A DNA stretch of 64,000 nt from a virus. A model generated the notes under the pieces. It ran no database searches. It saw only the letters and a list, made by a program, of their open reading frames with translations, and had not been told where the DNA came from. The position numbers were made by a program, and so were the translations under genes. Positions within the stretch are counted from its first letter, which is position 1, and every line of letters begins with the position of its first letter. This document shows, piece by piece, positions 1-64,000 of this stretch. Location of the stretch: IMG/VR virus record IMGVR_UViG_3300045988_073563, one strand, 5' to 3'.

Positions 1-2
1 AT

Positions 3-257
3 AACAAAATGAAAATCTATGTAGATCCAGTAATGTAGATATCAGATAGTTTTAAACCATCAAGTAATAAGTATGCGGTTAATATTACTTATATAAAGAG
101 ACCTAAACAGTTTGATTACACACAGTTAGACGAAGAATTAGATCTACCTGAAGATGTAATGAATGAAGTTATCAATAGAGCTGTAGTAATAGCATTAGAA
201 AATATTGAATCACCAAGAACATCTACTAAATTACAGTTAAACCAATTATCTGAATAA
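3..257 (+). CDS. structural-module protein, 5' end cut by window edge; paralog of 259..924
   Basis: Frame is open from the window start to TAA 255-257, with one in-frame TAG at 36-38. The C-terminus ...LDLPEDVMNEVINRAVVIALENIES parallels ...TELPVDTHQEIVDAAVMMYIQQAAS of the next gene. Confidence 0.5.
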
Positions 258-258
258 T

Positions 259-924
259 ATGACTGAGAGACAATTCCAAATAGCATTTGAAAGATAGTTG
301 AATAATATTATACCGGGTTATAATATTATGAGTAAGCTGAACTCAGATACTATATTCTACTATATAAATAGAGCTAAAGACGAATATGTTAAACAGTTAT
401 ATAGAGCGTTTTAGCTTAATCAAGAATTATCTGATAAGTTACGTACTCTAGTAAAAACAGATAAATATGTTAGCATTGACTTTACAAGAACAGGTAATAG
501 ATGGTCAACAGACTACCCAGAAGGATATATGTATACTTTAGGGGAGCAAGCGACTATTAATATTTATAGCAACAAATGTCCTGCCTTGGTTTCTAATTCC
601 ACTGATGTAATTGAAGCTACTATTGAAACAGTTGATAGAATATTAAGTAATAGTCTATCAGAATACCACTTACATCACAATCAAGCTAGACCAGTTAGAT
701 TATATACAGATGGCAAAATAGTATTGATAACAGATGGTAATTACGGCATAAACGAATACCAGTTAACTTACTTAAGAAATGCCAAAGATTTAGGTAATAA
801 ACTAACAGAAGAGTACACTGAATTACCAGTTGATACTCACCAAGAAATTGTAGACGCAGCTGTAATGATGTATATACAGCAAGCTGCTTCTATGCAATAG
901 TCAGGTAAATCTGACAAAGACTAA
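259..924 (+). CDS. structural-module protein, 221 aa when TAG is read as sense
   Basis: ATG at 259 is in the same frame as listed ORF 529..900. In-frame TAGs at 295-297, 412-414 and 898-900. First non-TAG stop is TAA 922-924. Confidence 0.6.
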
Positions 925-1023
925 TGCGTTCATTGACGTGGAAATCTGAAATAAGGAAAGTAGAAGATGAACTAAGTTTACATGAGCGCGCATTTATGTT
1001 AAACTAAAAATAAAATTTAAATT

Positions 1024-2004
1024 ATGTTACAACACGTAGATATCGTATTGATCGGTAAAAATATCCCTGCATCATATACTACTGCTGATGCTTTGGCTGT
1101 AGGTGATGTTGCTTTGTTCGACCAGAATAGAGCTATCTTAAAAACTGCCGCTGAAGCTGCTAACGCCACTTCATTGTATGTAGGTGTAGCTCAGAATAAA
1201 GTTAATGTAACTATGCCTGATGGTTCAGTTGCTCAGAAAGCTAATATCAAATTCGGTAATGAAATCAAGAAAGATTCAAAACCTAGTGCTGTTATTGGTG
1301 AATATGTTGCTCCTGTTCAGGATAAAATTACTATTACCTTGACTGACGCAACTATCGTAGCTGGTCACAGATACGTTCTGAGAATGGTTTACAAAGATAT
1401 GTATGAAGCTCCGGGTCAGTTTACTCATACTTATGAAGTATATGCTGCTAGCACAGATGCTTCTGCTTTAGCTGCTGCTATCGTTAAGAAGATCAACAAA
1501 CACGCAAATCGTAGAATTAATGCTACAGTTTCTGGTGCTGTTATCACTTTGACTGCAATGGAAAAAGATGATAATGAAGGAGTTTATTCACTGTCTGAAT
1601 ACTCTACAGTAAGCATGGAAGCTAGTCTGTATGTTACTATTCCGGGAGCTATCTTGAGCAATTACCCAGAAGCTATTCCTGGTGCAACTATTACTAAGAC
1701 TGAAGGTACACCGGGCAAAGGTTACTGGAAGCAGGTGAGAGACGCTGAAGTACGTTTCATGGGTTACCAGGGACATGTATTTACAGGTGCTTATCCTATT
1801 GTAGAACAGCCGAGAATGGTAGAAGAAGGTGTAGAATACAACTATATCACTATCGAAAACGACAACAAATATCTTAGTAATGATAATCAGTATATCAAGA
1901 CTACTCCTCTGACAACTGAGGTTTATGTTAAGAAAGCTGAAGGTTTCACAAATTCAATTGTTGCTAAAGGTATTGAAGCTTTCATATCAGGAGAAGCTGC
2001 TTAA
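1024..2004 (+). CDS. putative major capsid or other highly abundant virion protein (326 aa)
   Basis: Uninterrupted ORF with no TAG codon, locally higher GC, TAA stop, followed at once by a hairpin plus T-run terminator. Role assigned from context, not from a recognised motif. Confidence 0.45.
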   Translation: MLQHVDIVLIGKNIPASYTTADALAVGDVALFDQNRAILKTAAEAANATSLYVGVAQNKVNVTMPDGSVAQKANIKFGNEIKKDSKPSAVIGEYVAPVQDKITITLTDATIVAGHRYVLRMVYKDMYEAPGQFTHTYEVYAASTDASALAAAIVKKINKHANRRINATVSGAVITLTAMEKDDNEGVYSLSEYSTVSMEASLYVTIPGAILSNYPEAIPGATITKTEGTPGKGYWKQVRDAEVRFMGYQGHVFTGAYPIVEQPRMVEEGVEYNYITIENDNKYLSNDNQYIKTTPLTTEVYVKKAEGFTNSIVAKGIEAFISGEAA

Positions 2005-2029
2005 TAGAATTAATTCAATCAATCATGAA

Positions 2030-2072
2030 GTGGGGCTGGTGGAGTATATCTCCCCGCTCCACTTTTTTATTT
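2030..2072 (+). terminator. rho-independent terminator after 1024..2004
   Basis: GTGGAG (2039-2044) pairs with CTCCAC (2057-2062); an alternative GGGG/CCCC pairing exists. Followed by TTTTTTATTTT. Confidence 0.7.
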
Positions 2073-2079
2073 TAATATT

Positions 2080-2697
2080 ATGAATAAAATATTTAATGTA
2101 ACCATAAAGGATAATCTAATGGTATTCAGTGTGTATACTAATATATCTATAGTAAATACTAATGATATAGTATTATACATTGACGAATGTCATAATATAA
2201 GCAATATATATTGCGAGAATCCAGATAATCATGATTACGTGTTGAACTATAATAATGCTAGAATCTCCTATAAAGAGATTGTGCGTGAAGGTGAAGAAAA
2301 GGAAGTAACAACAATATATGCATATGAAATAACAGTAGAGTCTGATGTATTATCAGAATTTGATACTAATATGAAGTATATCAAGATGTTTGTTACTACT
2401 GAGTATTATGCTAATGACTATGTAGATGGTGTATACTATGATCCTAATATCTTATATAATGCAGAGATAAAGATGTTGCGTAAGTATTGTCAAACTTGTT
2501 TAGACGATAGATAGATGCAACTTTTAATGCTAATAGTATTTAAGAGGCAATTATTAGAATAGGCTATTGCTACTGCTCATAATAAAGAAGCACTATAGTT
2601 TTACTTGGATTTATGCAAATTGTTGAACGTTAATATTAATACTAAAACTGTTAATACAGGGTGTAGAACATGTGTTAATGGAGTATGTAAATTGTGA
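2080..2697 (+). CDS. hypothetical protein with Cys-rich C-terminus (205 aa)
   Basis: Listed ORF 2080..2514 continues in frame through three TAGs (first at 2512-2514) to TGA 2695-2697. The tail contains CQTC...GCRTCVNGVCKL. Confidence 0.55.
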
Positions 2698-2701
2698 AAA
2701 T

Positions 2702-2914
2702 ATGTGCACATGTGATGAATTAAAATAGTTCCTATATATTGCATTGGATTACCATGGCAATATTGTAGTGATATCAGATTATGCTAAGTATCCTAATGCT
2801 TATGTGGATCCTAAAGATAATCAGATTACTTTTGATGCACCAGATGTTAAAGACTTTATTAAACCAGAAACAGAATTAATTTTTTAGAATGGAATATACG
2901 AAATTATTAGGTAA
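2702..2914 (+). CDS. small hypothetical protein (70 aa)
   Basis: ATG at 2702, two in-frame TAGs, TAA at 2912-2914. Overlaps the start of the fibre gene. No motif recognised. Confidence 0.3.
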
Positions 2915-5900
2915 AGTTACACTTACATGTGACGGTAAACATGATTCTGCTAAATAGTATGATAGACTTTGTTTAGTCTATGATAATGATTATAAGTCTT
3001 TTATATCTATAAAGGAAGTACCTGTCAACATTAGTATTACTAATAAGGCATATTGGCAACCAGTAAGTGCAATATCTGCTGATGGTGAAGACATAATGGT
3101 AGATTATGACTTCAACCTTAAGTTTGCAGATAAAGAATATGTACCAAATCAATTTAGTGGTTTGGGTAGAAAGTTATTGCGCAAACGTATTGTTAATAAT
3201 ATCAATCTACTTCAACAGTCAGATATAAATAGGGCTGGTACTATTTATAGAATACAGTATGATTATAACCTACAAGGTCAAACAATACAGATACCAGAGA
3301 ACTGTGTATTGTTCTTTGATGGAGGTAGTATATCTAATGGTACTATTATACTGAATAATACTTTAGTATTACCGCAGTGTTTAGACATTGCTAAGAATAT
3401 TAAATGTAATATTAGCGGCAATTATCAGAATGGTCAGATATACTATGATTCTACTTAGGATAAACTCATTGCTGTAATAGGACAGAAGTTAGTAGACTTA
3501 TCAGAAAAAGGATCAGGTAGTGGTGGTTCAGTAAGTAATTATACTTGGATTAGATACGCCAATAATGCTAGTGGTCTTAATATGACTATGCAACCGCAAG
3601 CTGATACTACACACATAGGTATTGCTGAAAACCAAGCTGTAGAAACTCCTAGTTCAAATCCTGTAGATTATACTTGGATATTATTTAAAGGACCACAAGG
3701 AGAAAAAGGTATACAGGGAGAAAGAGGTATACAAGGACCTCCGGGAGAGAAAGGTGAGCCCGGTAAAGATGGTACAGACGGTAAACCGGGAGAATCAGTT
3801 AAACCAAATTGGAATACATGGGTATTCAAACAATCAGAACTACAACCAAGTAAACCAAACTTCTTTATACCTACTCCGGGAGCAGCAGGTATTGACGGTT
3901 GGTTTGATGGTCCGGGATCTACTGGTAGATGGTGGATGTCAATGGGTTTGGTAGATGGTAGTACAGACACAGTGGCTACTTGGACAGATCCAGTACAATG
4001 TACAGGTGAAGACGGTAAGACTAATAGCTACATGGACTTCAAGTATGCTAAGAGTGCTGCTGAGACTATTCCACCTCCATTGGATAGAACTGTGAGATTC
4101 CCAGAAGGATGGACAGATGAACCACCAACATTGATCAAAGGTGAATTTATGTGGATGATTAATGCGTTAATCGACGAAAATGGTGATCTTGTTGATAAAT
4201 GGGTAGGTCCTATTAGAATTACAGGTGAATCAGGTCCTCAAGGAGAACCGGGAGAAGGATTACCCGGAGTATCTTATAAGACTGTGTTTGCATATAAATC
4301 TAGTGAAGAAGAACCTGAGAAACCAGTAGGTGGATCATGGGATTCTGAAACTAATGAAGTAGTATATCCAGAAGGATGGCAAGGTAATGATCAGAAACTG
4401 ACTCCTCCAATATGGATGTCAGATAGAACATTTACTTCTAATCCTGATATAGTAGAGGATTGGTCTACTCCAATTAAGATATCTGGTGCAGATGGTAAAC
4501 CCGGTGCAGACGGAAAAGCAGATGAATTCATATATAAACGTACAGCAACTGCTGGCGACTTAGATAGACCTGATACTCCAACTAGTGAATAGATTGATGA
4601 TTACGTACCTACTGACTTAGGATGGACCGATACTCCTAGAGGAGTGACTACTACTTATCAAGGAGAATGGGTCAGTACCAGAAGTAAGAAAGATGGTAAA
4701 TGGGGTCCATTCAGTCAACCTGCATTATGGTCTAAATGGGGAGCTAATGGTCAGGATGGAGATGGTGTACAGTATATATTCTATAGAACTACTACCAATA
4801 ATGACCCAGATAATCCAACTCCAAACAATACTAATTCAGATGCATATCAGGAAACTGGTGACTTTGAAGGTATAGAATATATCCCGGGAGGTTGGTCAGA
4901 TGATCCAATCGGAGTAACAAAAGAATATCCATATGAATGGGTGTGTCAAAGAAAGTTCAGAGGAGGTAGATGGAGAGCATACACTGGACCATCGTTGTGG
5001 GCTAAGTATGGTAAAGACGGTCTTGATGGTTTAGGTAGTATTGTATTAGACTTAGATAATGAAATACAGTCAGTAGCTACCGATAGTTTGGGTAATGTAG
5101 TAGGTGGTTTACCACTTAATGCAACCCTAAGTATGTACTATGGAACTGTGCAATTAAATCTAAGCTCATTAACTGTACGTCCTCCAGAAGGAGTTATAGC
5201 TACTGCAGATAGACAATCTGGTATAATTACTGTTACATCTATTGCTAATACTACAGATACTACAATACGTATACCAATTGATGCTAGTACTGTGTATAAC
5301 AATGAATTGATGGAACGTACTACGTATCTTACTATTAATAAGATCAAACCCGGTGCTGATGGAGAAGATGCTATTCTATATTCATTAATGCCTTCTGTTG
5401 ATGCTATCCATGTAGATAAGAAAGGTGTATCTGATGTAGTATTTATCACTTGTGGTATTAAGAAAACACAGGGTGCTAACACAGTAGAGTTATCTCAATT
5501 ACCAAATGGTTATGCATTTAAATATGTAATTGATGAAGAGCTTGCTGAGAACTATACTATAGATCAAAACATATCTACTTCTTCAATTAAGAAGAAAATA
5601 ATATTTATGCTTACTAATGGTGGATAGTTAGTAGATAAAGAAACTATCTATAAGATTAGTGATGGTAAAGACGGAGTAGATGGTGTAGGAGGTTTGGTTA
5701 CAGACTTTGATAACGACATGATAGCTGTAGCGTGTGACTCTGAAGGTAATGTAGTTAGTGGATTACCTGTAACATCTACAGTAAGTATGTACTATGGAAC
5801 TACTAAACTTACATTATATGAGAACCCAACATTGGGTGAAGTAGCGGGAGTAACAGCTACGTCGTCTGTATTAGGTACTATTACTATAACTGCTATTGAT

Positions 5901-8342
5901 AAGTCAGCTCCTGAAGTAATAAGACTACCAGTATCCGTTAAAGCAGTATATCAAGGTAATACTTACATAAGAGACGTCACCTTGACAATTACTAAAGTTA
6001 AACCTGGTGCTGATGGTCAAACTCCTAAGATATATCAGTTAGCTCCATCTGTAAGTGCTATCCATGTGAATAAGAATGGTACACCTTCTGTATCTACTGT
6101 ATCTTGTGGTATAAGACTGTTTGAAGGAGATTCTACTACTTCAGTAGAAGGTACTCCATATGGTTATTACTTTGCTTATAAGATTGATAATGCTAGTGAA
6201 ATGAGATACTATGCTAATAATACTATTAATACTAGTGGTATAGTGGCTTATATTACATTCTCGTTATACGACCAAAGGAATAGTAACAGTATACTTGTAG
6301 ACCAAGAGACACTATATGTATTGAAAGATGGTGAGGACGGAGAATCTGGATCTGTACCTAACTGGAGTACTTATGTATATAAGAAATCTAATTCTAGACC
6401 TGCTAAACCAACATTTAAGAATCCTAGACCCGGTACTACTGGTATAGACGGGTGGTTAGATTATCCTACTACTTCAGACGGTCAATGGTGGCAATGCGTT
6501 GGTATGGTAGATGGACCTAAAGATGAAGTACAAACATGGTCTGAAGTTATACAGTTAAATGGTAAAAATGGTGAAGCTTTAGATGGTAAACATACAGAGT
6601 TTAGATTTATGTCTATGACTAAAGGTTATGCTCCTAGTATTGCTACTACTGTTAGAAATCCGGCAGGTTGGACTACTACTGTACCAGTAGTTAATAGCTA
6701 CGAATACTTGTGGATGTCACATGCTGAGATAGCTGCTAATGATGAACTGATTGGAGTATGGGATCAACCTGTTAGAATTAGTGGTGAAGATGGAGCTGCA
6801 GGTGAACCGGGTGTTAGTCTATATACTTGGATTAAGTACTCTGATGATCAGCCTACATCTGATTCACAGATATATGATAAACCTAATATGTACACTAAGT
6901 ATATCGGTTTAGCTTATAATCAAACTAGTTCAGTAGAAAGTACTCGTTATACTGATTATGAATGGGTTAAATGGGTAGGTAATGATGGTGTAAATGGTAC
7001 TAATGGTTTAAGAGGAAGACTTGTATATCCAGCAGGAACTTATATCCATAATAAGACATACGAAGCTACTGATACTCAAGCACCATTTGTATTACAAGGT
7101 GAAGCATTCTATGTAATGAATAAAACTACTACATGGAATGGTCAAAATCTAGGAGTTACTCCAGAACAAGATTGGAATTCTAATGGAATAAATGCTACTT
7201 GGATATTGATGGATGACTTTGAAGCAGTATATACTAAGTTACTGATTGCAGACAATGGTACACTTGGAGATTTTGTGTTCAATAAAGAGTACATGTTTAG
7301 TAAACAAGGTACTGATGCACTTGGACAAGAATCTACTGATTATCAGAACTTTAATAGTACTGTTAAACCATTTTCATTTACAGATACATCTATATGGGCA
7401 TATAATTTTAAAAGTAGCAGTAGTAATTACAATGGAACTATAACAAGTGATACTATAACTATTACTGGTAAGACATCGTCTTCTTCCGCAACGGATTATT
7501 TAATATGGACTCAAAGTAGTCATAAAGATCTTCCAGAATTTAATATAAATGTGAAAGGCGTTTCTAACAATTCCAACATATATCTATTATATAACTATAT
7601 GACAGAAGGTGGAGTAAGAGAATCTATAAGAATGGATTACGATGGAGTTTATGCTCTACCTAAAAGTTTTATACAAAGTGGTACTCTAAAGTATGGTTTA
7701 TAGTTGGTAGTAAATCTTGCAAGTACCTATTTAAGTGAGAATGTTATAGTTACTTTATTACCTAATAAATTCAATCCAAATTTCTAGGTAAATGGGATTA
7801 CTGGCGAAGTAACAATGAATAAAGCAACAGTAAAGGGAAGATTTAGTACTAATGCTGTAATTCATAAAGTTACTTCATTTACTACTACACATTCTCTAAC
7901 TATACCTAATGATTATTCTTTTAAAACTTTATATATAGTTAGATAGAGAGACGATGTAACTGTAACCAATAATACTATAGACCTATACACAGCTGCTTTT
8001 GCAACTCCGGATCCTGAATTCTACCCAGATGAATATTAGGCAGATCAAATGGTATAGGCTTAGCTAAATATAGTAAACTTAACTAGTTATAATGTAGATA
8101 TACACAAAGGACCTAGTAGACTAGATCCAGGTTTTGTATTACCTAATTCGGGCGGTTTTGGAAGTTGTGATACTATTCGACTATACAATGGGGGTAATGT
8201 TACTATAGACTTTATATATTTTAAGAATGAGTTATACGCCATGGGTAGTTAGACTAATGAATTAAGAGTAGTAAAAAATTCTGGAGATTTTGTGAAGACT
8301 ACAATAGGAAGTTATACATATGCTGTTAATAAATCATTCTAA
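2889..8342 (+). CDS. giant tail fibre / receptor-binding protein (1817 aa)
   Basis: ATG at 2889 follows an in-frame TAA at 2877-2879. Listed ORFs 3096.., 3582.., 4644.. and 5694.. all lie in frame 0. Eleven in-frame TAGs (2955, 3456, 4590, 5625, 7701, 7785, 7944, 8037, 8055, 8061, 8250) and no TAA/TGA until TAA 8340-8342. Contains collagen-like G-X-Y repeats and duplicated Ig-like and PNW...GIDGW modules. Confidence 0.8.
3690..3788 (+). repeat. collagen-like Gly-X-Y repeat inside fibre gene
   Basis: GPQGEKGIQGERGIQGPPGEKGEPGKDGTDGKP, 11 consecutive G-X-Y triplets. Confidence 0.85.
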
Positions 8343-8344
8343 AA

Positions 8345-8602
8345 ATGACAAACAAAGTAGACAATAAATTAAGATATAGTGCTATCATAGACAATAGGTC
8401 TGTGGTAGCAGCTATATGTATAAATGAATTAGAGTTTCTAATAACACAAACTGATTTCGTACAGGACAGATAGATACTACAATCTATGATTTGTGGTTGT
8501 GGTAGATAGATTGATACTGATAATCCGTTGAAGTTAGAAACACTGTGTAATATTATAGATTGTAAAGTTTGTAATTCATGTAAGACATGTAACACTTTTT
8601 AA
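8345..8602 (+). CDS. small Cys-rich protein (85 aa)
   Basis: ATG at 8345, two in-frame TAGs, TAA at 8600-8602. Ends ...CNIIDCKVCNSCKTCNTF. The listed - strand ORF 8326..8595 is its antisense shadow. Confidence 0.5.
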
Positions 8603-8638
8603 CGTTAATAAATATTATTAATTTTAAAACTAAATATT

Positions 8639-8956
8639 ATGTTGATTGATTTTAGAAACATTACAATTAAGAACATTGAGGGAGAAGAATCTACAGTTGA
8701 TATTTCTAAAGATTTAGGAAATCTATTGTATAATTCTGCAGTAAGTCAAGAAGGTTTAGAAATATCTAGAGAACTGTATCATAATGGTGAAATGGATGTT
8801 ACTAAAGAAAATGTAGAAGTACTTAAAGGCATTATAGCTGGTAACTTCTTAGCAGTTATACAAGAATCTTTGAACCCTATTTTTGATAAGATCATGAACA
8901 CTGAAGAAATCGAAACTAGTGCGGAGGAGATTAAGGATGAACAAACAACTTGCTAA
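8639..8956 (+). CDS. hypothetical acidic protein (105 aa)
   Basis: Intact ORF with a TAA stop and no TAG. Confidence 0.5.
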   Translation: MLIDFRNITIKNIEGEESTVDISKDLGNLLYNSAVSQEGLEISRELYHNGEMDVTKENVEVLKGIIAGNFLAVIQESLNPIFDKIMNTEEIETSAEEIKDEQTTC

Positions 8957-9128
8957 ATATACTGATAGAGAATTGTTAGAGTGGATCTACTTATTGTAGA
9001 TCCATATTCTATCCAAAGTAAACGAGATAGATAACGACGATAAACAGTTTGGAATGAACTTAGCTGCAGATTTATTAGGTAGTGTAGTATATGATGCTCA
9101 ACCAAGAACCACAAGATACGCAAATTAA
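8937..9128 (+). CDS. small hypothetical protein (63 aa)
   Basis: ATG at 8937, one in-frame TAG, TAA at 9126-9128. Lies upstream of the HNH-endolysin pair. Confidence 0.35.
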
Positions 9129-9221
9129 AAAGATATATGTTGGATTATATTTATGAAATATTTCATATAAACAAGAACTTAGATATACTTTTCCCGTTTC
9201 AGTATAAAAAAACTGAACAAT

Positions 9222-9749
9222 ATGTGGAAAGATATTAAAGATTACGAAGGTTTATATGAAATAAATTCATCTGGACATATTAGGAGAAAAGGCAGTGCAA
9301 AGCTGTTAAAACAAGCTAAAGGAAAAGATTATATGCAAGTTAGTTTATGTAAATGCAATCATAAAGTCACTAAAACAGTTCATAGACTAGTAGCAGAAAC
9401 TTTCTTAGAAAACCCTAATGAACTACGTTGTGTTAATCATAAAGATGAAAACAAGTTAAATAATAATGTAGAAAACCTTGAGTGGTGCAGCGCAAAATAC
9501 AATACTAGTTATGGTGACTGTATACAGAGAAGAGCAAACTCTCATAGAGGGAAGAAACATAGATATTCAGAACATGTTAAATGTAGAAAAATAACCCAAC
9601 AATTTGACAATAATATGAATTTAATAAAAGAATTTAACAGCTTAACAGAAGCATCCAAAAGTACAGGTATTGCTATACAAAATATTTCAGCTTCTTGTTT
9701 AGGTAAAACAAAAGAATCCGGTGGATTCATATGGAGGTATAAGACATGA
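9222..9749 (+). CDS. HNH homing endonuclease (NUMOD4-like N-terminus plus HNH)
   Basis: The N-terminus WKDIKDYEGLYEINSSGHIRRKG is the typical NUMOD4-type start. Also ...CVNHKDENKLNNNVENLEWCS, an HNH-like motif. No TAG codon in 175 codons. Its TGA stop overlaps the ATG of the endolysin. Confidence 0.75.
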   Translation: MWKDIKDYEGLYEINSSGHIRRKGSAKLLKQAKGKDYMQVSLCKCNHKVTKTVHRLVAETFLENPNELRCVNHKDENKLNNNVENLEWCSAKYNTSYGDCIQRRANSHRGKKHRYSEHVKCRKITQQFDNNMNLIKEFNSLTEASKSTGIAIQNISASCLGKTKESGGFIWRYKT

Positions 9750-10147
9750 AATATTTTTCTATCGCAGAATTAACAAAATCTACTACAGCTACAGCTAAGA
9801 AATTAGATAATACTCCTACAGAGTAGGCAGAGAAGAATCTAATTACTCTAGTAGAAAAGGTACTTGATCCACTTAGAGAATTGTATGGTAAACCTATTAT
9901 AGTTAATTCAGGTTATCGCAGTCCAGAAGTAAATAAAGCAGTTAAAGGAGCTAAGACAAGTCAACATGTATTAGGAGAAGCTGCTGATATAACAGCAGGT
10001 AGCAAAGAAGAGAATAAGAAGTTATTTGAGTTAATCAGAGATAACTTTGAGTTTGATCAACTTATTAATGAGAATGACTACTCATGGATACATGTATCAT
10101 ATAGAGAAGGAAGACTTAGAAAACAAATATTAAAGCTTGGTAAATAA
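9746..10147 (+). CDS. endolysin, peptidase M15 (zinc D-Ala-D-Ala carboxypeptidase-like) family
   Basis: MKYFSIAELTKS...SGYRSPEVNKAVKGAKTSQHVLGEAADI matches the M15 H-x(6)-D type motif. One in-frame TAG at 9824-9826. TAA stop. Confidence 0.75.
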
Positions 10148-10149
10148 AG

Positions 10150-13100
10150 ATGGTAAGATTTGTTAATTTTAGAGCAAGTGATATATAGCCCAATCCTGAT
10201 GAAGTAATGTACTGGGTTGACCTTAATACTGATCCACTTGGTGGTAGTATAAAGGTATGGAATGCAGAAGGATATTGGGAGACTATAAAAGTACTTCAAG
10301 GAACTCTACCTGAATTTGAAAACAGAATAAAGAAGTGGGTAGAACAACAATTAAAGAACTTTGATGAGCATCTGAATGAAGAGATACGTCAATTTGACGG
10401 TAGGATTGCTATCATAAGTTAGGATATAGAGACATTAAAACTAACTAAATAGGATAAACTTATTGCTGGTTCAGGCATAGATATTACTGATAATGTAGTA
10501 TCATGTGTACTGGATCTTACTCTGTATAAGATAGTATCAGAATTACCCACTGAAGACATTGATACTACAAAGATATACTTAGTAGTTGATAGTGAAGGTA
10601 CTCATGGTAATCTCTATAAAGAGTATATCTATGTAGATGGAGAGTGGGAACTATTGGGTGAATATAAAGCAGATATAGACTTATCCCCATATCTTACTAA
10701 GGTAGAAGCTGCTGATACTTATGCTACTAAACTAGAACTGCAACAAGAAGTAAATCGTGCAACACAAGCAGAGGTTACTGAGAAGAATAGAGCATTAGCT
10801 GCAGAGGAACAACTGTCTAAAGACATTGATGCAGAAAAGGATAGAGCTCTTATTGCAGAAAGAGATAACTTCAACCGTATTATAAATGAAATTGCACGTG
10901 CAGAAGCTGCAGAAAAAGCTAATGCTAAAGCAATAGAAGATGAGGCAAAGCGTGCTATAGAAATTGAAACAGCTCTTGCTTCAGGAATGGTAGAAGAACA
11001 GAACAGAGCAATTGAAGCGGAAGAACAGTTACAAGGTGAAATATGGGCTGTAGATGCTAAAATGTCTGAACAGGGTGGTTCTTTAACTGATGCTATAAAT
11101 TCTAATACACAAGCTATAGCTGATGAAACTGCTAGAGCTACTCAAGCTGAAGATAATAATAGGAATCTTATTAATGCAATGGATACAGCTTATAAGGCTG
11201 CTGATACTGCAACTAACACTAAATTAGACAATGAGATTACTAGAGCTAAAGCAGCTGAGAAAACAAATGCAGATGCTATAGTAGTAGAAGCGGATCGTAA
11301 TGATGCACAAGATACTTTAATCAGCAATCTGCAATCAAGCAAAGTTTCTACTGTTAACTTAGTATAGGATCCTGATAATGAGTTACATTATACATTGATG
11401 GTAGACTCTACTAATGCTGGTGAAATAAGCATACCTAAGGATAGATTCTTAAAGCAAGCTTATTACGATCCACAGAAGAAGAGCCTTATTTTTATATTTG
11501 TAACTGAGGATGGTGAACAAACTGTACCTGTAGATATTAGCGATCTAGTAGATACATATACTGCCGGTAATGGTTTAAGTCTAGCGAATAATAAGTTTAG
11601 CATTACTATTGATAGTACTTCTGATTCTTACTTAACTGTAGGAGCTAATGGCATCAAATTATCTGGTGTAGCAGCAGCTATTAACAAACTAGATACTGAT
11701 TACAAAGCAGCAGATACTGCAACTCTTAACTCAGCTAAAGCATATACAGATACTAAAGCATCTGATATAACCGATACAGTTACACAACTACAATCAGATA
11801 TAGAAGCTGAAGAAATCAGAGCTACAGATGTAGAGAATAGATTAGCAGGACAAATATTTGCATTAGACGCTGCAAAACAAGAAAGATTAGTTAGTGGTGA
11901 AACTATTAAGACTGTCAATGGCAGTTCATTACTAGGAGCTGGCAACATTGTTATTGAAGGTGGCAGTGGTGGAGGAATTGATGATGCTCCGTCTGATAGT
12001 AAAGAATACGTTAGAAAGAATGCAGCATGGTCAGCATTACCTACTAGATCTGTAACTCCAGTTGCTGATTCGTTAGTATAGAGAGACGGTTCAGGTAATC
12101 TGATAATTAATAAAGGCTCCATTAATTTCAACAATAACATGGAATGGTGGATGCAGGTTAATTCTGATGGTAACTTCATACTTAACAGTACTGGTAATGC
12201 AAATAAGTTCTTATATAAAGATTATGAAGTAGGAAATTTAAACAATTTATATGTACTTAGGGAAACTGTGATAGATGCTGGAACTCTAGACGAAAATACA
12301 TACTATCCTGTTACTATACGTATGGATAGTAAGTACAACAATAGAATAGAAGTGCATACCACATTGGGAGTATCTAGAAAGCCAAGTTGGTCAACACATG
12401 AACAAGGATTTTCGGTTCATTTTGTAGAAGAAGTTTATCCTTTAGCTTGGGGAATAAACAGTACTACACATAGAAGAATATTATCTTTTAATTATAATTG
12501 GACGAAAGATAAAGCAGTATATCCTATAGGTAGGGTAACATAGATGGAAAACGGTGGGTCAGAGGTAATATATGTTAGAGGTGGAGGAAGATATTATTTT
12601 TATACTACTAAAAATGCTTTACCAGTATTAAGGACCTCTGATTATACAGATAGTAGTCAAACTGTATCTCCTAAAGCAGCTAGTGATATGACAGATGCTG
12701 ACTATGCTACTTTTAAAAGAACTATGGTTGAAACTGCTGATACTTCTTATGAACCTACTGCAAATAGTATAGTAAAAAGGAATGCGGACGGTTATATAAA
12801 AGCTAGTTATATAAACACAACTGCAAGTAGGTAGAATGGATATGCTGATACAATGAGTGATGTATTCTTCATGTCCAATGAAGATGGTTACATTCGTCGT
12901 TGTTCCAAAGCAAAGTTCAAAGAACAAATATCAGGTACAGGTTTAGATGCAGATACATTAGATGGTCAATAGGATGATGCTTATTTGAGATACAGAAGTA
13001 CTACAACAACACATGATGATAACACACTGTGGGATAAGATAGGTATTAAAGAATATTCTTCAGCTAATCCAGACCAACTAGATACTCCGTTTAATTATGG

Positions 13101-15006
13101 AGCAGCTATATCATTACCTGCGGGTTCAAGAAGATTTGACATATGGTATTCTGACAGCTCATCGACTAATTCTACTTAGAGGGGAGTATTCTATAGAACT
13201 GGTTGGAATGTAACTAAAAATCCATGGGTTAGATTTTTAGATGCCAATGATATGAGTGCTACAAATGTAGCAAGCAAGATTCCAGTTAGAGACGCTAACA
13301 AACAGATACTAACTAGTGGTTATAAGAAAGAAGGATCTAGTGATTCATATGTGTTGCTTGGTGCTGGTGGTCACGTAATGTTAGCAAAAGGAGCTACTGG
13401 AAATACCATTGTGCAAAGAGACAATGATGGAATAGTATATGGTAAGTACTTCTATACAGAACAAGAAGACGAACCTTCTAGTGCTACTATATCTTCAGTA
13501 TATATAAAAACAACAGATAAAATTATAAGAAGAGTATCATTCGCTAACTTTAAATCAGCATTAAACATTCCTTCTGCATACACATTACCAACTGCATCTA
13601 GTACTACTTTAGGAGGTATCAAGGTAGGAGCAGGATTATCTATTAGTAATGGAGTGTTATCTGCTAATGGAGGTGGCACAGCTGATTCAGTAGCGTGGGC
13701 AAATGTAACAGGTAAGCCAACATGGATAGGAACTGCTAAACCAACTTATAGATTAGATGAAATAGCATCATCAACTAACCAAACTGTAGATGCTAGTACT
13801 ACACCTGTATCTAGAAAGAAAATAGTCTATGTAGGTAAATCAGGTAATGGTTGGATAAGTGCAGTTGCATTAGGTATACGAAATGTAAATGGATCATTTG
13901 GTCCAGCTGTATTATCATTGGGTACTAAAGATACACCGTCAGATACAGCAGCTATTGATGATGGATGGGTAGATTATCAATTCTAGACTAGTGGTAGAAT
14001 TGCATCTAAGGCAGGTACATTTGCTGTTACTTCTGATATTCCTACTTCATTAAAGAACCCTAATGCTATTAAGTTTACAGGAGCAGTTACTGGTACTTAT
14101 GATGGTTCATCTGCTGTTACTTTGAATATCCCAACTATTGCCGGACCAAAAGGTGATACTGGTGAGAAGGGAGAAAAAGGTGATTAGGGTCCGTAGGGTT
14201 TGAAAGGTGACACTGGGGATCAAGGACCTAGAGGATATGCTGGTTCAGATGGAGCTAATGGTAAATCGTTAGAGTTTGTATGGAGTGGTTATACTCTTGG
14301 TGTAAGACAAGAAGGTACTACATCATATACTTATTCAACTAGTTTACGTGGAGCAACTGGAGCGAAGGGTGATAAAGGAGATAAGGGTGATACAGGTCCA
14401 GCTGGTACTACAACGTGGTCTGGTATTACTGGAAAACCATCATGGATTGGTAGTAGCAAACCAACGTATACATGGTCGGAAATCACAAGTAAGCCATCAT
14501 GGATCGGTTCAAGTAAACCTTCCTATTCATATTCAGAAATATCTGGTACTCCATCTCTTGCTGATGTAGCCACATCTGGATTATATAATGATCTAAGTAA
14601 TAAACCAGTTATTGATACTGCTCTATCTTCTACTAGTACAAATGCAGTTCAGAACAAAGTAATATATGAATAGTTAGTAAAGAAGGCTGAGATAGTAGGA
14701 TATTAGGCAGGTTAGAATGGTTACATAAAGTTTGACAATGGTTTATTAATGCAATGGGGGTATAAAACAGCAAGTTCTACTGGTACTAATACTATTTATA
14801 CACCTATAGCTTTTTATAATGCTACTTATTGTCCTATTATTACTTATCGTGAACCAGGGTAGGGCATGAACATTGTTATAGGCTTAGTTACACTTGTACA
14901 AAATAGTTATTTTACAATAAGAAGTAGATACACAGTGGGAGATTCGAATGGTACTGGCGCGGGAATCAATGATTTTTATTGGGTAGCCGTTGGTAGATGG
15001 AAATAA
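10150..15006 (+). CDS. second giant tail fibre protein (1618 aa): coiled-coil repeats, collagen-like segments
   Basis: Listed ORFs 10207, 10654, 11395, 12139, 12544, 12985, 13252 and 14200 all lie in frame 1. Sixteen in-frame TAGs and no other stop until TAA 15004-15006. Contains RAxxAE-type fibre repeats, G-X-Y repeats and KPSWIGSSKP(T/S)Y repeats. Confidence 0.8.
14143..14268 (+). repeat. collagen-like Gly-X-Y repeat containing two TAG codons
   Basis: GPKGDTGEKGEKGD-TAG-GP-TAG-GLKGDTGDQGPRGYAGSDGANGKS. The G-X-Y register is preserved across TAG 14185-14187 and TAG 14194-14196. Confidence 0.85.
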
Positions 15007-15019
15007 AAAATTAACTGTT

Positions 15020-15550
15020 ATGAAATATTGGAAATAGGGATTCTATGATGAATTTCAAGAAGGTTCGGTTGAAATAACCGAAGAATATTGGCAGAAACTA
15101 TTAGTCGGGTAGTCATCAGGAAAAGAAATAAAAGAAAACGAAGTTGGATATCCCATATTGGTCGATTATCAGTATACTATTGATGAATTAAAAGAAATGA
15201 AAATAGCTGACATTAATGCTTATGATAAATCAGATGCGGTAAATTCATTTTATCTTTCAGGAAAAAAAATGTGGTTAGATAAAGAAGACCGAGTAGGGCT
15301 TGTTAACTCAATTAATATTGAGAAACATACTGGTAAACTAGATACAGTTTTATGGTTTGATACAATAAAATATACTATACCTATAACAGATGCTATATCT
15401 ATGCTAAATTCATTAGAGTTATATGCACTTAATTGCTATAATACTACCCAACAACACATTTCGGCAATCTATAAATTACAAACAAAAGAGGAAATAGAGT
15501 CTTATAACTATAAGACAGGTTATCCAGATAAGCTATAGTTTACATTATAA
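15020..15550 (+). CDS. hypothetical protein, possible fibre assembly/chaperone (176 aa)
   Basis: ATG at 15020 is in frame with listed ORF 15158..15538. Three in-frame TAGs, TAA at 15548-15550. Position is between fibre genes. Confidence 0.4.
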
Positions 15551-15577
15551 ACATATAAAATTAAATAATTTTTTCAT

Positions 15578-16108
15578 ATGAAAGAGAAAATAATATTTCT
15601 AGCCCAAACGTATGCTCCAAATCCATCGGAGTGTACTTATTGGATTGATTTAAAAGAAGACCCTACAGGGGCTATTATTAAAGTGTGGAATGGCGCTACA
15701 TGGAAACCTATTAGTGGAGACACTGAAGTGGTAGCTATGTTACAGGAAGAGATTAAAAAGAAAGCTACTAAGGCTACTACTTTATCTGGTTATGGCATTC
15801 AAGATGCATATACTAAAGAACAAGTAGATGCAAAAGTAGCATCAGTATATAGAGTAAAAGGATCAGTTGCTGATTTTGATTCATTGCCAAGTATTGCATC
15901 AATAGGAGATGTGTACAACTTGGATGATACAGGAGCTAATTATGTATGTATTACAGCTAGTCCTGCAGAATGGGATAAATTATCTGAAACTGTAGATTTA
16001 ACTAATTGTATTGCATCTGAAGTAGTATCCAATGTAGTTTATCTTACTCAAGCACAATACGAAGCATTATCAGTTAAAGATTCCAAAACATTATATTTAA
16101 TTTACTAA
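15578..16108 (+). CDS. short tail-fibre-like protein sharing the N-terminal module of 10150..15006
   Basis: APNPSECTYWIDLKEDPTGAIIKVWNGATW compared with QPNPDEVMYWVDLNTDPLGGSIKVWNAEGYW. Intact ORF with TAA stop. Confidence 0.55.
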   Translation: MKEKIIFLAQTYAPNPSECTYWIDLKEDPTGAIIKVWNGATWKPISGDTEVVAMLQEEIKKKATKATTLSGYGIQDAYTKEQVDAKVASVYRVKGSVADFDSLPSIASIGDVYNLDDTGANYVCITASPAEWDKLSETVDLTNCIASEVVSNVVYLTQAQYEALSVKDSKTLYLIY

Positions 16109-16112
16109 TAAT

Positions 16113-17381
16113 ATGAAATTACAGAATAATGACATAATAGCAGCTTATCTAGGTGCTTAGACTATTTCTGATATTAATTTGGGAGATAACAATGTCCTCT
16201 CTAATTACTATGGAGTTAGCTTTCCATTAGAACCTCAGAATACTCTTATGACTAGAATAGGTTATATGCCTTGGCATAAGTCATTACCTATTCAATCTAA
16301 AATGAAAACATGTACTATTACTTCTGATGGTACTGTTAAATATATCAATGCATCTGATAGAACTAAGTATGAAGATGGAACTGACAGAGATATGACGCTT
16401 AATACTATGGTAGAAATACCTGAATTCTGGTATAAGTGTATGAAGAATGAAACAGACGTTTTCCTTAACTTGTATGTTAATGATCCTAAACTAGCAGACG
16501 TGGAACATGTAACTAAATTCTATATTTCAGCATATGAGGCTACTACAGTAGATGATAAGTTGATGTCAGTTAATAATGGTTCTACCCCTACAGTATCTAT
16601 CCCCAGAACTACTATGCAATCTAGAGCTAGAGCAAATGGTAGTGAGAAATGGAATATGTATACTTATAAGGCACATAGAATCCTTACTATCCTTTACTTA
16701 GTAGAATACGCATGTACTAATAGTCAAGCAACTTACAATGCTACATTAACTTCAGAAGGATATAGACAAGGCGGACTTGGCGCAGGTGTAACTGGTGCAG
16801 GTCAACCAGTTAAGAATGGTTCTAATATATACTCAATTGTTCCATGTGGTACTACAGATTCACTAGGAAATGCTACAGGTGTAGTTTCATTTACTTGGAA
16901 TAATACTAATGCAGAAGGTGCTACTATATCTACATTCAATTATAATGTACCTAGTTATAGAGGCGTTGAGAATCCATTTGGACACTTATGGAAGAATGTA
17001 ATAGATGCATTGGTACACTTTAACTCTACTGATAATTGTAATGATGTAATGTTGAATAATAATCTCGCTACATTTGGTTCAACCACAATAGGTGATTATA
17101 CGTTACAGGGACAGACATCAATTAGAGAAGGATATAAGAAGCAGTTGATATATAACTCTGCCTTTGATTTATTCCCATCTAAAGACGAAGCATTTGGAGG
17201 AAATACTACAACGTATTGGTGCGACTATAATTATACTAATAATAGTACGTCAGACAGAACTTTCCTTTTGGGTGGTCACTCGGCTAGCGGCGGTGGTGCT
17301 GGGTTGCTCTATGTGGGTTCTTACGGTGGGCTTGGTGCTTCCTCTGCTTCTGTCGGTACTCGGTTAATCTATATACCGTAA
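16113..17381 (+). CDS. DGR target protein (tail-fibre/receptor-binding type, 422 aa) with C-terminal variable region
   Basis: ATG at 16113 is in frame with listed ORF 16179..17381. One TAG at 16158-16160, TAA stop. The last ~40 codons (LLGGHSASGGGAGLLYVGSYGGLGASSASVGTRLIYIP) are the VR. Confidence 0.85.
17265..17365 (+). repeat. DGR variable repeat (VR)
   Basis: 17271..17361 aligns without gaps to 17427..17517 (offset 156). Of 91 positions, 64 are identical and 27 mismatch, and every mismatch has A in the TR copy. Confidence 0.9.
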
Positions 17382-17390
17382 AAATATAGA
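17368..17390 (+). other. 7-bp inverted repeat just 3' of the VR, spanning the target stop codon
   Basis: TCTATAT (17368-17374) pairs with ATATAGA (17384-17390), with a 9-nt loop. The position matches that of the hairpin/cruciform element known downstream of the VR in other DGRs. Confidence 0.35.
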
Positions 17391-17420
17391 ATTTTGTAAA
17401 ATAATTAGGTTGTTCTCTTG

Positions 17421-17521
17421 CATTTAGGTAGTAACACGACTAACAGCAGTAATGCTAGGTTACTCAATGTGAATTCTAACAATGAGCTTAGTAATTCCAA
17501 TGCTAATGTCAGTACACTGAT
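17421..17521 (+). repeat. DGR template repeat (TR), non-coding
   Basis: Adenine-rich copy of the VR. In the VR reading frame it carries 10 AAY codons. Lies 55 nt after the VR and 120 nt before the RT start. The listed ORF 17418..17645 is this element, not a gene. Confidence 0.9.
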
Positions 17522-17641
17522 CCCCAAAACAGAAAAAATATTTAAAAAGCACTGTCAGAGAAGACCTTACCTCTTGGTAAAAAACGACATTTTAAAACAC
17601 TGTATTAGTAGCGTAAGCGAAAGTTCGGTATGGGATTTCAG

Positions 17642-18664
17642 ATGAAAAGATATAATAATTTATTTGAACAGATTGTTAGCTTAGACAATCTACGTCTAGC
17701 TGAAAAGAAAGCTAGAAAAAACAAGACTCACAGACCAGAAGTTATTGAGTTCGATAAGAATAAAGAACAACTTCTGTTAGAGTTATAGAAAATGTTAATC
17801 GAAGGTACATATGTAACATCTCCGTATTATGTCTATAAGATATATGAACCTAAAGAAAGAGAAATCTTTAAGTTACCTTATTATCCAGATAGAATAGTAC
17901 ATCATGCTATAATGAATATTATGGAACCTATATGGGTATCAACCTTTGTAAAAGGAACATATAGTTGTATTAAGAAACGTGGTATCCATAAAGCAATGAA
18001 AGATGTTAAAGAATCTTTGAAAGACATATAGGGAACTCAATATTGTCTAAAGTTAGATATTAGAAAGTTCTATCCTTCAATAGACAATGATATACTTAAA
18101 CAAGTAATAAGAAGGAAGATAAAAGATACTAAGCTATTGAACTTGTTAGATGGTATAATAGATTCTGCGCAAGGAGTTCCTATCGGTAATTACTTATCAC
18201 AATTCTTTGCTAATCTGTATTTAACTTATCTAGATCATTATATTAAAGAAGTTCATAAGATAAAACACTATTTCAGATATGCAGATGATATTGTAATATT
18301 ACACAGTGATAAGAAGTATCTTAGATATCTGTATGAAGATATTAAAAGTTATCTAGAGAATCAACTTAATCTAAGGTTCAAAGATAATTGGCAGATATTT
18401 AAAGTAGATTCTAGAGGAATAGATTTTGTAGGTTACAGATTGTTTCATACACATATACTTCTTAGAAAGAGAATCAAACAAAGCTTCTGCAGAAAGATAA
18501 CAAAACTAAATAAAAAAGATATTGATAAGGATGATTATAAACAAAAAATATGTAGTTATATAGGTTGGATTAAACATTGTAATGGAAGGAATTTATTCAG
18601 TAAAATGTTGAAATATAAAGAGCTATTAGAATACGTTAACATCCATAGACCAAGTAAAACATAA
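17642..18664 (+). CDS. DGR reverse transcriptase (340 aa)
   Basis: ATG at 17642. Listed ORFs 17792.. and 18137.. are in the same frame, joined by TAG 17786-17788 and TAG 18029-18031. TAA stop. Motifs: [14 protein letters not shown] (DGR-type [I/L]GxxxSQ) and YADDIVIL. Confidence 0.9.
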
Positions 18665-18759
18665 CATACTTATATACGTTTTATAGTTATATCTCAAAAC
18701 GATTATCAGCCCTAGCAGATCAAGTTCAGCCGGGGTTTTTACTTTTAAACTATTATCAA

Positions 18760-19383
18760 ATGTTTTTAGAATTCTTGCCACAAATACTTACAGGAGTAGC
18801 TTCAATTTTGGCTTTATGGTTCACTTATAATCAGTACACAAAGAATAAGATAACTGACTATAAGATTGAAAAATGGAAAAAGCAAGAGCATGTTAACAAT
18901 GTTAAGAATGCTGGAAATATAGCTACTATTTATGGAGAACTATGGGAACTCCTATACTTCTTAAAAGCTGACAGGGTATATCTTATCCAACCACATCCTC
19001 TATATAGAGAGATGTACATATCTGCTACACTAGAAGTAAAACAATATGGAGTATCTTCAGTAAGAGATAGTTTGTCCGATATCAAGATTGAAACAATCTC
19101 TAAGTTCGTATCTGATTTGGCAAATACTGAATATACATTTATAAACGATATAGATTCATCAGACTTTCTGGATAACAAGATTAAGTCAATCATGACAGGT
19201 AATGGTTGTCACTCAGTTGCTATCAGAAGATTAAGTGATGAAAAGAATAATTGGATTGGATCTATAGTAATAGGTTACATACATACTTTTGATGATAACG
19301 TAGATCCACAACTTATCGAAAAAATGTCTAGGTCAAGTGCACTTTCGATCTAGTACATATTACCAGAATTCAAAACAGAATAA
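18760..19383 (+). CDS. membrane-anchored hypothetical protein (207 aa)
   Basis: N-terminal hydrophobic helix FLPQILTGVASILALWF. One TAG at 19351-19353, then TAA 19381-19383. The body is vaguely GAF-like, which is weak. Confidence 0.5.
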
Positions 19384-19384
19384 C

Positions 19385-19996
19385 ATGTTATTAAAAAGCT
19401 TTTTCAACAAATTGGCAGTCACTATCATAATTGGTTTGACTGCCTTTTGTTTTTTTTAGAGATAGAAAATAAAGACACTAGATAAAAGTCTAGGTCAAGT
19501 AACAAACAATTACAAGTATTATCAGGAATTAAATAGCAAACTAAAAGAAGATAATAGAACTTTACAACTTACTATAGGTGATTTGAATAATAGTAAAGAT
19601 AGTTTAATTACTGAAGTAAAGAAGGTTTAGAAAGAACTTAAAATCAAAGATAAGAATCTCTAGTAGGTACAAGTAATCAATACAGAAATGAAAGACTCAG
19701 CATCAGTTGAAATAAAAACTAAGAATGTTGACTTTAGTGAAAAACTAAAGCTAAATGAATTAACTACTATCACAGTAAATAGAAAAGACTCAATCTTAAC
19801 AGCCATACTAGATTTAAGAAATTCCTAGATACTATTTGTAGAAGAAAAAAAAGAATATCGTAATTAGTATAAAAATGGCTTCTAGAGATTCTTGCACTTT
19901 GATTGGAAGAAAGATCGTGTCAGAAAGTATCAAATACATAATAGCAACAAACTTATAAAGGTAACTGATACTAGAATCGTAGAAGTTACTAAATAA
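19385..19996 (+). CDS. membrane-anchored coiled-coil protein, spanin-like (203 aa)
   Basis: ATG at 19385. N-terminal TM segment LAVTIIIGLTAFCFF followed by heptad-like K/E/L-rich sequence. Eight in-frame TAGs, TAA at 19994-19996. No ORF is listed here because of the TAG density. Confidence 0.5.
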
Positions 19997-20034
19997 AAAT
20001 AAATCAATCTATTAATATATTAATCAATAATAAT

Positions 20035-20631
20035 ATGCATAGAATAATCCGTATAAAAGCTTATGAAGCTGAACACGGTCCTCACTTCAATGATGAGCAT
20101 GCTCGCAAAGCTGTAAGCAAGATGGAGAATGAAGACGGAACAAGAGGTCAGCATTGGTCACTTGAGGAAACTACAGCATTAGCTAATCAGTATGGTATTC
20201 GTTTAGATGAAAAGATAAACAAATACGACTGGTATGTAGCATTGAATATGGTATACTCAGATTACTACCGTGTAGTTGTTAGCATGACAGGCTCTAATAA
20301 CACGAAGTATTTCGTAGAATTAGCTAAAGCATGGATGCACGACAAAGACATAGATGAAGGTAAAATGTGGTTTTACTATATTTATGTAATGTGTGATAAG
20401 ATTAGAAATGCTGAAGAAGATCTTTTCGAAAGACATTACAGCAAATATGAAGATGACGACGAAGAGGAACGTTACGGTAACTACCGTAGAATGGGCAGAT
20501 CTTCATATGGTAGACGTAAAGAGTACGACAGAGAATACGATGAAAGAGACTTTGAAAGGGAAAGAGAGAAATTTTTTCCTATGGAAGAAGAATCCAAACG
20601 TGGTCGTTCTGTGCGCTACATTAGATATTAA
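20035..20631 (+). CDS. hypothetical protein with highly charged R/E/D/Y-rich tail (198 aa)
   Basis: Intact ORF with no TAG, higher GC and a TAA stop. Confidence 0.55.
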   Translation: MHRIIRIKAYEAEHGPHFNDEHARKAVSKMENEDGTRGQHWSLEETTALANQYGIRLDEKINKYDWYVALNMVYSDYYRVVVSMTGSNNTKYFVELAKAWMHDKDIDEGKMWFYYIYVMCDKIRNAEEDLFERHYSKYEDDDEEERYGNYRRMGRSSYGRRKEYDREYDERDFEREREKFFPMEEESKRGRSVRYIRY

Positions 20632-20663
20632 TCAAATTAAATCAATCCTAAATAAAATCAATT

Positions 20664-21524
20664 ATGTTAGAAGATAAAATTATCGTTCAAGATCGCGGTT
20701 TTGACGCTGGTCTAGCTGCTTTAATGCAGAATGCAAACAAAGGTAATATGGACCCTGCAGCTCTCATGGCTATGATGAATAACAATGGTATGGGTGGCAA
20801 TGGTTGTTGGTGGATTTGGATCATCTTACTGTTCTTTGTATGGGGCGGTTGGGGTGGAAACGGCTTTGGAAACAGATGCGGTGAAGCTTCACAATTGGCT
20901 TCTCAACTGAACACAGATGCTAACACTAACCTATTGATGCAGGCAATCAATGGTAACAAAGAAGCTATCAGCACATTATCTAATACTTTGAATTGCGATA
21001 TCAACTCAGTACAGTCTGCATTAAACACTATTAATACTAGTGTAAGTCAGATCGCTTGTGACACTAAACTTTCTGGTGCTCAGGTAATAAATGCTATCCA
21101 GAGTGGTAACGCTAGCCTTGCATCACAATTGGCTTCTTGCTGCTGTGATGTACGTAACGCTATAACTACTCAGGGTTATGAGAGCCAATTAGCTATTGTA
21201 AATCAGACTAATACTCTGACAAGCAACGCTAATACTCAGTTCAACATCTTGGGTGCTAAAATAGACGCTTAGACTCAAATAATTAATGACAAATTCTGTC
21301 AACTTGAAATGCGTGAAATGCAGAACAAGATTGACTCATTACGTCAAGAAAACAATCAGTTAGCTTTGGCTGCTTCTCAGCAAGCTCAAACTGCTAACAT
21401 TGTTAATCAGTTAAGACCTACTCCGGTTCCTGCATATCTGACTTGTAACCCATATGGATGTAACGGTGGCTTTACAGGCTATGGTTACAATGGTTACTCT
21501 GATGGATGTGGCTGTGGATGCTAA
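20664..21524 (+). CDS. Gly/Cys-rich membrane protein (286 aa)
   Basis: Listed ORFs 20664.. and 21309.. are in frame, joined by a single TAG at 21270-21272. TM-like segment CWWIWIILLFFVWGGWGG. Ends ...GYSDGCGCGC. TAA stop. Confidence 0.6.
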
Positions 21525-21538
21525 GAAAGGAGGTAATT

Positions 21539-21970
21539 ATGTTTTTTAATTTTAATCCTTATACATTTAATAGAAGTAGAGTAAGAACTATAGATAACTT
21601 TGGTATACCTTCATTGAGAACAATATATGTTACCACTGATACTACCAATAATACTGTTACTTATGGTATCTGTCCTAGAATCTGGAGACAACTTCCTTGT
21701 GAGGGAATGTTTTTACTTAATATAGTAAATACTCCTGCTACAACAGTAACTGCAGCTTCTTTAGTAAGTATAGATACTACTAGAACAGCTAATCAAGTAA
21801 GTCCTACAACTACTACTTCTACAGGAGCTAGAGCTCTTATAAATGGCTCAGGTGATCAAATGGTTACAGAAGAAATATCAACAGGTAATAGATATCTTAT
21901 TTACTATAATAAATCAAATGGTACTTTCTAGACTGTAAATCATATTATACCACCTACTGCTGCTGCGTAA
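21539..21970 (+). CDS. hypothetical Thr-rich protein (143 aa)
   Basis: ATG at 21539 is preceded by AGGAGG. One TAG at 21929-21931, TAA at 21968-21970. Confidence 0.5.
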
Positions 21971-21982
21971 TTTTTTAATCAA

Positions 21983-22006
21983 AAAGGGCTCTTATTAGAG
22001 CCCTTT
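21983..22006 (+). terminator. hairpin terminator
   Basis: AAAGGGCTCT-tatt-AGAGCCCTTT, a perfect 10-bp stem. Confidence 0.7.
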
Positions 22007-22020
22007 AACAAATACTTATT

Positions 22021-22587
22021 ATGATAACATTTGCACAATTAAATATAGGAGATCCTATACATGTATTAGAAATAACTGGAACGTTTAAGAAAAGTACTAC
22101 TTATTATAAAGGTACTGTAATGAATGTATCCAAGGTTTATGATGAACTCCTTCCTCCTCAATAGTTTCCTCTACCGAATTAGAATAGAAAGAAACTAGTT
22201 GATATAACAATAGGGTGTGACGGTGAATAGAAGAAATTATCTGTAGAAGAGAATAAATCTATTGTAACGGATGGAGCTGTAGGCTTAACTATAGCAACAG
22301 ATAAACAACAGATAATAACAATGGTAAAGAATAATTATAATGAATACAAAGCAAAGAAGGAGGCTTTAGCTAAGTATGAAGAAGAAATGAATAAGTGCGA
22401 CGCAATACTCAAGTAGTTGGATTATTAGGAGGAAAACTTGAAACAAGAAGATCCTAGAATAAAAGAATTACAAGAACAAGTTGCAGAATTAAAAGGATTA
22501 ATAAAGCAAGCAGGTAATATGGTTCCACCTTAGATGAAATAGATGTTACCATAGAATATGCAAAAAGCAATGAATGAGGCTAGTTAA
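22021..22587 (+). CDS. hypothetical protein (188 aa)
   Basis: ATG at 22021. I read every codion in frame: eight in-frame TAGs, TAA at 22585-22587. No ORF is listed because of the TAG density. Confidence 0.55.
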
Positions 22588-22601
22588 TACTAGCCTTTTT
22601 T
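22577..22601 (+). terminator. rho-independent terminator
   Basis: AGGCTAGT-taat-ACTAGCCT followed by a T-run. The stop codon lies in the loop. Confidence 0.75.
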
Positions 22602-22720
22602 CATTTATAGCCCCAAGAACAAACGCTATTAGTTCATATGGTCTATTGTATTACTTACTACGTAAAGTGGCTAGAAACGCCTTAAAATACGTTATTATTA
22701 TATTTAATAAATAATGCATT

Positions 22721-23377
22721 ATGAAATTAAACACATTGAATACTATTATTGATGATATTCTACTTGAATTGCGCAACAGTTCTATTGCCGAATCAGAACA
22801 TATAAGTAGAATACAAATCGAGCAATGGATTCACAACTACAGAGCTATGTTAATTAAATAGGACATTGATAAAGGAAGAGATATCAATCCTATGTATGTA
22901 TAGACTCTGCCTTGTATTCATTTAGATCGTGTTGAGTGCACTCCCGGTCATATCGAATATGTAAGTAATATTGAATTACCAAAGCTTATAGACTTTCACT
23001 TTAGAACTGGATTAGTATCTGTAAAAGATATGTTCGGCAATTTAATCTAGTTAGGAAGTGAAACAAAAAACAAATATCAAAAGTATAGGAAATATACATG
23101 CAAAGACTACACAGCATACCTGAAAGGTAATAGAATATATGTAGATGGTGGTAACCATCAGTTAGAATACATTGAGGCAGATGTTATATTAGAGAATCCA
23201 GCTGATGCAAATGAATGCTTTGATCCAGATATGCCTTATCCAGCACCAGCTCATATAATACCAACTATTAAAGATTTAATCTTTAGTAAAGAGTTAAATA
23301 TAATGCCAAAAATGCCTACTGATGAGACCAATAATTCTAGAGATGATATGTAGAACATTTATAAACAGCAGAAATGA
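22721..23377 (+). CDS. virion structural protein, function unassigned (218 aa)
   Basis: ATG at 22721, four in-frame TAGs, TGA at 23375-23377 overlapping the next ATG (ATGA). Confidence 0.55.
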
Positions 23378-23823
23378 CACACAGAAAATCTTACACAATA
23401 AGTGACTTCTATTAGTTCTACTTATCTAATATCGAAAGAGATACTGTATATGATATTGATTATAAAGTGTACAGACAAATAATAGAAGACTATTTTAAAT
23501 TTATAGCAGATTAGGTTATTGAACATAGTAGAGAATTTAAACTACCATGCAGATTAGGTAATCTAAGTATAGTAAAGCGCAGACCTAAGAACTTTGATAA
23601 TAAGAGCCTAAGGATTGATTATCATGAAAGTGCCATACAAGGTAAAGCAGTATACTTTATCAATGAACATTCCAATTTTTTTAAATTCAGATTTTTGTGG
23701 TCAAAAAAAGACAGTCTTCTAAAAAATAAAACCAGATATTAGTTTGTTGCCACCAGAGCAAACAAGAGAAGATTAGCACAAATAATAAAAAATAGAGAGC
23801 ATGATTACGTGGAGATTCGCTGA
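23374..23823 (+). CDS. hypothetical protein (149 aa)
   Basis: ATG at 23374, in-frame TAGs only, TGA at 23821-23823. Confidence 0.5.
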
Positions 23824-24556
23824 TGTTAACAAATTACCTGAGGAATCTGGTATTTATATGATATTGAATATATTAAACAATCATAAATACGTAGGTAGCA
23901 CCAATAACTTTAAGAGAAGACTAACCAGACATCGCGGAGAATTACGTAAGGATAAACATCATTCCACTTACTTGTAGAGGGCGTATAATAAATATGGTGA
24001 AGACAAATTCATAATATATATACTAGAGAGATGTTAGCCTATAAAAGATACTTTGATATATTTAGAGTAGAAGTATTTGGATTTAAATCCAGAATATAAT
24101 ATCGAGAAAGTAGCAGATAGAAGATTTACTAAATAGGCAAAGATAAAAACAAATAAGGTAAAGCATCCAATACAACAATATAGTTTAGACGGTAATTTTA
24201 TCAGAGAATTTGACAGTATAACACAGGCAGCCAAATGGTGTGGAAATAAAAACAAACACCCTCAAATATCTTTGTGTTGTTAGGGTAAATTGATCCAAGC
24301 GTGCGGGTATCTATGGAAATATAAGAATGATGATAGAAGCATTATGCAAGTAACAAAACAACCTTGTGATAAAGGAATAAAAGTTGATCAATTAGACATA
24401 AACGGGAACTATATTAAAACTTATGATAATATGAGAATAGCTGCAGAATCAAATGGATCAATACAAAATAGATCTGCTATAAATAGAGTATGTAGAGGAT
24501 AGAAGAAAACAGCTTTTGGGTATAAGTGGAGATACCATACAAATAATATATTATGA
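23801..24556 (+). CDS. GIY-YIG homing endonuclease (251 aa)
   Basis: SGIYMILNILNNHKYVGSTNNFKRRLTRHRGEL...HHSTYL(TAG)RAYNKYGEDKFIIYILE. C-terminal repeated DNA-binding modules (YSLDGNFIREFDSITQAAKW / LDINGNYIKTYDNMRIAAES). Six in-frame TAGs, TGA at 24554-24556. Confidence 0.8.
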
Positions 24557-25464
24557 TAGACAATAATATGATATCATCTAAAGCAGTTATAGCCAAAATA
24601 ATTGCTGATTTAGATTTAAAAGAAGATGAAGTTAAAATAACCGATATAAGAGAATATATTGGTGAGGCTATGGAAAAGATAGGTGCTATATAGCAACTAG
24701 AACATAAAGTAGAAAATATTCCTGTAATAGGTTACTAGGCAAAGTTGCCATGTGATCTATACAGATTAAATTAGGTAGCATTTTCATTTGATAATAGTTG
24801 TGGTTGGTTACCCATGAGAAAGGTTACCAACTCTTTTGGTGTTTATACCAAATGTGATAAATGTGATCCTAATATGATAATAGGTGATAATGCTCTTATA
24901 CCTTTAGTAAAGAATCTATATAACCTTATAGATGATAGATCTGCATTAGATATCATTAACTCCGATCCTAATGTTAAAAAGACATTAAGTGCTTTAGTAA
25001 ACCAATATACTATACCTAGTGTAAATGGTAGACTTATAGTAGGTAATCCTGCATCATTAAATGGATCATTGCAATACTCTACTAAACCGGGTTATATTAC
25101 AGTAAATGTTCCTTGTGGTTGGGTTAAGATATCTTATCATGCCATCATTACTGATGAAGATAGTATGCCTATGATACCAGATAATCCTTCTTATTTCGAA
25201 GCCATATTTTGGTATGTAGCTATGAAGTTATCTTATCCTAAGTACCTAAAAGGACAACTGAATCAAAACATATACTATGATATGAAGAACTCATGGAACT
25301 TCTATCGTAGACAGGCTTACGCAGAAGCTATGATGCCGGGTGTAGATGAAATAGAATCTATCAAGAATGATTGGCATAAGTTATATACAGAGTTTGATGA
25401 TCATGATACGTTCTTTGCTACTACTGGAGATGAACAAATAATATATAATTAGAATAGATTATGA
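24553..25464 (+). CDS. virion structural protein (303 aa)
   Basis: ATG at 24553 is in frame with listed ORF 24814..25452. Four in-frame TAGs, TGA at 25462-25464. Confidence 0.55.
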
Positions 25465-28400
25465 CAAATACTTTACAAACTAACAGTTTCGTAGGTGGTA
25501 TGAATATGGATATTGATATTCATGCAATACCTGAGAATCAGTATAGATATGCTGAGAACATCAGAATCATTACTGATACTGAAGGTACTAGTGGAGTATT
25601 ATAGAATATTCAAAACATTCATACTGTAGATGGCGGTGACTTTATATCAGAAGATGAAGTAGTACTATATGTCGTTACTGTAGATAAGTATGCTGTCATT
25701 CTTACTGTAGATAGTAAAAATATAAATAGAGTATATAGAGTATCTGATTATAACAATTTACCATTAAAACACACCGTAGTAATAAAAGGTAAACTGCAAT
25801 ATAGTAAAACTAATAGGGTTAAAATAGTAGCTAACTATGAGGCTGAGAATAACATTAAGATATACATAACAGATGGTAATACTCCTATTAGAGTATTAAA
25901 TATCATGGATAATAAATATGTATATGAACCAGGTGTTACAAATGATCTGTTAGATAGTGAAGGCAATATTAAGGATCTTAGTATCCTTGACTTAACCCCT
26001 AGCTCTTTACTTAGCCCTCCTAAAATAGTAGATTTAGGTTCTGGTAATCTATAGTCTGGTACTGTACAGTATGCCTATCAGTTATTTAATGTCAGAGGAT
26101 CAAATACTATTATGTCTCCTTGTAGTGGATTAGTACATCTAACAGATAGTAATACCTCTAGTAGTTTGAATGAATATCACGGTTTAGATAAAGAAGTATC
26201 TACTGGCAAATCAGTTAAGATGTCTATTGATCTAGTAGATAAAACTACTGGTATAAACTATAATAGCTTCTATAATAACTGTAGAATATTTAGAATATTC
26301 TATAATGATAATACTGAACTACCTACAGTAGATGTTATAGCTGAGATCAAATCATCTGGTAGTTCAACTAGTATTGAATATGAGGATTTAGGTGGAGCGC
26401 CTATTAATACTATTACTTTAGAAGAATTGAATTCTTTAACAAATAATTCGTTTGTAGCTTCTACTATTGAAAAGAAGGATAATAGATTATTTGCTGCTGG
26501 TATTAAAGAAAATACTTGGAGAACTGACTATGATGCTAGAGCTTATAGATGTACTAAAGAAGGTAGATTAATACTCAAATCAGCTAGTGGTCAGAATGAT
26601 ATTGATGTAATGTTACCAGAGTATGGTTCTGCAGCATGGAAGAATATATTATCAGATATAGATCCTGAACACGATTGTATCAATCCATATAACTCTGTGA
26701 AGGGGCAGCCAACTGCTAATGATAATCTACAGTATAGTAATAAGGTTGAAAGAGGTGCTAGAATACTAGGTGGTAGTGGTATAAATGTAAACTATAGATT
26801 TGTTTATACTGAGCTTACTATGGATACCATGTAGTCTATGAATACATCTGCAACAGAAGGTCATGACTATGCTAAGATTCAAGTACTTCCTCAGACTACA
26901 TCTTCTATGACATTCTATTTCCTAGATGGACTGAAGGATACATCAATAAATCGTAGTATTCCAGAGTATTCTAGATAGATGAATTATGCAGATCCATATA
27001 TTGATGCTAATTTCAGAGGATATTAGAGAGATGAAATATATAGATTTGGTATTGTATTCTATAACAATAAGAGTATTCCATCTAATGTTAGTTGGATTGG
27101 AGATATTAGAATGCCTAACGCTCATGAGTACCCAACCTTCTTTGCAGGAGAAAATCTTATTGGTAAAGCATTAGGATTACAATTTGAAGTATCTAATGTA
27201 CCAGAAGGAGCTGTAGCGTATGAAATAGTAAGATGTAGACGTACAGTTGATGATAGAACTGTATTAATGCAAGGAGTTATATCAGAGATAACTAACTATC
27301 CATATAAGTATATAAACAAAGGTGATGAGCCAGATAATAGTTATAGACCTAGGATACCACTTGGATATACAGATCAGGATATACCAGTTAAGTATACTAA
27401 AGCTGGTAGAATGACAGAAATATATGCTGAGCAATCTTCTACATTCTTTAATGATAGAGTAACAAAGTATTATGTCACATTCATAAGTCCTGAATTGGAT
27501 ATAACTGGTGAAAGTTTGGTTGGCAAACTTAAGAATGCTCATGCTGAATTATTATATTACTTACACCCAATAGCAAGTAAAGGATATTGGTACAGAGCAG
27601 CTAATGGAGCAAATATATATTCAAATAAATATTTTATAACTCCTAATAATACAAACTGGGGATTCTCATCAGATAGAGTAACAGAATCAAAACTCATAGG
27701 TTGTTATAATAGTGATGTGAATGGTTTTGTAATAGCATCTGAAGAATTTGCTACAGAACAAACAGTACACTCTATATCTAACTTGATAGGTAAAAGATAC
27801 ATACTACATAATACTGCAATATCTGAAAGTAGATTAACTGTTGATATTAATAATAACTCAATATTTCCACCAATTATGGCAGGAGGAAATATCATGGCAG
27901 AGAAGATGCAGTACTATAGAACTATTGGTGATATCAACTATTTGAACTTAGGTCATATCCACAATAGTGATGGAGATAACAATGGAGCACGTAGAGCAGG
28001 TCCGTTTGGTTATTGTGCAGTATTGAATGGAGATTTTACCAAGATACCTAAGTTTCATAGAGTAGATGGTGTAATACAAGCTAATTACAATATAACAAGT
28101 GTAATAGGTTCTTAGGATATATTCTTGAATAAGGCATGGTTTGAATTACCAGTAGTAAATATAAAACTTAGTAACATACCATATGGTGGTAATAGTTACA
28201 TAGCTAGAACTAACTCTACATATATTAGTACTAATTCATTTACTACAATAGGACCCAGTGGTGGTCAATCTTTAGTATATGGTGGTGATACTTTTATTGG
28301 CGTTCATGATCATAGGACTGCCAACGCATTCCCAGATCCGGGTAATGGAGATTATAGAGCATCGTTGATAAGTTGCACAGACTATATACCAGTAGAAAGT

Positions 28401-29627
28401 AGTATTAATCTTGCACTACAATATGGTGAAACTACTAGTCGCAGCTGTGAAGGTATGGATGATTATACTAATCCATATTTAGGTACTACTATAGATGGAG
28501 GTACACTGGGTAATTATAATAAGCAAACCAAACCATATTATGCATATAATGATGCATATTCTGTTCAAGGAGATGCAAAGAAATATGTTACTGAATCTGC
28601 TTACGCAATAACTAATGCTAATAATATAAATAGAATTGTATATTCACAAGCTAAGATTAATAATGAAGTAACAGATAGTTGGTTACAGTTTAAGTTTGCA
28701 GATTACCTAGATGTAGATAATCAGTATGGTAAGATAACGAATCTTAAATCATTTAATGATAAACTATTCTTTTGGCAAGATAGCGCATTTGGAATAGCAT
28801 CTGTAAATGATAGATCTCTTATTACTGATAATAATATTAGTGAGCTTACTTTAGGTACTGGTGGTATATTAACAAGGTATGATTATATTACTACTGGTAA
28901 TGGATCATCTGTTATAAACGACAATAGTATAACTAATTCTGACTTTGCATTATATTGGCATGATAGAGATAAAAATGAGTTATGCCAATTCTCTGATACT
29001 ATACATAAGTTGTCTAAAGAGAAAGGAGTATAGACTTATTTGAACGCAAATCCCAACTTTGTAGTTCATGACTCATTCTATGATAATGAATTCAACGAAG
29101 TTAGATTTTGTTTCAATACTAAGACACTAGTATATAATGAATATACCCAAAGTTTTACTTCATTCTATACTGAGAATCCTGCTGGTCACTTGAAATTTTC
29201 TGACAAGTTGTTATATATCAAAGACAATAAAGTGATGCAAACCGAAGATCGTGCGTTAAATGTAATGGAGTGTAAGATACAGTATATTATTAATAAAGAT
29301 ATACTATATACTAAGACATTTGACAATGTATTCTTTAGTGGTTAGTTTAGAGACATAAAGAGAATGCTTACTGATGCTACATTTAGAACTACAGATCAAG
29401 TAGGTACTATTACTTAGGATTATGTAAATGGTGGTTATGCTATAGATCATAGAGAAAATACATATAGATTTGCTATAGGTAGAGAATAGAATAGTGATGA
29501 TACGTTATCGTATCCGGGTAGATTAAGAGGTAAGTACTTAATATGTGATCTTACTTTGAATTGTGGAGAACAACACAACTTTACTCTCCCTAATATTAAT
29601 ACAACATATAGATACTCATTAGTATAA
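25461..29627 (+). CDS. large tail/virion protein (1388 aa)
   Basis: Listed ORFs 26112, 27111, 28125 and 29040 all lie in frame 0. Ten in-frame TAGs, TAA at 29625-29627. Confidence 0.7.
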
Positions 29628-31204
29628 TGAAAAAGAAGAATAAGATAAATAAATACCAAACGGGCGGGTATAATTTTAATAGTGACTATATAAAGTCAAG
29701 ATACTAGAATATAACTAGCAATCCTTTGCAACCTATTAGTCCTGCAATGTCTGCTCAAGTTCCATAGAAATTATCTGGAAATCCTATACAAACACAACCG
29801 TATAATCCTAGTACAAGTCCTAATATAATGGGAGTAGCAGGTAATATGATAGGTGGAGCAGGTGATATGTTAACTCTAGTAGGAGGTAATTCTAATGCTA
29901 CTACTGGAGGTGAGGCGGCTAAAGAATCTGTATAGAGTGTATTTAAGGGAGCAGCTACCGGAGCTAAAATGGGAGCAGCGTTAGGACCTGTTGGAGCCGT
30001 TGTTGGTGGAATAGGTGGAGCTGTAGTTGGTTCCATAGGTAAAAGTGGTAAAGTACAAGTAAACGGATTCTATGAAGATCCTACTCTTACATTAGGTACT
30101 GGATTTAAAGGAGCTGTATAGAACAAAGGTCTTAGAGAAAAGTACAGAAGAGAAAAAGAAAGAGTACTGGGTAATAGATTTGCATTACAGAATAGTGCAC
30201 TGTTAAATGCAGATTGGAATGAGACATACGATCAATCTGTAGATACGATGGCATACGGTGGTACTACTTCTAGTCTAGCTTATGTAGACGATGGTGAACT
30301 TATTAATACTCCAGATGGTAGTATATTAGAAGTACCAGAAGAAGGTAAACCTACAGATAGTAATTTAGTAAATATTCCGGAAGGCAGTAGAATATTAAGT
30401 GATACTTTGAAAGTGCCCGGAAGTAAAGAAACATTTGCACAAATGGGTAAAAGAATGATGTCTAAAAAGAAAAGCAAAGGCAAAGATAAATATGCTGAGA
30501 ATTCAGCCAAATTGAATTAGATGAATGACCAAATGATTCATGATCAATTATTTAATTTATAGGAATCTATGAAAGGTTCTAATAAACAGTCTAAAAATAA
30601 ATTTAGAAATGGTGGTAAACTGGCATAGGGATTGACAGACTTAGCTGCTTTAACTCCAGTATTATCTAACCTAGGAACTACTGCTGAAAGTTTTGATACG
30701 GTATACAATCCATATTCTAGTCAAATACTTAGTACTATGGCTGGTAGAAAGTACGATATTACTCCAGTTAGAAGAGCTATCAGAGAGAATAGAGCTATAT
30801 CAAATTACAATGCTTCTCAATCTAATACAAATACAGGAGCTAATATGGCTTATAGATTACAAAGTCAAGTAGCGGCAGATAAAGCTATAGCAGATTTATA
30901 TTCACAGAAGAGTAATATTGAGAATCAATATAAAGGAGAATACGCAAATACTCTCAATAACTTAGGACAGCAATTTGTATCTGCTCGTAACATGTCTACT
31001 GATTTGAATGCTAGAAGTAGAGCAGCAGCTAGAAATATTAACAGAGAAGCTTTATCACAGATAAGTAATTATGCACAAAACAGAAGGTTAATGAATAATC
31101 AAAGATCTAGAGATATGGCTATGTTGGATGCATATGCTCCTTTCTTAGAGTCTGTATATACTACAGCAGATTATTCTAACTTAATGAACAAATTTAGAAG
31201 ATAA
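29627..31204 (+). CDS. virion internal/tail protein with Gly-rich hydrophobic segment (525 aa)
   Basis: ATG at 29627 is in frame with 30248.. and 30632... In-frame TAGs only, TAA stop. Contains GAATGAKMGAALGPVGAVVGGIGGAVVGSIG. Confidence 0.6.
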
Positions 31205-31205
31205 T

Positions 31206-32993
31206 ATGGCAGCAAATATGTACGATCAAGCCGCATAGGCTTAGTTTATTAATACTTATGCTCCAATTAATTTTGGAGAATTGTTTAGAATTGGTGCAGC
31301 GCAGAAAGAAGAAATGGATAGAGCTGCTCAACAATTTGGAGCATAGTTACAGAAATTTGGAGAATTTAGATCACCATCTGCAGTAGATACTCAAAGTTAT
31401 TATAATCTTACTACTGGTAGACAGGATATACAGGATGCTATAAATCAAATGGTATCTAACCCAGATGCTTTGAAAGATGCTTCTTTTAGGTCTAGTTTAC
31501 AATCATTAATAAATAATATAGATTATTCTTCATTAAGTTTGCTTAAAGAAAGTGCAGATAACCTAAGACTTGGATTACAAACAAGATCTAAAATGATGGC
31601 TGAAGGAAGGTATAATAAAGAATGGGATGATTCTGACATACCTAACTATAATACATTAGATAAAAGAAGAGTGTTTGATGATATTACTCCTGTAGCATTT
31701 ATGAATGCAAATGAGTTGAGTACTCCATACTTTAATGATTTAAAACGAGGATTCTTAGGTACTAAATACATTAATGGAACTAGATATATAGTTAGTGGTA
31801 ATAACATGGATGACTTGTATTAGGTTGCATCAGCTAAGTTTAATGACCTTATAGACACTCCTCAGGGTAGAAAATATTATGAAAGTTTTATTAGAAGAAA
31901 TGGAGGAGATGTAGAAGCGGCTAAAAGTCAATTTGTTGATATGATAGCATAGTCACAAATTGATAGAACTATTAGACCAGACTATGAAGTAGATCCGTCA
32001 TACATACAAGAGTTGAAAAATGCAGGAAGAGGCGGTTCGGGTAGTACAGTTCCTCAAGGTTTACCAGATTTAACCACCATAGTAGAATCTACTACCAATA
32101 GAAATATGCTAGCTAAATTTGGAGGATTGTCGGCAGAAGAAAGAGAATAGATTAGAAATGGTAGTATAACTCCAGATGTAATAGAAAAAGCAATGCAGAA
32201 TATGACTGTCAATGTTGATAAAATATTTAATTCTGCAAAAGGTATGCCAAGACAGAAATCCAAAACAGTATTAGATAATATACAGAGTCCTTTATCTCCA
32301 AATGCTGGTGAAATATTCTTGTCAGAAGGAGGGGAAGGCACTATGAATAAGGGATTTAAAGTATCCAATGAAACAGGTAATATGGTGCTCGGGGATGATT
32401 TTGTTACTGGAATAATTGGGTATGATATGGGTGCTCCACAGTATATTAAACAAGCACTACTCGATCCGGCTGCAAAGAAAGGAAGTAAAAGTGCAAATAC
32501 ATTTGAAAAATCTCTAATTAACAATGTAAGATTTCAAGAAGCTTGGTATAGTAATAAGTTTAGAGATGTTATTATAAAAGATGCAGGAAGTACTGTAGGA
32601 GATATAGCTGATATTTATCATAGAAGAAAAGTTTATGTATCTATGAAAGATCTACGCAATATTGGAATGAATATAGAAAATGTAGCATCAATTGGTAAAG
32701 TAGTACCATTCGGAGATATATCTGATTAGGAAGAAATTACAATTAAACAAGAATATGATCCAGAAACTGGTGAAGTGTTAAGCGGTACTACAGAAAAAGG
32801 TTTGAAAAGAAAAAAAATAGACAAATCTGACTTATACGTTGAAGTTGAAGGTCTATATCCTATAGAGACTGGCAGTAGTGAAGCTACAGTTAGTAGAAAT
32901 GCGATATATGAAGATAAAGTAAGAAAATTAGGTTCTAAAGAAAGATACCAACAGGCTGTAGAGTCTGCATATAAATACCTTGGTTACAATTGA
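31206..32993 (+). CDS. virion protein (595 aa)
   Basis: ATG at 31206 is in frame with 31449, 32193 and 32775. In-frame TAGs only, TGA at 32991-32993. Confidence 0.6.
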
Positions 32994-32994
32994 T

Positions 32995-35900
32995 ATGGAA
33001 GATAACAGATTAAGATTAGGAGCTCGTAAATTAACTAGTTCTACATTTAATGTAAGAGACAGTGTAACTACTAATGATGGAGCGTCAGATAGAAAGTAGA
33101 AAGCTGCAGAATATAACCAGTATGTTCAAGAAAAGGGGTATACCGATCTTTACAATAAAGATGCAGTTAAATATCAGTATCAGCAGCAAGAAGAAACTAA
33201 AGATAAGGATACTTCTTGGTGGAATAAGGGCGCAAGATTTATGAGTATTGCTGCCAATCCTGTGTTAGGTTCATTGGCTAATAATATACAAGATTTGTAT
33301 AGAACCCCGTTAATACAATCTACTATAGAAAAAGCTGTAGAAACCAATATAAGTTCTCTGAAAGGTAATATAATAAAAAACGAAGTAAAGAATCTAAATG
33401 ATTTTGCCTTTGTTAAAGATTATGAAACCAGAAGACAACAAGCTTATGAATTAGCTAAGTAGGGAGATGAGGAAGGAGCTCAAAAAATATGGGACACACT
33501 ATCATAGGATTTCGCTAAATTTGATTAGATAACTAAATCAAATAAAGATCTTATATCTATGTACTACAAAGTTCCTAAAGTTGGAGGAGCTACGTATAGT
33601 GAAAAAAAATATCGCGGTATCAACTTATTAGGTGAATTAACAGATAGATCCTTAGCTCTTACCAATAGTAATATTAGATTGGCTGAAAAAGCGGAAGCTC
33701 CAAAAGACGTAACTTCAGTTAATGTAAGCAATATTCCTTTATGGAATAGATTTACTATAGCTTTAGACAATATTTTATCTTTTAATAATAGTGCAGAAGA
33801 AATAAGCGAATATGTTAATAAAGGATATGGTGATGCTGTGAATTTTGTTAGAAATGAAGAAGTATCTAATAATCCAGATAGAAGTGGCATAATAGCTAAA
33901 CTTAATCAGTTAGAAGAAGATAATAATACCAGTCATAATGTAAAAACTCAAAAACTTAGAGATAAACAAGAAACCTTACGTAATGGTAGTTGGTTCTTTG
34001 ATCCTGATGCTATTGACCCAGTATTTAGAGAAAAAGTAAATAATAACGAGTTTCAATGGACTGAACCAAGATCTTACTTATATGCTCTTCCACAAATAGG
34101 ATCATCAATGGGAGAGTTTGCTACTACTATAGAAACTGCTACTCTTGGTAGATTAGCTGGATTAACAGCTAAAGCATTAGGTAAAAGAGGTATTCCATAT
34201 GCTTCAGCTGCAGTTACTTTGACTGAAGCTGCTATCAATGCTGGGAATCAGTACTATCAAAGAACATAGGAAACAAATGCTGAAATCTTTGACTCATATC
34301 TATCTAACTTGGTTGGTTAGATGGAAAAAGGAGATATTAATCCAGAAACCATATTAACCAAAGGAGCTTAGGGGTTAGAAGCTAGGGGAATAAATGTACA
34401 AGAATTAACTGTTCCACAGATATTAGAGGAAATGTTAGTGTACAATATCAATACAGATGACCCTAGTTTTGAGAAAGCCAAGTATGATGCTTACTTAGGA
34501 TTGCGTGATGTAGAACAATCTAATATGGCGTTAGGTCTATGGGATTTAATGGATATGGGCTTGTATTCTTATGGAGGCAAACTGGCAATAAAGTCTGCAA
34601 AAGAAGGTTTTAAAGACGTAGCTAAAGGAATTTCTAAAGCAACTGGAGTAACAAAAGCCTTAAACTTAGGAGGTAAGTTTATAGATAATAGAATAAATAA
34701 AGCTCTTTATACCATAGCTGGAAAAGATGTTTTCAAAGCTAATAAGTATAAAGACTTATTTAATACTATGGGCAAAATGAGCGGTAAACTAGGTATAACA
34801 GCTTTTTCAGAAGGAACTGAAGAAGGTCAGCAGTATCTTATACAAAAAGATTATCAGTTATAGAATTCATATAATAGCGGAGAATTAACTTTAATAGATG
34901 CTTTTTTAAAGAATTTTAAATACGGTGCTGAAGCCAACTTAGCTCTTATGGGGTTACATCCAGACGATGCTTTAAATAATGATAAAGAACTTGAGCAGAA
35001 CATGAAAATTGGAGCTTTAATAGGCTTAGTAATGGGAGGTCCTGCTACAGCTATTTCTGACGGATACCAAATGATACGTAATGTGAAGTCAAATAACATG
35101 CTTCGCAATATGGCTGCATATGATATATCTAACAGAGAAAACGATGTTAAGGTAGATAGATGGTTTGATGCAGTAAAGAAAGGGTATACAGATGATATAT
35201 TGAATAATCTAGTAGATATAAAAGATAGATTTACTCCGGAAGGTCTTACACAAGAAGATATAGATGAAGATATAGTTAAAGCAAAAACTATAGAATCTAT
35301 TTATTATAATCCATCCGTTAATACTAATCTAGAAGATTTAAATATAAATAGAGGATCTGATAAACATAAAATTTTCGTTAAAAATGCGATTAAAGCATAT
35401 GATAATGAGAGAATATACAATGAAAAAACAAAAGAGGCAGACGCTAATTTGTAGAATTTACTAAAGATTAATGATGAAGAAAATGCAACTGCATTTAATT
35501 CTAATGTAGATGAATACTGGAATGGGTTAACAGAAGAGCAAAAGTTATCTTGGAACAATAGTAAAGACGAACTGGTAGCAGCTATAAAGAAGGTTAGAAA
35601 CCTGACTGCCACTTAGACTGTATATAGTAGGTTGAGAAGGTAGTTAAAGGATATGGACAAATTTGTTAGTGAAGCTAAAAAGAATGGTTTAGATGTAACT
35701 AATGAGAATATAGCAGCTATAGCTTCTTACATAAATAAAATTTCTAAATCTTTAGAAAAAGAGGTAAAGAATATTCCTAATGCCAAAGCTATGGTAGATA
35801 TATTTGGTTTATCTACCAATAAAGAAATAGATCAAGCTATTGCAGATAAGGCTATACTTACTGGTTTGTTACATAAAGCTGTTAATAGAAGATCTGCATA

Positions 35901-38900
35901 TTAGAATGGTATTGTGGTAAAAGATAATCAGAACAGGCAGATAGATTTTAATATCAGAAATTGGAATCAACTTACTCCAGAAGAGCAACAAACTATAATA
36001 GATAAGTAGACTAGTGAAGCAGAGCAGAATGGGAAAGATGCTCCATCGTTAGCTAGTATTATAGCTAGATATAATTAGAACGTACAACTGCAGATAAAAA
36101 TTCAGGGTGAAACTGTAAGAGCTGCTAGGGATTATGCTAATGAGATAATTAAAGCAGATATGGACAGATATGAACAAAATGATAGGTCATATACTGAACA
36201 AGATGTAGCTTTAAATGCAGAAGTAGAGAATGCCCTTAACTAGGATACTGAACAAGATACATCAGAAGTTGATTTTACTCCTACTGGTAATGCTGACAGT
36301 TCTTCTCCTTTACAAGGCACAGATATTAGTGTAAAGACAAAAGAGAAGAGAAAAGACAAAGACATCTATACTCAAACAGATGAAGATAAATTAACTAAAG
36401 CTAAAGAAGAAGTAGATACAGAAGAATTAGATGTAACTGATTTAGTTTCAACTGAGGATGCTCCAGACATTAGTGATGAACAGGAATCTATTAGGGAAAG
36501 AGCAATCAGGGAAGTAGAAAATCCATCTGAAAAAAAACCCAAAGACGATACTCAAGATAAAATTACAGAAGAAAATATAATGGATGCCAAGAACTGGGCA
36601 GATCCTGAAGATGATTTAGGTCTAACCAGAGATGATAATCCTGATATTGAAAGAGATCTTACTTAGATTGAAGATCTTACTCCAAAGGAATTAGACGCCA
36701 AAATACAAGAAGCAGAATCTACAGATAGTCGTAGTGACAATCCGTAGGCTGGAGATTTCTTTGTTTCTAATGATGGTAAAATGTTTCTTAACGGGGTGGA
36801 GATTACAGATGAACAATTAGCCAAAGAAAATTCGTACGATGAGTATGCAAATGATCCAGAACACACATTATCTGAAAAAGCTAATAAACTAGCAAAAGAA
36901 GGTGAAAAAGTTCCCGGGTTATCTACATCTGAAACTATACGAAATAATTGGTTAGTTGGTAGAACTTTATTCTATAGACCTGACGCTACACAACCTATGT
37001 AGCTTCCATTTAAAGTAAAAGGAGCTAAAAAAATACACAGTGGCAAAGAACTTGGAGAGGCTATGGGTAAACCGGGATTCTTAGATGGTGCTAAATTGTA
37101 TTTAGTGCCCGGTCCTACGTTCGATAAATCAGAAACATAGTTTGATCCTAATGATCCTAGAACCTATGAGAATGCAGCTGTATATGTTATAATTGACAAA
37201 GACGGAGATATATACGCTGCAGCATATAGAAGTCAGAAAAAGGCTACTTTAGATTATCAACGTAGATTGGGGGCTGAAAACATTGGTCCCGGTACTAAAG
37301 CTAATGAAGATCTTGAAGTACTAAGGGAACAGAAACAAAAAGTAGTTAGAGCCTATCTGCAGCAATGTCCAAAAGATAAGAACGGAAAATATGTATTACC
37401 AGATGAAGCCCTAACCCATGTAGTGCCTACTCAAGTAAATGTATCTAATGGGGTGTTTAATAATCAGAAAGACGGTAACAAGCCTAAATTGAGGAAACTG
37501 TCAGAATGTAAGACATTTGAGATTCCTCATAATCCATTAGACATATTCACAGAATGTACATTTGGATATGGAACCGGTGGAATGAGTGATGCAAACCCAT
37601 ACTTTATTAAACATATGGGTAATGATGAAGCACTATATACTAGTGGTGGTTTCTCTGGTAAAATAGTAATAGTACCTAAACCATCTGCCACTCCTAGAGG
37701 TAGATATTCTTTGCCTATATATTTGAGTGAAAAGTTCTTTAGAGATGATAAAGTAACTAAACCATCGCAGATAGTATTAAAGAGTCATGATGAAAATGGA
37801 AACCCAGCATCAGATAGACACTATACTAATTTTATGGAATATGTTTTAGATCTTATTACAGACGGAGACCCATATGGAGTACTGCCATTGATAGTAAATC
37901 AAGGAGCTAAAACTAGATTATCTTCAAAGAAACAAGAAGCTGCTCAATATCTTGCAAAGAAACAATTAGGATTTGATCCAGATACTAACAGATTCTATAT
38001 AGCATTACCAAATAGTCAAAGAGGTGGTTTGTATTTTAGAACAGAAATACCATTAGAACAAATAAAGACAGAGCCTAATGTCAGAAAGATGGTCATATGG
38101 TTTATGATGCAAAACTTCCACTGGAACACTGATAAAAATGTATTAACCAGTTCGCTTCCAGAACAGCTTAGAGATTTGGCTATACGTTTGAATCCAAAAA
38201 ATGATAAGATAGTACTATTCCCCGGAGAACTGGAATTTACGTTACAACAACTAGGTATTTCTAGAGTGGATGGTAAACTTGTAAAAGATAAAGTTGCCCC
38301 TCCTGCTATGGCTTGGACTATTGACAGTGGCAAGTTACTTACAGATATGGGTGATTATGCATTTAAAGATGGGTTTATATACATAGAAGATATAACTACA
38401 GATCAAACTGAAACTGCTGTAAGTGCGTCTACGTATCCTATAAGTAAAAAATCCTCTAAACAAGAGGAAACAAAAGAGATCAAAGAAAAAGGTACTAAGT
38501 TTTTTGGAAAGAAACAACTTAGAGACGTATTGTAGAAGTATAGACAACAAGTAGATAGCACTTAGGTTGAAGATTGGGGTATAGAGCAAATAGCAGAATT
38601 TGAAGAATATCTTGGTAAACATATCAGTACAAACAGAATGGAGGAGAACGGTAATACCATTACCAAATCTACATTTGAAAGAGGAAGTATCGTACATGTT
38701 ACTAACAAGTAGTCAGATTATATAACCCAATTCTTTGATAATTCAGATAATCCTATAGGAGAACCGATGGTAAATCTATCTATGAACTCTAAGTTGGCAA
38801 TGGACTTATTAAAGAAAGATAGTAATGGATTTTTAAGTTTATCTGATGAATCTATCCGTAAGATATTCACATATAATGCTACTGAAGAAACAGGAACTAG

Positions 38901-41900
38901 AGAAACAGAAGTAAAGCCTGTTGCTAAGGTTAATAGAAGAGCTAAAGCTCAAGAATTAGCTAGAACTATAAAACCATCAGATGCAAATGCTCCTAAAGTA
39001 GGAAGATTTATGACTTCTGATGAGATAAAAGAATATGCAGATGGCTTGAATCAAAAAGTAGCTACTGACAGTTTCGTATATCTGTATGATTAGGATGGTA
39101 AACCTCAAATGTTTATCAGAAGTATGATGGAAAAGCTTTTCCACGAGGTTGGAAGAGAAGTGAACGGATTATATTCTATAGAAAGTAACGAAATAGGGCG
39201 TGAAGAACAAGATCTTAAAGCTGCTAAGCAATGGTTGATGGATAAACTTGGTCTTGCTGTAGATCAGGTTAGAATATTCAATGGAGTAATGAGATCTGCT
39301 TCCAATGGTCCTAGAGTGTATGGTGTTACAAGAATGTCTGTTGGTAATGTAGCTAATATATTATTAGGTAAAGGAGCAGGTTTGGGTATATAGTATCATG
39401 AGGCTTGGCATTATATAAATATGCTTGTACATTCTGCTGCTGAAAGATAGATAATATATGAAGATTTCATTAAACATAATCCAGAGTATAAAAATAGAAC
39501 AGTAAATGAGATAGAAGAAGCTATGGCTGAGGATTTCCGTAATTGGGCTATAGTAGAGAATGCTAAATGGTTTCAATTAGGTTATCAAACAATAAAAGCT
39601 TTTAGAGCTATAAAAGGATTCGTAAAATCATTATTTGGTATATCTAATAATTTGACTACTAATATATATAGAAATATCAATAAAGGTAAGTACAAAGAAT
39701 ATTAGATGAATCAATCTTCTGTTGATGAATTTAATAAAGCTTATACAAAAAAAGGAGTGTATTTCTCAATACCGGGAGTAGATCAAGATAGGTTAAAAGA
39801 TATGCCCTCTATTATTAATCCGGATGTATTCTATAATGTAGTAGATTCTCTTACCAGTACTTTATTATCTATATTCAACATACGTAAGGCACAAGATATA
39901 GATAATTTAAGCTAGAATTTAGATTATTTACCTTCTATAATTGAAAGTAATATGATGGCAGGTATAACTCCAGAAGAGAATGATCAGCTTATAGAAGAAG
40001 TATTAGATAATTGGGACATATTCAAACAGTCTTTGGTAGAACAATTGAGTTCTCTTAACATAAAAGCTGTAGAAGTTGAAGAAAAATCTGATTATGATAC
40101 TGGAGAAAAGAGACCTGATGAGAAATATGATAGGGTATCTTATGAATTTTCTAAGAAACTTAACATGTCCTTCAATGCTAAACTATTCTTCTATTCTATA
40201 CCTAAAATGGAATATGATAAATCTAGAAAACTAGTACCAGTAACTGATCCTATTTTTGGTCTTAATATGACAGAATCTTTTGATGTTACTTGGAATAAGA
40301 TCATGGAGAATTTGTGGGACATTGAAAGATGGGAGGATTTAGAAAGCAGATGTGCTAGATTAGGCAAAGCTGACCCGTTCTTCATATCATTACTTAATTA
40401 TATAAGTGGTGCTAATAAACCTGACGAGAATACATGTACTCAAATTCTCACTACCATTAAGAGTGCAAAAAATGAAATGACTACTGTACAGTTCTAGGAT
40501 GCATTTTAGAAAGTAAAAACTAGTGCTGGACTAGAAGAATTTGTAAAAGATATTAAGACTACAGTTAGAGCTAAGTCTGGAGAATGGAGAGTAATTGATT
40601 CAGCAGTATTCAGATATCAGAATAAGTATCCTAGGCAATGGGGTAGATTATTTTATGTATCTGGAATGATAGATAAAAGCGATGTAAACAATTTTGTAAT
40701 AGACTCTGAAAAGTTAAACAACTTAGAGATAAGATTAGAAATAATAGCTGACGAATTGTCTGAAATAGCTCAACCTTTCATAAATAAAAAAATGAAAGGG
40801 TCTAATAAATTATCAGAAGATCAGATAAGACAAACTACAGTAAAAGCAAAATAGGATTTTGTAGAGATACTTAATAGTATTGGTATTGATGTAGATACTA
40901 AAACTATAGATTATCTGTTATATGGTACTGAAAGTTTAGATAAAAAACTACCTACAATAGAATCATTTGATAAATTATATACCATATTGAGATCTACTAA
41001 GAAAGGAAGTGCTAGAAACCAAATAATAGGTAATCTAAATAAGTTACAAGAAGGAGAATCTAAAGATTTGAAATTAGACAATCCTTTTCCAGCTGCAGAA
41101 GGTAGTTTCATACAAAAATTAGCTATAGCACACGGTAAATCTCATCCTAATCCTACTGAATTTAGTGTAACTGGACCTAATAACACTACTATTTATCCTA
41201 TTACTCAAAATAACTATATGTCAGACAGAGTTAGATGGTTTAATCAAGATGCTTCTGAAGTTGATAAAACACTACTAGCCACTTATAATAAACACTCTTT
41301 ATTATTAGGGGCACTGAAATAGGGTTCTAAATTAAGCCTCAGTACTCTTATTGCTGTGCGTAATGCTGATAATAGAGACAGTAGAGACTATTTCTAGATA
41401 TCACCTACTGAGGACTACATTGCTAAACTTACATTAGCTCATCAGAATAGAATCGTTATGCCAACTATGGCAGATAAAAAAACATGGTATTCTATAACTG
41501 GAGTTAATCTATTTCATGATTTATTAAGCAGATCTAGAATGACAGAAATACAAACAGAGAATGGTATTCAACAAATGTTTGTAGAAGATGATATGTATAG
41601 GTATTCTGATAATACTCTACAAGCCATATCGGATTATCTGCTAGATGAATTCAATGCTGTATACGATTACTATATACACAAATCTGAAGTAGAAGAAAAC
41701 CCTAATTTACGTATTGATAATTATCATGGTAAAATAAAGAATGGGGTTATGGACAACTCTGGTAATGGTGGTTATTTTAGGTATTTCTCTTCACTTAAGA
41801 TGAGACAACAAGATGGTACATATAAATATGTTCCTTTAAATCAGATGTTGTGGGCTTGGTCTAAATTTGATTATGATAATGGTGGTAATTAGATGGAGAC

Positions 41901-44900
41901 AAGATTAAAACAACTCCGAAATACTTTATTTGGAGACAAAGAAGCTCTATTTGATGCGATAAATGCAACATTATAGGATAAAGTCCAAGAGGAGATAACA
42001 TTCCTAGTAGATAAAGGAATAGTAAGAAGAGATGGTACAGAACTTGAAAATGTATTACTACCTACAAATATAGTGAAAGAGTATACAGATAGATCTAAAA
42101 ATCTAACCTCTGGTGATACATCTAGGAATAACAAGTCTGCTGCCGTTTATTCTATTATCGCAAATCATGTAGTAAATGAAATAGTATCTATAAATGAAAT
42201 TGAAAAAGCATTCGTAGGAGATCCTGCTTACTATAAATGGAAGAGAGATAAAAACAAACCATGGATAATAGTAGAAAGATCTGTAGATAAAATTAAACGT
42301 CTTGGTTCTGTATTGTCTACTGGGGATAATCTTAGAACTTTTTGGGGAGATGGAGATGTAAGAAATAATTCTAAATTTACTGTATTACACATGAGTGATA
42401 ATATGGTCAAATCTGTAAAATTCGATGAATACAAAAAGATGTTTACATCTGCTGAAGTAATGAAATATTTACAAAGGAAGAACCCTAACATTAGTCAGAG
42501 GCAACTTATTAATATGGTAAGTAAGGATAGTATTAATAAGACATTAAAAACTATTGACGCTAAATCAAGAAAATCAATTGAAGATTCTGTGGAAAGACAA
42601 ATCGCAGCATATGGGGTTAACAACAGAGGAGAAGGTAATATAAATTAGGCGGATGCTGCAGTTTATATTAGACCAGCCTTATATAAGAGAATTATCCAAG
42701 CTGTAGGAGAATGGTCACCAGAAGTTGAAACGGCTTTTGAGCTTTTAGAAAGTGATAATCAAGAGTGGTTGTCTGATCCAAAACAGTATGCTCAAGCTTT
42801 GGAAACGCTTATTAAACCATTGAAGATGGTGTACTTCGGAAATCACAACTTGACTAAGTTAGGTTTGAATGTTCCAGTATTTGATAAGATGGCAATATTC
42901 CCATTATTTAAAGTAATGGCAAAAGCTGATAACTATCATTTATATCAAAGAATGAACAATGATGAGCTGGGAACCATAGATATGCTTACGTTTGAATCAG
43001 CAGTTAAAGTGGGAGGTAGATAGAAATTTGCTCCATATAAAGATGCAGATAATTCTAGATTTAATATAGAAGATTTAAATAGACCTTCTACATCTACAGT
43101 AGTTGAAGAAACTAATTTCGAAGGTTTAGATACTGATAATTCTAAGTTACCTACATATATACAAGATCTTAGAAATTTACGTCTGTAGATGAACACAGAT
43201 CCTCATGAAAGCGTAGATAGATCTCTAGGTACGCAGTTTGCCAAAGTAGCCTTAAGTAATTTAATAAAAGATAGACCATATGGTTTAAATAAAGATGTAG
43301 AATACACCGGTAGATAGATTATAGATAATATATTTGGAGCTATAAATAGATTATCTGACATTGGAGCTCAAAAAATATATGATGAATTCTTAGAAGATGG
43401 TAAACCTTCTGAATAGAAACTATCTAAGTTCTTAATATCTCAAGGAAAATCTAGTGGTTTATCAAGAGATGCTTTATCTTCATTTGAAATAGACAAAACT
43501 ACTAGACAAATCAAGGTACCTTTGTCAGCCCAAAGTAATAGAAGATTTGTAGAAAGTAGAATAATATCAAGAGTAGGAAAAACTGCCATTGATATTAATA
43601 CTCCCGGTGGATCCGCTATCCAACATGCATTCTTTGGATTTAAAGATACTACTGGAGTATAGAAGCAATATCAAGTAGGTAGAGCTTTTAATGATGGTAA
43701 GCCTTTAAATCCTCTTAATAGCGATGGTAGTATGGATTGCATGTTGAGTACTAATTTCTTTAAACATATAGTTCCTAAGAAATATGCTTCTGATTATACT
43801 GCTATGAGAGACTGGTTGTTAGATAAGAAGATAATTGGGCAAGATGCTAAACCTTTTGCATTAGGTTATCGTATTCCAACTCAGGGTCTTTCTTCTACAT
43901 GTTCATTAAGAGTTACAGATGTGTTACCAGAATCTATGGGGGATGTTATAGTAGTTCCAGATGATTTTACTGCTATGACAGGATCTGACTTTGATATTGA
44001 TAAGCTATATATAGCTACAGGTTATTATGATAAAGATGGAAATTATTTGCAATGTAATTGGGACGATTTATCTAGTAATTCTGAAAAATAGCTTGTTAAT
44101 GGTCTGATAGACATGTATAGAGTTGCCATATCAGATGATAGTAACATTGATCAAAGTAGAGCACCTCTGGATAATCTTACAACTAAAGTAAAAGAAGAAA
44201 TAGTTCCTTTAGTTATGGGTAAATCTAAAGAGGAATGCAAGCCTATGTATGAACTCCTTCCTTCTTATTAGTTATTTAAGAAATTTGAATATACTGGAGG
44301 TAAAGATGGTATTGCTCCGTTTGCTCTTGCATCAACCAATCATGCTCTTACTCAAGCTCTAAACTTAAAAATGGATCTTGGATCAGTAGGAGATACATAT
44401 AATTTAGGGAATATAAATGATGTATTGTCACAAGATGGTGAGAGAATATTGGATTGGTTATCTGCAATGATTAACGCCCATGTAGACGTTGCAAAAGATC
44501 CATACATTATTAATCTTAATGTTAATTCTGTTACATATAGTATGACAGAGTTCTTGTTAAGGACTGGAAAAGGTGAAGTAACATTTTATTTCTTATCCCA
44601 ACCAATACTTAAGGATTTTGCCAATACGTTGATAAAGCTTAATGGGCAATATGGAGTAGATCCTAGTGATGTTAGTTATTCTGAGCTCATGGATGATACT
44701 TTATTTGAGTTGAAAAAATAGTATAAAGAAGAAGCGGAAGAATACATAAGTACTCTACCTAAAGAAGAACAGAAGAAGTTGCTAAATATATTGGATAATT
44801 GGGACGATAAAGATAAAGGAGTTGACAAATCATTAGCAGTAGATCCTTTAAAACTTGAAAAATCTTTGAACAGCAATATAAAAGGAGAGAGAAATCTTGA

Positions 44901-46758
44901 TTTCTATATTCAACAACTATTAGTAGCAGACGCTTATTCTAAAATGTTGCCATATGCTGAAAGACTAGCAAAACTAGTAAGATTATCTCAGATAGATACT
45001 AAAAAATATGGTAATACTCTATCACAACAGGCTAACTATAGCAAATAGGTATTTGACTTTATAAGAAAAGAAGGAGAATAGTTTTATCAGGTAGATGATA
45101 AAGGTTCTGTTATAGAAGGAGATGATGTAAATGCTTTAATGAACTACTATGTTGACAGTTTTCTAATGAAGAAACTTACTAATGCAGTAGATATTCCAAG
45201 AAACATACTATCAAGTTCGTTCTTACAAGCTACAGATATGTACAGTGGAATGTTCGTAAGTCTTGCAAATGTTATAACAGGAGATAGATCTAATATGAAC
45301 AAACAAGTTGCTACTAAATTAGATTCTATCATAGATAGTATTATAAGATCTAGAATAGCAAATAGTATAGAAGAAATGCATCTTGACGATGGAGAATATG
45401 CTAGAATGGTATTAGGTGATTGGACTGTTCCTAAAAGACTGTTTCAATTTAAAGCAGCTATTAGAAAGAATGATAATGGTAAATATAGTAGCATGTTAAC
45501 AGGAGATGGAACTATTAATAATTCATTCTTAAATTACTTAGTTCCTACTGTAGCTACTGATCTTACAGATACGGATTCAATAACTTTGTTGAACAACTCT
45601 ATGAGTAACAGTGCTAATTTCGAAAATAGACTTATAGCATACTTTAGTGATTTATTACAAAGTGACAATGAAGCTGTTAGAAAGTTCTCAAAGAGATTGG
45701 CTAAATACGCATTCTACACTTCTTACGATAATAAGAGTCCAAATTCCTTTGCTCATTTAATATCTAGTCAATATAGATTAGATACAGGGTATGCTGATGA
45801 AGTGAGAAGAACTATTCATGACATGAATAATGGTAGTTGGTTAAACAACATACTTAGCGATATTGATGAACCTACGTTAAGTAAGTATACTTCTTTAGCT
45901 ATGATAATAGCTCGTAACAACGCTCATGATCATGAAATAGTTAAGAATGTAACTAGACCAAAATCAAATTCTGGTAATTCATCTGCATTTATATATGAAA
46001 CAGCTCCTTGGAATGATGAATCTCAATATTTAGTTAGTTTCGCTACTAAGTCAAGGAAAGATGAAAGAGATTTCTTAGCCATTGATTATCCACAAGGTAA
46101 TAGTAGAAATACTGTTTTATATGTTAAAGCTGGTAAAGTAGAAGCATACGATAAGAAGAAAGCTAAGAAATTAGGTCAAGCTACACAAACTATATATGTA
46201 GCAATACCAAGATTAGGTAGAACTAAAGGTAGTGTCAACTTAAGTGAATACTTCAAAGATTACAATCAATTATCAGACTTTTCAGAAAACAATATTAATA
46301 CAATGACTGGCGAATAGATTATAGAGTATTTTGGTGATCATGAAAAGTTTAGATTAGCTGTGAAAGGATCTAATTTTAGCGATGTGGATATTACATTCCT
46401 ACCAAGTCAGTATATAACGGAAGATTTTGTATTTACTAAAGATCCATACAATCAAGAGGTGAACAATAATGAACCTACTCTTGAAAGTAATACTCCTAAA
46501 ACTGTAGCTATGGAAAGCAAGAAAATAGATAAAGAAGTTGCAGCAGAATCTGGTTTACTTAATAGAGATAATTTAATGAATAAAGTACAACAACAATTAT
46601 TAATAACTCAAGCATTGTCGGAAGCTGATATTCAATCAGATCCGTTATCTGGAGTAGAATCATCTGGACTTGATATTACAGGCATGTTTACAACAGAAGA
46701 TGATTTAAGTAAAGATAATTTTTCAGACGAAGCATTTAACATTTGTAAAAGTAAATAA
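32995..46758 (+). CDS. giant multidomain virion polyprotein (4587 aa) with RNA-polymerase-like DFDID motif and an HExxH motif
   Basis: ATG at 32995. Twenty-one listed ORFs from 33241 to 46360 are all in frame 1. I read every gap: 46 in-frame TAGs, no TAA/TGA, and TAA at 46756-46758. Contains GYRIPTQG...GSDFDIDKLY (DFDID at 43987-44001) and YHEAWHYI (39397-39411). Confidence 0.8.
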
Positions 46759-46760
46759 TT

Positions 46761-49700
46761 ATGGCAAAAGGAATATGTCCAATTTTGAGTGACCCAAAAG
46801 TAAAAGCAGAATTTGAAGAATTAGTAGATGCATTGGGTGAAGTATAGGCTTACGCTGTGTGGGATTAGAATGGTGGGTACAGTTTAGATAAGGCTCCTAA
46901 TGGGGAGCCTTCTATACTGTTTGAAACATTATTGCAACACAATAATGGTAATAGAGTAAATGCTATATAGGCTAAAGCTAAAGTATACACAAATAGTTTT
47001 AAAGCTTGGTTTGGAGATTGGGTGAATGATCCTAAAAATTCTTCAAAAGTAGTAGACGAAAATGGCGAACCATTAATAGTATATCATGGAACCAAATAGG
47101 AATTTGAACAATTTTCCCCTGAAGAAACAGCCAGAGCAGATGTTGGTTTTTTCTTTACTTCAGATATACACTATGCTAATCAGTATGGTAAGTTTATAAT
47201 ACCTGTATATTTATCTATAAAAAATCCTTTTCAGTCACAAGAAGAATTAAATTTTGACACTGTAGAAACAATAATGACTAATGAAGATACTATACGAAAT
47301 ACGGATGGTATAATTGGTCACGATTAGAAATTAGATCTTAATCAGTCACAAGGTGTTGAGTATGTAACTTATACTAACAAATAGATAAAATCTGTAGATA
47401 ATAGTGGGTCCTTTAATCCAAATTCTGCAAATATATTTGATAGAGAAACATCTCCGTTACAACAACAAACTATTTATCAAATAGACGAAGCTATGTAGAG
47501 ATTTCGTGCTCAAAGATACGATTTTGACTCTACATTAGATTCTATAAGACAATTAATTACCAATGCTGTATAGGCTCGTATAAAAGCTATCTAGGGGCGT
47601 AATATTTAGAATAAAACTGCTTTATTAGTTCCGTTGGAACAATAGCTGGCGTCTTTAAAAAATCCCAATATTACATCATTACAAACTATAGTATTCTGTT
47701 TATATGATATAAATAGGACTATGACCGCTCCAGTTAATGCTATATTACAGGCACAGAAGAATCTTAGAGAAGGTAGAGATAGTGGGTTTAGTAATCTAGC
47801 ATTAGTTCAACTCTAGTAGGATTACTTTGGCATGTACAATAATGTGTTAGAAGAAATAGCTAAGAACATATTTGATTCGAATATATATCAAGATCTATTA
47901 GGTAAAGAGAGCTTTGACTAGTTAAAAACTATGATAAGTAATATGCGTACACAGTTTGCTGCAGCAAAACAAGGTATAACGGAACTTACTACAGATTTAG
48001 CTCAAAAGACATTACTTCAATATGGTATAAAAGATGAACTTAGCAGAACAGAACTTGAAGAATATGTTAGTTCTGAATTAATAACTACTGAAAATGACGT
48101 AACTACTTTAATGCGTTGGATCTCTGCCGGAGATAAAATGAATGATAAGGCGGCTCGTGTTATATTTGACATGGTAGCAAATGCTAATAATAGAGTAAGA
48201 TTCAATACTCATAAATTTGGTAACAGAATGCTACGTCTGTAGTAGAATGTAGCAATTGGTGAATAGATGAAATTATTTGAGTATGATTCCGATGGAAAAA
48301 AGACAGGATATTTTATTAGAGATAGAAAGTATGGAGAGTTTATGAACAACTTGGAAAATGAAAGAAAAAGATTGAAAACCAAGTATAATGTTCCGGAAGG
48401 TTAGAAGCTACCTTTAGATAAAGAAGCTCGAACTAACTTTAATAAAGAAATGAATGAATGGCTAAGTAATAATTGTGAAAGAAGATACACAAAGAAGTAT
48501 TATGACGCTTTTAATTCTTTAAGTCAAGAAGCAAGAGATGCCAGAGATGCTATCCAATTTAAGATATACAAACTCCTTGATGATGTAAGAGATAATAAAG
48601 GTAGAGTACATATGGAAAATTTGACAGAATCCCAATGGAATCAATACCTAGATTATAATACTTAGAAAAAGCAATTAATGTCTAGATACTATGAAAATGG
48701 TACTCCTAAGACAGATATGGATTTACAAATTGCATAGGAGTTAACGGATCTTAATAAAACTCTTCACGAAGGTATGCATTATGTAACCAATATGGAGAAA
48801 TTTAACGAAGCTAAGGCAGAAGCTAAAAAGAATTTAACTTCAGAAGAGTATGAAAAATGGAAAAAAAGATATACAAGAGAAGAGATAAGTGAGAAGTTTT
48901 ATAAGCAATTAGCACAGTTAAATAAAAAAACATACGGAGATGAATATGCCCAATTACAAGAAATGAGAGAAGACCTAACCAAACCTTATAGAAATGAATA
49001 TACTGGAGGTTTGGATGTTAGGAGAATGTCTTCTCAATTATTGGGTACATTAAAATCTATAGACAGATAGATGCGTAAAATCCGTAAAAATACTCCAAAA
49101 GTTAAAAAGCAACAGTAGGCTGTAGAATTCGAAGATATAGCAGAGGTAATACCGACTGAACAATATAAAATAGATAAAGCTAATGCTCTTAAACGCGGAA
49201 TAGAGTTTTATGAAGCTTGGGAACTTACGCATCATATAGTATATTATGTTGGAGATCAAGAAGTTAGAAGACCAAATTGGTATTATACTAGAGTAGTTCC
49301 AAAAGACAAAACCCTAATAAATACAGAAGCTCCAACAAGAGAATTCAGTGAGATAGATCCAAATTCTGAGTATTTTAATAATGATTTTGATACTAACATT
49401 GATGAATATTATCAGCCAAAATCGACTATCTATACCAACAAAGAGTACTATAGCCTGTTTAAACCTGTAAAAGATAAAAATGGTGAAGACGTTGCTACTA
49501 AGAATAAAGCTTTATGGGAGTTATATAAAGGATTGTTAGGTGGTATGGAAGAATCTAACGACAAAGTTACTTATCTTACAAGAAACAACCCATACAGACT
49601 TCCATAGATGAGTGGTAGCATGTATTAGTATATGAAAAATGATGGTGTTATCAAAGGATTCTTACAATAGACAAAACAAGGTATTGTAAAAGAAACTGAT

Positions 49701-51428
49701 GATGTAGGATTTGTTGATGCTCCAACAAGTAGACCAGATGGATCTGAACAAAGATTAATACCAACATATTTTATTGACCCCATTAGGAATGAAAAAGGAG
49801 AACCTGATCCAAATAGAATAACTAATGACCTTGTAGGAGCTGTTATTGCATATTATAAGATGGCTGAAAATTTCAAATAGAAAACAGAGATACAACCAGA
49901 TTTAGAAGTTATTAAAATGCAATTAGCAAATAGAACTTTTACAGGAAAACCTATAGGAGTAGATGCCACTGGTAAAAAAGTATACAAGCAAAGTAATAGA
50001 AAAGAAGGTAAGGATACTAACGTATATAAGTTTGTAAGTAAGTTTATAGACATGCAAGAGTATGGAGAAGAAGTTAAAGCTCATTTACAAAAAATAAGTA
50101 GTGATAGTAGAATAGGAAAGTTCTTTGGCTTAGCTGGAACTGAAATCAACTGGAGTAAAATAGCATTATCTGTTAAAAATTTCGGTCAATTAATAGGTTT
50201 AGGATTGAATTTAGCAGTAGGCGCTACTGGTATGGCTACAGCTTTTTTACAGCAGTTAGGATTTGTTGCTAATGGAAGATATTTTGATTTTTCTTCTTTT
50301 TCTAAAGCATATTTCAATATGGTTAGTAACATACTAGGTATAATGCATTATATGCATAGTACTACTACGGATAATAAATACGTAGCTTGTATGCAACATT
50401 TTGAAATAGGTACTGAATTCTAGAACGCTTACCGTAATTCTAACAGAATAGGTATCATAAATACTATTTCTAGAAATTGGGCTTTTGGAATTTTCTCATT
50501 TTCAGATTTCGTGATTAAAGGTACACTATTAAATTCGATTATGAATAACTATAGATACTACAATGGAAAATTCTATAATAAGGAATAGTTCATTAATATC
50601 ATAGGAAATAAAGAAGATGCTAATAATATATGGAAATCACTTCATAGCACATATGATATTATAGAAATAAAAGATGGTAATATTCATATTGAAAATAAAG
50701 CGTATGCAAAAGCATTTGCAGAAGTAGAAAATCAAATAAGTAATGCTGCTAGATCTTTAGCTGCTACTGCAGATGGACAATTAACAGAAGAACAAAAAGC
50801 ACAATTTACTAATAATGCTTTAGGTTCTATAATAATGATGTTTCGTAATTATATACCTAATCTTATTAATGAAAGAGTAACTATGAAAAAATAGTATGAC
50901 TATGATTTAGGTATGAAACGAGAAGCATTATATAGAACAGTAGGTAGAGTAATACCTATGCTAATTAGAGATTGGAACAGTAGAAAATCTTTAGATTCAT
51001 CTGATATAGGTAATCTCAAACAATTTGGCTTTGAAATGTCTACTATTATGTTATTATCAATGGTAATAAAACCATTATTAATACAAGCGGCAGATGATGA
51101 TAAAGATAGTTGGGTTATAAATTTCTTAGCTTTATTAGTTACTAGAACTGGCTTCGAGTATTCTAATCAATATAATCCTTTAGATTTGCTTAATACTTTA
51201 ACTTCTGTAAGTTCATTAATTAACATAGTTAACCCATTTACAAACATAATGTCTTTGAATGAGATGTATAATATGTTTAATGACAATAAACGTATTAAAT
51301 ATGGTCCTTACAAAGGAGATACTAAAGTAGAAAGATGGTTATGGAAAATGACTCCATTTAAAAACATTAAAGAGATTCAAGATCCAGCACTTAAAAGGAA
51401 GTATTACGAATAGTTATACAATAAATAA
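46761..51428 (+). CDS. large virion protein (1555 aa) with N-terminal ADP-ribosyltransferase-like (ART-PolyVal-type) domain
   Basis: ATG at 46761 is in frame with 47931, 48450, 48774, 49917 and 50913. Thirty in-frame TAGs, TAA at 51426-51428. Contains VVDENGEPLIVYHGTK...VGFFFTSDIHYANQYG...PVYLSIKNPF...NKQIKSVDNSGSFNP. Confidence 0.7.
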
Positions 51429-51433
51429 AAATA

Positions 51434-51457
51434 AAGGCTACCTAATAAGGTAGCCTT
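51434..51457. terminator. bidirectional hairpin terminator between the convergent late and early modules
   Basis: AAGGCTACC-taataa-GGTAGCCTT, a 9-bp perfect stem, followed by CTTT on + and by a T-run on the other strand. Confidence 0.75.
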
Positions 51458-51487
51458 CTTTGTGTATGAAAATTGGAGGTTTTCACA

Positions 51488-51958
51488 TTATTCTAGAATA
51501 GGATCTTCTAATACATCACCTACAGGAATAATCTCTTTAATTTCGTGAAAATTATTAGTAAATATAATATCACCTATATTACTATCAATTCCACTGAATA
51601 GATTCCAAATAGTCTTATAATCAGAATTAGTAAGTCCAGCAGGACCGTTACTAATAATATTATCATATCTATGTTTAATTTCATTAGGAAGTGTAAACAC
51701 AGCTATTTCATACCAAACATCGTTTATACGAATTTGTCTTAGACTATGAAAGAATTTGTTCTTTTTTAACTCGAACTCTAGATTTAATAAATCTGCAACT
51801 GTATTTTCTTTATACATTATGAATACATGATTATCAAAATATGGTTCATCAGGATATTCTGTATATACATTTATAAAGTTCTTGTTAATTAGTTTTTTGT
51901 TATCTACAATTAACTGCAGTAGACATGCAGATGCTTCATTCAAGTTCTTCAGTTCCAT
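51488..51958 (-). CDS. hypothetical protein (156 aa)
   Basis: Intact ORF with a TAA stop. Last gene of the - strand operon. Confidence 0.6.
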   Translation of the reverse strand: MELKNLNEASACLLQLIVDNKKLINKNFINVYTEYPDEPYFDNHVFIMYKENTVADLLNLEFELKKNKFFHSLRQIRINDVWYEIAVFTLPNEIKHRYDNIISNGPAGLTNSDYKTIWNLFSGIDSNIGDIIFTNNFHEIKEIIPVGDVLEDPILE

Positions 51959-52922
51959 CTTCTTCGTAATATTTACGAGTATGGTCCCAATTACCTGTCT
52001 GATAATGATATGATATTTCTGTTAATGCTTCTGCTATTAGGTCTTTGCGATCCAACAACTCTTTTTCATTTAACATATTAAAAACGCGTACTTCATTATT
52101 ACCATTACTCTGAATAGCAATAATATACGCTTCTAAATCATATTCTTCTATATCATAGCCTTCTTCCTTAAAATACCAAGTAAGAGCTAATATATAGAAT
52201 GCAATTTGTCTATAATAATCATATTCCTCTACAGAATGTTTAAAATTATAGACATCTGCTGTTGTTTTTAAGTCAATTAATGTAATCCTTCTATTACAAT
52301 GATCAATCTTAACTCTATCTAATAGTGACTTACAGGATACATTTGCTTTTTCATATTCCCAATTTATATGAAACTCATTGTTACATTCTAAACCGGGCTG
52401 GTTTGTTAGTAATTCATTTGCTTTCTTATGATTCTCTATGTTCTCCTTAATATGTTTAAGCATAGTTATATCAGCAAATGAAATTACTTTTTTGTTATTC
52501 TTTTCGAGCTTAAGGTATACAATATATTCTGCGAATGTTTCAATAATTTGCTTAGCTTCTTCTAGCTTTTTATCATCTGATTTACTATTGCTATAAGCTT
52601 TGTTATAACTTTTAAGCAATAACTTGTCAGTATCCTCTAGAGGGTTTACTACTAGTTCTTGAACATATTCTATACATAATGTTTTTTGCTGATTTACTTT
52701 AGGTACTACAAAGTCTAACACTTCATAGTTATCCCAAAATTCATCAGGTTGAAGTAGGTACATATGTATCATAGTTCCTTTATCAAGATACTTTCCACTA
52801 ATACCTTCTTCTTTACCATCAAGCATATCCTTGAGGTAACGTGGTCCCTTCTTCAAGAACCAACCTATTGCTGAATTTGATATTCGCGTGTTATCTTCAT
52901 AATACGGAATTTCTATTTTCAT
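51936..52922 (-). CDS. PD-(D/E)xK family nuclease (RecB/Cas4-like exonuclease)
   Basis: ITLIDLKTTADV (D...DxK-type) followed by RQIAFYILAL (QxxxY). TGA stop. Confidence 0.6.
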   Translation of the reverse strand: MKIEIPYYEDNTRISNSAIGWFLKKGPRYLKDMLDGKEEGISGKYLDKGTMIHMYLLQPDEFWDNYEVLDFVVPKVNQQKTLCIEYVQELVVNPLEDTDKLLLKSYNKAYSNSKSDDKKLEEAKQIIETFAEYIVYLKLEKNNKKVISFADITMLKHIKENIENHKKANELLTNQPGLECNNEFHINWEYEKANVSCKSLLDRVKIDHCNRRITLIDLKTTADVYNFKHSVEEYDYYRQIAFYILALTWYFKEEGYDIEEYDLEAYIIAIQSNGNNEVRVFNMLNEKELLDRKDLIAEALTEISYHYQTGNWDHTRKYYEEDGTEELE

Positions 52923-53821
52923 GCTGCTGTTTTTGTTTCTTCAAATACGTTACTATCTACAATGAAATCTTCTTCTATTATATTAGTGTCAGTAACAAAG
53001 TTTCCTGAAGTATCCCATTCAACTTCATCTTCCTTTACAGGAATTTCTGTACGTAGTTCTTTTAAATACTCTTGTATAATATTATCCAATTTATTTAAAG
53101 AAATTTCTACATCTTGTGTGAAATTAGATATTGTTTGTAATCGTAGAAGAATCTCATCTATGATTTCTTGTCTTTTGTCTTCAGTCATAATATCTATTGT
53201 TACTATTTTTAAGCCTTTTTTAAAGTTATACCAATCATCTAGTATAGAGCAATTATGTTGCCCTAGATGTCCGTATGATATACCATCATGCCAATGTCCA
53301 AACAAATGATGTTTGTACTTTCCATAACTATAATAATATAGTTTATCATTATAATTAGGATTATCATGAGTAAGTAGTATATCACATTTAGGTATTTTTT
53401 CGAATGGATTATCATCTATTTCATCAGTAGGATATTCAAATGCCCATCTACCTTCTTGAAACTCAATAGGTTGTATCCAAGGAGTTCCATAGAAGGTTAT
53501 ACCTTCATATGTATATGACTCATCCACTAAGAATCTTACTTTTCCATTAGTATAAAGTTCGTAGTCTTCTACAAAACTTTCCCATTCATCACCTAACTTA
53601 CTTTCTATGTAAAAGTCATGATTACCGGGCACTACTAATATTTTTTTACAAGGTAGTTTATCTACCCATTTTGCAAATCGTGTCTGCCACCACTTTAGTG
53701 AAGCATCCATAGATCTTTGTTCATTTAATGGAATTATATCTCCACAAATGCACAAAACATCACACTCAGGAATATTATTGTAAAGATTCCCGTGTATATC
53801 ACTAATTCCACATATTTTCAT
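52919..53821 (-). CDS. calcineurin-like metallophosphoesterase
   Basis: ISDIHGN, GDIIP, VPGNHD and GHWHDG motifs. Confidence 0.7.
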   Translation of the reverse strand: MKICGISDIHGNLYNNIPECDVLCICGDIIPLNEQRSMDASLKWWQTRFAKWVDKLPCKKILVVPGNHDFYIESKLGDEWESFVEDYELYTNGKVRFLVDESYTYEGITFYGTPWIQPIEFQEGRWAFEYPTDEIDDNPFEKIPKCDILLTHDNPNYNDKLYYYSYGKYKHHLFGHWHDGISYGHLGQHNCSILDDWYNFKKGLKIVTIDIMTEDKRQEIIDEILLRLQTISNFTQDVEISLNKLDNIIQEYLKELRTEIPVKEDEVEWDTSGNFVTDTNIIEEDFIVDSNVFEETKTAA

Positions 53822-53872
53822 ACTGTAGAAATTTAGTAAGTTTATAAATAAGTATTGAATAAAATAGTATCA

Positions 53873-54712
53873 TTAGATTATATCTTCATCTATTTCATCC
53901 TCATCAGAACTATTAGTTCCTGTTCTTATTACTCCATTTAAGCTAAGATTCATATCTTTAGCTAGTTTATCTAACGGAATATCTTCGAAGAGAACAACTT
54001 CATCTAAGAATGCTGAAATATTATCAAATGATTTAACTTCCATATGTTCGATGATGAAGTTCACAACTTCATCTATGTTCTTTATTCCTTTATCTTCTGC
54101 CATATAGCGTACAAATACAGAATTAGAATTTGCTTCATATTCTTTAAAATAACGAACACGTGAACAACGATCAAAGAAGTTATCATCTATTTCATCTGTT
54201 TTATTACAGGTCATCAATACTAGTTTCTTTGATGTAGCTTCTACACCATCTAAGAATCCTAACAGATCCTTAGTTTCCCACCAATAACTATTCTTCTCAA
54301 TTTCGTCAAACATAACTACTACAGGAGTAGTAAAATGTTTAAAGAAACTAGTGAGTTTATTAGCAGGATAGTCGTTTGCGACTATAATAATAGGTAAATT
54401 ACTTTCTAAGGCAATACGTTTAGAGAGCATTGTTTTGCCTGTACCTTTAGTACCAGCAAGTAATATACCTGTTGTCTTTCCAGAATTTTCGGAATTAAAA
54501 TAATTAAGTACGCGTTTGATAAATTTATTATCTTCTTCTAGTTCATATAATTTCTTTGGCATGTTCAAATCTCCATTCTCTTTGAGATAAGATCTTCCCT
54601 GCATTCTATCATACTCTAGATCGTATACTTTATTATTTATGAGCTCATAAGAAATACCTTCTAACTTAGGTTTAACTGTAATCTCATTTCCTATTTTAAT
54701 AAATTCTGCCAT
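53873..54712 (-). CDS. AAA+ ATPase
   Basis: Walker A LLAGTKGTGKTML and Walker B VVMFDEIE. Confidence 0.7.
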   Translation of the reverse strand: MAEFIKIGNEITVKPKLEGISYELINNKVYDLEYDRMQGRSYLKENGDLNMPKKLYELEEDNKFIKRVLNYFNSENSGKTTGILLAGTKGTGKTMLSKRIALESNLPIIIVANDYPANKLTSFFKHFTTPVVVMFDEIEKNSYWWETKDLLGFLDGVEATSKKLVLMTCNKTDEIDDNFFDRCSRVRYFKEYEANSNSVFVRYMAEDKGIKNIDEVVNFIIEHMEVKSFDNISAFLDEVVLFEDIPLDKLAKDMNLSLNGVIRTGTNSSDEDEIDEDII

Positions 54713-54724
54713 AACTGTAATTTT

Positions 54725-55117
54725 TTATGTTTTTAACTTGTTGACCAATTCATCAACTTGTTTTTGCGTATGTACTATATAATAATCTATATCTAGATTA
54801 TTTATATACAAATAATACTTAAAAAGTTTTTCACGCAAAGCCCATGCATCATTTGGATAGCCTTTGCATTCAATAATAAACTTATCACCTACAAAATCAG
54901 GTTTATAAGTTATTGCTCTATATTTCTTATCACCAAAAGTAAAAGCTGGAAGCAGTTCGTATCGTTGAGTTTCATACTCAGCTTTGATATTCGACTCTTC
55001 CAGCTTCTTATATGTATATGTCTCAAGTTTGCTTTTAAACTTAATACCATTATACTCATTTGGTGTTGCGTTACGAATTTTACTTTCGCTAGGTTTATTT
55101 CTTTTCCTCTACATCAT
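54725..55117 (-). CDS. DUF1064-like nuclease (Holliday-junction-resolvase-like fold), 130 aa; needs TAG read-through at codon 3
   Basis: The - strand reads ATG ATG TAG AGG AAA..., giving MM(Q)RKRNKPSESKIRNATPNEYNGIKFKSKLETYTYKKLEE...ITYKPDFVGDKFIIECKGY...KLF. TAA at 54725-54727. There is no ATG/GTG/TTG after the TAG, so it is absent from the ORF track. Confidence 0.55.
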
Positions 55118-55250
55118 TAGTAATATTAGATTTTCTGGAAATAGTTTTCCTTTTATGTCCAAAGGTAATGAAAAAATTACTATTTACTAATTTAAATGGA
55201 AAAGCTAATATATTCCACAATCCTTTAGAAACATAATTAAAGATATTCAT
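55095..55250 (-). CDS. small hydrophobic protein (51 aa)
   Basis: Its ATG overlaps the TGA of the upstream gene (ATGA). TAA at 55095-55097. Overlaps the start of the DUF1064-like gene by 23 nt in another frame. Confidence 0.35.
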   Translation of the reverse strand: MNIFNYVSKGLWNILAFPFKLVNSNFFITFGHKRKTISRKSNITNDVEEKK

Positions 55251-55819
55251 TGTTTTATGTAGTTTTTTATGAAATTTGCTAGTTTATCAATAGATACAAA
55301 ATCATAATTTGCAAAACTGCTATCAATACCGACATCTATACGAATGTGATCAGGAAGTTCTGCTGAATTTTGTAAATCTACTGAACCATGGCAATGACCA
55401 TGAAGCATTATACTACCTTTTTCAATGTGTTCCCAAGAGAACATAGGAAAATGGCACATAATTACTTCAATATCTTTTGGTAATGATGGGAACACAGTTT
55501 TCTTAAATCTCATATTCTTTATCTGAGTAATATGATTGAAGAAACATCTGTGATTATCTGATACTTTATCGTGGTTTCCTAAGATAAGTATTTTATTACC
55601 ATTTAATCTTTGGAATAATTTTCTCTTTTCATCCGCCGTTCCGAATGCAAGATCTCCTAGGATATATACAGTATCATATTTATCAATTCTACTGTTCCAC
55701 TTTTGTATCATCTTTTCTGTTACTTCTTTCATATTATTACCAAATATTTCTTTCCGTTTAGGATGAAAATCTAGTATTCTATCATGAAAGAAATGCCAAT
55801 CTGCTGTGAACCATATCAT
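55247..55819 (-). CDS. metallophosphoesterase (second copy, 190 aa)
   Basis: DWHFFH, GDLAFG, GNHD and HGHCHG motifs. Confidence 0.7.
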   Translation of the reverse strand: MIWFTADWHFFHDRILDFHPKRKEIFGNNMKEVTEKMIQKWNSRIDKYDTVYILGDLAFGTADEKRKLFQRLNGNKILILGNHDKVSDNHRCFFNHITQIKNMRFKKTVFPSLPKDIEVIMCHFPMFSWEHIEKGSIMLHGHCHGSVDLQNSAELPDHIRIDVGIDSSFANYDFVSIDKLANFIKNYIKQ

Positions 55820-56787
55820 TTGTTAATATTTTTAGTTAACCAATTTTTCACTTTATCAAATCCATTAGCTTTTATAGCATCAGACACATCTTTTGCTCTA
55901 AACTTTTTATGGATTAGCATACCTTCTAAGCCTGTTTTCTGGCTCATTTTACGGAGATATTTCACTCCAGCTTCATCTCTATCAAACAATATAATAATGC
56001 GTTTAAAACGCTTCTTAAGTTGTTCTAGAACTCTATCAGGTATGAATGTAGATTCAGATGAAGGTGAGATAGCTGGTATACCCATCTCATATAGGCACAT
56101 AACATCTTTCATACTTTTGGTTATAACAAGTATATCTCCTGTTTTAGGTAATTGTTTATAACCCTGAATGTCTAATTCAGTTAAGTTGTTACGCCATTTT
56201 GTATATTTGTCTGCATATGGTTTATATATCTTAAAGTGATTATATACCTTATATGCATACATAGGATTTTCTTCTTTGTAAACGCTTTTTACTATGCCGT
56301 TACATAGGTAGTACTTTATACTACTTACTCCAAACTTCTTTAATGTTTCTACCTGTATATTAAACTGCTTCCAGTAATTGATGTCAGTATCAGTAAATTC
56401 CTGACGTACTACACCAATTACTGTTTCAGTTGACGGTATATATTGCTTAGAGCTATCGAGATGCGTACTACTAGTAATTTTAAGTTTGTTAACTATATCA
56501 TTTAGAATATCTGAATAATTAGTTAAACCTGTTATTAAGGATACGAATTTGATAACATTACCACATTCTCCTGTACCATGATCTTTAAATAACAACTGTT
56601 TAGTCTTTCTACTATAGAAACAACCAAACGATGGTGTTTTATCTTTTCTCAATGGAGAATTATAAATCATGCCAACTTTAAAATTGCCAATATACGCTGC
56701 ATATATATCATACTCACTTACTCTAGATAGTATATAATCTAAAGTAATAGTAACTTCTTTTTTTATTTTGTTAGTATCAAAAACCAT
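55816..56787 (-). CDS. DNA primase (DnaG-like zinc-binding region plus TOPRIM)
   Basis: KDKTPSFGCFYS...GECGNVIKF resembles the DnaG EKTPSF/zinc region. ILFDRDEAG is TOPRIM-like. Confidence 0.75.
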   Translation of the reverse strand: MVFDTNKIKKEVTITLDYILSRVSEYDIYAAYIGNFKVGMIYNSPLRKDKTPSFGCFYSRKTKQLLFKDHGTGECGNVIKFVSLITGLTNYSDILNDIVNKLKITSSTHLDSSKQYIPSTETVIGVVRQEFTDTDINYWKQFNIQVETLKKFGVSSIKYYLCNGIVKSVYKEENPMYAYKVYNHFKIYKPYADKYTKWRNNLTELDIQGYKQLPKTGDILVITKSMKDVMCLYEMGIPAISPSSESTFIPDRVLEQLKKRFKRIIILFDRDEAGVKYLRKMSQKTGLEGMLIHKKFRAKDVSDAIKANGFDKVKNWLTKNINK

Positions 56788-56802
56788 ACGATATATTGTT
56801 AG

Positions 56803-56924
56803 TGGAAGCTGCAGGATTCGAACCTAAATGTTATTAAACATTTGCTCCTTAGAGCGCATCTATCAATTTTCAAACTGATCGTATTTACCTTTTCAGAGTC
56901 GTACGCCTCATATGCTAAGCTTCC
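56803..56924 (-). tRNA. tRNA-like gene A, 122 nt (non-canonical: too long, no clear D or anticodon arm)
   Basis: The - strand reads GGAAGCT-TA-...-TTAGG-TTCGAAT-CCTGC-AGCTTCC-A. Perfect 7-bp acceptor pairing and a consensus T-loop. Confidence 0.5.
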
Positions 56925-56933
56925 TTATATTAA

Positions 56934-56994
56934 ACGTAGGTTGTGTACTATTCGTAATCACTCATTTTTCATAGTGCGGTACACTAACCTACGT
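56934..56994 (-). ncRNA. long imperfect hairpin (15 bp plus 1 bulge, 30-nt loop) between the SSB gene and tRNA-like A
   Basis: On the + strand ACGTAGGTTGTGTAC (56934-56948) pairs with GTACAC-T-AACCTACGT (56979-56994). The loop contains an inner CACT/AGTG stem. Confidence 0.5.
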
Positions 56995-57043
56995 GTTCGT
57001 CGTATTATGCCCGACGTGGCGACTTTATATAAATCCTAACAGA

Positions 57044-57670
57044 TTAGAAAGGTAGATCGTCAGACGGAGCTTCCTGTTTGACTTCTAGAGGATTAACTTC
57101 TACAGTCTCTTTGTCAGATACTACCGGCTTAACGAACAAATCTATACCTGTTATTTCTCGTATCATGCTTTCATTTTTGCCTTCTTCATAGAATCCCATA
57201 GGGATATTCATAGGCTCAATTGCTGCAAATTTTACATAACTTGGAAGTGTAGTATATCCATCTTTATTATAGACAACTTTCACTTTCAACAATGTATCTT
57301 TATTTGCTGCATTCAGCATAGCAACTACCCAGTTAGTGAATTCTTTATAAGAACTACCAGTGAAGTTTAATACTTCTTTAGGATAGAAACATCTCAAGAT
57401 ACGATTAATTCTTGTAACTTGATTCGTTGCTTTATTCTGATTTTGTTCTTCAGTATCTTCTACACGTTCTTTAGGTTCCCATTCTGTATGAACAAGTTCC
57501 TTACCATCTTTCTCGAATCTAAATTCAATGAAATTCTTCCCTGTTGGAGATACTGCAGTTTTCACTGACGTAAATTTAACATTATCGTGAATACCTGCTT
57601 CAAGGTATTTAGTATTATTACTATTATTAGTTAATGTTACTTGGTTTGCTAAATCTGTACTATAAATCAT
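57044..57670 (-). CDS. ssDNA-binding protein (acidic SSB-type tail)
   Basis: C-terminus ...QEAPSDDLPF matches the DDD(I/L)PF tail of bacterial and phage SSBs. Sits in the replication operon. Confidence 0.55.
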   Translation of the reverse strand: MIYSTDLANQVTLTNNSNNTKYLEAGIHDNVKFTSVKTAVSPTGKNFIEFRFEKDGKELVHTEWEPKERVEDTEEQNQNKATNQVTRINRILRCFYPKEVLNFTGSSYKEFTNWVVAMLNAANKDTLLKVKVVYNKDGYTTLPSYVKFAAIEPMNIPMGFYEEGKNESMIREITGIDLFVKPVVSDKETVEVNPLEVKQEAPSDDLPF

Positions 57671-57691
57671 AACTATTTGTTTTGTGTTTTT

Positions 57692-58432
57692 TTATTCAGG
57701 TAAATATATCTTATCCCAATAAGTAGTGATTTCATTGTTTTCATCACTCTCTGCTACTACTATATTCTTTCCTCTCAAGTGAGGAGCTCTAGCTTCTATG
57801 ACGGAATTATCTCCACCTTCAAAAGAAATATGAGTTTCATTTTTCTTTCTATATACATAGCCAACAGCATCTGCTTCACCACATATAATATTTGCTAGTG
57901 CACCTACTAGATCAAGAGACATTTCAGACATTTCTTCGCCATTCTTATTAATCAACTTATCTCTAGTATGACCAATAAGAATAAAGTTATCACATAATCC
58001 TCGGAACATGTCAATAACTTTTCTTACAGCTTGTCTTATATATAAATAACCAGATCCATTAGGCAAAGTTCTGAGGTCTGTACCTTCATACTTCTTGCCC
58101 ATTGGAGTAGCTTTATATAACTGTATAGCAAAGCTCATACACATCTCTTCTAGTCTTGATGCATTATCAATAGTAATATACTTATAGGGTTTCTTACCTT
58201 CTTTCTTAATTTCTTCTCTTATTGCATTTGCAATTTCACCTAAATCATTTACTGATCTAGCTTGAATAGCTAATGCCTCTAAGAATTCAGAACCACCTTC
58301 TAGATCGACAATAAGATTACTATCCAATCTAGATGCTAAGGTAGTTTTACCTGACTTTGGTTTGCCAAATAATATCAAGAATCTAGGATTCTCAACTCTG
58401 GCTTTTAATTTCTCTTTTGGTAATACAATCAT
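57692..58432 (-). CDS. RecA-fold ATPase (AAA_24/Sak4-like)
   Basis: Walker A ILFGKPKSGKTTLA. Size and position are typical of phage Sak4-like recombination ATPases. Confidence 0.6.
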   Translation of the reverse strand: MIVLPKEKLKARVENPRFLILFGKPKSGKTTLASRLDSNLIVDLEGGSEFLEALAIQARSVNDLGEIANAIREEIKKEGKKPYKYITIDNASRLEEMCMSFAIQLYKATPMGKKYEGTDLRTLPNGSGYLYIRQAVRKVIDMFRGLCDNFILIGHTRDKLINKNGEEMSEMSLDLVGALANIICGEADAVGYVYRKKNETHISFEGGDNSVIEARAPHLRGKNIVVAESDENNEITTYWDKIYLPE

Positions 58433-58505
58433 AAAGCTAGTTTATTTTATGTATCCCTCTGATAAATATCTGATAATTTCTGCTAGTTATGGGATTTATA
58501 TGTTA

Positions 58506-59021
58506 TTAGAACCAACCATTATTCTTTACTTTAATAGTAAGATTAATAATTGTTTTCTTTGTTTCTGGTTTCAAATAATTCAATGAACCCGGAGCGATTG
58601 GAATGATATCGTATCCAATCTGTACGAAATTGTGGAAAATTTTAATCGGTGTACCGTAGATATCTTCGAAATCATAATCCAAATTAAATGGATAATTTTT
58701 CTTAGCATATGCATCAAGTGCGTCTAATGCTTTAAAGAACTCTGTTTCAAGGTTATAGTTGTCGATTTTGTAGCACTTTGAGGCAAGCGGACAATTAGCA
58801 CAAGTCTTAGGTAACCAGCTTACATTGTGTTTCTTACTCAAACCTAATGTAATAGTATCACCTGCACCTGCATATTCGATTCCAAAATTAGATTTCGGAT
58901 AATCAAATGAACTGTCAATAGTCAGCCACGGATATGCTGTAATAATGCGTTCCATCAACGCATCTTTATAAATCTTTGCACTATTTTCTTTCTTCGGTAA
59001 TGTAAATGTATATGTTTTCAT
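58506..59021 (-). CDS. hypothetical protein (171 aa)
   Basis: Intact ORF with TAA stop. Confidence 0.6.
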   Translation of the reverse strand: MKTYTFTLPKKENSAKIYKDALMERIITAYPWLTIDSSFDYPKSNFGIEYAGAGDTITLGLSKKHNVSWLPKTCANCPLASKCYKIDNYNLETEFFKALDALDAYAKKNYPFNLDYDFEDIYGTPIKIFHNFVQIGYDIIPIAPGSLNYLKPETKKTIINLTIKVKNNGWF

Positions 59022-59047
59022 AAATTCAGCCTTTTTAATTGTTATTA

Positions 59048-60016
59048 CTAAAACGAAATCTTCTTTGCTGGTTCTTCATTTCGTATAGTTTCAATTAAAT
59101 TATTGTATTTCAGATCGTTGTCGAATTCTAATATCGAGCATTGTCCAGCATCTCTATTCTTTATAAGATGCAGATAGACTTTGTTATTAACTGGTAAACG
59201 ATTCGGTCCATACTGTTGGATATTTAGTAATTCTGGTCTGTGAATACAAATAACATAATCGGATGCATGAAATATTGTATCAGCAGAAGAAATATCACTA
59301 CGCATTGGATAATGCATAGAAGGATTATTAATTCTATCAGGAGTTTCAATGTTACGATTCATCTGTGATAACTGTATTACAGTGGTATTAGGTAATTTCT
59401 TTACCTTAATAAACAGTTTCTGTAAATCGGAAATCACTTGCAGTGCTGACTCGCGAGATTGACCTTCAACAAGCAAAGTATGGTCAAGTATGACTATAAA
59501 TTTCTTGCCTTTAGCTTTATTCTCATAGAAGTAGTCTATAGTAGAAGCTATATCTTCAACTGTACCCGGTGTATCTACATAATATATCGGATATGACTTT
59601 ATTTGTTGAGAAGTCTCTTCGACTTTGGCTAACGATTCATTATCTAAGTCATTGTTAGCACTATATAGCTCAGCAGTAGTTAGCCTTAACTTACTACTCA
59701 ATTTTCTACCAACCTGCCTAGAACTTAACATCTCAAATGAGAAATTAAGTACTATAACATCCTGATCAGAATTTAGGTCTATTAAATCATTTTCTAACGT
59801 ATTAACAAATGATGATTTACCACTACCTGATATACCCACTATTGTATATACAGTATTAGGTTCAATGCCGCCCATACAGGCAGCATTAAACTTATTCCAT
59901 CTTGTTTTAAGAGACTTTACCTCGTGGTTCTTTCTCTTCTTAATATACTCAGTAGCTTCTTTTGTAGCTGCTGATATATGCTGGAATTGTAGTATTTTAG
60001 TAGAGATCTGTTCCAT
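59048..60016 (-). CDS. DnaB-like replicative helicase (RecA-fold domain)
   Basis: Walker A IVGISGSGKSSF, Walker B FIVILDH, and QLSQMNR (DnaB SQLNR-like). Ends in TAG followed immediately by TAA. Confidence 0.7.
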   Translation of the reverse strand: MEQISTKILQFQHISAATKEATEYIKKRKNHEVKSLKTRWNKFNAACMGGIEPNTVYTIVGISGSGKSSFVNTLENDLIDLNSDQDVIVLNFSFEMLSSRQVGRKLSSKLRLTTAELYSANNDLDNESLAKVEETSQQIKSYPIYYVDTPGTVEDIASTIDYFYENKAKGKKFIVILDHTLLVEGQSRESALQVISDLQKLFIKVKKLPNTTVIQLSQMNRNIETPDRINNPSMHYPMRSDISSADTIFHASDYVICIHRPELLNIQQYGPNRLPVNNKVYLHLIKNRDAGQCSILEFDNDLKYNNLIETIRNEEPAKKISF

Positions 60017-60563
60017 AACTATTTGTCATAATCGGTTCTTCTACTTTCATCTGTTCCTCGTAAGTCTCCCACTCATGCTGAGTGAGCCATTTCCACATAG
60101 TTTTCATATAACCTAATTTGCCAGTTAGCATTTTGTTATCTATCTCATACTTAAGACAGTTACAGATATGCTGATGCATAGCTTTGCTTTTACCGACTAT
60201 TCTGTTATATTCCTTCCTACATTTGTTTACATTTGCTCTAAGGAAACCTTTAGTTCCATCAGGGCGTATAACATAAACTGGAAATAGGTCATAGAATTCA
60301 TCAAACATAGATTTATCTTCTTTTAGAAGTTCTTCTAGTTCTTTTGTTTTCTTTATGACTGTGGTATCATCTACTACTTTGGTAGTGATTAGTTTACGAG
60401 ACTCTAACTCTTGTATTTCTTCTTCATTAACTAGGCTGAGAAGTTTCTGAATGTCTTGATTGATGGTTTGATTATCACTCAATACAAGTGTTAGGAATAC
60501 TAATTGATTCATAGATAAATCTGAAATTCTATCTAAGATAGAAGTGTCTATTTCTAAAATCAT
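59997..60563 (-). CDS. hypothetical replication-module protein (188 aa)
   Basis: Intact ORF overlapping the helicase start. TAA stop. Confidence 0.55.
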   Translation of the reverse strand: MILEIDTSILDRISDLSMNQLVFLTLVLSDNQTINQDIQKLLSLVNEEEIQELESRKLITTKVVDDTTVIKKTKELEELLKEDKSMFDEFYDLFPVYVIRPDGTKGFLRANVNKCRKEYNRIVGKSKAMHQHICNCLKYEIDNKMLTGKLGYMKTMWKWLTQHEWETYEEQMKVEEPIMTNSYGTDLY

Positions 60564-60618
60564 ATTCTCATATTATTATATGAGCTATGGTCTCTGAAAT
60601 ATATCTGATAAGCCTCTG

Positions 60619-62568
60619 TTAATCCCATAGGCTCATTTGTAACGGTTTTAATTCTCTGATTATCTTATAGGCTTCCATAATGTAATACCTATAATTAATC
60701 TTTCTCTCTTCAATTGGTTTATCGTCTAAGTAATTTAATAAAGTAACACCAGATGCAGTAAGCATATTCTGATACTGTTTTTCTGTAGGACATGGAATAC
60801 TTATATCAAAACGATTAGTATCCTTCTCTTTCCATTTCCATAAATAAGCACCATTAGTACTTGCATAGAAACGATTAGTTCTTTGTTGTTCTTTATTATT
60901 ATACTCAACATGCCATTGTTTACCAGTTTTTTCAGACATTAGAAAATCTCTAATATCTTGGCAACCTTTTATAGTTTCCTCTACTGATACTCCGTTCTTA
61001 AAAAAGTTTATTACTGCTTTCGGTATGATCTTCGGAGTTAGACCTTTCCCTAATTTCACAGTAGTAATAAACATACCCTTCTCTTTTACCTTATCATCTT
61101 CAGTAATAGCGAAGTAGTCATTTATAGCATATTGATACATAGCTTTAAAACGTTCTTCCTCAAGCGTTAGCCTAGTAAGTTGTTCCCATTCTCTGCAAAC
61201 ATTGTTAACTTTTGAATATACGTCTTTCTTAAGTAAGACAAATAATCCATCCGTGTTTGCTTGGACGATTCGACATCCTAACTGGGTTAGTTTCTCTGCT
61301 AGCATTAGTAATAGTAACTGTCCATTTATTCTGATTTGCATTACAGCGAACGGACTATAACAGAAGTTATGTTCATTCTGTAAGTTACCAGACAATCCAT
61401 TGAGAGCAAGCTTTAAGGTTTCATTTTTAACCTTATTGCCATTGTGTTTAGCTTCAATTCGCTCATCTTTAATTTGTTTATATACTTCTAGGAATTCAGG
61501 ACCTAAATGTTTAGGATAGAATTCATATTCTATTAGCATACTTGGATATAGAGATGCAACATCTATATCAATGAGCATTTCATCTTCTTTCGGAATAATT
61601 ATTTCAGGTTTATTCACTGAGTGAATTCCTCCAACTCCTACAGAATACTGTAATCCTTCAAATACGAATTTATTTTCGTATCCTTTTCTACCCGGAGATA
61701 CTATTTGACTTTTCATGTCATTTAGTACTCTAGTTAGTATAGGACTATCATATTTAATAAAAGGTAGTATAACACTATTTAATGGTATTACTGACATAGG
61801 AGATCTTAAATCTTTAATATCCCACCATGTTTGACCTGTTTTCTCAAGATACTTCTGAGTCAAGATCTTCATACCAATGTTTACACCATCTTTACTAAGT
61901 ACACGTACTCCATATTCATCTTCAATAGCTATTCTTAAGTCGATGTCTTTTTTACATCTATTGAGTAATTCCTCAGTAGAATTAACATCATTAATATTAT
62001 AATCAATCATTGAATCAATTTGATCTTCGGGCAAGTCTGCCTGCCAATCAGCAACAAATTCTTGTACATTCTTGTACTGCATTGTTACTTGAATTTCCTT
62101 CAAACCTACTCTTAACTTATTGCTATAAAGCATAGTAAGAATATCAAATGAATCAAAACAAATCATATACTTCCATTTTCTCCAAGCAGAGTTATCATCC
62201 TCACTTGAAGTAGTAATTACTTTACTTAGGTTAAATACAGATCTACAAATGTCTCTATAACCTTTATATTTCATTATATTGTAACAATCTATTATATAGT
62301 TTATAATAGCATTATCATAATGAAGATTATTATAACCACAAAATAATATGTTAGTATCTAACTTAATATCTGTAGTATATAAATCTCCGAAAGTATATTT
62401 TGTATTAACTGTATGAAAGAATTCAACTAATTCATCTAATTGATTTCTTCTGCAAGATATTTCAAATTTATGCAATTCACCTGTTTCTGTATTTTTTACA
62501 GTACAATGGAAGACATTGGGGAATACCTCAATATCATATACATAAACAATCTTATCTCGTATAATCAT
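60619..62568 (-). CDS. family B DNA polymerase with 3'-5' exonuclease domain (649 aa)
   Basis: Exo motifs YDIEVF, YNNLHYDNAII and YNINDVNST. Pol motif A DIDVASLYPS, motif B KLALNGLSGNL and motif C ANTDGLF. Confidence 0.85.
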   Translation of the reverse strand: MIIRDKIVYVYDIEVFPNVFHCTVKNTETGELHKFEISCRRNQLDELVEFFHTVNTKYTFGDLYTTDIKLDTNILFCGYNNLHYDNAIINYIIDCYNIMKYKGYRDICRSVFNLSKVITTSSEDDNSAWRKWKYMICFDSFDILTMLYSNKLRVGLKEIQVTMQYKNVQEFVADWQADLPEDQIDSMIDYNINDVNSTEELLNRCKKDIDLRIAIEDEYGVRVLSKDGVNIGMKILTQKYLEKTGQTWWDIKDLRSPMSVIPLNSVILPFIKYDSPILTRVLNDMKSQIVSPGRKGYENKFVFEGLQYSVGVGGIHSVNKPEIIIPKEDEMLIDIDVASLYPSMLIEYEFYPKHLGPEFLEVYKQIKDERIEAKHNGNKVKNETLKLALNGLSGNLQNEHNFCYSPFAVMQIRINGQLLLLMLAEKLTQLGCRIVQANTDGLFVLLKKDVYSKVNNVCREWEQLTRLTLEEERFKAMYQYAINDYFAITEDDKVKEKGMFITTVKLGKGLTPKIIPKAVINFFKNGVSVEETIKGCQDIRDFLMSEKTGKQWHVEYNNKEQQRTNRFYASTNGAYLWKWKEKDTNRFDISIPCPTEKQYQNMLTASGVTLLNYLDDKPIEERKINYRYYIMEAYKIIRELKPLQMSLWD

Positions 62569-62588
62569 AATATAATAATGTTAGTTTG

Positions 62589-62711
62589 AGTCCATGAGAA
62601 GATTCGAACTTCTAACTTAGGCATTTATTATCAGGCTCTACAGTCTGTTTATTATGATGCCAGAGGTCGTTGGAACCCCACTTTTTGTTTTGCCTATTAA
62701 ACTACATGAAC
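62589..62711 (-). tRNA. tRNA-like gene B, 123 nt (canonical acceptor, D and T arms; about 50 nt extra in the middle)
   Basis: The - strand reads GTTCATG-TA-GTTT-AATAGGCA-AAAC-A-(72 nt)-AGAAG-TTCGAAT-CTTCT-CATGGAC-T. The acceptor stem is 7 bp with one G-U. Confidence 0.55.
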
Positions 62712-62776
62712 AACCGGTGTTATTACCGACATTGCAATTAAAGAATCATATAATTATTGTATTTTGCTAGCAGATT

Positions 62777-63280
62777 TTAGGCGGCTAGCTTTACCTTTTT
62801 TATTTGGTATATCTTAGCTGTACTCTTTCGAGCAAAACCTCGATTTTTCTTTTGTCGATGACAATTTGTATGATCAACGGGTTCAGTATTATACGTACGT
62901 TTGTACGTTTCTTTGAACGCTACAAGGGAAGCTTTGTGCTTAGCCTTGTCTTCTTTGCTCTGCTTAGCAGATGCAATTTTGGCTTGTTTCATATGAATAA
63001 TCATCATATTGAATTTAGCCTGAGCAGTTGTTAACTTATTATCCTTATTGAATTGAGGATAATTAGGAGTTTGCAACTTAAAATGTTCTTTTCTAGCTTC
63101 TGCTAGTACTTTTAAGTGAGCTTTTCTTTTAGCTCTCTTCTCCTGCAATTTAGGATCATCCCACATCGGATATGTGTTCTCTCCTTTTACTTCAGGCTTT
63201 CTTCCTGAGATAGCTCTTGCAGCTTTCTTATAAGCATTCTTTGCTTTTACTATAGCTTCTATTTGTTCTTTTGTCTTCAT
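62777..63280 (-). CDS. Lys-rich basic protein (167 aa), possibly DNA-binding
   Basis: Intact ORF, very K/A/R-rich, TAA stop. Confidence 0.55.
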   Translation of the reverse strand: MKTKEQIEAIVKAKNAYKKAARAISGRKPEVKGENTYPMWDDPKLQEKRAKRKAHLKVLAEARKEHFKLQTPNYPQFNKDNKLTTAQAKFNMMIIHMKQAKIASAKQSKEDKAKHKASLVAFKETYKRTYNTEPVDHTNCHRQKKNRGFARKSTAKIYQIKKVKLAA

Positions 63281-63305
63281 ATCTTGATAATTTAATAGTT
63301 AATTA

Positions 63306-63929
63306 CTATGCTGCTGCTGCAACATTTGAATATTTCTCCTTTAACTCTTCAGGACTAGTCCATGAGAGAATAGTATCTTTAGGATAATAAGAACTTTGTT
63401 TAGTATCTAAAGGAGTAACGGACAAACCCGTTAAACTGTCTTTATCTTTACTGTTCTTATACATACTACGGAATTTAGCTTGAGCTATCTCTACTGCTTC
63501 TGTGTTACTTTTAGCAGTAATATAATCAGTAAGTAAATCTATCTCCTTATGTGGAGCTTCTTTACTTTGTTGTTTGATTATATATTGGTACTTCTTGCTT
63601 TCTTCCTTCTTAGAAGGGGATTTCATTTTTGCTAGTGCTTTCTTATTTTTAGTAAGAAAATCTACGACAGAGCTTTTTATCTCATTTTTATGAGGTCTCT
63701 CTTTAAGAAGTTCAACTTTACGTTTCTTTTCTTCTACAAAACGCATTTTGATCTCCTCATCAGTCAAATTAACTAATTTTGGTTGAACAAACAGGTTCTT
63801 TTTTACAGCACGAGTGAATTTCTTCTTCTCCGCTCTAGTATACTTAACTGTAGGATCATATCCTACTTTCTCAAGTATCTGTTTAATTTGTTCTTTCTTG
63901 GCTATCTTAGCAGCTTTATTGTCTGCCAT
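63306..63929 (-). CDS. Lys-rich basic protein; 5' end may extend past the window
   Basis: Intact ORF. The frame stays open upstream of ATG 63929 to the window edge. Ends TAG then TAA (63303-63308). Confidence 0.5.
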   Translation of the reverse strand: MADNKAAKIAKKEQIKQILEKVGYDPTVKYTRAEKKKFTRAVKKNLFVQPKLVNLTDEEIKMRFVEEKKRKVELLKERPHKNEIKSSVVDFLTKNKKALAKMKSPSKKEESKKYQYIIKQQSKEAPHKEIDLLTDYITAKSNTEAVEIAQAKFRSMYKNSKDKDSLTGLSVTPLDTKQSSYYPKDTILSWTSPEELKEKYSNVAAAA

Positions 63930-64000
63930 AGCCTTCTTTGCTACATCAGTTAAATGGTCAGCTAGATGTACTTTCTTGCTGTTACTGATGAAACCTATTA

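Follow-up and report, generated by a model that had tools for sequence, protein, structure and literature searches.

Recoding of TAG, with glutamine as the best fit, in the late genes of a crAss-like phage genome

Late-gene recoding of TAG to glutamine (genetic code 15) is real in the stretch of viral DNA analysed here (64,000 nt, hereafter the window). An initial annotation had proposed that TAG is a sense codon, best fitted by Gln, across the late module and that TAA and TGA still act as stops, and every test that we ran agreed with it. With TAG read as sense, the plus strand of positions 1–51428 holds 32 open reading frames (ORFs) with 184 in-frame TAG codons among 16,942 codons (10.9 per 1000), and all 32 stop at TAA (24) or TGA (8), the two codons that had been taken for the real gene ends. 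A strand-by-strand comparison of coding density, suggested in the same annotation, pointed in the same direction: ORFs of ≥100 amino acids covered 0.695 of the plus strand of 1–51500 in the standard code and 0.972 with TAG as sense, and there was no real gain on that strand when TGA (0.696) or TAA (0.711) was taken as sense. On the minus strand of 51500–64000, coverage already stood at 0.946 in the standard code and reached 0.955 when TAG was read as sense.

The five long plus-strand frames that had been read through by hand proved to be free of internal TAA and TGA, each with an ATG start and a final TAA. These are 2889–8342 (11 in-frame TAG), 10150–15006 (16), 25461–29627 (10), 46761–51428 (30) and 32995–46758, in which 46 TAGs lie within 4587 sense codons. 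At the base composition of the window, TAA and TGA together are expected to make up ~6% of random codons, so that a run of this length without either is not due to chance. The warning that annotation in the standard code (code 11) would badly fragment the region was also borne out, since the 4587-amino-acid gene falls into roughly 47 pieces and about 30% of the plus strand is lost from ORFs of ≥100 amino acids. Contigs of this type need code 15 or a dual-code caller, for example Mgcod.

Judging from its gene content, the window makes up about two-thirds of a crAss-like phage genome and comes from a close neighbour of Buchavirus (Crassvirales, Suoliviridae): it carries tail ring proteins 1 and 2 and a giant DxDxD RNA polymerase (RNAP), and shows synteny and similarity with classified genomes. 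The closest system is cr52_1 (Buchavirus copri, Suoliviridae, Loutivirinae, NC_055888), with which cr56_1 is grouped. Gene order is unchanged between cr52_1 and the window across its whole length, both have the reverse transcriptase and target of a diversity-generating retroelement (DGR), a GIY-YIG endonuclease, an endolysin and the ring proteins, and late-gene TAGs occur in the same genes (37 in the giant RNAP gene of cr52_1 and 26 in the next gene). The two differ in that nucleotide identity is ~75% over only 40% of the giant gene, many proteins are 35–70% identical and the tail-fibre region is rearranged; judged from 64 kb, the window belongs to another species, represented by IMG/VR contigs at 96–99% identity. 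Even so, 35 TAG positions are common to the window and cr52_1, at about 70% protein identity. In the closest RefSeq relatives (cr52_1, cr109_1, cr115_1, cr125_1 and cr7_1), the annotated reading frames of the same genes continue across in-frame TAGs, which number in the hundreds, and ORF coverage of other contigs of the window's clade rises when TAG is taken as sense. Dulem virus 42 was deposited with 12 fragments beneath the match to one gene.

The late module (1–51428, plus strand) is syntenic with cr52_1 throughout its 32 TAG-sense ORFs. Near its start lies a TAG-free gene for a 326-amino-acid protein (1024–2004) that ranks with the best-conserved late proteins of its clade (86% identity with cr52_1 and 85% with cr109_1) and that had no match in Pfam, PHROG or PDB. 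The frame at 2889–8342 encodes a 1817-amino-acid virion or tail-fibre-like protein, and is followed by a TAG-free HNH/NUMOD4 homing endonuclease (9222–9749; PF13392, PF07463) and a peptidase M15 endolysin with one TAG (9746–10147; PF08291, E = 3e-22). The 1618-amino-acid product of 10150–15006 contains collagen-like Gly-X-Y runs (14143–14268 and 14350–14412), and in the first of these the register continues, as had been noticed, through two TAGs, both in the Y position (GPKGDTGEKGEKGD-TAG-GP-TAG-GLKGDTGDQGPRG). The gene at 19292–19996 (nine TAGs) is a putative LysB/FtsL-like lysis regulator by the annotation of its cr52_1 homologue, and its translation has a hydrophobic N-terminal stretch. TAG makes up 0.53 of its Gln codons, one of the highest shares among the late genes, which fits the bias of spanins, the family of this lysis gene, reported by Borges et al. 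(bioRxiv 10.1101/2021.08.26.457843), where it is likewise among the most TAG-biased genes. Downstream are crAss tail ring protein 2 (22721–23377, four TAGs; PF25702, E = 1.6e-76), a GIY-YIG/NUMOD1 homing endonuclease (23801–24556, six TAGs), crAss tail ring protein 1 (24553–25464, four TAGs; PF24228, E = 1.5e-115) and, at 25461–29627, a 1388-amino-acid virion structural protein homologous to crAss001 gp44. The frame at 32995–46758 is the 4587-amino-acid giant virion RNAP gene; the C-terminal part of its product matches the phi14:2 gp66 RNAP (6VR4, E = 8.5e-37), to which its catalytic DxDxD motif (TGSDFDIDK) could be aligned. The last late gene, at 46761–51428, encodes a 1555-amino-acid RNAP-associated protein homologous to crAss001 gp49.

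A DGR lies within this module on the plus strand. Its reverse transcriptase (17630–18664, two TAGs; PF00078, E = 1.6e-16) adjoins a template repeat (17417–17517) paired with a variable repeat (~17261–17361) at the 3′ end of the target gene (16113–17381, one TAG), the cr52_1 homologue of which is annotated as 'major tropism determinant'-like. All mismatches between the two repeats fall at template adenines (21 in the best 70 nt), with zero at other template bases.

The residues opposite TAG were tabulated, as the initial annotation had proposed, and Gln was the commonest in close, distant and standard-code relatives alike. Of the 119 informative sites in cr52_1 that face TAGs of the window, 49 are Gln (background 3.2%), encoded by CAA (26) more often than by CAG (19), so the Gln signal is not due to mutational proximity to CAG. 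Gln was also the top residue in the standard-code phage cr50_1 (12 of 72), and the residue spectrum opposite TAG resembles that opposite genuine Gln. When all 20 amino acids were compared by likelihood, Gln ranked first in every subset. Its lead, inflated by the shared ancestry of the relatives, came to 9.7 ln units for the set restricted to the standard code, to 40 with distant recoded relatives, to 124 with cr52_1 and to 178 for everything taken together (178 ahead of Glu and 211 ahead of Lys). Two standard-code proteins of solved structure also place Gln opposite TAG, namely the phi14:2 virion RNAP (6VR4), at three sites, and, for the GIY-YIG gene, I-TevI (1MK0). For the latter gene it had been suggested that two TAGs occupy Gln positions; the domain was confirmed and the first TAG does stand opposite a Gln of I-TevI, but the second (YLE-TAG-KYL) is opposite Asn. 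From these alignments, Gln is clearly the best fit for TAG in the late module.

Internal TAG is essentially absent from the early, replication module on the minus strand (51488–63998), which encodes an exonuclease-like protein, metallophosphoesterases, AAA ATPases, a DnaG-like primase, a DnaB-like helicase and a DNA polymerase. The statement that the minus strand is intact in the standard code thus holds for nearly all genes (14 of the 15 over 100 amino acids) but not for a DUF1064 nuclease (54725–55117, minus strand), annotated as 'Holliday junction resolvase' in relatives, in which codon 3 is TAG (55109–55111). As this gene has no ATG, GTG or TTG from codon 3 to codon 115, and hence no alternative downstream start, TAG read-through is needed. 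Two early genes of the window end in tandem TAG-TAA, namely the DnaB-like helicase (59042–60016, minus strand; ...ISF-TAG-TAA-TAA, an ending identical in cr52_1) and a gene cut by the window end (63303–63998, minus strand; ...AAAA-TAG-TAA). In cr52_1, 12 plus-strand genes upstream of a tRNA(CUA) are essentially TAG-free and TAGs begin right after the tRNA. Recoding is therefore module-specific, as first described, if this is understood as temporal or per transcription unit but not if it is understood as per strand; its boundary is the late transcription unit.

No tRNA was found in the 64,000-nt window. The tRNA(CUA) of cr52_1, annotated as tRNA-Gln, lies directly upstream of TerL. Sixteen related IMG/VR contigs with a common upstream anchor were sampled at the homologous locus, and every one has a CUA-anticodon tRNA or tRNA-like element just upstream of the late operon. 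In the regions of overlap, five of the 16 are 96–99% identical to the window, and contig 040416, which has a CUA tRNA at the locus, is 98.7% identical. The suppressor is linked to the window's genome, which probably carries the tRNA too, by this near-identity. At least five unrelated-looking CUA tRNAs occur at this fixed site. The C-type begins UGGGGUAU, as bacterial tRNA-Gln does. Contig 030976 (locus L014), 98% identical to the window over window positions 1–10147, has at its tRNA site solely a non-canonical, structured CUA tRNA-like element (E-type), which ARAGORN and Rfam reject. In this element the acceptor and D stems are two bases apart, the anticodon stem is 5 bp long and the D loop has 12 nt. 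The universal elbow motifs, GG in the D-loop and T-Psi-C in the T-loop, are missing, which would hide it from standard tRNA finders. Compensatory changes in its stems indicate that selection maintains it as a structured RNA. No gene for a glutaminyl-tRNA synthetase (GlnRS) or a release factor was seen in the window or in the cr52_1 annotation (100,000 of 103,665 bases examined).

We consider it very probable that infection passes through two decoding states, an early one in the standard code and a late one in which UAG is read as Gln by a phage suppressor tRNA(CUA). The early genes, being almost TAG-free, would be translatable by the host's standard machinery; they would comprise the minus-strand replication module and, in relatives, also the plus-strand genes upstream of the tRNA. 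An amber-suppressor tRNA(CUA) of the phage, most probably charged with Gln, would lie outside the window, immediately upstream of the terminase and late operon, and as it accumulated UAG would be read as Gln and the late genes (virion, DGR, lysis, homing endonuclease and packaged RNAP) would be translated, TAA and TGA remaining stops throughout infection. In this way the in-frame TAGs would form a gate at the level of translation, closed to late proteins for as long as the suppressor was missing. We infer the window genome's own tRNA, its charging by the host GlnRS and the timing of the switch. With 46 TAGs in one gene decoding would need to be efficient, since inefficient read-through would leave essentially no complete protein. 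The supE (glnV44) suppressor of E. coli offers a parallel: this tRNA-Gln, despite its CUA anticodon, accepts Gln and decodes UAG. It is, however, a weak chromosomal suppressor whose cell still uses UAG for termination, whereas the phage suppressor has to decode UAG dozens of times in a single gene.

The counts effectively refute the notion that the TAGs are not decoded at all, the late genes being pseudogenes of a defective phage or the TAGs being artefacts of sequencing or assembly, for example systematic CAG>TAG changes. Nothing positive speaks for it, the standard-code annotation having the look of massive fragmentation (as in Dulem virus 42), and we give it virtually no chance, given that across the 16,942 codons frames are broken by TAG alone and never by TAA or TGA, that TAG positions are shared with cr52_1, that the commonest counterpart codon is CAA and not CAG, that independent contigs at 96–99% identity exist, that other contigs of the clade gain ORF coverage with TAG as sense and that five RefSeq relatives have the same pattern. 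That TAG is sense but specifies Glu, Lys, Tyr, Leu, Trp or pyrrolysine is highly improbable. Glu and Lys are indeed the next commonest residues opposite TAG, ARAGORN calls any CUA tRNA 'Pyl' and the E-type tRNA resembles tRNA-Pyl in lacking canonical D- and T-loop motifs; yet Gln wins the likelihood comparison in each subset, the TAG spectrum mirrors that of genuine Gln and both solved standard-code proteins place Gln opposite TAG. Judged by tRNA architecture and residue statistics, pyrrolysine decoding of UAG was rejected, as the CUA tRNAs are ordinary cloverleaves or E-type and the statistics favour Gln. The E-type architecture, in its acceptor/D-stem gap, anticodon stem and D loop, also differs from that of tRNA-Pyl. 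Peptides carrying Gln at TAG were found by proteomics in two related crAss-like phages (Peters 2022, PMC9523058).

A suppressor encoded by the host, or a host that itself uses code 15, could dispense with a functional phage suppressor. The window has no tRNA, one contig 98% identical to it has nothing but the non-canonical element at the site, and some recoded crAss-like phages have no detectable suppressor (PMC7886860; bioRxiv 10.64898/2026.08.21.746148). We nevertheless regard a host-based explanation as very unlikely, because the homologous locus holds a CUA tRNA or tRNA-like element in 16 of 16 contigs and the stems of the non-canonical element vary in a compensatory manner. Moreover, early genes avoid internal TAG and some stop at TAG or TAG-TAA, which is sensible only if the host reads TAG as a stop at the start of infection.

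Decoding by a phage suppressor accords with earlier work: late-gene TAG recoding of the kind seen here is already known, a well-documented habit of this phage family, and the window is one further example that leaves the overall picture unchanged. Late-gene TAG>Q recoding with suppressor tRNAs is reported for the Delta group (Suoliviridae) by Yutin 2021 (PMC7886860), the pattern is described and validated there, by Borges 2021/22 (bioRxiv 10.1101/2021.08.26.457843) and by Peters 2022, and Mgcod (10.1101/2022.06.29.495998) is cited among the work on code 15 in crAss-like late genes. In those accounts, as here, the structural and lysis block is recoded and the replication genes keep the standard code; a suppressor tRNA(CUA), carried by our related contigs too, is present and Gln is inserted, so that no essential difference emerges. 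The recoding of the DGR, lysis genes, homing endonuclease and giant RNAP, initially presented as new, is already annotated in the closest RefSeq relatives. In Lak megaphages and other TAG-recoded gut phage clades (Borges et al.), whose Prevotella/Bacteroidota hosts translate in the standard code, late-gene TAG likewise encodes an amino acid; these are unrelated lineages with much larger genomes, and some encode RF2, for which no gene was seen in the window.

The analysis adds small points, namely a putatively TAG-gated nuclease in the early module, TAG-TAA early stops, a possible hotspot of suppressor-tRNA cassettes and a non-canonical CUA tRNA missed by detectors, which bear on two open questions, the timing of the code switch and the apparent absence of suppressors from some recoded phages. 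The available portions of the published crAss-like accounts make no mention of the TAG-gated DUF1064 nuclease or of the non-canonical tRNA variant. We suggest, tentatively and with rather less than even confidence, that near-identical genomes of the lineage swap their suppressor tRNA as a cassette at one site, one cassette lacking the elbow motifs, and that a single N-terminal TAG gates the resolvase-like nuclease. If functional, the elbow-less CUA tRNA would account for some, at least, of the crAss-like phages that are recoded yet seem to lack a suppressor, and would be a natural tRNA with a rebuilt elbow in a bacterial system.

The + strand of window positions 1-51500 becomes almost fully coding once TAG is read as a sense codon. 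Five long + strand frames read by hand in the initial annotation were confirmed: 32995..46758 (4587 aa), 2889..8342, 10150..15006, 25461..29627 and 46761..51428 each start with ATG and contain 46, 11, 16, 10 and 30 in-frame TAGs, respectively, their sole TAA or TGA being the terminal TAA. Coverage of positions 1-51500 of this strand by ORFs of at least 100 aa rose from 0.695 under the standard code to 0.972 with TAG as sense, and was not changed by reading TGA (0.696) or TAA (0.711) as sense; on the - strand (51500-64000), ORF coverage was already 0.946 under the standard code. The TAG-sense gene map comprises 32 + strand ORFs with 184 TAGs in 16,942 codons, that is 10.9 TAG, 23.4 CAA and 9.4 CAG per 1000 codons, and all 32 terminate with TAA (24) or TGA (8). 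Interruption of a strand by TAG only, in this pattern, cannot be due to chance. Together with the residue alignments described below, the frames and the coverage confirm the observation that TAG is a sense codon here and support its interpretation as recoding.

The window is part of a crAss-like phage, as indicated by Pfam matches to crAss tail ring proteins 1 (E = 1e-115) and 2 (E = 1e-76). Further Pfam matches identified an M15 endolysin, a reverse transcriptase, a GIY-YIG/NUMOD1 endonuclease and an HNH endonuclease, and the C-terminal part of the 4587-aa product resembles the structurally solved RNA polymerase from virions of Cellulophaga phage phi14:2 (6VR4, E = 8.5e-37), and the match takes in the catalytic motif TGSDFDIDK. 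Products of the - strand include a DnaB-like helicase, a DnaG-like primase, AAA ATPases and nucleases. Closest among deposited genomes are cr52_1 (NC_055888; classified as Buchavirus copri, Suoliviridae) and cr56_1, which share about 75% nucleotide identity with the window in part of the giant gene and are syntenic with it throughout, and IMG/VR contigs of up to 101 kb are 96-99% identical to it within their overlaps. Recoding was already known in the crAss-like family and the closest RefSeq genomes are annotated accordingly; the suggestion that its extension to a diversity-generating retroelement (DGR), lysis genes, an endonuclease and an RNA polymerase was new is not supported, as cr52_1 carries this gene set too, likewise recoded. 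The value of the observation is mainly practical, in that such DNA needs code 15 or a dual-code gene caller, with a few small testable additions. Database proteins predicted from recoded genes with code 11 would stop artificially at TAGs. In the GenBank record of Dulem virus 42 (PP511876.1), which is recoded but was probably annotated under the standard code, the homologue of the window's 1555-aa protein is split among 12 'hypothetical protein' features.

Alignments with relatives point to glutamine as the amino acid inserted. Of 119 informative positions where a cr52_1 residue faces a window TAG, 49 are Gln, compared with a background Gln frequency of 3.2%; at 35 more positions cr52_1 itself has TAG, and the reverse comparison, of cr52_1 TAGs against the window, gave the same Gln signal. 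Such a signal might stem from the mutational proximity of CAG and TAG. Of the cr52_1 Gln codons facing a window TAG, 19 are indeed CAG, but CAA, which is two changes away from TAG, is the commonest counterpart (26), which argues for amino-acid identity; the signal also persists in standard-code and PDB homologues, and mutational proximity was ruled out as its source. Among other Suoliviridae, cr115_1, cr125_1, cr109_1 and cr7_1 are recoded, with 129-231 in-frame TAGs in about four large late genes, and cr50_1 and crAss001 have none in the same genes. Gln was the top residue facing window TAGs in standard-code cr50_1 (12 of 72), and the spectrum of residues facing TAG (Q, K, E, S, A, N, R) mirrors that facing genuine Gln. 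When amino acids were compared by likelihood, using substitution tables drawn from the same alignments, Gln came first in all subsets, by 9.7 ln units with standard-code genomes only, 40 with distant recoded genomes, 124 with cr52_1 and 178 overall, margins that shared ancestry inflates. Three sites of the phi14:2 RNA polymerase likewise place Gln opposite TAG (INxADA/VNQTDA, SEKxLVN/KSEQLQN and PSYxLFKKF/PLYQLKLKF, x being TAG). Two TAGs of the GIY-YIG nuclease had been proposed as Gln sites of its family; this was borne out for the first (STYL-TAG-RAYNKYG, compared with I-TevI SIKLQRSFNKHG) but not for the second (YLE-TAG-KYL), which is Asn in I-TevI.

Module-specific recoding, as the initial annotation put it, applies to the late module but is not tied to the strand. 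In cr52_1, the terminase gene is immediately preceded by a CUA-anticodon tRNA annotated as tRNA-Gln; ahead of this tRNA, the 12 + strand genes contain one TAG in about 1,300 codons, and right after it the TerL and portal genes contain 11 and 10, so that the recoded block starts at the tRNA and the start of the late operon. The best-supported mechanism for the window phage is the published one, in which early genes would be read with the host code and the late genes would then be opened by a Gln-charged tRNA(CUA) suppressor of the phage (PMC7886860; bioRxiv 10.1101/2021.08.26.457843); proteomic proof has been reported for two crAss-like phages (PMC9523058). A gene with 46 TAGs calls for efficient suppression. 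Genes for a release factor or GlnRS were seen neither in the window nor in the cr52_1 annotation (100,000 of 103,665 bases examined).

No tRNA was found in the window itself, and an Rfam scan of it returned no family at the gathering threshold. We walked upstream through related IMG/VR contigs, anchored on a conserved 22-mer, and found a CUA-anticodon tRNA or tRNA-like element at this locus in all 16 contigs sampled. Contig 040416, 98.7% identical to the window within their overlap, has a canonical CUA tRNA (Rfam, 41 bits); its two fetched loci (L007 and L038) do not overlap and hence give no distance from tRNA to window, which was estimated from another locus (L009) at about 12-13 kb upstream of window position 1. 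The CUA tRNAs at this one site (L009, L012-L016, L029, L032-L039) come in at least five forms among related phages, including five contigs 96-99% identical to the window within their overlaps, as if the suppressor had been exchanged as a cassette. The suppressor is directly preceded by a second tRNA-like sequence (L014 7140-7242; also in L009, L023, L029, L034 and L037), which scores 35 bits with the Rfam tRNA model and is not called by ARAGORN; its anticodon region holds 32 inserted nt, including ...GCGCCCUAAAGU..., and it may represent an intron-containing tRNA, a class II tRNA or a pseudogene.

Nine contigs carry, at the site where related phages have the canonical suppressor, a non-canonical element (E-type; L014 7253-7331 in contig 3300045988_030976, 98% identical to the window; also L023-L028, L030 and L031) that both ARAGORN and the Rfam tRNA model reject. 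Single-sequence minimum free energy folding of the tRNAs was uninformative (z-scores of about -0.2 to -0.8), and covariation was used instead. The four distinct E-type sequences form a complete cloverleaf with anticodon loop CUCUAAA; 99% of their paired cells are complementary, compared with around 44% when the partners are slid, and both partners have changed in five pairs, of which four belong to the acceptor stem and one to the T stem. The T loop reads AGCAGAA or GGCAGAA, and GG is missing from the 12-nt D loop; the D-loop UGCU is complementary to the T-loop AGCA, and those bases are invariant. Suppressors escaping detection were anticipated by Yutin et al. and Borges et al. (PMC7886860; bioRxiv 10.1101/2021.08.26.457843), and the E-type element, from these four sequences, is a concrete candidate for one.

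The - strand genes had been described as intact in the standard code, which is true of 14 of the 15 early genes longer than 100 aa. The exception is a DUF1064 nuclease ('Holliday junction resolvase' in relatives; 54725-55117, -), which begins ATG-ATG-TAG (TAG at 55109-55111) and has no alternative start ahead of codon 115. Its homologues in cr52_1, cr109_1, cr115_1 and cr125_1 share a TAG within this Lys-rich N-terminal stretch, those of recoded cr7_1 and standard-code cr50_1 do not, and it is the sole early-module gene with internal TAGs across the genomes compared. The pattern suggests that a late-acting nuclease is gated at translation. The cr52_1 gene (L002 13624-14022, record 63624-64022, -; three in-frame TAGs) is unannotated in RefSeq, where a 249-nt 'hypothetical protein' is annotated across its start.

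At early gene ends TAG probably acts as a stop. The helicase ends ISF-TAG-TAA-TAA (59042-59050, -), as in cr52_1, and the gene at 63303-63998 (-) ends TAG-TAA (63303-63308), tandem stops that are safe with or without TAG suppression; the helicase of standard-code cr50_1 ends in a lone TAG. The nine 'in-frame' TAGs in cr52_1 - strand genes all fall no more than 40 codons from the gene end, most of them no more than 20, and are probably true early stops read through by the code-15 annotation. TAG thus appears to carry two meanings in one infection.

Several late genes merit separate mention. The collagen-like Gly-X-Y run continues through both of its TAGs, each at a Y position. The DGR is genuine and complete: gene 16113-17381 carries the variable repeat (about 17261-17361, +) at its 3' end, the template repeat (about 17417-17517, +) differs from it exclusively at template adenines, and a reverse transcriptase follows (17630-18664, +). 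So many adenines are mutated that ordinary repeat finders miss the pair: a default direct-repeat search and plain local alignment did so, and only an ungapped scan disregarding template-adenine mismatches detected it. Recoding of lysis genes held for the two checked, the M15 endolysin (one TAG) and gene 19292-19996 (nine TAGs; cr52_1 homologue annotated LysB/FtsL-like), whose TAG share of Gln codons (0.53) is among the module's highest, in agreement with the spanin bias reported in recoded phages (bioRxiv 10.1101/2021.08.26.457843). Five late genes (1024-2004, 8639-8956, 9222-9749, 15578-16108 and 20035-20631, +) have no TAG. The first encodes a 326-aa protein that is among the clade's most conserved late proteins, is TAG-free in cr52_1 too and matched no sequence in Pfam, PHROG or PDB; our guess is a capsid protein. 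The HNH homing endonuclease (9222-9749) has no TAG, whereas the GIY-YIG endonuclease has six. The TAG-free state may reflect very high expression of the 326-aa gene and recent arrival of the HNH endonuclease. A PHROGs scan of ten small late proteins returned solely families of unknown function. The tail-fibre/receptor-binding region (window 2889-8342 and 10150-15006; cr52_1 4903-20007) is heavily rearranged, with patchy matches of 25-45% between flanking genes that are 70-90% identical, as is typical of mosaicism in host-range genes.

Follow-up and report, generated by a model that had tools for sequence, protein, structure and literature searches.

The window, which is the whole 64,000-nucleotide stretch of viral DNA analysed here, very probably carries a complete diversity-generating retroelement (DGR) that lacks Avd. 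The element consists of a target gene with its VR, a TR, a spacer RNA and a reverse transcriptase (RT), and belongs to the tail-fibre gene block of a crAss-like phage near Buchavirus, in which TAG is read as glutamine in the late genes. A complete DGR acting on a tail-fibre-type protein had been proposed in the initial annotation, and the RT, the VR/TR pair, the fold of the target and the population data agree in supporting it. Coordinates of the features are given in Table 1.

Table 1. Features of the proposed DGR cassette (positions are those of the window)
Feature	Position	Strand	Description
DGR target gene	16113..17381	+	422 aa, tail-fibre module; in-frame TAG 16158-16160 read as Gln
VR	17271..17361	+	27/27 mismatches to TR sit at TR adenines; hypervariable core 17277-17350
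IMH-like 3' end of VR	17351..17365	+	TGTCGGTACTCGGTT; fixed TR differences at 17355, 17360, 17362, 17364
Inverted repeat, hairpin/cruciform candidate	17368..17390	+	TCTATAT / loop ACCGTAAAA / ATATAGA
TR	17427..17517	+	Non-coding; 32 adenines; IMH*-like stretch runs on to ~17521
Structured spacer RNA	17563..17645	+	TR-RT spacer; putative relative of Rfam RT-17 (RF03020)
DGR RT	17642..18664	+	340 aa; in-frame TAG 17786-17788 and 18029-18031 read as Gln

The repeat pair

VR and TR align without gaps over 91 nt at an offset of 156, with 64 identities and 27 mismatches. The TR base is always A at the mismatches, which comprise 17 A to G, 6 A to T and 4 A to C changes, and only 5 of the 32 TR adenines are unchanged in VR. 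The hypergeometric probability that 27 random mismatch positions would all hit the 32 adenines is 2e-18. Read in the VR frame, TR contains 10 AAY codons, and 30 of its 32 adenines occupy the first or second position of a codon. The alignment, mismatch types and adenine counts reported initially were all reproduced to the base, and a recount of AAY codons gave the same figure. VR had also been placed at the C-terminus of the target, where it occupies codons 387-417 of the 422-codon ORF. TR lies within the 260-nt gap that separates the target stop (17381) from the RT start (17642), and no ORF is present between VR and TR. An ORF of 75 aa (17418-17645) was rejected as a gene, being merely TR and spacer read in frame. 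A search of the 64 kb on both strands, in which only the non-adenine positions of TR had to match, identified no further copy of the repeat.

Weak homology between the repeats extends to ~17365/17521 and, upstream, to ~17262/17418, with non-adenine mismatches flanking the repeats at 17362 (G vs T) and 17264 (C vs G). The end of VR had been described as abrupt and atypical. It is true that no all-G/C IMH block exists at the VR 3' end, but the end is not abrupt, since VR terminates in fixed IMH/IMH*-like differences followed by a conserved hairpin. The VR/TR bases are G/A at 17355, T/A at 17360, G/T at 17362 and T/A at 17364; the first three differences are identical in 74-76 of 76 loci and the last in 48 of 76. 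They come after the last hypervariable adenine family-wide. The A at 17358 is retained in 75 of the 76 loci, while the core adenines vary freely.

The inverted repeat is located directly 3' of the IMH-like stretch and includes the target stop codon. Inverted repeats of 7-8 bp with loops of 9-21 nt are kept after VR in 50 of 73 anchorable loci and are missing from the L054 subclade. One compensatory change was encountered, from ATCTATAT/ATATAGAT to ACCTATAT/ATATAGGT. The hairpin is AT-rich and thermodynamically weak when folded as a single sequence (z = -0.7), and the TR-spacer RNA folded in the same way has no significant structure (z = +0.6); structure in both regions emerged from comparative data only. 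The hairpin may serve as a target recognition element of the DGR.

Spacer RNA

The spacer between TR and RT is best described, from its sequence and predicted pairing, as a borderline relative of the RT-17 RNA motif. This RNA had not been noticed initially. It matches the full RT-17 model (RF03020, 1-95) with 34.6 bits (E = 3.6e-5), under the gathering score of 40.4, and the homologous spacer in locus L018 reaches 40.8 bits, over that score. The predicted structure contains a hairpin of TTACC (17567-71) with GGTAA (17576-80) and a stem of 17600-06 with 17622-28, inside which 17611-12 pair with 17617-18. Compensatory changes are found at four pairs, and 99% of cells are paired, a share that falls to 26-41% with the partners slid. 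RT-17 and RT-18 were described by Weinberg et al. 2017 (PMC5737381). Like both motifs, the spacer is situated upstream of an RT gene, and it resembles them in the hairpin GACCUUnCC-loop-GGnAAAA and the UAGUAG...CGAAA internal-loop consensus common to both. RT-17 is an orphan motif without assigned function in Rfam, and its placement here between TR and a DGR RT rests on context. The spacer RNA may participate in priming.

Target protein

The target matches PHROG 5302 'tail protein' (E = 1e-74) and contains no Pfam domain. Sequence searches against PDB with the single sequence, profile A1 and profile A3 retrieved nothing real, the matches of profile A3 being rejected as low-complexity noise from N-terminal extensions. 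A distant homologue, P0139, has a borderline match to FGE-sulfatase (23.0 vs 23.3 bits). The AlphaFold2 model of the target (pLDDT 95.1, pTM 0.93) was obtained using an alignment of 88 sequences with 31-69% identity, whereas 34 close homologues gave only pLDDT 34. The best Foldseek match of this model in PDB is TaqVP (5VF4, E = 7.5e-9), followed by Mtd (5e-3), FGE (1e-2) and TvpA (0.26), while the best viral structural matches are crAss tail-fibre proteins with TM 0.86-0.90. The C-type-lectin/FGE-like fold that had been expected for the C-terminus was thus recovered by modelling, and the target can be confidently predicted to be a C-type-lectin/FGE-fold variable protein with VR at its C-terminus. 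It probably functions in receptor binding.

More than 2000 protein clusters contain the module of ~390 aa represented by the target, which is usually joined to long fibre N-termini. The 90%-identity cluster of the target includes 2469 distinct sequences, which differ mainly in their last ~35 residues. The next-nearest homologue group, proteins of 413 aa, is 69-70% identical to the target. The target also possesses an N-terminal insertion of 10 residues, inside which its TAG is located.

Variation of VR among related genomes

Nine genomes that are 95-98% identical show a pairwise difference of 20.7% for the VR core, compared with 1.7% for the remainder of the target gene and 0.67% for TR. Eight distinct VRs are distributed amongst these nine genomes, and polymorphism affects 23 of the 32 adenine columns vs 4 of the 59 non-adenine columns. 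VR turnover from a conserved TR is therefore shown at the population level, between genomes. The initial annotation had claimed active diversification of a receptor-binding tip, and this between-genome comparison, in which close genomes share a conserved TR and carry different VRs, supports it; the cassette is apparently active. The same cassette with adenine-only mismatches is present in 75 of 82 related loci, and VR variability is restricted to TR-adenine columns across 76 loci. Substitutions at non-adenine positions of TR are followed by the VRs in L003, L051, L004 and L005. Loci L015, L031 and L034 have TRs depleted in adenines, which may reflect self-mutagenesis of TR or chimeric assembly.

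Phage identity and the TAG codon

By sequence affinity the window is assigned to a crAss-like gut phage (Crassvirales, Suoliviridae, Buchavirus-like), an affiliation that the initial annotation had not recognised. Its best GenBank phage matches are Buchavirus hominis and B. copri, with 74-76% nucleotide identity, and it encodes a match to Pfam CrAss_Ring_2 (E = 4e-79). Giant ORFs of 4587 aa and 1555 aa are present, and the late and early blocks are opposed.

The initial coordinates of ORFs 16113-17381 and 17642-18664 stand, but both frames are interrupted by in-frame TAG, which had gone unnoticed: with TAGs at 16158, 17786 and 18029, the target and RT ORFs are continuous only if TAG is sense. 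With TAG as a sense codon, coding coverage increases from 77% to 98% and the longest ORF reaches 4587 aa. Nine late ORFs contain 130 in-frame TAGs. Each of 81 RT homologues (81/81) has 1-9 in-frame TAGs where others have CAA/CAG. Columns of the alignment of these homologues that hold only TAG or CAA/CAG do so in ratios of 57/24, 39/42, 22/59 and 28/53, the Gln of the SQ motif is encoded by TAG in 39 of the 81, and the BPP-1 bRT residue opposite the first TAG of the window RT is Gln. Comparison of these sequences shows TAG to be read as glutamine in the late genes (genetic code 15). ARAGORN identified no tRNA at all, and hence no suppressor tRNA, in the 64-kb window; a suppressor tRNA may lie beyond the window, since the genome is ~100 kb.

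Under the standard code (table 11) two stops split the RT region into ORFs of 52, 79 and 175 aa, and the target starts 22 codons later. Together with the lack of a suppressor tRNA in the window, this would suit a decayed, inactive DGR whose VR/TR pattern is a fossil of past activity. Such decay is highly improbable, as it is at odds with the gain in coverage and ORF length when TAG is sense, with the occurrence of TAGs at CAA/CAG positions in all RT homologues, including the essential Gln of SQ, and with the different VRs carried by nearly identical genomes.

Reverse transcriptase and the lack of Avd

The RT matches Pfam RVT_1 (E = 7e-17), and its best PDB match is 8ub7_A, the BPP-1 bRT (E = 3.4e-51, 178 bits, residues 2-322 to 3-319), with group II and retron-type RT structures reaching only ~1e-17. 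Both the DGR-specific motif and the YADD attributed to it initially were found, in addition to full-length homology to bRT: the 13-letter motif stretch pairs with IGSLTSQLFANVY of bRT, IGNYLSQ is opposite IGSLTSQ, and YADD is present. On sequence comparison the RT groups with DGR RTs. NCBIfam possesses no DGR-specific model and could therefore only exclude membership of the group II, retron and Drt families, for which the RT scores 118 vs 300, 67 vs 235 and 64 vs 200 bits against the curated cut-offs.

That the RT has no connection with the repeat, being a retron, group II intron fragment or defence RT, with VR varying by mutation and diversifying selection or by recombination of tail-fibre alleles, is less probable still: RefSeq relatives do label the gene 'Intron reverse transcriptase' and the group II RT model has the best E-value in NCBIfam, but all three family scores lie far under their cut-offs, bRT is matched over its full length, Rfam reported neither intron RNA domains nor a retron msr/msd while the spacer fits RT-17/RT-18, and mutation or recombination cannot restrict differences to TR-adenine columns.

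No Avd-like gene was identified with Pfam in the cassette or in 16 neighbouring ORFs (8.3-23.8 kb). The upstream ORF 14948-15550 (126-200 aa) was rejected as a candidate Avd, its weak match being to DUF4376, a tail-fibre-associated domain. About one DGR in four lacks Avd, as do the published cassettes of crAss-like phages (PMC7290462); it is thus not a universal DGR requirement.

Comparison with known systems

DGRs of crAss-like phages have been published for crAssphage LMMB and genus I Intestiviridae (PMC7290462), for epsilon crAssE-Sib (PMC11054128), and for zeta phages, with amber codons within the RT gene (PMC12386605). The window has their order, target-VR(IMH)-TR(IMH*)-RT, with putative IMH and IMH*; it lacks Avd as they do, and the cassette likewise closes the tail-fibre block. 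In crAssE-Sib the target likewise has a CLec fold with TaqVP as best match. Epsilon RTs differ from the window RT, which has the canonical GxxxSQ. Two Buchavirus RefSeq genomes, cr60_1 and cr52_1, are annotated with an RT and an 'Mtd-like tail protein', and their cassettes are 74-76% nucleotide-identical to that of the window. The window genome is a distinct lineage, with an RT that has ~75% aa identity to Buchavirus. No detailed published account of a Suoliviridae cassette was found other than one sentence in PMC11054128.

The window RT is homologous along its whole length to that of the prototype BPP-1 DGR (mtd-avd-TR-brt). In both systems AAY codons are mutated specifically at adenines, and VR forms the C-terminal part of a CLec-fold protein that binds the receptor in BPP-1 and probably does so here. 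BPP-1 also has fixed IMH/IMH* differences at the 3' ends of the repeats and an inverted repeat just downstream of VR, which the IMH-like differences and the candidate hairpin of the window resemble. The window differs in several respects: BPP-1 RT needs Avd, whose gene is lacking here; the IMH-like stretch is short with ~53% G+C, whereas the IMH of BPP-1 includes a G/C block of 14 bp; the hairpin is AT-only and its loop measures 9-21 nt; the spacer RNA is of the RT-17/RT-18 class rather than RT-10; and the genes are translated with TAG as Gln. TaqVP of Thermus aquaticus resembles the target in its FGE-type C-type-lectin fold and C-terminal VR (Foldseek probability 1.0, TM ~0.47-0.50), with a sequence identity of only 12-13%.

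Proposed mechanism and significance

By analogy with BPP-1, a transcript spanning TR and the structured spacer would be copied by the RT, which would misincorporate opposite template adenines. The cDNA would then replace VR, and two elements at the VR 3' end, the IMH-like sequence and the hairpin, would set the direction. About 20 adenine-templated codons, 10 AAY codons among them as free positions, would thereby be rewritten on the ligand-binding face of a receptor-binding protein of C-type-lectin/FGE fold.

More tentatively, this Avd-less lineage might depart from the textbook model by gating its RT by amber suppression, so that the timing of homing would be confined to late infection, with adenine errors strongly shaped by the 3' base and the RT-17-class spacer RNA as an Avd-independent priming scaffold; we regard this combination as possible but rather doubtful. 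If it were true, a template A before G or C would become almost only G, and TR could carry 'cryptic' adenines at sites of the protein that require Gly or G, with AAY codons left to sample every base. For bRT a NAN map of this context dependence has been published (PMC12875486).

DGR cassettes have already been described in crAss-like phages, so the value of the locus is that of a good example and not of a discovery. In TAG-recoded phages the RT will be fragmented or overlooked by standard-code annotation and by tools such as myDGR, which is a practical warning. The locus makes approachable the priming of cDNA by Avd-less DGRs with RT-17-type RNA, the sequence-context bias of natural adenine mutagenesis, and the interplay of stop-codon recoding with retroelement expression. 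Tail-fibre DGRs are a leading explanation for how crAss-like phages keep up with the variable surfaces of Bacteroidales, and the present locus provides a clean example, for which related contigs number in the hundreds and VR variants in the thousands.

The repeat pair and its reverse transcriptase

The cassette set out in the table is very probably a diversity-generating retroelement (DGR). Its variable repeat (VR) and template repeat (TR) form an ungapped alignment, offset by 156, with 64 identities and 27 mismatches. At all 27 mismatches the TR base is A (17 A to G, 6 A to T and 4 A to C), and of the 32 adenines in the TR, 5 persist in the VR; the chance of all 27 mismatches landing on the 32 adenine positions among 91 is 2e-18. 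When read in the VR frame, the TR carries 10 AAY codons and places 30 of the 32 adenines at codon positions 1 or 2. The repeat coordinates, mismatch counts, adenine restriction and AAY count of the initial annotation, which had proposed a DGR from the sequence alone, were thereby reproduced exactly. No further copy of the repeat was found on either strand of the whole window when only the non-adenine TR positions were matched.

By far the closest solved structure to the reverse transcriptase (RT) is the BPP-1 DGR RT, 8ub7 (E = 3.4e-51, 178 bits, residues 2-322 aligned to 3-319), in which IGSLTSQLFANVY pairs with the 13-residue motif stretch of the RT. The next-best structures are group II and retron-type RTs, at about 1e-17, and the RT scored far under every cut-off of the NCBIfam group II RT, retron RT and Drt RT models.

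Features of the DGR cassette and of other genes in the window
Feature	Coordinates	Strand	Size	Characteristics
HNH/NUMOD4 homing-endonuclease-like ORF	9222-9749			Pfam NUMOD4 E = 2e-9, HNH_3 E = 5e-6
M15 peptidase	9746-10147			E = 3e-22; next after HNH/NUMOD4 ORF
Tail-fibre-like protein	10150-15006		1618 aa	16 in-frame TAGs; coiled-coil and collagen-like GxY repeats
DGR target	16113-17381	+	422 aa	Tail-fibre-module protein
VR	17271-17361			Within target
Inverted repeat	17368-17374 / 17384-17390			TCTATAT / ATATAGA; spans stop codon, immediately 3' of IMH-like stretch
TR	17427-17517			Non-coding
RT-17/RT-18-like spacer segment	17563-17645			Rfam matches below threshold
RT	17642-18664	+	340 aa	Pfam RVT_1 match
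Giant ORF	32995-46758		4587 aa	46 TAG; end of late block
Giant ORF	46761-51428		1555 aa	30 TAG; end of late block

Activity across related loci

The DGR is well supported and probably active. Comparison with 80 IMG/VR loci encoding RT homologues (65-99% amino acid identity) revealed the target-VR/TR/RT layout with adenine-only mismatches in 75 of 82 loci. Close relatives have nearly the same TR; their VRs diverge widely, at TR-adenine columns only. Where the TR has acquired a non-adenine substitution (loci L003 and L051) or an A to T change (L004 and L005), the VR bears the same base, and this sharing is direct evidence for TR-to-VR transfer. Nine genomes that are 95-98% identical over the cassette differ pairwise by a mean of 20.7% in the VR core; the corresponding means are 0.67% for the TR, 1.7% for the remainder of the target gene and 2.6% for the RT. 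Polymorphism affects 23 of 32 adenine columns versus 4 of 59 others, and in the nine genomes 3 distinct TRs accompany 8 distinct VRs. Clustered at 90% identity, the target protein falls in a group of 2469 distinct sequences, most of whose differences lie in the final ~35 residues.

Three related loci, L015 (TR at ~3777-3870), L031 (TR at ~2360-2460) and L034 (TR at ~3779-3871), have TRs stripped of most adenines (A to G, C or T), with the IMH*-like end and the spacer intact and the TR not copied from the VR. The TR may have been the site of mutagenic self-homing, an event that would inactivate the DGR, or the loss may be an assembly or sequencing artefact; unusual T to G changes in the TRs of L031 and L034 make an artefact possible there.

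Across 68 distinct TR/VR pairs, all four bases are sampled at AAY adenines, and where G or C follows a TR adenine, the VR base is almost always G. The rule extends to four-fold degenerate third positions (GCA to GCG in 22/22, TCA to TCG in 27/31 and ACA to ACG in 6/6), even though GCG, TCG and ACG are the rarest codons in the phage, each at about 4%, and the non-coding mutagenised TRs obey it as well. For BPP-1 bRT, the 3' neighbour was reported in 2026 to govern the error spectrum, with C misincorporation (A to G) dominant (PMC12875486). The bias seen here, in counts that include any effect of selection, is consistent with such context-dependent misincorporation, but differs in detail from that of bRT at NAC contexts.

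TAG recoding and genome context

Under the standard code the target ORF begins only at 16179 and the RT is split into ORFs of 52, 79 and 175 aa. The ORFs of the initial annotation silently cross TAG codons at 16158, 17786 and 18029, and are continuous only with TAG as sense. With this reading, long ORFs cover 98% of the window instead of 77%, the gain with TGA or TAA being much smaller, and plus-strand ORFs, among them ones of 4587, 1817, 1618, 1555 and 1388 aa, lie tightly packed in one block (1-51428). In-frame TAG is almost absent from the minus-strand block (51488-64000). All 81 aligned RT homologues contain in-frame TAGs, 1-9 each; several columns hold only TAG or CAA/CAG (57/24, 39/42, 22/59 and 28/53), one of them corresponding to Gln in the SQ motif specific to DGRs, and the first TAG of the RT aligns with a Gln in BPP-1 bRT. 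Judging from the coverage gain, these columns and the bRT Gln, TAG is read as Gln. The whole plus-strand late/structural block needs this reading, with 130 in-frame TAGs across nine large ORFs. No tRNA genes were found in the 64-kb window.

The HNH/NUMOD4 ORF lacks in-frame TAG despite its place inside the recoded late block and is possibly a recently acquired mobile gene. In crAss-like phages, the end of the late block encodes virion RNA-polymerase-related proteins.

Among GenBank phages, Buchavirus hominis and B. copri (Crassvirales, Suoliviridae) come closest, with 74-76% nucleotide identity over the cassette; in them the target is annotated as 'tail protein; similar to sulfatase, major tropism determinant' and the RT as 'Reverse transcriptase'. 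Downstream, one ORF encodes a crAss tail ring protein (Pfam CrAss_Ring_2, E = 4e-79).

The 3' end of the variable repeat

The abrupt end of VR/TR homology described initially is only apparent, because fixed differences and an inverted repeat follow. According to column statistics for 76 loci, the VR varies freely from 17277 to 17350. Beyond this, VR and TR differ at 17355 (G/A, 75/76 loci), 17360 (T/A, 75/76), 17362 (G/T, 76/76) and 17364 (T/A, 48/76), and the adenine at 17358 is retained in 75/76. Such differences behave as expected of IMH versus IMH*, and the stretch may be called IMH-like; it is short (TGTCGGTACTCGGTT versus TGTCAGTACACTGAT) and only about 53% G+C. Of the 73 loci that could be anchored, 50 preserve the inverted repeat; its loops measure 9-21 nt, it has one compensatory variant (ACCTATAT/ATATAGGT), and taken alone it is energetically weak. 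It is absent from the L054 subclade, in which the ORF runs on. The sister clade L054-L082 has a VR/TR offset of 238 and RTs 65-68% identical; its VR lies short of the extreme C-terminus, with about 30 codons or more of the target ORF beyond it.

The target protein

Sequence searches assigned the target to PHROG 5302 'tail protein' and found neither Pfam domains nor PDB relatives. A HMMER search of 1.84 billion representatives placed its ~390-aa module in 2051 clusters, usually at the C-terminus of 400-1600-aa proteins. AlphaFold2 gave a pLDDT of only 34 from 34 close homologues, and 95.1 (pTM 0.93) from 88 diverse sequences. The top Foldseek match of this model in the PDB is TaqVP, a Thermus DGR variable protein (E = 7.5e-9), followed by Mtd of BPP-1, formylglycine-generating enzymes and TvpA, which bears out the C-type lectin/FGE fold predicted beforehand. 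Among viral models the best matches are crAss-like 'tail fiber' proteins (TM 0.86-0.90), along with many 'tail collar fiber' proteins. Directly upstream of the target module lies the 1618-aa fibre, in which the motif 'KPSWIGSSKPTY' recurs; DUF4376-like and Phage_tail_C proteins are also encoded upstream.

Spacer RNA and relation to known DGRs

The 124-nt TR-RT spacer has an insignificant fold as a single sequence. The consensus of 24 distinct spacers comprises 16 pairs with 99% of cells paired (26-41% with the partners slid), and four pairs show compensatory changes. The spacer matches Rfam RT-17 (34.6 bits, E = 3.6e-5; gathering score 40.4) and, more weakly, RT-18; the homologous spacer of locus L018 (3919-4007) exceeds the RT-17 gathering score. 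RT-10 is the BPP-1 TR-RT spacer, and other RT motifs were speculated to serve other DGRs (Weinberg et al., PMC5737381). Neither the cassette nor any of 16 neighbouring ORFs yielded an Avd-like protein, in agreement with published crAss-like cassettes (PMC7290462).

Earlier publications describe DGRs in crAss-like phages of the alpha (PMC7290462), epsilon (PMC11054128) and zeta (PMC12386605) groups. The epsilon study also found Suoliviridae cassettes and reported a TaqVP-like target fold (PMC11054128), and amber codons in RT genes were noted for zeta phages (PMC12386605); the present DGR thus belongs to a known kind. Modestly new are the IMH/hairpin anatomy, the natural context bias, the TAG at the catalytic Gln in relatives and the RT-17-like spacer, through which this locus supplies a DGR context for RT-17-like RNAs, RT-17 and RT-18 having been orphan Rfam motifs.

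Follow-up and report, generated by a model that had tools for sequence, protein, structure and literature searches.

The primase gene of this crAss-like phage (family Suoliviridae) is preceded on its coding strand by a 122-nucleotide element, here called element A, which is not a decoding tRNA and appears to be an anticodon-less, tRNA-derived structured RNA inside the early (replication) transcription unit, where it would be transcribed together with its neighbours. We propose with moderate confidence that element A is a tRNA-derived "punctuation" signal ahead of the primase gene, predicted from its sequence to be cut by RNase P and RNase Z. The analysis covered a window of 64,000 nucleotides, i.e. 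the whole stretch of viral DNA, and the corresponding loci of related phages. An element with the same acceptor and T-arm design was found in front of the primase gene at all of the primase loci compared, and related elements were found at two further sites, ahead of the DNA polymerase gene and of a third gene.

Genome context and architecture of the element

The late genes of the window are located on the + strand, from position 1 to ~51,400, and use TAG as a sense codon. The ORFs add up to 15,164 aa when TAG is read as sense, compared to 9,228 aa otherwise, and a 4,611-aa ORF at 32923-46758 (+) contains 48 in-frame TAGs. A sub-threshold match to the Rfam RT-17 RNA (34.6 bits vs 40.4, E = 0.0076) and to the RT-18 RNA was observed in the late region at 17563-17645 (+); since these are reverse-transcriptase-associated motifs, a diversity-generating retroelement may sit there. 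The replication genes are on the - strand, from 51,488 to 64,000, and follow the standard code. Where the early (-) and late (+) blocks converge, a strong bidirectional terminator-like hairpin, GAAGGCTACCTTATTAGGTAGCCTT, is present at 51433-51458, and both strands have T runs there. Within the early block, terminator-like sites are scarce on the coding strand. A sigma-70 promoter scan returned 62 sites, compared to 73 in shuffled sequences, no promoter was evident for element A itself, and the shared upstream motif GCCGCYWA was not enriched (2 matches vs 1 expected).

Element A is located in a spacer of 256 nt between a 208-aa ORF and the primase ORF. The length of 122 nt and the gap of 15 nt to the primase ATG (56787-56785) that the initial annotation had given were both exact. 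The spacer folds unusually well (z = -3.25), element A folds autonomously and the leader between it and the ATG is without structure. The conserved long hairpin directly 5' of element A, with its U run, resembles an intrinsic terminator, of which cr6_1 provides a textbook example. In cr53-like phages this hairpin has grown to ~150 nt (L002 3590-3710). Above it, a small hairpin at 56998-57016 (-) has a conserved loop, GGCAUAAUA, and a stem that co-varies between genomes (CGUCG/CGACG, CCUAG/CUAGG, CGCUA/UAGCG). The coordinates of the features are given in Table 1.

Table 1. Coordinates of element A, its parts and the neighbouring features in the window
Feature	Position	Strand	Description
tRNA-like element A	56803..56924	-	122 nt; from the sequence, the Rfam tRNA alignment and the strict minihelix scan
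Acceptor stem, 5' strand GGAAGCU	56918..56924	-	Element positions 1-7; 7/7 Watson-Crick pairs with 56804-56810
Acceptor stem, 3' strand AGCUUCC	56804..56810	-	Element positions 115-121; discriminator A at 56803
T arm UUAGG-UUCGAAU-CCUGC	56811..56827	-	Element positions 98-114; T loop at 56816-56822; from the Rfam alignment
D-like stem GCAU/AUGC	56856..56915	-	Element positions 10-13 with 66-69; from the Rfam alignment and the fold
Helix P2	Element positions 20-23 with 42-45	-	Inside the D-like insert; GG in its loop
Hairpin H1	Element positions 46-63	-	Inside the D-like insert; loop of 4 nt or 8 nt
Hairpin H2 GCUC-UAAG-GAGC	56844..56855	-	At the anticodon-arm position; from the Rfam alignment and the fold
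Hairpin H3 AAAUGUU-UAAU-AACAUUU	56826..56843	-	Variable-arm-like; from the fold
Leader CUAACAAUAUAUCGU	56788..56802	-	15 nt, A/U-rich; first base C74, no CCA
Conserved long hairpin ACGUAGGUUAGUGUAC...GUACACAACCUACGU, then UU(U)	56934..56994	-	Directly 5' of element A
DNA primase ORF	55816..56787	-	323 aa; Toprim and DnaG zinc-ribbon Pfam matches; annotated primase in relatives
Element B	62589..62711	-	tRNA scaffold; 39.2 bits with the Rfam tRNA model, which exceeds its gathering score (29)
649-aa ORF	60619-62568	-	DNA polymerase by annotation in relatives

On the - strand, from 56924 to 56803, element A reads GGAAGCU-UA-GCAU...AUGC-G-GCUCUAAGGAGC-AAAUGUUUAAUAACAUUU-AGG-UUCGAAU-CCUGC-AGCUUCC-A, i.e. 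GGAAGCT...TTAGG TTCGAAT CCTGC AGCTTCC A in the DNA. Compared to a canonical tRNA, it has the acceptor stem, the discriminator and the T arm, and the sequence read-out bore out the 7-bp acceptor with its seven Watson-Crick pairs, the discriminator A and the TTCGAAT T loop that had been noticed at first sight. The exact sequence GGTTCGAATCC occurs within the T arm at 56814-56824. The T stem has 4/5 pairs, one of them U.G, and is absent from the minimum-free-energy fold. Element A has neither a canonical D arm (3-4-bp stem, 7-11-nt loop) nor a canonical anticodon arm (5-bp stem, 7-nt loop), as the initial annotation had recognised: its D-like stem encloses 52 nt, with helix P2 and hairpin H1 as the insert, and the anticodon position is taken by hairpin H2, which has a 4-bp stem and a tetraloop and contains CUA without a 7-nt loop. 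The acceptor strand GGAAGCU and H2 are both unchanged in the three allele-A sequences compared. The two hairpins reported earlier, GCTC-taag-GAGC and AAATGTT-taat-AACATTT, are both part of the minimum-free-energy fold, which includes a third one, ATCAGTT-tgaa-AATTGAT. The leaders that follow elements A and B had been described as similar, and their likeness is real when they are read side by side (CTAACAATATATCGT-ATG after an A for element A, CAAACTAACATTATTATATT-ATG after a T for element B).

Detection as a tRNA and the suppressor question

ARAGORN at its default settings detected zero tRNA genes in the whole 64,000-nt window, and Rfam at its gathering thresholds gave no matches in the window. 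Among the Rfam models that the initial annotation had proposed to search (tRNA, tmRNA and Y-RNA-like), the tRNA model (RF00005, relaxed filters) aligned end-to-end (model 1-71) with exactly 56803-56924 at a sub-threshold score of 22.6 bits (gathering score 29); in this alignment 51 nt are inserted in the D loop and a 12-nt hairpin stands at the anticodon arm. The Rfam filters are unreliable for insert-bearing elements, since the search at gathering thresholds skipped even element B, which reached 39 bits under relaxed filters, and an E-value scan of L089 overlooked all three of its tRNA-like sites. No tmRNA was found in the window by ARAGORN or Rfam. The Rfam searches showed no match of element A to plant-virus tRNA-like structures, YrlA, a group I intron or a ribozyme, and its inserts matched no Rfam family. 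Similarly, no tRNA sharing the acceptor and T arm of element A was found in bacterial and archaeal representative genomes.

The chance expectation was estimated using a strict scan, which required G-TTCRANY-C, a T stem with 4/5 pairs or more and, behind it, a strand of 7 nt whose 7/7 partner lies 40-170 nt upstream. The scan gave two matches in the window, elements A and B, both on the coding strand and directly 5' of an ORF start, compared to a mean of 0.08 in 300 dinucleotide-preserving shuffles, none of which had at least two. It superseded a looser scan of T loop and acceptor, which was noise (14 matches vs 26.8 in the shuffles).

The initial annotation had considered that element A could be a tRNA with an intron, possibly the suppressor needed for TAG decoding. 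An amber suppressor tRNA with an intron or another departure from the canonical form, decoding TAG in the late genes, would be in line with the sense reading of TAG in these genes, with the absence of an ordinary tRNA from the window and with ARAGORN run with introns allowed (-i), which at -ps90 alone called element A a 'tRNA-Pyl(cta)' with a 41-nt intron. However, this call was judged weak: its model has a D stem of 2/3 and an anticodon stem of 3 bp, and the same threshold yielded 8 calls judged spurious, 7 of them with 'introns' of 112-1583 nt. Furthermore, the CUA is half buried in the 4-bp stem with its tetraloop and no 7-nt anticodon loop is possible around it, the element shows no group I intron or ribozyme by Rfam, and relatives drop the entire anticodon arm, the anticodon itself being replaced by an insert at site B of L168. 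A canonical 80-nt tRNA(CUA) with encoded CCA is found just before the terminase gene of cr109_1, and its anticodon stem-loop is also present in 69 IMG/VR contigs, including relatives with a primase 98% identical. The DNA around the tRNA(CUA) stem-loop in those IMG/VR contigs has no similarity to the window. Such a canonical tRNA(CUA) elsewhere in close relatives thus disfavours a suppressor role for element A, which we regard as extremely improbable, and the suppressor tRNA of this phage is probably encoded in the ~35 kb of genome outside the window.

Distribution among relatives and selection on the structure

The loci compared were those of 80 IMG/VR relatives, seven GenBank crAss-like genomes and two further allele-A copies. 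The primase site (site A) was represented by 90 loci from four Suoliviridae subfamilies, and an acceptor and T-arm element was present in 90/90 of them, with its 3' end 14-26 nt before the ATG. These loci contain 53 distinct elements and 28 distinct minihelices, of 42-136 nt and with unrelated acceptor sequences; the 5' acceptor strands in the site-A and site-B tables were picked by hand for each allele type, and RNAalifold found the same stems unaided in two families. The smallest site-A elements (42-48 nt) consist of the acceptor, a 10-16-nt GG-containing linker and the T arm, and nothing more, as in the minimal allele UGAUAGU-AAUGGUUAAU-UAAGG-UUCGAUU-CCUUA-GCUAUCA. Other forms have loops of 3-4 nt or inserts of 55-115 nt. 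The GGRGUAU allele exists in versions of 124, 90, 77 and 47-48 nt, which are distinguished by the clean loss of hairpins that resemble a variable arm or an anticodon arm. Mismatches are present in a few alleles, e.g. L032, L037 and L090. In cr130_1 the primase spacer harbours an annotated tRNA-Gln and tRNA-Leu in addition to a tRNA-like element adjoining the ATG.

Genomes with a primase 98-99% identical to that of the window have a different allele, GGCAGU...ACUGCC. L009 aligns with the window at 97% identity in the flanks, with a break at element positions 4-96, and the site-A element thus behaves as an exchangeable cassette between conserved flanks. Allele A itself is rare, as three copies were found: the IMG/VR search yielded one near-identical copy, a metagenome scan gave 10 matches with one useful diverged copy (L174), and a gapped-pattern search for this allele returned unrelated tRNA arrays only.

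Site B was compared in 75 loci, in which 23 minihelix types of 58-179 nt were found, with leaders of 18-22 nt. Element B of the window has canonical acceptor, D and T arms, with 65 nt replacing the anticodon arm, and its 3' end is 20 nt before the 649-aa ORF; the ARAGORN -i call for it, a tRNA-Ser(aga) with a 39-nt intron, was distrusted. The 649-aa ORF has no significant Pfam match and may encode a very divergent polymerase. In L166 and L167 site B contains a true tRNA-Met(CAU), in L168 the same tRNA-Met has its anticodon loop replaced by ~115 nt, and some forms (58-59 nt) are without any anticodon arm. In L164 and L165 the 3' half of a tRNA-Met-derived element (T arm and 3' acceptor strand) is kept ~150 nt upstream of the DNA polymerase start, and no 5' acceptor strand was detected by the parser over a distance of 260 nt; these may be split or half elements.

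A third site, site C, is located just past the end of the window, with conserved flanks and ~56 nt to the ATG. It contains a true tRNA-Arg(UCU) in 34 loci and a tRNA-Lys in 2, and in the species of the window a 64-nt truncated tRNA-like element (L089 8031-8094, beyond position 64000, - strand side). All three sites lie between ORFs, on the coding strand of a multi-gene unit, and as true tRNAs are present there in some genomes, sites A, B and C are tRNA slots whose elements descend from tRNAs. In an unrelated phage contig, L170 (IMGVR_UViG_3300009034_004109), a tRNA-like gene at 11621-11731 (-), GGGGCGA...TCGCCCC, has its D arm followed by a long insert rich in A/T, and insert-bearing tRNA scaffolds may therefore occur outside the Suoliviridae.

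The structure of the elements was analysed by covariation, as the initial annotation had suggested. The evidence is strong for a sister allele and for site B, and underpowered for element A itself. The sister allele (alignment A1, 11 distinct sequences) forms a four-helix cloverleaf with 99.7% of cells paired and double changes in 12/28 pairs, a value that 0/500 shuffles attained, and sliding the 3' partner reduced the pairing to 51% or less. It has no anticodon loop, the loop of its long arm being 8 nt, so that the selection on this RNA acts after the loss of decoding. In the site-B family (alignment A3) the cloverleaf was recovered de novo by RNAalifold, and 8/21 pairs have changed on both sides, including 5/7 acceptor pairs and three T-stem pairs. 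For allele A, the seven-helix model is 100% paired, with 181/500 shuffles reaching the observed value in an underpowered comparison of 3 sequences. L083 differs from element A by 1 substitution inside the element and L174 by 8 substitutions and 1 indel. All of these changes are located in loops or preserve pairs, including pairs of P2 and H1: C20-G45 became U.G, U22-A43 became U.G, G50.U59 became G-C and U88-A93 became U.G, and a compensatory change converted G86-C95 to A-U in H3 of L174. G.U pairs are common and confined to the coding strand, which indicates that the structure exists in the RNA and not in the DNA.

A decayed tRNA had been the third option of the initial annotation. Its tRNA origin is supported by the true tRNAs that occupy the same slots in other genomes; the decay itself is not, as the elements are under selection. 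Element A does score below the Rfam tRNA threshold with its D and anticodon arms disrupted, and the mismatched alleles would also be expected of a non-functional remnant, but a remnant would hardly be found in 90/90 loci at a conserved distance from the ATG, with double compensatory substitutions in acceptor, T and internal helices after decoding had been lost, and with clean deletions that leave exactly the minihelix. A phage tRNA remnant in decay is thus an improbable explanation, and on the sequence comparisons the tRNA-like elements are kept by selection and are not decaying.

A predicted processing signal and its relation to known systems

The features that all these elements keep are an acceptor/T stack of ~12 bp (7+5 or 6+6 pairs), the T loop and a purine or U discriminator. 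A GG dinucleotide is present in all distinct interiors (46 + 27) and may be the D-loop partner of the T loop. The base following the discriminator is C in nearly all elements, with a few registers corrected by hand, and is followed by A or T, never by CCA. The anticodon arm, the D arm and the variable region are lost or variable. The acceptor/T-arm minihelix is the minimal RNase P substrate, and the absence of CCA permits cleavage by RNase Z. End-processing enzymes read the features that are kept, and those that are lost are the ones required for decoding. The second option of the initial annotation, a tRNA-like RNase P/RNase Z processing signal, is the best fit to these observations: the predicted signal is universal at the site, the parts recognised by the enzymes are kept and the distance to the ATG is constrained.

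According to this proposal, the early unit would be transcribed through the spacer and host RNase P would cut 5' of G1 (56924), the upstream mRNA then ending in the conserved long hairpin. An RNase Z-type 3' tRNA endonuclease would cut after the discriminator A73 (56803) and free a primase mRNA starting at C 56802, with a fixed, unstructured, A/U-rich leader of 15 nt. An A/U-rich leader would suit hosts that start translation without a Shine-Dalgarno sequence, as Bacteroidetes do. Element B would do the equivalent job for the DNA polymerase gene, and the third site is located just outside the window. Several points speak against the punctuation reading. If the upstream hairpin terminated transcription efficiently, element A would require its own promoter; the large conserved inserts (two hairpins in element A, an 11-bp hairpin in the sister allele) are unneeded for processing and hint at a further function; and the T stem of element A is weak and its covariation underpowered.

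Part of the data could also be accounted for by a cis-acting 5' structure that stays on the primase mRNA, with RNase P making at most a 5' cut. Its paired 5' end would then protect the mRNA and shield the A/U-rich landing site of the ribosome from upstream structure. The fixed distance of 14-26 nt to the ATG and an element that folds on its own in front of an unstructured leader would agree with such a function. We consider it doubtful, as any stable hairpin would serve this purpose, and the T loop, the GG and the discriminator-C74 context shared with true phage tRNAs would be left unexplained.

The inserts raise another possibility, namely a trans-acting small RNA on a tRNA scaffold, in which the chassis provides processing and stability and the insert is the payload, e.g. 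a decoy for host nucleases that target tRNAs or for tRNA-binding proteins, or a regulator. Within an allele family, the structured inserts are conserved and show compensatory changes, and the swapping of non-homologous cassettes between genomes with 97% identical flanks, with breakpoints at the element ends, is expected under diversifying selection. In contrast, many genomes have fixed an element of 42-48 nt without any insert ahead of the primase gene, indicating that the chassis alone is sufficient, a trans-acting RNA does not explain the tight spacing to the start codon, and the inserts match no Rfam family. We hold this explanation to be possible yet unlikely. Its specific form, in which the tRNA body would be the chassis for cassette-swapped small RNAs released by RNase P/Z and acting in trans, e.g. 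as decoys for host defences that target tRNAs or in regulating the expression of replication genes, is a tentative and rather questionable proposal from sequence; if it were true, the cassette exchange between near-identical Suoliviridae genomes would represent an arms race.

Few viruses of the human gut are as abundant as the crAss-like phages, and little is known of the signals that govern their gene expression. If the punctuation reading is correct, anticodon-less mimics of tRNAs would mark the replication genes (primase, DNA polymerase) throughout a whole family. Bacteriophages would then have an equivalent of the tRNA punctuation of mitochondria, and the 'pseudo-tRNA' calls in crAss-like genomes would be explained. 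This reading predicts exact, testable cleavage coordinates, and the cultured crAss001 offers a tractable system for tRNA-mRNA punctuation. The natural 42-nt elements are candidate processing or insulator parts for Bacteroides engineering, and one candidate can be struck from the search for the 'missing' suppressor tRNAs in recoded phages. In full-text literature searches, tRNA-like punctuation was not found to be described for any phage, crAss-like or other. A single preprint notes low-scoring 'ambiguous tRNA-like structures' and also Suoliviridae in which no suppressor could be detected.

Among the known tRNA mimics, the 3' tRNA-like structures of plant RNA viruses and YrlA resemble element A in imitating the acceptor/T arm and elbow without decoding. 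However, the plant-virus structures are 3'-terminal, have a CCA end and can be aminoacylated, whereas element A is internal and has no encoded CCA; in YrlA, unlike in element A, the tRNA-like module is distal and the RNA ends form the Rsr-binding stem. The 'species 1 and 2' stable RNAs of phage T4 are ~140 nt long, have tRNA-like termini and are processed with tRNAs. They can be likened to element A by description, and they lie inside a tRNA cluster, whereas element A is directly before a replication gene. The mascRNA at the 3' end of MALAT1/MEN-beta is a tRNA-like cloverleaf with a defective anticodon arm, and the use of RNase P and RNase Z on it defines the end of the neighbouring long RNA. 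It is eukaryotic and nuclear and sets the 3' end of a non-coding RNA, whereas element A would set the 5' end of an mRNA.

Ordinary phage tRNA genes, such as the array of crAss001 (L252 1683-5807), share with element A the acceptor/T-arm features, the N73-C74-(A/T) ends without CCA and the nearby ORF starts; several crAss001 tRNAs have an ORF start 1-18 nt downstream (tRNA-Asn to gp6, tRNA-Met to gp9, tRNA-Gly to gp8). Unlike them, element A has no anticodon loop, has a D stem enclosing 52 nt, scores below the Rfam threshold and is not called by ARAGORN at default settings.

The t-elements of plant mitochondria are tRNA-like acceptor/T-arm structures in which the decoding parts are dispensable. 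In mitochondrial punctuation, as stated in PMC3790967, tRNAs between the ORFs of a polycistronic RNA are cut by RNase P and RNase Z, which generates the mRNA ends. The phage elements resemble both in lying at ORF boundaries and in keeping the minihelix while the decoding parts are dispensable. They differ from mitochondrial punctuation in belonging to a bacteriophage, which would use the bacterial RNA-based RNase P for the cleavage predicted here, in being placed 14-26 nt from start codons, and in their large structured inserts and their exchange as cassettes.
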